NCBI GenBank assembly: GCA_038257035.1
Contig: JBBSJT010000022.1
Coordinates: 1 to 24,208 of the forward strand
DNA length: 24,208 bases
Direction: 5' to 3'
From: Chlamydiia bacterium
Lineage (GTDB): Bacteria > Chlamydiota > Chlamydiia > Chlamydiales > Parachlamydiaceae
Position 1 is the first letter of the stretch, and each line of letters begins with the position of its first letter. The translations under genes were made by a program, and so were the position numbers. This document shows, piece by piece, positions 1 through 24,208 of the stretch. The notes beneath the pieces are model-generated. The model worked only from the letters and a program-made list of their open reading frames with translations, had not been told where the DNA came from and did not search any database.

Positions 1-45
1 AAGTCAATCGTTTTTCGTGGCTTAGAAAAGAGTTTAATTTATGGT

Positions 46-107
46 TTTTCGCGCTTTAGTGCGCTTCTCTGCGTCTCTGCGTCTCTGCGTTGAAAAAATC
101 ATATACG
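46..107. repeat. Right arm of an intergenic palindromic element (left arm not seen in window)
   Basis: TCGCGCTTTAGTGCGCT (related to motifs near 10207 and 23299), then 3x TCTCTGCG at 66-89, then TGAAAAAATCATATACG, which resembles the right terminus of the 13610-13727 element. Confidence 0.75.
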
Positions 108-228
108 TTTAAATAAGTTTTTTAACAGCATACTCTTAATTTTTCTTTAATTTTTTCAGTTTGAAGTAGCATCAGTATATACATGATTCTAATTCAACTT
201 GTGACATCAAGTTATCTTTGCGAGGAGG

Positions 229-840
229 TTAGAGGGGGAACCATGTGAAGTAGAGCGAAAGCACGCCCATGACAATCAGCAAACCACCTGCAAGCTCATT
301 AATCCGATGTACAGCCTTTGCATTGATGGTAAAGAGCATCGTGGCAAGAATAAGAATCAACCACCAAGCCAAAGATCCTATAAAAACACCTGCAGAAATA
401 ACAAAAGCTGTAATAAAATCGTATTCTAGGGAGTCAAGGCCAAGAGCTGCAAATATCCCTGCAAAGCTAAAAATAGTTAAGGGATTTGTGATAGTGACGG
501 TAAACATGATAAAAAAAATATGGGTCAAACCCCTTTCAATTTTTTTAGGCCCACTATTTTTTTTGGTATACAGAAGATATGTCCCAAAACCCATCAGGAT
601 AATAGAACCGAGGGTTTGAATCCACGTTTCATGAGATTTGATAAAGTCTAACAAAATTGCGATTCCAAGAAATGCAACAAAGGATGCAATGGCATCAGCA
701 ACAGCAATCCCAAGACCTGCTGCCACGCCAGATGCTTTTCCTTGAACCAAAATATAGCGCAGGCAAAGCATTCCGACAGCCCCCATAGGCATGCAGATAA
801 TTAAACCGATCAGAAATCCTTCCCCAAGTAAACTTAACAT
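229..840 (-). CDS. LysE/RhtB family amino-acid exporter
   Basis: 203 aa, hydrophobic; N-terminal GFLIGLIICMPMGAV, GLGIAVADA and TITNPLTI motifs typical of LysE. Confidence 0.88.
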   Translation of the reverse strand: MLSLLGEGFLIGLIICMPMGAVGMLCLRYILVQGKASGVAAGLGIAVADAIASFVAFLGIAILLDFIKSHETWIQTLGSIILMGFGTYLLYTKKNSGPKKIERGLTHIFFIMFTVTITNPLTIFSFAGIFAALGLDSLEYDFITAFVISAGVFIGSLAWWLILILATMLFTINAKAVHRINELAGGLLIVMGVLSLYFTWFPL

Positions 841-849
841 GAAGCCATA

Positions 850-1485
850 TTAAAGGATTAAAAATTTTAAAGTCCAAGCAAAAGATAGCACAGCTGCAAT
901 TACTATCAGGTAACCGCTAATTTTGTTCAATTTTTTTGCCGCAGAACTTTTGATTTTTCCCAAGAAATATGAAGAACTTGAAGAAACCATTATCCACCAA
1001 CTGATCGATCCCGCAAACACACCCATCGCTAAATGACCAATTGCAATGGGATCGTTTTCTAATGTGTCGATCCCCAAAGCAGTAAAAATGGCGACAAAAC
1101 TAAGAAGAGTCAAAGGATTTGTGAATGTAAGGATGAACATCATTAAAAAGACGAAAAAATAGCTTTTTTGAACGACAGCTTTTTCTTTTTCTTCTTTTTT
1201 TAAAGAAGAATTAATCGTGATAAGTCCAAAATAAAAGAGGAATAAGGAGCCAATTAATTTTAACCAAATATGATTGTCTTCAATAAAGCTAGTTAAGGTT
1301 GCAAGACCTATTGCTGTTAATGCACCGCAAGAAGCTTCGGCAAATGCAATACCAAGACCTGAAGCTATACCAAAACTTCTACCGCGGACAACAGAATATC
1401 GCAAGCAAAGAATGCCTGTTGGCCCCATTGGAATGGAAAGAGATAGCCCAATTAGGGATCCTTTAAGCAATAAGAATGGTAACAT
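850..1485 (-). CDS. LysE/RhtB family amino-acid exporter (tandem paralogue)
   Basis: IGLSLSIPMGPTG, GLGIAFAEA and LTFTNPLT motifs; start moved to ATG 1485 (MLPFLLLKG) so it aligns with the neighbouring paralogue. Confidence 0.87.
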   Translation of the reverse strand: MLPFLLLKGSLIGLSLSIPMGPTGILCLRYSVVRGRSFGIASGLGIAFAEASCGALTAIGLATLTSFIEDNHIWLKLIGSLFLFYFGLITINSSLKKEEKEKAVVQKSYFFVFLMMFILTFTNPLTLLSFVAIFTALGIDTLENDPIAIGHLAMGVFAGSISWWIMVSSSSSYFLGKIKSSAAKKLNKISGYLIVIAAVLSFAWTLKFLIL

Positions 1486-1664
1486 TTTGCAACTCTTTAT
1501 TGTAAGGCGATCTATATAATTAATTTTAATAGTATCAGTTATTTTCTTTAAAATCAAGCTAAATGATCTGACTTCCATGAGTTGTCTCCTTAGCAACTAC
1601 ATTAATTTTATTTCTTAAAACAGGTGTATTGCTAAAAAAGAAACATTAATTTAAAAAGAAAAAT

Positions 1665-2672
1665 ATGAATACAATATACTTAAAAAAAATTTATCTGACT
1701 CTTCTTTTAGCATCTGTAACTTTTGTACAAGCAGAAGAACTTGTCACACCACTTGGACTTCCAAAAGTACCTTTTCCGCAGGATAATCCTTACACTAAGG
1801 AAAAGGCAGAACTTGGAAGACGCCTCTATTTTGATCCTTGTTTGTCAGGGAACAAAGAAATCTCATGCGCAACCTGCCACGCTTTAGATCGTGCTTTTGC
1901 CGATCCAAACCCTGTTTCCATTGGAATTTTAGGAAGGAGCGGATCGCGTCATGCACCAACCGTAATCAATGCTGCATACAATCGTTTGCAATTTTGGGAT
2001 GGAAGGTCAACCTCCTTGGAGGATCAAGCAAAAGGTCCGATTGCAAACCATAATGAAATGTCTTTGTCGACAGATCCTGAGGTATCCTATGCTGAATGTC
2101 AAAAAAGAATCAAAGAACAAAAAGATTACTTGAAAATGTTCAAAGATGTTTTTGGAAATGAAGAGTGCAGTATGGATCAAGTAGCTCAGGCAATTGCAAC
2201 TTTTGAGAGGACTATATTGTCCGGTAATTCCCCCTACGATCGTTTCAAAAAGGGCGATAAAACAGCTATGACTGAAGAGCAAATTAACGGATATAAAGTT
2301 TTTAAGCGAGTGGGTTGTGAAAATTGCCATGCCGAACCTTTATTTACGGATGGACGCTTTTTAAACATTGGTGTTGGAATGGATGCAGTAAAACCCGATC
2401 TTGGTAGATTTGAAATTACCAAAGATGAAAAAGATTGGGGCGCCTTTAAGGTGCCAACATTGAGGGAATGTTCAAAATCCTATCCATACATGCATGACGG
2501 TTGTCATAAAACGCTTGAGGAAGTTATCGATTATTACGATAAAGGCGGAATTGCCAACAAAAATCTTCATCCTTTGATGAAACCTTTGCATTTAAGCGAT
2601 CAGGACAAAAAAGCATTGAAGGCATTCCTGGAAGCACTAAACGGTGAAGGCTGGCAACACATCAAGAGCTAA
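1665..2672 (+). CDS. Di-heme cytochrome c peroxidase (CcpA/MauG family), exported
   Basis: Signal peptide (..VTFVQA/EE), two CxxCH (CATCH, CENCH), LGRRLYFDP, QFWDGR, FKVPTLR, PYMHDG. Confidence 0.93.
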   Translation: MNTIYLKKIYLTLLLASVTFVQAEELVTPLGLPKVPFPQDNPYTKEKAELGRRLYFDPCLSGNKEISCATCHALDRAFADPNPVSIGILGRSGSRHAPTVINAAYNRLQFWDGRSTSLEDQAKGPIANHNEMSLSTDPEVSYAECQKRIKEQKDYLKMFKDVFGNEECSMDQVAQAIATFERTILSGNSPYDRFKKGDKTAMTEEQINGYKVFKRVGCENCHAEPLFTDGRFLNIGVGMDAVKPDLGRFEITKDEKDWGAFKVPTLRECSKSYPYMHDGCHKTLEEVIDYYDKGGIANKNLHPLMKPLHLSDQDKKALKAFLEALNGEGWQHIKS

Positions 2673-2724
2673 AGGTTTTTATTCGAAAATTATCATGTTG
2701 GAGTAGAACGTACGGAAATAGGGG

Positions 2725-2753
2725 TTGAAAAGTTCCAAAAGATAGAATATAAT
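2725..2753 (+). promoter_or_regulatory. Sigma-66/70-type promoter for aspS
   Basis: TTGAAA-17 nt-TATAAT, ending 30 nt before the ATG at 2784. Confidence 0.65.
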
Positions 2754-2783
2754 CCGAAGCAAAAACTACAAAAGAGACTCCTC

Positions 2784-4592
2784 ATGGACAGAATTTTATC
2801 ATCGGAATTAAAGAATCACCAAGACAAAGAGGTGATGGTGCGTGGCTGGCTAAATAATATACGTGCCATTGGCAAAGTGAGTTTTTTAATTTTACGAGAT
2901 AGAAACGGCCTGATCCAGGTCGTCATCAGCGACAAGGAAGAATTTAAAAAAGTAAAGGATATGCAACCCGGCACTATTTTGCAGATTATTGGCAAGGTTG
3001 CTGTTTCTACAGAGGCGGAACTTGGGGTTGAAATGATCGACCCAAAAATCACTGTAGAAGTGCCCATTAAAGAAGTGCCGCTCATTGAATTTTACAAACC
3101 TGAAATTAATTCCGACTTGGAATTTATTTTAGATAATCGACCAATCGCCTTAAGACAGCGAAAAATTCAAGCTGTTTTTAAAATTCAAGCAGAACTTGTC
3201 CACGCTTTTCGACTTTTTATGCACGATCAAATCCAAGCTGTTGAATATTTCGCCCCAAATATGATTGGAGCCTCATCTGAAGGCGGAGCTGAATTTTTTA
3301 ATGTCGATTATTTTGGGTATCCGGCAACCCTTGCACAAAGCAGTCAGCTTTATAAACAAATCATGGTGGGTGTTAACGAAAGAGTTTTTGCTCTCATGCC
3401 ATTTTTTAGAGCAGAAAATTCTCAAACGACAAGGCATTTGACCGAAGGCAAGCAATTTGAATTTGAAATGGGATTTTTTAACCATTGGCACGACATCATG
3501 GATGTTCAAGAAAATTGTATTAAGTTTATGATGAAACATCTTCATGCAACATGCGCAAAAGAAATTAAAATTCTAGACAATCAGATCATTCAAGCACCTG
3601 AAAATGTACCTTTTCCAAGAGTTACCTTTAAAGAAGCGCAAGAAATTTATTTTCAAAGAACAGGTCATGATGAGCGTGAAGAACCCGATTTAAGTCCAGC
3701 TGCCGAACGGGAGCTTTGCGCCTATGCCAGAGAGAATTTCCAAACAGACCTCATTTTTATTACCGACTGGAAAACAACGAAGCGTCCATTCTATGCCTAT
3801 CCTAACGATGAAAACCCTGAGATCAGCAACACTTTTGATTTACTTTGCGCAGGGACTGAAATTACTTCCGGAGGACAACGTCGTCACACACATGATTCGA
3901 TGTTAGAGGGGATTAAATCAAAGGCAATGAGCCCTGATGGATTCTCAGACTATTTAAGTATTTTTAAGCAAGGCATGCCCCCGCACGGTGGCTTTGGAAT
4001 GGGCTTAGAAAGATTAACAATGACGATCTTGAGATTAAAAAATATTAGAGAGACATCTCTTTTTCCGTCAGACCCTAAACGCATTGCAGGTAATCGCATT
4101 AAGGCTAAAATTTTCTACGGTTCCGAAAACATCCGTAACGAAATTATTCGTCTTTTAAAGCATTCAGAAATTGAATTTAAACACATGAGTCACGAGCCTA
4201 CTCCAACTTCTGAAGATTCAGCTGCTGTACGCGGAACAACTCTTCAAGAGGGTGTAAAGGCAATTATTTTACGTGGGAAAACAAGTAAAAAGAATTATCA
4301 GTTCAATATTCCTTCAAATTTAAAGCTCGACATGAAGGCTGTTGCTGAAGCTTGCGGTGAAAAATGTGAATTTGAAGATCCAAACGTCATTAGTGATCGC
4401 TTTGGTTTGGTTGTCGGCAGTGTTCCGCCATTTGGTCAATTGATGAATCTAGATACGTATTTTGACGAAAAGATTAAAGAATCACCAAGATCTGCTTTTA
4501 ACTGCGGTTTGGTTAAAGAATCGATCATTATGGATTCAAAAGATTTGTTTGCCCTTGTGAATCCAACCATCGGTAAATTCAGCAAGGAATAA
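2784..4592 (+). CDS. aspS: Aspartate-tRNA ligase, archaeal/eukaryal type (probably non-discriminating), with C-terminal YbaK/YeaK-like deacylase domain
   Basis: N-terminal OB fold (VRGWLNNIR..FLILRD), LAQSSQLYKQ, FRAENSQTTRHL, EITSGGQR, PPHGGFGMGLER; no bacterial GAD insert; about 155 extra residues with HEPTPT..RGTT..GVKAII and GSVPPFG. Confidence 0.88.
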   Translation: MDRILSSELKNHQDKEVMVRGWLNNIRAIGKVSFLILRDRNGLIQVVISDKEEFKKVKDMQPGTILQIIGKVAVSTEAELGVEMIDPKITVEVPIKEVPLIEFYKPEINSDLEFILDNRPIALRQRKIQAVFKIQAELVHAFRLFMHDQIQAVEYFAPNMIGASSEGGAEFFNVDYFGYPATLAQSSQLYKQIMVGVNERVFALMPFFRAENSQTTRHLTEGKQFEFEMGFFNHWHDIMDVQENCIKFMMKHLHATCAKEIKILDNQIIQAPENVPFPRVTFKEAQEIYFQRTGHDEREEPDLSPAAERELCAYARENFQTDLIFITDWKTTKRPFYAYPNDENPEISNTFDLLCAGTEITSGGQRRHTHDSMLEGIKSKAMSPDGFSDYLSIFKQGMPPHGGFGMGLERLTMTILRLKNIRETSLFPSDPKRIAGNRIKAKIFYGSENIRNEIIRLLKHSEIEFKHMSHEPTPTSEDSAAVRGTTLQEGVKAIILRGKTSKKNYQFNIPSNLKLDMKAVAEACGEKCEFEDPNVISDRFGLVVGSVPPFGQLMNLDTYFDEKIKESPRSAFNCGLVKESIIMDSKDLFALVNPTIGKFSKE

Positions 4593-4605
4593 ACTTAGGT
4601 GTTAA

Positions 4606-4624
4606 CAGCGGGTACTACCCGCTG
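4606..4624. terminator. GC-rich hairpin between convergent genes, possible bidirectional terminator
   Basis: CAGCGGGTA-C-TACCCGCTG with outer TTAGG/CCTAA; no strong U tract. Confidence 0.5.
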
Positions 4625-4657
4625 CCTAAAGCTTATTATCCCTTTGTATTTTTAATT

Positions 4658-5365
4658 TCATTCGATTTTTTTCATCAAGTCAAAAAATACTTCATTAGAA
4701 ATCGGACATTCGCCCCTATTTTTGTTTTGTTTAACCGAAGGATACGACAGAAAAATATCAAGTGATTTTAGGTTAAACTTTTCTGTCGTTAAATCCAAGT
4801 TTTCAGAGTTTCTTAATATTTGTTCAGCTTCCCAAGCAGACGAGGATACCCAAGACAATGCTTGTAATTTTATTCTTGCCCAACTTTCCCCATTAAACAT
4901 CCTATTTTTTTCAATTATGGTATTTTCATTACTGTTAATGGGAATTTTAAATTCTGATGTAATAATTTCTTTAAAAAGGTTTGTTGTCATTAAATTCCAC
5001 TTATCATGGTAAACCATTATCCCGCACAGATCAGATTTAACCATCGAATGTTTCATGTGCGCATCATTGCAAAGTGTTTTAAAATCAAGAACAGCTTTGT
5101 CATAACATTCTTTTTTAGCTGCTTCTAGTGAGTTAAGATTGTGTATTAATTCTTTAAAAGCAGAGACTTTTACTTTATCCTTGCCAAAAGAAAAACCCTG
5201 TGTCCATCGAGCAGGCTCTAAAGTTTTATTAGTGGATAAAAGGCATGTCTTTTGCCATGGGGTAAGGTAACTACAAAGAACATTTTGAAGATCTTCAAAT
5301 TCGAACACCTTGGCAGCAATTGATGGTGTATAAGAAATTTGAACGTTAGTATTAATTGATTGCAT
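4658..5365 (-). CDS. Hypothetical protein with N-terminal F-box-like motif (candidate effector)
   Basis: 235 aa ORF with GAGG RBS; DLQNVLCSYLTPWQKTCLLSTNKTL resembles the F-box pattern; S/T/N/Q-rich N-terminus. Confidence 0.6.
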   Translation of the reverse strand: MQSINTNVQISYTPSIAAKVFEFEDLQNVLCSYLTPWQKTCLLSTNKTLEPARWTQGFSFGKDKVKVSAFKELIHNLNSLEAAKKECYDKAVLDFKTLCNDAHMKHSMVKSDLCGIMVYHDKWNLMTTNLFKEIITSEFKIPINSNENTIIEKNRMFNGESWARIKLQALSWVSSSAWEAEQILRNSENLDLTTEKFNLKSLDIFLSYPSVKQNKNRGECPISNEVFFDLMKKIE

Positions 5366-5480
5366 ATTACCTCACTTATTTAAAGTGAGAATATAATTAT
5401 AACAAAATATTGTTAAGATAATATAAAGAAAAGTGAATTTATAGTAGGCTTTAGTTTGCTGTAACGAATTATTATATTCT

Positions 5481-5546
5481 AATTTGGAGTGCTGTGCCCT
5501 GGCACAGCTTTGTTTTCAGCCTGACCTGGCAGGCTGCTAAATCGCC
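5481..5546. repeat. REP-like double hairpin, family B copy 1
   Basis: AATTTGGAGT-GCTGTGCC-CT-GGCACAGC-TTTG then CAGCCTG-ACCTGG-CAGGCTG; colinear homology with about 16433-16503. Confidence 0.75.
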
Positions 5547-5591
5547 ATTTCTTCTAACGTAATAAATTTACTAAGGAGTGATCCTACAACA

Positions 5592-5658
5592 TAATGCAAA
5601 AGTAAAATTTGGAGTGCTGTAACAGAGTTACAGCACTCCAAATTTTACCTTTACATTA
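5592..5658. repeat. 67-bp palindrome of two head-to-head family B halves
   Basis: 32-bp arms (2 mismatches) around AGA; arm TAATGYAAARGTAAAATTTGGAGTGCTGTAAC also found at 16419-16450. Confidence 0.85.
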
Positions 5659-5701
5659 CGTTATTACATCAACCCTGCATGCTATCATCTGTTAGGTCGG
5701 T

Positions 5702-6931
5702 CTACTTTTTAACTTTGGCTTGAATTTTCTTAAAAGGCCTTAGTTTTGTTTTTTTGCCGGGTGCAGGTTCTTTTTTTGGCGCCACCTTTGGCTTTGCAGC
5801 AGCTTTTGGTTTCGGCTTTGCGGCAGCTTTAGGGACAGCTTTTGCTTTTGGAGCAGTTTTTGCTTTTGCAGCAGCTTTTGGCTTCGCGCTTTTTGATTTG
5901 GAGTTCACATTTGCTTTTGAAATTGCTGATTTTGCAGATTTGGCTTTAGGAACTTCGTCAAAATCCTCTTCATCGTCTTCATCTTCATCATCATCAAAAC
6001 TAATTTTAGATTTTGAAGCTGATTTTTTGGAGTCTTTTGAATCGTCTTGCACCCATTTTGACGATAGATTGCGAAGAACACTCAGTTTTTGGCTTAGAGT
6101 CTCCGGCTGGTCTGAATGTGATGCCAGTTTTCTATTTGAGTTTGCAATAATTTCTTCTTCAGATTCAAATTTTGTAGAGAAGGTAATCGCAGATGCACTG
6201 GAAATATCAGGAATGAAAAGAAAGGGCAGGGCAAGCGCCGGAACAGTTGTGTAAACATCGGTTGAAACATGAGATTCTACTTCTTGCTTGATCGCTTGTT
6301 TAGGTGGACGTCCACGTTTCGGTCTTGGATTTAAGGCTTCATTTGAATAATAAGTTTTAGCTTTAGCGACAAGGATTTTTCTTGCGGCAACGACTTCTTT
6401 TGATGCCTTGACAATGAAAAGCTCTTTTTTTAATTTCTCAATGAGTAATTTAGGAAGATCAAGATCTTCTTCAAAGACAAAATGGAAGTGGCTGTTACGT
6501 AACCATTCGATAATTCTGATACGCGATCTTTCTTGGTAGTATTGTTGCCATTTTTCAAGTTCAGAAAGATGATCATAGATGAATTCAAGAAAGTTTTCAC
6601 GGGCTTCTTTTGACTGAATGATATCTAATAATTTTTCTTTTGTATCGATATCGTAAATCTTTTCGTTTACAAAGCCTTCCATGATTTTTTTTGTTTCATA
6701 AAAAGTCAATTTTGGAATTAAGCAGTAGCGTTCGGGATGGGAAGCAATTTCTTTTTCTACCACAATGACATCAGCTTCTGTTTTATCTAAGTTGATATAG
6801 ATAATAAAACCTTCCTGGCGATCTAAATAAAAATCTCTTTCATCGTCAGATTTTGTAAAAGCTTCCATTAATCGATGAGAGCGTAGTATAAGTGGATTTT
6901 GAGGCTCTGTTTTGAGTTTTGTAGACATCAT
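5702..6931 (-). CDS. UPF0158 family protein (CT429-like) with acidic tract and Lys/Ala/Pro-rich tail
   Basis: QNPLILRSHRLMEAFTKSDDERDFYLDR, EALNPRPKRGRPPK; located downstream of glyA-clpP-dapF as in Chlamydia. Confidence 0.85.
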   Translation of the reverse strand: MMSTKLKTEPQNPLILRSHRLMEAFTKSDDERDFYLDRQEGFIIYINLDKTEADVIVVEKEIASHPERYCLIPKLTFYETKKIMEGFVNEKIYDIDTKEKLLDIIQSKEARENFLEFIYDHLSELEKWQQYYQERSRIRIIEWLRNSHFHFVFEEDLDLPKLLIEKLKKELFIVKASKEVVAARKILVAKAKTYYSNEALNPRPKRGRPPKQAIKQEVESHVSTDVYTTVPALALPFLFIPDISSASAITFSTKFESEEEIIANSNRKLASHSDQPETLSQKLSVLRNLSSKWVQDDSKDSKKSASKSKISFDDDEDEDDEEDFDEVPKAKSAKSAISKANVNSKSKSAKPKAAAKAKTAPKAKAVPKAAAKPKPKAAAKPKVAPKKEPAPGKKTKLRPFKKIQAKVKK

Positions 6932-7755
6932 GATTTCCTTAGATTAATAAATTCATCAGCCACAAATTCCCCTTTGTAGACTAATTCAGCAGGGCCTGAC
7001 ATTGTAACGTCTTGAATAGATTCTTTATTGATTGTACAATTAATTTCTATTTGTTCATTAGATTTTGTGTTTACTTTTATCGGAAGTGGTATTTGAAGTA
7101 AGTAGGCAGCAGCTATTGCAGAGGCTGTAACGCCCGTGCCGCAGCTTAGAGTTTCATCTTCAACGCCACGTTCGTAAGTTCTTACCAAAATTTCGTTATT
7201 GCTTAAAATTTTGACAAAGTTGACATTTGTACCCTTTGAAAAACTTTCATGATAACGAATTTTTGGTGCAAGATTTTTTAGATCGCTATCCTTAATTTCA
7301 TCAAGAAAAACTACTGCATGAGGAACACCCGTATTTAGGCTATGCACTTTTAAATTAGATGATTCTAATTTTAAATCCATATTCCAGTTTATATCGAATG
7401 GATTCATCATTGAGACTTGGATGTTGGAACCATCTTGTGCAAGTTTAATGCAAGATTCTTTAGTCTCAATTAGGTATTCATCTTTTTTAAGGGCTGTGCA
7501 TTCATGAATAAATTTAAAAAAGCAACGACTGCCATTTCCGCACATTTCAGCTTCATGCCCATCAGAATTAAAAATGCGCATTCTAAAATCGGCTTTTGTA
7601 GAATTTTCCAGTAAAATAATCCCATCAGCTCCTATGCCACATTGTCTGTGGCATAGTTTAGAGATAAATATAGGATCTTGGGCAGGAAAAATGCAATTTC
7701 TATTATCAATAAAGATAAAATCATTCCCCGCGCCAACATACTTGGAAAATTTCAT
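6928..7755 (-). CDS. dapF: Diaminopimelate epimerase
   Basis: FSKYVGAGNDF, GIGADG, EMCGNG, TGVPH, RTYERGVEDETLSCGTG; start at ATG 7755 just after the clpP stop. Confidence 0.95.
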   Translation of the reverse strand: MKFSKYVGAGNDFIFIDNRNCIFPAQDPIFISKLCHRQCGIGADGIILLENSTKADFRMRIFNSDGHEAEMCGNGSRCFFKFIHECTALKKDEYLIETKESCIKLAQDGSNIQVSMMNPFDINWNMDLKLESSNLKVHSLNTGVPHAVVFLDEIKDSDLKNLAPKIRYHESFSKGTNVNFVKILSNNEILVRTYERGVEDETLSCGTGVTASAIAAAYLLQIPLPIKVNTKSNEQIEINCTINKESIQDVTMSGPAELVYKGEFVADEFINLRKS

Positions 7756-7756
7756 T

Positions 7757-8356
7757 TTAGAGGTCCTTAAAAGAATTGATGATTTTATCAAGAAGTCCAA
7801 AATTCTTAGCTTCTTCAGCAGTCATCCAAGTGTCGCGATCTAGAGCTTTATCGATTGTATCAAAATCTTTACCTGTTGCTTTTACATAAAGATTAACTAA
7901 ACTGTTACGTGTTTTTAACATTTCTTTAGCTTGAATTTCTAAATCTGTTGCTTGACCTTGAATCACGCCACCGATCATAGGTTGGTGAATCATGATTCTT
8001 GAATTTGCCGTTGCAAATCTTCTTTTTGGAGCAGCACATAAACTCAATATAGAACCCATAGAGGCAGCAAGACCTGTAACAACAGTAGTAACAGGGGATG
8101 TGATCATCTGTACTTGATCCCAGATAGCAAAACCTGAATCTACAGAGCCACCCGGGCTGTTGATAAAGAAGTAAATGGGTTTGCCTGGATCTAGGTTTTC
8201 AAGATACCATAATTTTTTAATGATTTCTGCTGCGCTTTGACTGTCAACTGCGTCATGTAGAAAAATACGGCGCGAGTCTAAAATGGCGCTTTCAATCCTG
8301 TCTTTGAGATGAACAAAAGATGAATCTTGTTCTTTTTCTTTGTCGGCTTTAGCCAT
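7757..8356 (-). CDS. clpP: ATP-dependent Clp protease proteolytic subunit (chlamydial ClpP1-type locus)
   Basis: INSPGG, AASMG (catalytic Ser), MIHQP (His), DRD. Confidence 0.96.
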
Positions 8357-8392
8357 GATTAACTCCAGTTTTAAATTCTAATTTTAGTTGTT

Positions 8393-9883
8393 TTAGCTTA
8401 AACACTCTTGATCAATTTCAGGGTATAGAGGGAAATTTACTAGCAGTGCAAGTACACGCTTTCTGGCATCTTCGATAATTTTTTCGTCTGTAATAGCATT
8501 TGCACGGCTCATCTCTTGTGTTTTTTGCACAATGGACGGTTTTGTATTTTCAAGAATAGATAAAATAATTGCGGCAATTTCTTCCATTTCTTTTTTGCCC
8601 ATGCCAAGCGAGGTAATGGCTGCTGTACCAAGTCTGATACCGGATGTGTACCAAGGCCCATTTTTATCAAATGGAATAGCGTTTCTGTTGACTGTTAAAA
8701 ATGCTTTTCTGATGGCAGTCTCAGCTTGCCTTCCTGTAATGCCAAATTTTGTCAAATCTATGACAAAAAGGTGATTGTCTGTTCCGCCGGAGACTATGCG
8801 TACGCCTTTGTCCGCAAAGGCTTTGGCTAGATGCTGGCAGTTTTCCACGATTTTCTTAGCATAGTCACAAAATTCTTTACTGTTTGCCTCTTTAAAAGCG
8901 ATGGCTTTTGCAGCGATCACATGAGGTAAAGGTCCACCAAGAACTAAAGGACAGCCTTTATTGAAAACATCTTCATATTCTTTTTTACAAAGAATGAACC
9001 CGCCTCTTGGGCCCCTCAAAGTTTTGTGGGTGGTTGATGTGACCACATCGGCATAAGGGACCGGATCAAACTCACCTGTAAACACTTTACCTGCAACAAG
9101 GCCTGAAAAATGTGCCATATCAACCATGAGTGTGGCCCCGACACTGTCAGCAATTTCTCTCATGATTTTAAAATTAATTTTTCGTGAATAGGCTGAGTAG
9201 CCGGCAAGTAAGATTGCAGGTTTTTCTTTGAGCACTTGAGCTGCTAGCTGTTCGTAGTCTAGAAGTTCAGTTTTAGGATCCACATCGTAAAGAACAGCCT
9301 TCATCATCTTTGAAGATGCATTATGGCGATATCCATGGGTTAAATGGCCGCCTGAATTTAAAGAAAGCCCCATGACTTTTTGATTGACCATCAACTGACG
9401 AATGGCTTCATATTCATCCGGTGTTAATTCGTCGATTGATTTTTTTCCAAGTCTTGCCAATTCTTGGTTTTGTACTCTGTAAACAATGATAGACCAAAAG
9501 GCAACTAGGTTTGCGTCGGCACCGGAATGTGGCTGCACGTAGGCGCAATCTGCATTAAAAATAGCTTTTAATTCTTTTTCGGCAGCTTCTTCTAGGATGT
9601 CAACATTTTCACAACCTGCATAAAATCTATGATTGACATAACCTTCAGCGTACTTGTCTGTAAGAAGATTTCCCATAGCAAGTTGTACGGCAAGGGAGGA
9701 GAAATTTTCAGAGGCAATTAATTTAAGATGAGAGCGTTGACTCTGTAATTCATTGACAATGGTTTTTGACACATGTGGGGCTGATTGCTCGATATGGTCA
9801 AGTGATGCAAGGAAAGCAATTGCTGCAAGATTTTGATCTTTATCTGTTGTTTTAGCGAAATATTTTTTTAAACGTGACATCAT
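8393..9883 (-). CDS. glyA: Serine hydroxymethyltransferase
   Basis: LIASENF, KYAEGY, GGHLTHG, DMAH, TTHKTLRGPRGG (PLP lysine), SGIRLGT. Confidence 0.97.
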   Translation of the reverse strand: MMSRLKKYFAKTTDKDQNLAAIAFLASLDHIEQSAPHVSKTIVNELQSQRSHLKLIASENFSSLAVQLAMGNLLTDKYAEGYVNHRFYAGCENVDILEEAAEKELKAIFNADCAYVQPHSGADANLVAFWSIIVYRVQNQELARLGKKSIDELTPDEYEAIRQLMVNQKVMGLSLNSGGHLTHGYRHNASSKMMKAVLYDVDPKTELLDYEQLAAQVLKEKPAILLAGYSAYSRKINFKIMREIADSVGATLMVDMAHFSGLVAGKVFTGEFDPVPYADVVTSTTHKTLRGPRGGFILCKKEYEDVFNKGCPLVLGGPLPHVIAAKAIAFKEANSKEFCDYAKKIVENCQHLAKAFADKGVRIVSGGTDNHLFVIDLTKFGITGRQAETAIRKAFLTVNRNAIPFDKNGPWYTSGIRLGTAAITSLGMGKKEMEEIAAIILSILENTKPSIVQKTQEMSRANAITDEKIIEDARKRVLALLVNFPLYPEIDQECLS

Positions 9884-10067
9884 TAAGCTCCTTGAATTAA
9901 ATCCAAATATACGAATTTAAAGCTAAAGGCGCAGTCTATCAAAACATCAATAATTACGCAAGTTACAAAAAATATGATATCGTATGCAATTACACAGGTT
10001 ACAAAATGCATGTTAAGGTAGGCATTTTTTTACCGCGAAGGATGCGAAAAAAATATACCGTTTCTAA

Positions 10068-10284
10068 GGATTTTTTTACCGCGAAGGGCGCGAAGGAGCG
10101 CGCTGAAGCGCGAGAAGAAGCGCGAAGAAGCGCAGCTTATGCTGCGAAAAGAACAGCAGGTGATTTAAAATAAACGTTAAAAAATAAAGTAATACGAAGT
10201 TCTTACTCGCGCTTTTAAGCGCGCTCTCTTCGCGTCCCGCAGCGAAGCTTGCGCTTCTTCGCGTCCTTCGCGGTAAAAAAATCC
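10068..10284. repeat. Intergenic palindromic element, CGCGAAG-unit type
   Basis: 34-bp terminal inverted repeats GGATTTTTTTACCGCGAAGG(G/A)CGCGAAG(G/A)AGCGC with 2 mismatches; AT-rich core; colinear with 23171-23379; degenerate outer arms near 10025-10046 and 10297-10318. Confidence 0.9.
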
Positions 10285-10321
10285 CCACTAACTATGGCGT
10301 TCTTCGTAGTGAAAAAAAAGT

Positions 10322-11413
10322 TTAGCTAAAAGTACTGCAGAAGGCTTCAAGTTCTTGCATAGAAGGACTGTGTCCAAAACGTACATAAAAGCCGGCCGTT
10401 GCAATGGCGGCCATTAAAATGTCTTTTTTTTCAAGCTCGTACAAAAGAGCATTGCAGTAACCCGCGTTAAAATTATCTCCCGCACCGGTGGTTAATACCG
10501 GATCTTTTACGTGCAGGGTTTTCAGATGAATCTGATCATCAGAGTCTTGTGAAATGGCAAATGTGGCGTGATGCACAAGGAGCCTAAAAACTCTAAGTTG
10601 ATTAAAGAGCTTTTTAGTAGAATCTTTAATTGTTTGAATTGATTGGGTTTGGTATTCCATTCCAAATAAATTACTAACTATCTCAGCTTCTGCAATATTT
10701 AATCCTATAATAACATTGTAAAACTTGTTTAATTCGGCAAGTGTGACTAGCGCCTCTTTTAGATCTTTATGAGTTCTTTTGGAGGGATCCGCAAAATCAA
10801 CAAACAAGATGCGAGAAAAATTTTTTTTTGAAAAATTCGGCGCTTGTTGTAAAATATTTTTCCAAATATCTGTTAAATGTGGCAACATTGTCCAATTGGC
10901 GGAAACAAAAAGATGGGAATTGTCAAGAATTTCAAAAAGGTTTTTTTGCCCAATTTCTGACAGGAGATGAGCGAATGTTATTTTTTTTAAAGAGTTCATC
11001 TTACCAAGAATGATTTTTCCATCTTTAAATTCGAGGGCCTCAGTTTTTGCGCTTGATGCTAAAGGAAAAACTTGACTACAGCGGTTTGCCATTTGTTCAA
11101 AAATTGGTTCTACTTGGGGGTCACCAATGGCACCTGCAAAGACAATGGTGTGGCCGCCTTCCAGAAGAGCATTAGTAAAAATTGGGGCATTTCCACCAAG
11201 TTTTGTTTGTTTGACGACAAGTTCAAAGTTACAACTTTTATTCGATGCATCAGTTAATTTTTTGCCAAAACTTTCGATTGTTTGAAAATAAGTTTGGTTG
11301 TTGGCATCTAAAGCTTTATCTACAACAGAAATGATTTCATCTGTAAAACCGTCAAATCCAATAAAACAATTTTTTGGTTGAATCTTTTTAAAAAGTTTTG
11401 ATAAGTGTTCCAT
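10322..11413 (-). CDS. PfkB/ribokinase-family carbohydrate kinase
   Basis: GFDGFTD, KLGGNAPI and C-terminal TTGAGDNFNAGY anion-hole signature. Confidence 0.85.
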   Translation of the reverse strand: MEHLSKLFKKIQPKNCFIGFDGFTDEIISVVDKALDANNQTYFQTIESFGKKLTDASNKSCNFELVVKQTKLGGNAPIFTNALLEGGHTIVFAGAIGDPQVEPIFEQMANRCSQVFPLASSAKTEALEFKDGKIILGKMNSLKKITFAHLLSEIGQKNLFEILDNSHLFVSANWTMLPHLTDIWKNILQQAPNFSKKNFSRILFVDFADPSKRTHKDLKEALVTLAELNKFYNVIIGLNIAEAEIVSNLFGMEYQTQSIQTIKDSTKKLFNQLRVFRLLVHHATFAISQDSDDQIHLKTLHVKDPVLTTGAGDNFNAGYCNALLYELEKKDILMAAIATAGFYVRFGHSPSMQELEAFCSTFS

Positions 11414-11466
11414 GACTGTTAAAATAGATGCTCAATAAGTTGGTTGTCAATAAAAAATTTTTTAAC

Positions 11467-11495
11467 TTGAGTATATTTATAAAATAGAGTACTCT
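11467..11495 (+). promoter_or_regulatory. Possible sigma-66 promoter for the zinc-ribbon gene
   Basis: TTGAGT-17 nt-TACTCT upstream of ATG 11532. Confidence 0.35.
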
Positions 11496-11531
11496 TTCCT
11501 TATCAAGATATAAAAATTTAGGAAAAAAATC

Positions 11532-12299
11532 ATGCATACATCCCTAACCAAAATTCTAGAAATCCAAGAACGTGACATGCAGATGATTCAGCTCATGAAA
11601 TTAAAGCATGAGCGTCAAAAGGAAATCGAAAATATTAATGCTGTTAAAGCAGATCTTTCAAACCAAGTTTCTTTTAAAGATAGCGAAATTATTGAGTTGA
11701 AAAAAAATATTCGGCTTGTTGAAGGGGAGTTGAGCGAGATTTTAGTTAAATTTAAAAAACTTGAAGAACGTCAAAATAATATCAAAAAAATTGAAGAAAT
11801 TACAGCTTTAAGCCACGAGCTTGCTCATGTTGACAGGGAACGTGCAGCAAAAGAGCTTCGTGTTAGTGATCTTCACGAAAAACTTAGCGCAGAAACAGAC
11901 CTTTTAAAAGGTCTAAAAGATGTTTTAAACACCACGACAAATAGTAGTCAATTACTTGAAGCAGAAATTGTAGAGAGCATCAAAAAAATTAATGAAGAAG
12001 GTCAAGCTATTAAACATGATAGAGATCAACTTGTAGCTGATGCTGATCCGGAAATATTCCAAGTTTATGAGCGTCTATTGCGTAATAAGAAAGATCGCGT
12101 TGTGGTGGCTATCGAAAACCGCTGCTGCAGTGGTTGTCATATTATGTTAACAGCACAAGATGAAAATATGGTTCGCCGTGGCGAGCGTCTAATTTTTTGC
12201 GAACATTGCTCACGCATTCACTACTGGCCTGAAGCTGAAGCCCTTGAAAGTGCAGCAACAGTCACAAAAACTCGTAGAAAGCGCGCAACTAAGGTATAG
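11532..12299 (+). CDS. Coiled-coil plus C4 zinc-ribbon protein (DUF164; CT398/CdsZ-like)
   Basis: Long heptad-rich N-terminus, CSGCH...CEHCSRI; adjacent to rnpB as in Chlamydia. Confidence 0.9.
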   Translation: MHTSLTKILEIQERDMQMIQLMKLKHERQKEIENINAVKADLSNQVSFKDSEIIELKKNIRLVEGELSEILVKFKKLEERQNNIKKIEEITALSHELAHVDRERAAKELRVSDLHEKLSAETDLLKGLKDVLNTTTNSSQLLEAEIVESIKKINEEGQAIKHDRDQLVADADPEIFQVYERLLRNKKDRVVVAIENRCCSGCHIMLTAQDENMVRRGERLIFCEHCSRIHYWPEAEALESAATVTKTRRKRATKV

Positions 12300-12313
12300 T
12301 TATTAAATTTTAA

Positions 12314-12670
12314 GGGAAGACAAGCAATCGCTATTACCTTTTTAAGGTGGTAGAGGAAAGTCTGGACTTCATAAGAGAGGATACCAGTGAAAGACTGGGG
12401 GCTGTAAGGCTACGGAAAGTGTAACAGAAAATATTCCGCTACCGCGAGGTAGACAGGTTGAAATGCTTGGCTTAAGGCCAAGCCCCTTGCTGGGTAACCG
12501 GTAAGGGTGACAAACCCTATCCGAAGCAAGACAAGTTTGAGGCAATACAGTACTCTGCTGTGCTTTATAAGATGTCGCTTGAGGGTTTTGGCGACAAAAC
12601 CCCTAGATGAATGATTGCTACAAGTCGCATTTATTTGCGGCCTGGACAGAATCCGGCTTATCGTCTTCCC
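12314..12670 (+). ncRNA. rnpB: RNase P RNA, bacterial type A
   Basis: GAGGAAAGTCTGGAC near the 5' end, GGAAAGTGTAACAGAAA, ACAGAATCCGGCTTAT near the 3' end; P1 pairing GGGAAGAC/GTCTTCCC followed by a T tract. Confidence 0.96.
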
Positions 12671-12714
12671 TTTTTTTCTTCATGAGCGTGGGTTAACTCT
12701 TATTTAAAATTATT

Positions 12715-13267
12715 ATGAACATAAATAATACACCCGCCCTCCCCACTATCAATTTACATCAAGAGATCGCTCGTTTAGATAAAGAAATTGAAGAAATTAA
12801 ATTTGTTCAACAGTTTTTTGAATATATGGAAAGACCGCGTAAGATTTATAATTTTACGTTCGGTGCGTTTTTGGGTGTAATTTATTGGACAGCTATTGGT
12901 GAAAGGTTTTTTAAGTCAGATACTGAAAAAGTAGTGGCTATTGCAATATTTTTTTTAGCAGCAGCAGCTTATTGTTTAACAGTTAAATATTCTCCTGACA
13001 TGTATCAAAATTTTTCAAGGGTTGTATTAAATCTTATTTGAATCTAGGATTTAATTTACCGGAAGACGATTTACTTGAAAAAGTGGAGCTCATTAAAAAA
13101 AACATTCCGAATAAAAAAAATTCCTCTATGATCTTCCCAATGTATTAGCATCCAAAGATCCTCGATTAAGTCTTTTTAAAATCATGAGCGTCTATAAAAG
13201 TGAGCTTGGGAAAACTCTTCCGGTCGAGCTTTGGAGAGAAATCACTCACTTAATTATCAAACTTTAA
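12715..13267 (+). pseudogene. Frameshifted gene: two-TM (Inc-like) protein with C-terminal F-box-like motif
   Basis: Adding one A at 13007-13010 and one at the A8 run 13113-13120 gives a continuous 184-aa frame ending ..GKTLPVELWREITHLIIKL*. Confidence 0.55.
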
Positions 13268-13284
13268 AAATTAAATAGGTTACG

Positions 13285-13515
13285 ATGTCCAAAAAAATAG
13301 TATTTTTATTTTGCCTTTTCGCTCCATTATTCTCTTATGCAGCAGAGATTGCTCCTCAAAAAAAAGAAGTTGGTCGATACCAAATGGTTTCACATGATAC
13401 CGGTCACTTATACCTCTTAGATACAGCCACAGGTCAAGTGTGGAGGTCAGAGACTATGCAAGACTGGTATTATCATGATACATGGGTACCCCAAATTACA
13501 TCCTTCAAAGACTAA
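13285..13515 (+). CDS. Small exported hypothetical protein
   Basis: 76 aa, signal peptide (..PLFSYA/AE), GRYQ..YLLDTATGQVW beta-rich motif. Confidence 0.7.
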   Translation: MSKKIVFLFCLFAPLFSYAAEIAPQKKEVGRYQMVSHDTGHLYLLDTATGQVWRSETMQDWYYHDTWVPQITSFKD

Positions 13516-13609
13516 AATACATTTTAAGGGTGGTATTGGTAATATATACAGGTGCTACTTGAAATTGAAAATTTGCAATGTTCATAAAACTAATTATTAT
13601 AACATCTTC

Positions 13610-13720
13610 GATTTTTTACAGTGAGGCAGTGAGAAGCTGCATGAGGACAGTGAGGGGATCTGAATTCATTGCCTCTCACTGATCTCATGCAGCTTCTCAC
13701 TGCCTCACTGTAAAAAAATC
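13610..13720. repeat. Intergenic palindromic element, CAGTGAGG-unit type
   Basis: 34-bp perfect arms TTTTTTACAGTGAGGCAGTGAGAAGCTGCATGAG; imperfect pairing continues to the central TGAATTCA; termini GATTTTTT/AAAAAAATC. Confidence 0.9.
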
Positions 13721-13895
13721 ACATACGCTATATTAATTTGCCTTCGAACCATACTTTTTTATTGGTTGTAGCCAAATGTAAATAAGGATTTATTTTAACT
13801 GATATGAATAGGGTCAAAAAAACTCCTATTGCGGTAAAAACTATTTTTGAATATGTTTCTTGATTTTCAAGATAAACCATAAGAGGAGTACAAAA

Positions 13896-14315
13896 ATGAA
13901 AACACTTTATACAGCACATGCCACTACAGTTGGCGGAAGAGAAGGTCGAGTATCAACGGATGACAAGAAAATAGATATGACTCTAACGCGTCCGGGAGCA
14001 ACTGGAGCTGGCACAAATCCTGAGCAACTATTTGCTGCGGCCTATAGTGCTTGCTTTGGTGGTGCTGTTGCAGCCGTTTCAAAAAGCCAGGGAGTAGATG
14101 GTGTGGCAACGGTTAAATCTGAGGTTAATTTAAATAAAGATGATGAAAATGGTTTTTCATTAAGTGCGACCATTGATGCTAATATTGAAGGGTTGGACGA
14201 TAGTGAAAAGCTCGAGGAAATCATTCTTAGCGCACATCACATGTGTCCTTATTCAAGGGCTATTCGTGGAAATGTTGAGGTTAAATTAAAAGCTAATGGG
14301 AGAGCTATAAATTAA
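13896..14315 (+). CDS. ohr: Organic hydroperoxide resistance protein (Ohr/OsmC family)
   Basis: LYTAHAT..GGREG, TNPEQLFAAAYSACF, AHHMCPYSRA (both catalytic Cys); AGAGGAG RBS before ATG 13896. Confidence 0.92.
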   Translation: MKTLYTAHATTVGGREGRVSTDDKKIDMTLTRPGATGAGTNPEQLFAAAYSACFGGAVAAVSKSQGVDGVATVKSEVNLNKDDENGFSLSATIDANIEGLDDSEKLEEIILSAHHMCPYSRAIRGNVEVKLKANGRAIN

Positions 14316-14411
14316 TACTATTCTTAATGAAATCTTAACATAAGTTTAATCGAAACTTATTAGTATTTTAGTAAAATATAGGTATGTTTATTAAAAAATT
14401 AATGGAGTTTT

Positions 14412-15875
14412 ATGATTAGATTTATTTTAAGTTTAGCTTTAATAATTGTAGGACTCGTCGTTATTTCACCTATGAGATCTCTTCATTCCGAGGAGATCTC
14501 TCTTAAAGAGCAGCAATTCGTAGCAAAAATCAGACAAACAATTGATCAATTAAACAATGAAAAAGGGTTGGTCTGGAAAGATTTTGATCTAAATTGTCCA
14601 ATTATTGTTACATTTTCAAAAAAACATATTTATGCATTTGGCTTGAAAACCCAAAATCCTCTTTGGCAAGTAAAAAACGATGGAATTTTGTTTTCTGAAG
14701 TAGATCACTGGGGAGTGACACAAGTCACTATGCAAGACAAATTTCTAGTGGATAATGAGGAAGCTTTTATATTTAGCATCGATCTCAACGAAGAAAATAG
14801 TTTTGCCGAACGTCCAATTTTAGTTTTGGTGCATGAGCTTTTTCACCGTTATCAATTTGCTCATTTTAAAAAAATGGAAGATATCGGGCATTATGAGGAT
14901 AAATTAAACCGTGAAAATCTTGCCCTAATTGGTTTGGAAGAGCGTATTCTTATCGATTTTTTAAGGGTAAAGCAAGAGTTTAAACTAAATGTCTTAAAAG
15001 ATTATATGGCAGTTAATTTAAAGCGTAGCCAAATCATGGATCCAGCCTCGGTGCAGTGGGAGCAATTTCAACAGGTCATGGAAGGGCTTGCAGATTATGT
15101 CAGCATTGAGACTTTTGATCATTTTCCCATTTTAGAAAAATTTGATGGCCATAGGCATTTGCAATTTACACTTTCAGGATATATTTACTCAGAAGATGCC
15201 CAAGAGCTTGCTGTTAAATGGAGTCATTATGGGTTGGGAGCGACGCTTGGAAAGGCTTTGGATTTTTTAAATGTTGCCGACTGGAAAGCTGAAATTGAAG
15301 AGGGTAAAGCTCAAGGCCAGATTTTAAAAAATGTGCTTGATCTATCTGACGAAGAAGTAAATAGGCGGTCAAATTTTGCAAAAGAATTTTATAAGTATGA
15401 TGAAATTGTAAAAGAAATTGATGTAAAAGTAACATCTTTTACTGAAATGGTAGATGGTTTAATGGCAGGTTATGAGGATCAAGAGGGGCTTGTAGCCATG
15501 ATTGAGCGGCCACGCGATGTTGGAATCAATGGGGGTGGTTCAAGTCTTGGGATTTATCATCTTGATAATGGAATAACGGTTTCTGTTAAGGATAAATCTT
15601 TTTCATCCGCGACAGATAACAGCTGGAAGTTAGAGTTAAAGGAAATTCCGTTTCTTTTACAAAATGGTTGGGGTGCAAGGGTTATAAAGATTGATCACCA
15701 CTCAAAAATCGTTTTAGATGGAAAAGTTTATACACTTGATGAATTAAAAAAAGAGAAACATCCAAAGACTTTTAAGACTCTTTTTTGGGACTGTTCCACA
15801 TCTGTTTTTGAAAGCGATCGAGCAGGTAAATTAATTGTAAGTCAAGAAGGACTTGAAGTGATTTTCAACTTTTAG
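14412..15875 (+). CDS. Exported hypothetical protein, putative gluzincin metallopeptidase
   Basis: N-terminal signal/TM, LVHELFH (HExxH), downstream MEGLADY. Confidence 0.6.
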   Translation: MIRFILSLALIIVGLVVISPMRSLHSEEISLKEQQFVAKIRQTIDQLNNEKGLVWKDFDLNCPIIVTFSKKHIYAFGLKTQNPLWQVKNDGILFSEVDHWGVTQVTMQDKFLVDNEEAFIFSIDLNEENSFAERPILVLVHELFHRYQFAHFKKMEDIGHYEDKLNRENLALIGLEERILIDFLRVKQEFKLNVLKDYMAVNLKRSQIMDPASVQWEQFQQVMEGLADYVSIETFDHFPILEKFDGHRHLQFTLSGYIYSEDAQELAVKWSHYGLGATLGKALDFLNVADWKAEIEEGKAQGQILKNVLDLSDEEVNRRSNFAKEFYKYDEIVKEIDVKVTSFTEMVDGLMAGYEDQEGLVAMIERPRDVGINGGGSSLGIYHLDNGITVSVKDKSFSSATDNSWKLELKEIPFLLQNGWGARVIKIDHHSKIVLDGKVYTLDELKKEKHPKTFKTLFWDCSTSVFESDRAGKLIVSQEGLEVIFNF

Positions 15876-16029
15876 GTCAAAAAACGCTATAAAATTTTTA
15901 TGTAGATTAATAAAAGAATATTGTGTATGTTATTTAATAAGCGGTGAAAGTGGTTTTTAAATAACCTGCACCATATTAAGAAGCCCTAAAAAGAATTTTA
16001 CCAATCATTCTCTATTGAAAGAGGACTTT

Positions 16030-16293
16030 ATGAAAGAATTTGTAGCTTATATAGTGAAAAACCTCGTCGATCATCCCGATCAGGTAAAAATTAATGAAAT
16101 CGGCGGCACTCAAACGTTGATCATTGAATTATCCGTTGAAAAATCAGACATCGGCAAAATCATCGGCAAAAAAGGGAAGACAATCAACGCGATTAGAACT
16201 CTTTTAATGTCTGTTGCTAGTCGTAATGGAATCCGCGTTAACCTTGAAATCTTAGAAGACGGCGCACCGAAATCAGAAGAAGAAGAAGTTTAA
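16030..16293 (+). CDS. khpA: KH-domain RNA-binding protein (KhpA/UPF0109)
   Basis: IVKNLVDHPDQV, DIGKIIGKKGKTINAIRTLL; GAGGA RBS before ATG 16030. Confidence 0.9.
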   Translation: MKEFVAYIVKNLVDHPDQVKINEIGGTQTLIIELSVEKSDIGKIIGKKGKTINAIRTLLMSVASRNGIRVNLEILEDGAPKSEEEEV

Positions 16294-16303
16294 GTCTTTT
16301 AGT

Positions 16304-16342
16304 TTCTCAAAAATTCGCTAATCATAGACGAATTTTTGAGAA
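16304..16342. terminator. 14-bp stem-loop after khpA
   Basis: TTCTCAAAAATTCG...CGAATTTTTGAGAA perfect inverted repeat, between convergent khpA and tRNA. Confidence 0.55.
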
Positions 16343-16418
16343 CATTTTCGTTTCATATCAATTTCCCATATTTTCAAATTCAAGACTTCCGATAATTATC
16401 GTTTAATCTTTCCTAACC

Positions 16419-16514
16419 TAATGTAAAAGTAAAATTTGGAGTGCTGTAACTCTGTACAGCTTTGGTGTTCAGACTGACTCTGGCAGGCGGCTGCCAAATC
16501 ACCAAAGGTGATTT
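16419..16514. repeat. REP-like element, family B copy 3
   Basis: TAATGTAAAAGTAAAATTTGGAGTGCTGTAACTCTGTACAGCTTTG, then TGGCAG-GCGG-CTGCCA and AAATCACC-AAA-GGTGATTT hairpins. Confidence 0.8.
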
Positions 16515-16548
16515 TAGGAATGAGTAAAAGAGGGTTTTTATGTCTTAA

Positions 16549-16603
16549 GGTCCGAAGGACCGCTATATGATAGCCTAGGTCGAAGCGAAGCGGGAGGCCT
16601 AGG
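16549..16603. repeat. Two-hairpin REP-like unit (single copy in window)
   Basis: GGTCC-GAA-GGACC, spacer GCTATATGATAG, CCTAGG(TC)...GCGAAGCG...(GG)CCTAGG; abuts the tRNA 3' end. Confidence 0.45.
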
Positions 16604-16609
16604 GGAAAA

Positions 16610-16682
16610 CGGACCGAGCAGGATTCGAACCTGCGACCACCCGCTTAGAAGGCGGGTGCTCTATCCACTGAGCTATCGGTCC
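16610..16682 (-). tRNA. tRNA-Arg (anticodon TCT), CCA not encoded
   Basis: Minus strand GGACCGATAGCTCAGTGGATAGAGCACCCGC-CTTCTAA-GCGGGTGGTCGCAGGTTCGAATCCTGCTCGGTCCG, a complete 73-nt cloverleaf. Confidence 0.97.
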
Positions 16683-16838
16683 AATGGGTAATTAGAAACG
16701 ATAGTCTAACAAATTCCGTCGTTTAAGCCAAGTAAAAAAATAAAAATCCTAATTTTTTTAATTTTTCTTCCAAGTTTTCTCTTCCTAAATATGGTCAATA
16801 AAAGTATACTATTACTTTCTTAACATGTTGTGAATTAA

Positions 16839-17351
16839 GTGAATAATTTAAAGAAAGTTTATGTTGCCTTGGGCGGAAATCTTGGGAATCCTGCCCTTAC
16901 TTTAAAAAAAGTAATAGCAAAGTTAAAGTGCTTGCCAAAGATTATCGACTTAAAGGTGTCAAAGTTTTATCGGACAACTCCTGTAAGTGATTTGCCTCAA
17001 GACCCTTATGTCAATGCTGTTTGCTCTTTTGAAACAACATTTTCAGTGTATGAGCTTTTACAGAATTTGCAAGAGATTGAAAAAACTTTTGGGAAAGTAG
17101 AAAAGCCGAAAAACCACCCAAGATTTATCGATCTTGACATTTTATTTTTTGCGGCAGAAACTTATCAAGAAAAACATCTTGAAATTCCTCATCCAAGATG
17201 GCAGGAGAGGCTGTTTGTACTTATTCCGTTATTGGACTTAACAAAAGAAATTCAGGTTTTGAAAGAAAATCAACTTGTTACAATAAATATCGACTCTTTA
17301 ATGGAAGGGTTTTTAAACATCAATCAGGAACAAGTACATCGTATCGATTAA
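16839..17351 (+). CDS. folK: 2-amino-4-hydroxy-6-hydroxymethyldihydropteridine diphosphokinase
   Basis: YVALGGNLG, YRTTP..Q..YVNAV, PRFIDLDIL, IPHPRWQERLFVLIPL; GTG start. Confidence 0.93.
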   Translation: MNNLKKVYVALGGNLGNPALTLKKVIAKLKCLPKIIDLKVSKFYRTTPVSDLPQDPYVNAVCSFETTFSVYELLQNLQEIEKTFGKVEKPKNHPRFIDLDILFFAAETYQEKHLEIPHPRWQERLFVLIPLLDLTKEIQVLKENQLVTINIDSLMEGFLNINQEQVHRID

Positions 17352-17358
17352 AGGAGTT

Positions 17359-18183
17359 ATGATGAGCCAAGTGTTAGTGAAAAATTTTTATATTGGAAAA
17401 GGTCAACCTTTAGCCATCATGTCAGGGCCTTGTGTCATTGAAAGTGAAGATCATTGCATGAGGGCAGCGGCCACTTTAAAAGAAATTTTTTCAAAATTTC
17501 CAATGATCAATTTTATTTTTAAATCAAGTTACGACAAGGCAAATCGCACTTCGATCCATTCTTTTAGGGGTCCTGGAATTGATGAGGGTTTACGCATTTT
17601 AGAAAAAGTAAAAAACGAATTTGATTTACCCATCGTTTCCGACATTCATGAAAGAGAAGAAGTTATAGCTGCAGCGACAGTGTGTGACATTTTACAAGTT
17701 CCTGCATTCTTAAGCCGTCAGACCGATCTAATTTGTGCTGCTGCAAAAACTGGCGCCGTAATCAGTGTCAAAAAAGGGCAGTTTTCGGCTCCTTGGGATA
17801 TGGAAAATGTTGTTTCGAAAATTAAAGAGTGTGGAAATGATCGAATTATTTTGGTAGACAGGGGAGTCTCCTTTGGTTATAACAACTTAGTCAGCGATAT
17901 GCGTGCCATACCCATCATGCAAAATTTTAATGTGCCCGTATGTTTTGATGCCACTCATTCAGTACAGTTACCAGGCGGCAAGGGCACATCATCCGGTGGT
18001 CAACGTGAATTTATTCCGCATCTTGCAAAAGCTGCCGTAGCCGCAGGCGCAAATGCTATTTTTATGGAAGCTCACAATGATCCGGCATGTGCAAAAAGTG
18101 ATGCCTCATCCGTATTGGACTTTAAAGATTTGCCGGCCCTTTTAGAAAAACTTCAACAAATCTATGCGATTGTTAATGAATAG
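17359..18183 (+). CDS. kdsA: KDO-8-phosphate synthase
   Basis: GPCVIESE, KSSYDKANRTS, QVPAFLSRQTDL, KKGQF, FDATHSVQLPG. Confidence 0.97.
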   Translation: MMSQVLVKNFYIGKGQPLAIMSGPCVIESEDHCMRAAATLKEIFSKFPMINFIFKSSYDKANRTSIHSFRGPGIDEGLRILEKVKNEFDLPIVSDIHEREEVIAAATVCDILQVPAFLSRQTDLICAAAKTGAVISVKKGQFSAPWDMENVVSKIKECGNDRIILVDRGVSFGYNNLVSDMRAIPIMQNFNVPVCFDATHSVQLPGGKGTSSGGQREFIPHLAKAAVAAGANAIFMEAHNDPACAKSDASSVLDFKDLPALLEKLQQIYAIVNE

Positions 18184-18934
18184 TCACCAAAACTGTAGCA
18201 ACACAACTAATAAAACACGTAAGCGACTAACGCTCATACCTGTTATTGCAGGTTTTATTATCTTGCCGTTGCTTAGTTTTTTTTGCTTCAAACTTCTGAC
18301 GCATTTAAGCGCTGAAACCCTAATTTTATATGAAGCAATCACAATGAAAACAGGGGAAAAAAAGGAAGATCAAGCCAAAGCCGACTACCTTGTCAGACAG
18401 ACAAGGCACAAAGTTCAAAAGCAACTTTTATTTACAGAAAATGAACAACGTATGGAATTGCAATTACTAGCTAATGACACTCAAATGATCTATGATCATT
18501 CGTCACTCCAAACAAAAATTGTTGAACAGATGAATGGCATTGTCTGCACGATGCAAGAGGAGCTCTACTACATTTTACCCGATGGCAGGGAAGCTTGTTT
18601 TTTTAATGAAGAGTCGCTTCTGATTCGAAACGAAGATCCTAAAAATCCCGCCTCCTATGTTTCTAAAACAACCAAAGGGATTGTTCCGATGCAGATCATT
18701 CGCCACATGGTTGCAGATAAAGGCTTTTACGATTACAAAAGTGATCTTTTTTTTGCAGAAAATGTTAAAATTGAACGTTTTACAACTTCTTCCCATGAGT
18801 TAACAGCATCTCTTAATCAAATGAAAAAACTCATGAATGGTATTGCCGATTCGATAGAATTTTCTTTGGATGGAAAAAAATTAAATTTTAAAGCAAACAA
18901 ATTAAAAGCGACACTAAACACGAGCTCCAAATGA
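18176..18934 (+). CDS. Membrane-anchored protein, LptC-like by position
   Basis: Single N-terminal TM then beta-rich region; lies in the kdsA-X-Y-lptB operon; ATG 18176 overlaps the end of kdsA. Confidence 0.55.
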   Translation: MNSHQNCSNTTNKTRKRLTLIPVIAGFIILPLLSFFCFKLLTHLSAETLILYEAITMKTGEKKEDQAKADYLVRQTRHKVQKQLLFTENEQRMELQLLANDTQMIYDHSSLQTKIVEQMNGIVCTMQEELYYILPDGREACFFNEESLLIRNEDPKNPASYVSKTTKGIVPMQIIRHMVADKGFYDYKSDLFFAENVKIERFTTSSHELTASLNQMKKLMNGIADSIEFSLDGKKLNFKANKLKATLNTSSK

Positions 18935-20466
18935 ATGTCACGACAAAAGGTCTTTTTATTTCTTGTTTTTCAGTTTTTTTTCTTTTTTCACATTCTTCTG
19001 CTTTAGCAGAAGATGAGGGCATGATGTTTATTGATTCAGGGGAGGCAAATTATAATGGCAGGGAAATTGTCTTAAGTAAGGATGTTGTTGTAGAGCATGA
19101 AATTGGTAAAATTTGTGCTCACCATATTGTTTTAACTCCTAAAAATGATCAGAAGAAAATTCGTTTTACGCATTTAAAAATGAGTGATGCTGTAAAGTTT
19201 TTGCTAAAAGATGGCGGTCAGCTTTTGTGCGAAAAGGCGGATCTTGATTATTTAAAATTAACAGGAAAATTTACGGGTAGTCAGCAGAATGAATATGTCG
19301 TGTATACGGAAAGTTGCAAGGGAAACCAAGATAAACGTATGCCGCTTGTCCTTAAGGCGTTAGAAATGAATGTCTTGCTAAATATTTTAGAAACCGGTGC
19401 TAGTGCTTCTCATTGTATTAGTGAAATGAGGGCAGATCAGAATGTGACCCTCAATTATAATCATGACCTTATTGCAAATTCAGACCATGCCGTTTATCAG
19501 CGCTTGGAAACATCTATTAGTGCAGAATCATCAAAGGATCCAAGACAAAACCCCGGCCAGATTTGCCTTACGGCAGCCACGACAAATGGAATATGCCAAA
19601 TTACAAATCGTAACGGAGACTTGATAAAAGCCTCTAAAATTGAACTTGACACCTTAAAAAAAGATTTGACGTTTTTTGATCCCAAAGGCTTTTTCAAGAT
19701 GATGGGGGCTAATGCAGTTGAGAAGGTATATTTTGAAAGCGATTTACTAAAATGGGAAAATCGTCAAAATCTTCTTGTTTTTATAGGTAATGTTACCGTC
19801 CATCAAAAAGTTTTCGGAGAACTTCAAAATCAAAATCAAGTAAAACTCCATTATCATGAAGAATTGGGCAAGAAAAAAATAAAGCTTGTTGAAAGCGTAG
19901 GTGAGACGGTCATTTCCCACATAGATTCAGAAAAACAACACCAGCACACCTTGGTTTCTTACGGAAAAGTGATTGCAGATCATTTAAACTTGAAAACAAC
20001 AATTGATAGCCCGCTTGAAAACGGTGAAGTTATTGAAGGTATGCAGATTTATTTTAACGATCTATTTGGTGAAATTTACGCAGATAAAGCAATTTTGGAT
20101 TATTTACCTCTTAATGGGGTGATTAAGCTTGAAAAGCTTACTCTGCTCGGTCACGTAAGAATATTGAATCGATCATCTGTAAACCCTGAAGAATCAGAAG
20201 CTTTTTTACAGTATGCTTTAAGTGATGTTGCTACCTTTTATCCTGCCAACAATGAATTGGTAATGAGTTCCAATGGTGCGGGAAGGGTTCTTTTTTATGA
20301 TAAAGCCAATAATCTTCAAGTCAGTGCTCCCGGCGTTAAAATAAAAAGAGATGGGATGACAAAAAAAGAATCGATTAAAGGTGTGGGCGATGTCAGATTT
20401 AGTTTGGAAAATTCAGAACTCGAAAAGCTCAAAACACACTTTTCTTTAGAACCCGCAAAAGGATAA
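18931..20466 (+). CDS. Exported LptA/OstA-like beta-jellyroll protein (long)
   Basis: Signal peptide (..SSALA/ED), repeated segments like GEIYADKAIL and LVFIGNVTV; directly upstream of lptB. Confidence 0.6.
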   Translation: MNVTTKGLFISCFSVFFLFSHSSALAEDEGMMFIDSGEANYNGREIVLSKDVVVEHEIGKICAHHIVLTPKNDQKKIRFTHLKMSDAVKFLLKDGGQLLCEKADLDYLKLTGKFTGSQQNEYVVYTESCKGNQDKRMPLVLKALEMNVLLNILETGASASHCISEMRADQNVTLNYNHDLIANSDHAVYQRLETSISAESSKDPRQNPGQICLTAATTNGICQITNRNGDLIKASKIELDTLKKDLTFFDPKGFFKMMGANAVEKVYFESDLLKWENRQNLLVFIGNVTVHQKVFGELQNQNQVKLHYHEELGKKKIKLVESVGETVISHIDSEKQHQHTLVSYGKVIADHLNLKTTIDSPLENGEVIEGMQIYFNDLFGEIYADKAILDYLPLNGVIKLEKLTLLGHVRILNRSSVNPEESEAFLQYALSDVATFYPANNELVMSSNGAGRVLFYDKANNLQVSAPGVKIKRDGMTKKESIKGVGDVRFSLENSELEKLKTHFSLEPAKG

Positions 20467-20471
20467 TAGCA

Positions 20472-21197
20472 ATGAAAACATGCCTTGAAGTAAAAGATCT
20501 TGAAAAAAGTTATGGGTCAAGAAAAGTCGTCAATGGTTTAAGCTTTGAGATTGGGCAAGGTGAGATTGTTGGTCTTTTAGGGCCTAATGGAGCCGGTAAA
20601 ACAACAGCTTTTTACATGACGATTGGGCTTATTAAGCCTGATGCCGGCAAGGTGATTTTTCAGGACAAGGACGTGACAAACGATCCCATCCATATGCGTG
20701 CAAGGATGGGAATGGGGTATCTTGCTCAAGAGCCATCGGTTTTTCGTTATTTGACCGTAGAAGAAAATATTATGAGCATCCTTGAATGTTTGTCCTTAAC
20801 AAAAAGTGAAAGAAAATTACGACTGGAAGAGCTTTTGGGCGAACTACACTTGGAAAAACTTGCAAAGAAAAAAGCAATCGCACTTTCCGGTGGCGAAAGA
20901 AGAAGGCTTGAAATCACACGTGCTTTGGTGACAAATCCAAGTTTTCTATTACTGGACGAGCCTTTTGCTAATATCGATCCGATCTCTGTTCAGGAAGTAA
21001 AGCACATGGTGACTTTGCTTTCCAAAAAGAATATTAGCATCTTGATCACGGATCATAATGCTCGCGAAATTTTCTCTGTTGTACACCGCAGCTATATTGT
21101 GCGAGAAGGTAAAGTCATGATGAGTGGTAACGTTGATGAGCTTGTTAATAATGAAGAGGCAAGACGCACCTATCTTGGATTAGAATTTAAAATGTAG
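20472..21197 (+). CDS. lptB: LPS export ABC transporter ATP-binding protein
   Basis: GLLGPNGAGKTT, GYLAQEPSVFR, LSGGERRRLEI, LLDEPFA, ITDHN. Confidence 0.96.
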   Translation: MKTCLEVKDLEKSYGSRKVVNGLSFEIGQGEIVGLLGPNGAGKTTAFYMTIGLIKPDAGKVIFQDKDVTNDPIHMRARMGMGYLAQEPSVFRYLTVEENIMSILECLSLTKSERKLRLEELLGELHLEKLAKKKAIALSGGERRRLEITRALVTNPSFLLLDEPFANIDPISVQEVKHMVTLLSKKNISILITDHNAREIFSVVHRSYIVREGKVMMSGNVDELVNNEEARRTYLGLEFKM

Positions 21198-21355
21198 GTA
21201 ACAATTGAATACCTTTAACTTTTAGAAAACAGCAAAATTACAAATATTAGAAATAATCCTTCGAAAGCCTGATGAGGAAAACATGAGGTTTTTGCCTGCT
21301 TTAACAAAAACTTCCAGTCAGTATATGATCTAGACCCTACAATCTATGACATCTT

Positions 21356-21524
21356 CGATTTTTAACAGGATATGCAGGATCGCTTCGCGACAAAGTCGCT
21401 TCGCGGCAGGATCGCTAAAGCGGCAGGATAATATCCATCTCTAATATATCACTAAAGGTTGATATTATCCTGCCGCTTTAGCGATCCTGCCGCGAAGCGA
21501 TCCTGCATATCCTGTTAAAAATCG
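21356..21524. repeat. Intergenic palindromic element, CAGGAT-unit type
   Basis: 64-bp perfect arms apart from a 16-nt insert (21390-21405) in the left arm; 25-nt spacer; termini CGATTTTTAA/TTAAAAATCG. Confidence 0.92.
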
Positions 21525-21626
21525 TATCGTATTGGTTATAATAATAGATTTTAAGGTTTCTTTTCCACTTTCAAGAAGCAAAATATTACAGATGATCTTT
21601 GAAAGTAAAAAATTTGTTCTTTTCTA

Positions 21627-22097
21627 TTATTTGTTTACGATGTCTTGGGGTTTAAAGAAGAAATCGATTTCTATTTTTGCGTTCTCTAAACTGTCAGAGC
21701 CATGAACGGCATTTTTTGTGATCGATTCGGCAAAGTCTTTGCGAATCGTATTAGGTGCGGCTTTTTTTGGGTCTGTTGCTCCCATGATTTCACGGTTTTT
21801 AACTACGGCATTCTCACCATCCAAAACCATAACAACAACAGGTCCTGCAGTCATCGTTTCAATGAGTTCGCCAAAAAAAGGTCGCTCTTTATGTACGGCA
21901 TAAAAATCTGAGGCTTGTTTTTTGTCGAGTTTGGTCATTTTGAGAGCAGCAATTTTTAGTTTATTTTCTTCAAAACGAGCAATTATTTCACCGATGTGTT
22001 GATTGGCTACTGCGTCCGGCTTAATGATTGAAAGTGTTTGTTCAGCTTGTAACATTGAAGTGCTAACCAAAAGAGCAAAAAAAAGTTTTTTTAGCAT
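21627..22097 (-). CDS. ndk: Nucleoside diphosphate kinase paralogue with signal peptide
   Basis: [47 protein letters not shown]. Confidence 0.93.
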
Positions 22098-22652
22098 TTA
22101 AGATCCTAATTTTAAAAAGTTTTCAAATATTTTAAGTCCATGTTCCGTTGAAACGGATTCAGGATGAAATTGTACCCCTTCAAGCAAAAAATGATTATGC
22201 CGAAGACCCATGATTTCACCTTCGCATTCTGCAGTAATTGTTAAATCTTTGGAAAGTTTTTCTTTTTCTACAATAAGTGAGTGATATCTTGTGGCCAAAA
22301 AGGGGGTTTCAATCCCTTGAAAAAGGCCTTTTCCATCATGAGTAATTTTGCTAACTTTGCCATGCATGGGCAATTTTGCACGTATAACGCGAGCCCCAAA
22401 AAGCTCACCGATGCATTGATGTCCAAGGCAAATGCCAAGAATGGGAATTTTTTTTAGATATTTTAAAATAAGAGTCTTTGAAATTCCGGATTCAGAAGGT
22501 GTGCCTGGGCCTGGGCCTATGACGATGTGTGTGGGGGTAAAATTGATTTCGGTAGCTTCATTTTGAACAACCTGTACAATACTTCCAAGCATTTGGAAGT
22601 ATTGTACAGTATTGTAAGTGAAAGAATCGTAATTATCGATTAATAGGATCAT
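22098..22652 (-). CDS. pabA: Aminodeoxychorismate/anthranilate synthase component II (PabA/TrpG)
   Basis: MILLIDNYDSFTYN, GPGPG, GICLGHQ, RYHSL, QFHPES; pabA versus trpG cannot be settled from the sequence. Confidence 0.88.
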   Translation of the reverse strand: MILLIDNYDSFTYNTVQYFQMLGSIVQVVQNEATEINFTPTHIVIGPGPGTPSESGISKTLILKYLKKIPILGICLGHQCIGELFGARVIRAKLPMHGKVSKITHDGKGLFQGIETPFLATRYHSLIVEKEKLSKDLTITAECEGEIMGLRHNHFLLEGVQFHPESVSTEHGLKIFENFLKLGS

Positions 22653-22654
22653 TA

Positions 22655-23086
22655 CTATCTTGTACGAGGACACATTTCTTCAGGTTTAAAGAAGAATTTA
22701 ATTTCTTCGCGTGCAGTTTCAACCGCATCAGAACCATGAACTGCATTTTCATCAATGCTTGTTGCGATATCTGCTCTGATTGTTCCGGGAGTTGCTTTTT
22801 TAGGGTCTGTTGCGCCCATTAAGTCTCTATTTTTAGCAATGGCGTCAGGGCCTTCTAAAGCTAAAATAAGTACAGGACCTGTTGTCATAAATGAGACCAA
22901 GTCTTTAAAGAAAGGGCGCTCTTTGTGAACTGCATAAAAGCCTTCAGCTTGTTCCTTTGACAAGTGTTGCATTTTTGCTGCAACAATGCGAAGACCGTTG
23001 TTTTCAAAACGGGAAATAATGTTTCCGATTTTGTTAACGCCTACAGCGTCCGGTTTAATAATAGATAATGTTTGTTCAATTGCCAT
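22655..23086 (-). CDS. ndk: Nucleoside diphosphate kinase (cytoplasmic)
   Basis: [33 protein letters not shown]; start could also be 23095. Confidence 0.95.
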
Positions 23087-23119
23087 GTGTTTCATCCTTT
23101 GCTAAGTTTTAAAGGGATG

Positions 23120-23128
23120 ATTATAGCA
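23120..23128 (-). promoter_or_regulatory. Extended -10 promoter element for the ndk-pabA-ndk operon
   Basis: Minus strand TGCTATAAT about 35 nt upstream of ndk. Confidence 0.45.
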
Positions 23129-23170
23129 ATATACATTATTATCTGCATGCTTTTTTTTACAGTTGTGTGG

Positions 23171-23379
23171 GGATTTTTTTACCGCGAAGACCGCGAAGAA
23201 AGACGCGAAGGCACGCGAAGAAGCGCGCTAACGCGCGAGAGAACAGCAAGATATTAAAATAAATAGTTAAATAATAATTAATAGCTTGTTGTTCTTTCTC
23301 GCGCTTTTAGCGCGCTCTTCGCCCCCCTTCCCGCAGCGCAAGCTTGCGCTTCTTCGCGGTCTTCGCGGTAAAAAAATCC
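23171..23379. repeat. Intergenic palindromic element, CGCGAAG-unit type
   Basis: 30-bp perfect terminal inverted repeats GGATTTTTTTACCGCGAAGACCGCGAAGAA; interior colinear with 10068-10284; outer inverted repeat extends to about 23147/23404. Confidence 0.9.
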
Positions 23380-23507
23380 AAACAAGACTGTAAAAAAAAT
23401 ACATAAGGCCGTAACGTTCTTCGTGGTGAAAGAAAGCTGTAGAGAAAAATTGAATAGTTTTGTATGATTTATCTCTTATAAGTATCACCAAAAAAAGAAC
23501 CTAATCT

Positions 23508-24208
23508 ATGAAAATCCCTTTAAGCTGGCTAAAAGAATTTATTGAAATAAATGAAGATCCAAACGAGATTGCAAAGACACTGACCATTGCAGGGCTTGAA
23601 ATCGATGCGGTGGATCCTATAGGGGATGATTTTGTCTTCGAAGTTTCCTTAACCCCAAATCTTGGCCACTGCTCAAGCGTGTTGGGAGTAGCAAGAGAAT
23701 TATCTGCTGCATACCAAAAACCTGTTCAAATGCCAAAAATCGATCTTCTCGAAGATGAGTTTAATTCTATTTCAAATTGTTTAACAGTTGAAGTTGAAGA
23801 CTTTGTTAAGGCTCCAAGATATGCAGCAAGAGTTATCAAAGATGTGATTGTTGCACCCTCTCCACCTTGGCTTCAAGAGCGTTTAAAACTTTGTTCAATC
23901 CGCCCCGTAAATAATATTGTCGATATCACAAATTATGTGATGATTGCTTTGGGTCATCCTTTGCATGCTTTCGATTATGATTTAGTGGATGGAGCTAAAA
24001 TTATTGTAAGACAAGCCAAAATTGATGAAAACTTTCAAACATTAGACGACAAAACAAGATTGCTTAATAACGATGACATTTTAATTACCGATGCTGCAAA
24101 AGCTATTGCCATTGCAGGTGTTATGGGTGGGTTAAATAGTGAAATTAGCGATCAGACAAAAAATATTGTGATTGAATCTGCAATCTTCCACCCGGGAGCC
24201 ATTCGCAA
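23508..24208 (+). CDS. pheT: Phenylalanine-tRNA ligase beta subunit, 5' part (runs off the window; not in the ORF track)
   Basis: My translation: MKIPLSWLKEFI..AGLEIDAV..FEVSLTPNLGHCSSVLGVAREL..SPPWLQERL..RPVNNIVDITNYVM..GHPLHAFD..IAGVMGG..IVIESAIF. Confidence 0.95.
   Translation, partial: MKIPLSWLKEFIEINEDPNEIAKTLTIAGLEIDAVDPIGDDFVFEVSLTPNLGHCSSVLGVARELSAAYQKPVQMPKIDLLEDEFNSISNCLTVEVEDFVKAPRYAARVIKDVIVAPSPPWLQERLKLCSIRPVNNIVDITNYVMIALGHPLHAFDYDLVDGAKIIVRQAKIDENFQTLDDKTRLLNNDDILITDAAKAIAIAGVMGGLNSEISDQTKNIVIESAIFHPGAIR

Follow-up and report, generated by a model that had tools for sequence, protein, structure and literature searches.

Palindromic elements in the window

The window, a whole contig of 24,208 nt, contains five intergenic loci with a shared grammar, as a sequence-only reading of this DNA had proposed. 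Direct reading confirmed four complete palindromes (10068-10284, 13610-13720, 21356-21524, and 23171-23379), each with the order G/C-A-T5-8, ACC/AAC/ACA, tandem units (CGCGAAG, CAGTGAG, or CAGGAT), loop, mirrored units, and A5-8-T-C. The fifth locus, at 46-107, had been counted with them; it has a pyrimidine-rich right arm with A6-TC but is not a complete palindrome, because the contig starts within its loop and truncates it. The missing left arm is present in full copies of the same family, for example, on contigs C88, C24, and C31, where the element 1 loop sequence (..gtcaatcgtttttcgtggcttagaaaagagtttaatttatgg..) stands after complete left arms. An inverted-repeat search gave arms of 34 to 53 nt with 89 to 94% complementarity for the window palindromes, and single-strand folds of the complete ones had minimum free energy (MFE) z scores of -9 to -25 against mononucleotide shuffles, with RNA and DNA parameters. 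The features are as follows (strand where assigned; M is a terminal repeat described below).

1-45: element 1, loop remnant of a B1-type (CGCAGAG) hairpin; left arm beyond the contig start
46-107: element 1, B1-type right arm; local GCGC hairpin, three CTCTGCG units, GTTG, A6-TC
108-179, minus strand: element 1, linker module at 108-152, then the outer terminal repeat M' at 153-179, from the M scan
10024-10067: element 2, outer left head, T7-ACCGCGAAGGATGCG... and then a TATACCGTT box; pairs with 10285-10319 in the fold
10068-10284: element 2, A-type core with CGCGAAG units, 217 nt; long hairpin, RNA MFE -110.9, z -9.2
10285-10319: element 2, outer right head (..CGTTCTTCGTAGTG-A8), from sequence and fold
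13545-13609, plus strand: element 3, outer terminal repeat M (13545-13571) and linker, from the M scan
13610-13720: element 3, C-type core with CAGTGAG units, 111 nt; near-perfect hairpin, z -14.7
13721-13775: element 3, right linker, then a degenerate end resembling M'; by eye, under the threshold of the M scan
21329-21355: element 4, left linker module (tagaccctacaatctatgacatcttc), common to many D-type copies
21356-21524: element 4, D-type core, 169 nt; CAGGAT units split by small GC hairpins, z -23.5
21525-21587: element 4, right linker, then a degenerate end resembling M' (TTTTCCACTTTCAAGAAGCAAAATAT); by eye, under the threshold of the M scan
23151-23399: element 5, A-type core (23171-23379) within an outer palindromic layer T8-ACAG...CTGT-A8, z -21.7
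23413-23432: solo outer head (AACGTTCTTCGTGGTGAAA, reverse complement TTTCACCACGAAGAACGTT) adjoining element 5, from sequence

The gene context was as originally described, with tandem genes around 10068 and 13610, convergent genes at 21356, and divergent genes at 23171. Neither a transposase, likewise reported missing before, nor a GxxExxY gene was found in the window. The motifs GATTTTT and AAAAATC had been taken for fixed termini; they proved to be inner boundaries, and further outer layers or repeats flank the cores. The A-type copies have an extra palindromic layer (10024-10319 and 23151-23399), and elements 1 and 3 are bounded on the outside by the 27-nt terminal repeat M, TATACTGGTGCTACTTGAAAGTGAAAA (153-179, minus strand; 13545-13571, plus strand). 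Element 4 shows M as a degenerate right-side copy only, seen by eye at 21561-21587 and missed by a scan allowing up to 6 substitutions. The 60-nt linker of element 1 recurs on contigs C8, C99, and C142, and the left linker of element 3 holds a sigma-70-like TTGCAA-16-TATTAT directed into the core.

Copies and geometry across the genome

We scanned the whole 2.37-Mb genome for a run of at least five T's and a 12-mer, followed by the reverse-complement 12-mer (up to 2 mismatches) and a run of at least five A's. The predicted further copies were found: 224 pairs merged into 197 loci, which occupy 36,567 nt (1.5% of the DNA) and cluster in at least five unit families. Family A was the most abundant, with at least 74 loci, and the C-type core of element 3 had 45 genome matches. 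The element is built of a T-run, ACC/AAC, 2 to 5 tandem purine-rich units of 7 to 9 nt, a variable loop, the mirrored units, and an A-run, with units of the form C-R-C/G-N-R-A-G/T. With the mirror, A-run-first geometry, 34 pairs were found on the reversed genome and 35 on the complemented one, and 20-nt block shuffles gave 2 to 5, so T-run-first pairs outnumber the mirror form about 6-fold and the shuffles 45- to 110-fold; the window alone gave 5 pairs versus 0 and 0 in the reversed and complemented controls. Although open reading frames (ORFs) of at least 100 amino acids (aa) make up 84% of the genome, 176 of the 197 loci lie outside them. Arm units stood at 65 of 420 contig ends, compared with 31 of 2,000 random windows.

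Host regulatory structures (terminators, mRNA stabilizers, or small-RNA genes), kept for function rather than selfish, would account for very stable stems and for an excess in convergent spacers (62 of 175 placed loci versus 252 of 1,707 among all adjacent gene pairs), although loci were also found in divergent and tandem spacers. Such structures could likewise explain compensatory changes, which numbered 55 versus 27.3 ± 3.6 in family C and 35 versus 16.0 ± 3.0 in family D, excesses for which shared descent can account in part; family B had no excess (28 versus 26.8). Sequence comparison indicates that compensatory changes maintain palindromic symmetry in C and D. However, on both strands the stem has the U-run before it and the A-run after it, opposite to the order in an intrinsic terminator, and the terminator-type geometry is the one some 6 times rarer. 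A terminator scan found 13 sites versus 13.7 expected, with a single weak site within an element, in agreement with the original statement that these are not simply terminators; no Rfam family matched. Together with the absence of the elements from the same spacers in congeners and patchy copy numbers across the family, these observations make a regulatory origin highly improbable.

Distribution among relatives

The sequence GATTTTTTTACCGCGAAG (up to 1 mismatch) had 108 matches in this genome and 0 or 1 in each of 30 relatives. Of 61 family genomes, 36 contained the general grammar pattern, in very uneven numbers: 358 matches in this genome, 5 and 2 in the congeners, and 171, 80, 48, 39, and 30 in five more. 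The only control match was in G181. In the comparison of orthologous spacers that had been proposed from sequence, the elements were missing from those of both congeners (G001 and G002). The window spacers measure 503, 1,197, 455, and 413 nt, and their G002 counterparts 125, 675, 44, and 145 nt; spacers were likewise shorter in G001 and at sites of contig C7, and none of the eight orthologous regions examined in the congeners held a hairpin. A relative of about 93% identity differs at two or more window sites: 57 letters replace 23156-23432 (277 nt), with its contigs bridging 23155 to 23433, and about 150 nt replace 21197-21654. No base-precise pair of filled and empty sites was found among the relatives compared. 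These alignments indicate arrival of the elements after divergence from the two sampled congeners, with polymorphism persisting relative to the genome of about 93% identity. Median nearest-neighbor identities were 80% (A), 88% (B), 90% (C), and 91% (D), with only 2 copies reaching 98%; because the copies are old and diverged, they give no sign of ongoing activity.

A predicted nuclease gene within the hairpin

The full-length element encodes a GxxExxY protein of 125 to 135 aa in its loop. This protein matches PF13366 at 1e-40 and is predicted to be a minimal PD-(D/E)XK nuclease of the RecB/Cas4/lambda-exonuclease type; the fold matches of its structure model (pLDDT 92.9) are PD-(D/E)XK nucleases in almost all cases, and in the alignment E37, D76, K88, and Q100 are invariant and E86 and Y104 nearly so. 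The association with GxxExxY genes, as originally suggested, was borne out: the hairpin grammar flanks both such genes here. One (C7:1100-1507) sits within an A-type element (C7:926-1588), and the other, on contig C17, is directly followed by a B-type copy. Purine-first unit arrays stood on both sides of the gene at 60 of 80 loci from many phyla (reverse geometry, 7 of 80) and at 13 of 27 chlamydial loci (reverse geometry, 0 of 27); by the same criterion, 20 and 14 loci, respectively, had no such arms. The gene-carrying form recurs across bacterial and archaeal phyla, and a literature search found no published description of it.

Unit labels changed 20 times on the GxxExxY protein tree, versus a shuffled mean of 27.5 and minimum of 25, on a tree that is poorly resolved (6 of 97 branches starred). 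The arm unit thus appears to track the protein clade, a covariation that joint inheritance alone would also give. Relatives rich in gene-less copies mostly keep an intact gene within identical arms (4 of 5 high-copy relatives had an intact gene). In G185, the gene lies between arms starting with the T5-ACCACAGAG head of its high-copy gene-less family, its right-arm second unit being one base off the commonest form. In G193 (assembly 85% complete), 39 pattern matches accompany a decayed gene. Pattern matches were found in 7 of 9 family genomes with a GxxExxY trace and in none of the 6 without one. No GxxExxY gene cognate to the C or D units was found in this assembly (completeness, 95.8%); two further chlamydial GxxExxY genes have CAGGAT arms.

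At locus L041 of a relative, a tandem series of internally deleted gene copies stands between arms, which indicates that gene-less forms arise through internal deletion. Copies are nested in the apical loops of other palindromes on contigs C31, C60, C143, and C62, and a small double-hairpin module occurs in A-type loops only (8 of 8 copies, both orientations).

A terminal-repeat MITE around the B, C, and D cores

Three of the five window cores (elements 1, 3, and 4) lie inside an independent MITE with the 27-nt terminal repeat and TA junctions. M had 105 copies in the genome versus 0 in the control, with 17 M..M' pairs spanning 150 to 617 nt. TA directly precedes 66 of the 105 copies, flanks that are ambiguous since M itself starts with TATA, and abutting elements join at ..CCAGTA followed directly by TATACTGG... 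The B, C, and D cores are central in M-bounded MITEs, and the modules linking M to core are shuffled among families. Within such a MITE, these cores could move without GxxExxY.

All of this would be expected of ordinary MITEs, in which a transposase recognizes M and inserts at TA, the cores are passengers, and GxxExxY is cargo that plays no part in movement, with the hairpin an IVS-like expression or processing cassette. That explanation would also fit the C and D families without a cognate gene here and the M-like repeats of three other genera (33, 36, and 12 copies), where they bound palindromic MITEs of 165 to 190 nt that lack T-run cores. Chlamydial PF05635 four-helix-bundle genes point the same way: they sit in cassettes of this form but with other units, and inverted tandem-unit arrays flank 8 of 11 of them (exact inverted repeat of at least 11 nt), including one on contig C166 here. 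However, most A-family loci are not M-bounded, GxxExxY copies lack M flanks, and outside this genome gene-less hairpins without M are abundant in other families and phyla (G185, 80 arm matches and 0 M matches). No transposase with M ends was found in this genome; DDE_3 gave 0 matches, as did Transposase_1, for which the control genomes also gave none, so that this blank is uninformative, and no M-like sequence lay within 3 kb of one DDE_Tnp_1 and three rve genes. We therefore regard purely MITE-driven spread as unlikely.

The carrier resembles the Correia elements of Neisseria, which are TA-targeting MITEs for which no transposase is known, in its terminal inverted repeat of about 27 nt beginning TATA, its TA junctions, a length of 150 to 300 nt, and the lack of a cognate transposase in the assembly. 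The likeness lies in this general description rather than in sequence, and TA duplication by the carrier is a candidate feature.

Relation to other repeat systems

In enterobacterial BIMEs, REP units and fixed linker motifs are combined in mosaic arrays. The present elements share this modular build, with several kinds of palindromic core and a small set of recurring linkers, but differ in sequence, in their much longer stems, in having an outer terminal repeat, and in their association with a nuclease gene. REP/REPIN elements with RAYT (Y1 HUH) transposases are high-copy intergenic palindromes (PMC3116915, PMC3337134). Like them, the present elements are short palindromes between genes that number in the tens to hundreds, form lineage-specific families, nest and cluster, and also flank one or a few protein genes. 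Mobilization by the genome's own RAYTs (9 Y1_Tnp matches at 7 loci) could be envisaged, but each RAYT locus has its own, different GC-rich palindromes, and within about 750 nt of the seven there was neither a T-run hairpin locus nor a copy of M. Furthermore, REPs of the contig C105 RAYT type are inserted in a D-type loop (C58:7278-7628), indicating a separate layer, and across phyla the arms accompany GxxExxY rather than Y1 genes. The gene here is a predicted PD-(D/E)XK nuclease, not an HUH transposase, it lies in the loop of one long hairpin, and the arms are tandem 7- to 9-mer arrays with a T-run/A-run base. RAYT mobilization thus has very little chance of being correct.

The 23S rRNA intervening sequence (IVS) of Coxiella, with its S23p/four-helix-bundle ORF (Pfam PF05635; PMC4990558), is likewise a small ORF in the loop of a long stem that is regarded as selfish, a likeness extended by the chlamydial PF05635 cassettes. 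Unlike the IVS, the window elements are outside rRNA, in spacers between protein genes; they contain no ORF and have other units. RNase III processing of IVSs is known.

Proposed mode of propagation

The earlier view of mobile, nonautonomous copies stands as regards their number, their shape unlike that of terminators, and their polymorphism; the supposed fixed end is not the outer end for B, C, and D. In the reading that we favor, the predicted nuclease would recognize either the units repeated along the two arms or the hairpin or cruciform once extruded, with the weak T:A stem base aiding extrusion, and would break DNA at the element. Host replication or repair would then copy the element to new AT-rich intergenic sites, preferably the loops of existing palindromes. 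As a lone nuclease is unable to join DNA, integration would have to rest on host functions. Because four-helix-bundle genes occupy the same kind of cassette with unrelated units, the hairpin may serve as the vehicle, with the gene simply as its cargo. In this genome, hitchhiking on the MITE carrier probably accounts for part of the spread of the B, C, and D cores. On balance, the sequence comparisons favor the view that the five loci are gene-less members of a hairpin-forming family of selfish DNA in an amoeba-type environmental chlamydial genome.

Form of the Window Hairpins

The sequence-only reading had proposed that five intergenic elements of the window obey one grammar, in which a T-run, purine-rich tandem units, a spacer, the mirrored units and an A-run follow each other. 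Four of the elements are complete and exactly as described, and the fifth has only its right arm.

Hairpin elements of the window
46 to 107: type B, CGCAGAG units, right arm only; the contig begins inside the element's loop, and full copies elsewhere hold the missing left arm
10068 to 10284: type A, CGCGAAG units; sequence read directly
13610 to 13720: type C, CAGTGAG units; sequence read directly
21356 to 21524: type D, CAGGAT units with small GC hairpins between them; sequence read directly
23171 to 23379: type A, CGCGAAG units; sequence read directly

Each of the four complete elements folds into one long hairpin (z-scores of -9 to -25), with inverted arms of tandem C-R-C-N-R-A-G-type units and the purine-rich arm 5' on either strand. 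The cores, which extend from T-run to A-run, are single hairpins of 100 to 300 nt built from these units. GATTTTT and AAAAATC, previously taken for the end signal, are not the outer ends, as further heads (type A) or a 27-nt terminal repeat, M (types B, C and D), lie outside them. A-type copies have one or two extra outer heads (a T-run, ACCACGAAG and then a TATACCGTT box), producing onion-like palindromes such as those on contigs C62 and C19 of the source genome. Because the linkers vary in length, sequence conservation by position outside the T-run is gone within ~17 nt and did not help to locate the ends. Promoter-like hexamers aimed into the cores (13572 to 13600 and 21301 to 21329) were rejected as a feature, since their total of 52 was within the noise of shuffled sequence (43 ± 6.6).

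The neighboring genes are housekeeping genes, encoding LysE, a class II aminoacyl-tRNA synthetase (tRNA-synt_2) with an editing domain, ClpP, SHMT, a CT398-like protein, RNase P RNA, NDK, PheT and others. No transposase, and no GxxExxY gene over the TIGR04256 cutoff, was found in the 24,208 nt of the window. A class-I glutamine amidotransferase gene lies between two nucleoside diphosphate kinase paralogues (21627 to 22097 and 22655 to 23095), and the three genes share the minus strand.

We considered whether the elements serve the host, for instance as rho-independent terminators. A terminator requires a GC-rich stem followed by a U-run, whereas on both strands of the elements the U-run precedes the stem and an A-run follows it; a terminator scan returned 13 sites against 13.7 expected. 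Rfam searches of the window at gathering score returned only RNase P, one tRNA and Acido-Lenti-1, and no family at the elements. The reversed geometry, the scan at expectation and the lack of an Rfam family bear out the earlier view that these are not simply terminators, and they make a host function very improbable. The Acido-Lenti-1 small RNA match (16548 to 16603, minus strand; 39.2 bits, gathering score 37) adjoins a tRNA gene at 16610 to 16682.

Genome-Wide Census

The source assembly comprises 2.37 Mb in 210 contigs (36% G+C; 95.8% complete), the window being the whole of contig C22. That the five elements belong to a larger family was confirmed by 224 T-run-first pairs genome-wide, compared with 34 and 35 pairs in the mirror, terminator-like geometry and 2 to 5 in block shuffles; in the window alone, the T-run-first count was 5 versus 0. 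T-run-first pairing is thus far beyond chance expectation. Merging these pairs left 197 loci, which together occupy 36,567 nt (1.55% of the genome); 74 of the loci are type A, 37 type B (CGCAGAG and CGCAAAG), 33 type D and 31 type C; the remainder have CACGAAG, CACAAAG, CACCGAG, CACAGAG or mixed units. Although open reading frames of at least 100 amino acids occupy 84% of the DNA, 176 of the 197 loci lie outside them. Of the loci, 175 have genes on either side, and these neighbors were convergent (62), tandem (88) or divergent (25), against a background for all adjacent gene pairs of 252, 1165 and 290, respectively. Arm units were found at 65 of 420 contig ends but in only 31 of 2000 windows placed at random; it follows that the repeats cause breaks in the assembly and that 197 is a minimum count.

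Copies are diverged, with median nearest-neighbor identities of 80% (A), 88% (B), 90% (C) and 91% (D). Pairing is nevertheless kept in the C and D families, where two-sided compensatory changes numbered 55 (27.3 ± 3.6 expected) and 35 (16.0 ± 3.0 expected), counts that shared descent inflates. The B family had no such excess (28 versus 26.8 expected). A double-hairpin module of ~110 nt (CCCTCTTTGCAAAnTGCAAAGAGGG plus AAAATTGTTTTGnnAAAACAATTTT) was observed only in A-type loops, in both orientations and in all eight of its copies (C5:29842, C7:17500, C7:20514, C37:4933, C55:7211, C56:4587, C86:2596 and C101:4297). Either recombination between the arms flips the loop, or the module is one more element nested there.

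Presence in Related Genomes

If the elements are mobile, related genomes should hold empty sites. The A-type head has 108 matches in the source genome and 0 or 1 in each of 30 relatives, both congeners included, and C-type DNA has the same distribution. Gene order in the congeners G002 and G001 matches that of the source genome at about 70% DNA identity, so the empty sites are not alignable to the base. The comparison nonetheless gave the pattern anticipated: window spacers with complete elements measure 503, 1197, 455 and 413 nt, versus 125, 675, 44 and 145 nt in G002, with similar values in G001, and none of the eight congener spacer regions fetched contained a hairpin. Three more spacers on contig C7 exceed those of the congeners by about the size of an element. 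In a relative with ~93% identity, represented by metagenome contigs, 57 other letters bridge 23155 to 23433 in place of 277 nt, and 21197 to 21654 is replaced by about 150 nt that contain an M-like piece and lack a D core; this comparison covers those two sites, as 9977 to 10362 and 13515 to 13818 fall at its contig breaks.

A general pattern of the grammar (T5, 1 to 3 nt, CRCRRAG, 1 to 3 nt, CRCRRAG) is present in 36 of 61 genomes of the family, at 1 to 358 matches per genome; the single control match was in G181. High-copy genomes each have their own dominant unit. These data suggest that the elements entered the spacers recently and that their spread is patchy.

Association with GxxExxY Genes

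The sequence-only reading had stated that similar inverted unit arrays flank GxxExxY genes, and this link was borne out. Two GxxExxY genes of the source genome exceed the TIGR04256 cutoff of 35 bits (140.5 and 138.1 bits). The first, at C7:1100-1507, is enclosed by an A-type element (926 to 1588), whose spacer measures 854 nt, versus 410 nt in G002, a surplus of about two-thirds of the element's 663 nt. The second, at C17:14838-15215, has a degenerate left head upstream and a complete B-type copy directly after it. The best relatives of the encoded proteins are from Chlamydiales, Parachlamydiaceae, Waddliaceae and Chlamydiota.

Purine-first units lay on both sides of 13 of 27 chlamydial gene loci, with the reverse geometry at none; two more chlamydial loci have CAGGAT arms. 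At locus L030 of another genome, the gene is framed as GGGGA-T10-ACCACAGAGGCACAGAG..gene..CTCTGTGGT-A9-TC, with ends equal to those of the window elements (GA-T10-ACC...A9-TC). Across phyla, purine-first arms were present at 60 of 80 loci, versus 7 of 80 for the reverse geometry, in a set that is biased towards the CACAGAG protein clade because it was gathered from a narrow six-sequence alignment. These 80 loci come from Acidobacteriota, Chloroflexota, Planctomycetota, Proteobacteria, Bacteroidota, Verrucomicrobiota, Gemmatimonadota, candidate phyla and two methanogen groups.

Mapped on a tree of 102 proteins (70 rows with a unit label, after five proteins with internal stops had been dropped), the arm unit required 20 changes, compared with a shuffled mean of 27.5 and minimum of 25. 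The visible clades are CACGAAG, CACGGAG, C[AG]CAAAG (99 support, including the C17 gene) and CAGGAT (98 support). This co-variation indicates that gene and arms travel together, for which joint inheritance alone would suffice, with no binding implied.

An intact gene is present in four of five high-copy relatives, and the fifth, 85% complete, has a decayed one. In the relative G185, the gene's arms begin with a head shared by that genome's ~80 gene-less arm matches. Within the family, pattern matches were absent from all six genomes without a trace of the gene and present in seven of nine with one, among kin that are not independent. At locus L041 of a relative, a full gene and then two progressively deleted copies lie between the same arms, which points to internal deletion as a way in which gene-less forms arise. 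The copies in the window, which contain no gene, probably represent this state of the GxxExxY hairpin cassette. At L028 (G136:C78; 1200 to 1420 and 1880 to 2230 in locus coordinates), the GxxExxY cassette of a relative is padded by long purine-rich and pyrimidine-rich tandem arrays (GGAAGGAAGAAG... and CTATCTCACTTATCCA x 10), which separate the gene from an arm or lie beyond the arm, suggesting that unit arrays can expand greatly.

Other Candidate Movers

The M repeat has 105 copies in the source genome and none in the control; TA precedes 66 of the copies but is ambiguous as a target-site duplication, as M itself begins TATA. About nine recurring, shuffled linker modules join B, C and D cores to M, and 17 pairs of M with its mirrored copy span 150 to 617 nt. 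Terminal inverted repeats of this kind are present in the B, C and D composites and mostly absent from type A. Where elements adjoin, the junction reads ..CCAGTA|TATACTGG... M is an independent MITE with hairpin cores at its center in the source genome, because M-like repeats also bound 165- to 190-nt palindromic MITEs without a T-run core in three other genera (33, 36 and 12 copies), in genomes with few or no hairpin-pattern matches. Elsewhere (C31, C60 and C143), cores occupy the apex of other hairpins. What these arrangements share is that a palindrome already in place has received an insertion, or undergone an exchange, at its apical loop.

It could be argued that the M carrier is the sole mover and that the B, C and D cores hitchhike within it, a serious alternative that we nevertheless consider unlikely. 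No transposase with M ends was found in the 210 contigs (95.8% complete) of the source genome. DDE_3 had no matches, and there was no M-like sequence within 3 kb of the DDE_Tnp_1 gene or the three rve genes; the absence of Transposase_1 matches was uninformative, as the control genomes gave none either.

A further candidate mover is the RAYT enzyme. The source genome has nine Y1_Tnp matches at seven loci, and the GC-rich palindromes that flank them differ from locus to locus. However, no T-run hairpin locus or M copy lies within about 750 nt of these seven loci, and a REP requires a 20- to 40-nt imperfect palindrome paired as a REPIN, unlike the long single-hairpin cores. Mobilization of the elements by RAYT is accordingly hard to credit, and we retain the GxxExxY cassette as the family to which they probably belong. 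The RAYT/IS200-like loci (at least seven, on C29, C105, C119, C48, C25, C7 and C68) are unusually many separate REP-RAYT systems for a chlamydial genome of 2.4 Mb. One of these REP types, that of the C105 RAYT, has inserted into a D-type loop (C58:7278-7628). A further palindromic repeat in the window (5460 to 5680; arms 5574 to 5623 and 5627 to 5676, core GTTACAGCACTCCAAATTTTAC) is probably the REP of one of these systems, because it resembles sequences beside the Y1_Tnp genes on C48 and C68. Another repeat family (..tgtagcgtaggttttaacctgcgcatgtttttgcaggtttcaacc..) occurs at C6:24393, C103:2378, C128:723 and 892, and C8:20440; it also lies within M terminal repeats and in the vicinity of the C48 Y1_Tnp gene.

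The GxxExxY Protein and Related Cassettes

The GxxExxY protein matches PF13366 (1e-40). Across 17 sequences, residues E37, D76, K88 and Q100 never vary, and E86 and Y104 are nearly invariant, which amounts to a predicted PD-(D/E)XK plus QxxxY-like motif. A confident structure model (pLDDT 92.9) retrieved almost only PD-(D/E)XK nucleases in Foldseek (lambda exonuclease, AdnAB/AddAB nuclease domains, Cas4 and Hjc), all weakly, with none at an E value of 0.001 or less (best, 3.7e-3). A sequence search of solved structures found no relative (best, Cas4 4ic1, E = 0.73).

Chlamydial four-helix-bundle genes (TIGR02436/23S_rRNA_IVP), including that of the source genome, are also flanked by inverted short-unit arrays (for example, GAGTTCG, CGGGCA, GCTAAAG and AAATTCC), and an exact inverted repeat of 11 nt or longer was present at 8 of 11. 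These cassettes tie the hairpin architecture to the 23S rRNA intervening sequences that carry an ORF (PMC4990558). Such intervening sequences sit in helix 25 or 45, whereas all five window elements lie between protein or RNase P genes. Since four-helix-bundle genes occupy the same kind of cassette, both roles remain for the gene, which may drive the hairpin or merely ride in it.

Discussion

Our observations suggest that the five loci are probably gene-less, MITE-like members of the GxxExxY hairpin family, selfish DNA that entered the spacers after the split from the congeners. More tentatively, the predicted nuclease might recognize its own arm units or the extruded hairpin and then start copying. 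A broader proposal, which we regard as possible but somewhat doubtful, is that the loci represent, in gene-less form, a so far undescribed class of mobile DNA in prokaryotes, spanning most bacterial phyla and some archaea. Here, a minimal PD-(D/E)XK nuclease whose gene lies in the loop of a tandem-unit palindrome would read its own arm units; unit and protein would drift together by single-base steps; the nuclease would drive structure-directed copying into the loops of other palindromes; and the hairpin "vehicle" would be shared with the four-helix-bundle genes of rRNA intervening sequences.

No published description of these elements was found in the literature searched, in which the papers naming GxxExxY, as far as their accessible text goes, are not about repeats; nor did that literature yield papers on palindromic intergenic repeats of Parachlamydiaceae. 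The layered palindromes and the M carrier around hairpin cores are new here. The source genome is a useful test case: alongside its several unit families and two full-length copies it has a separate MITE carrier and RAYT-REP systems that are independent of them, so that specificity is testable within one background.

If the nuclease mobilizes the hairpins, it would constitute a cross-phylum transposition or homing system that uses neither a DDE, an HUH, a serine nor a tyrosine enzyme. Thousands of genomes would then carry such a system, labeled "GxxExxY protein," and a large family of unknown proteins would gain a function. Many of the breaks in metagenome-assembled genomes would be accounted for, and the old puzzle of rRNA intervening sequences that bear an ORF would be connected with a general hairpin cassette.
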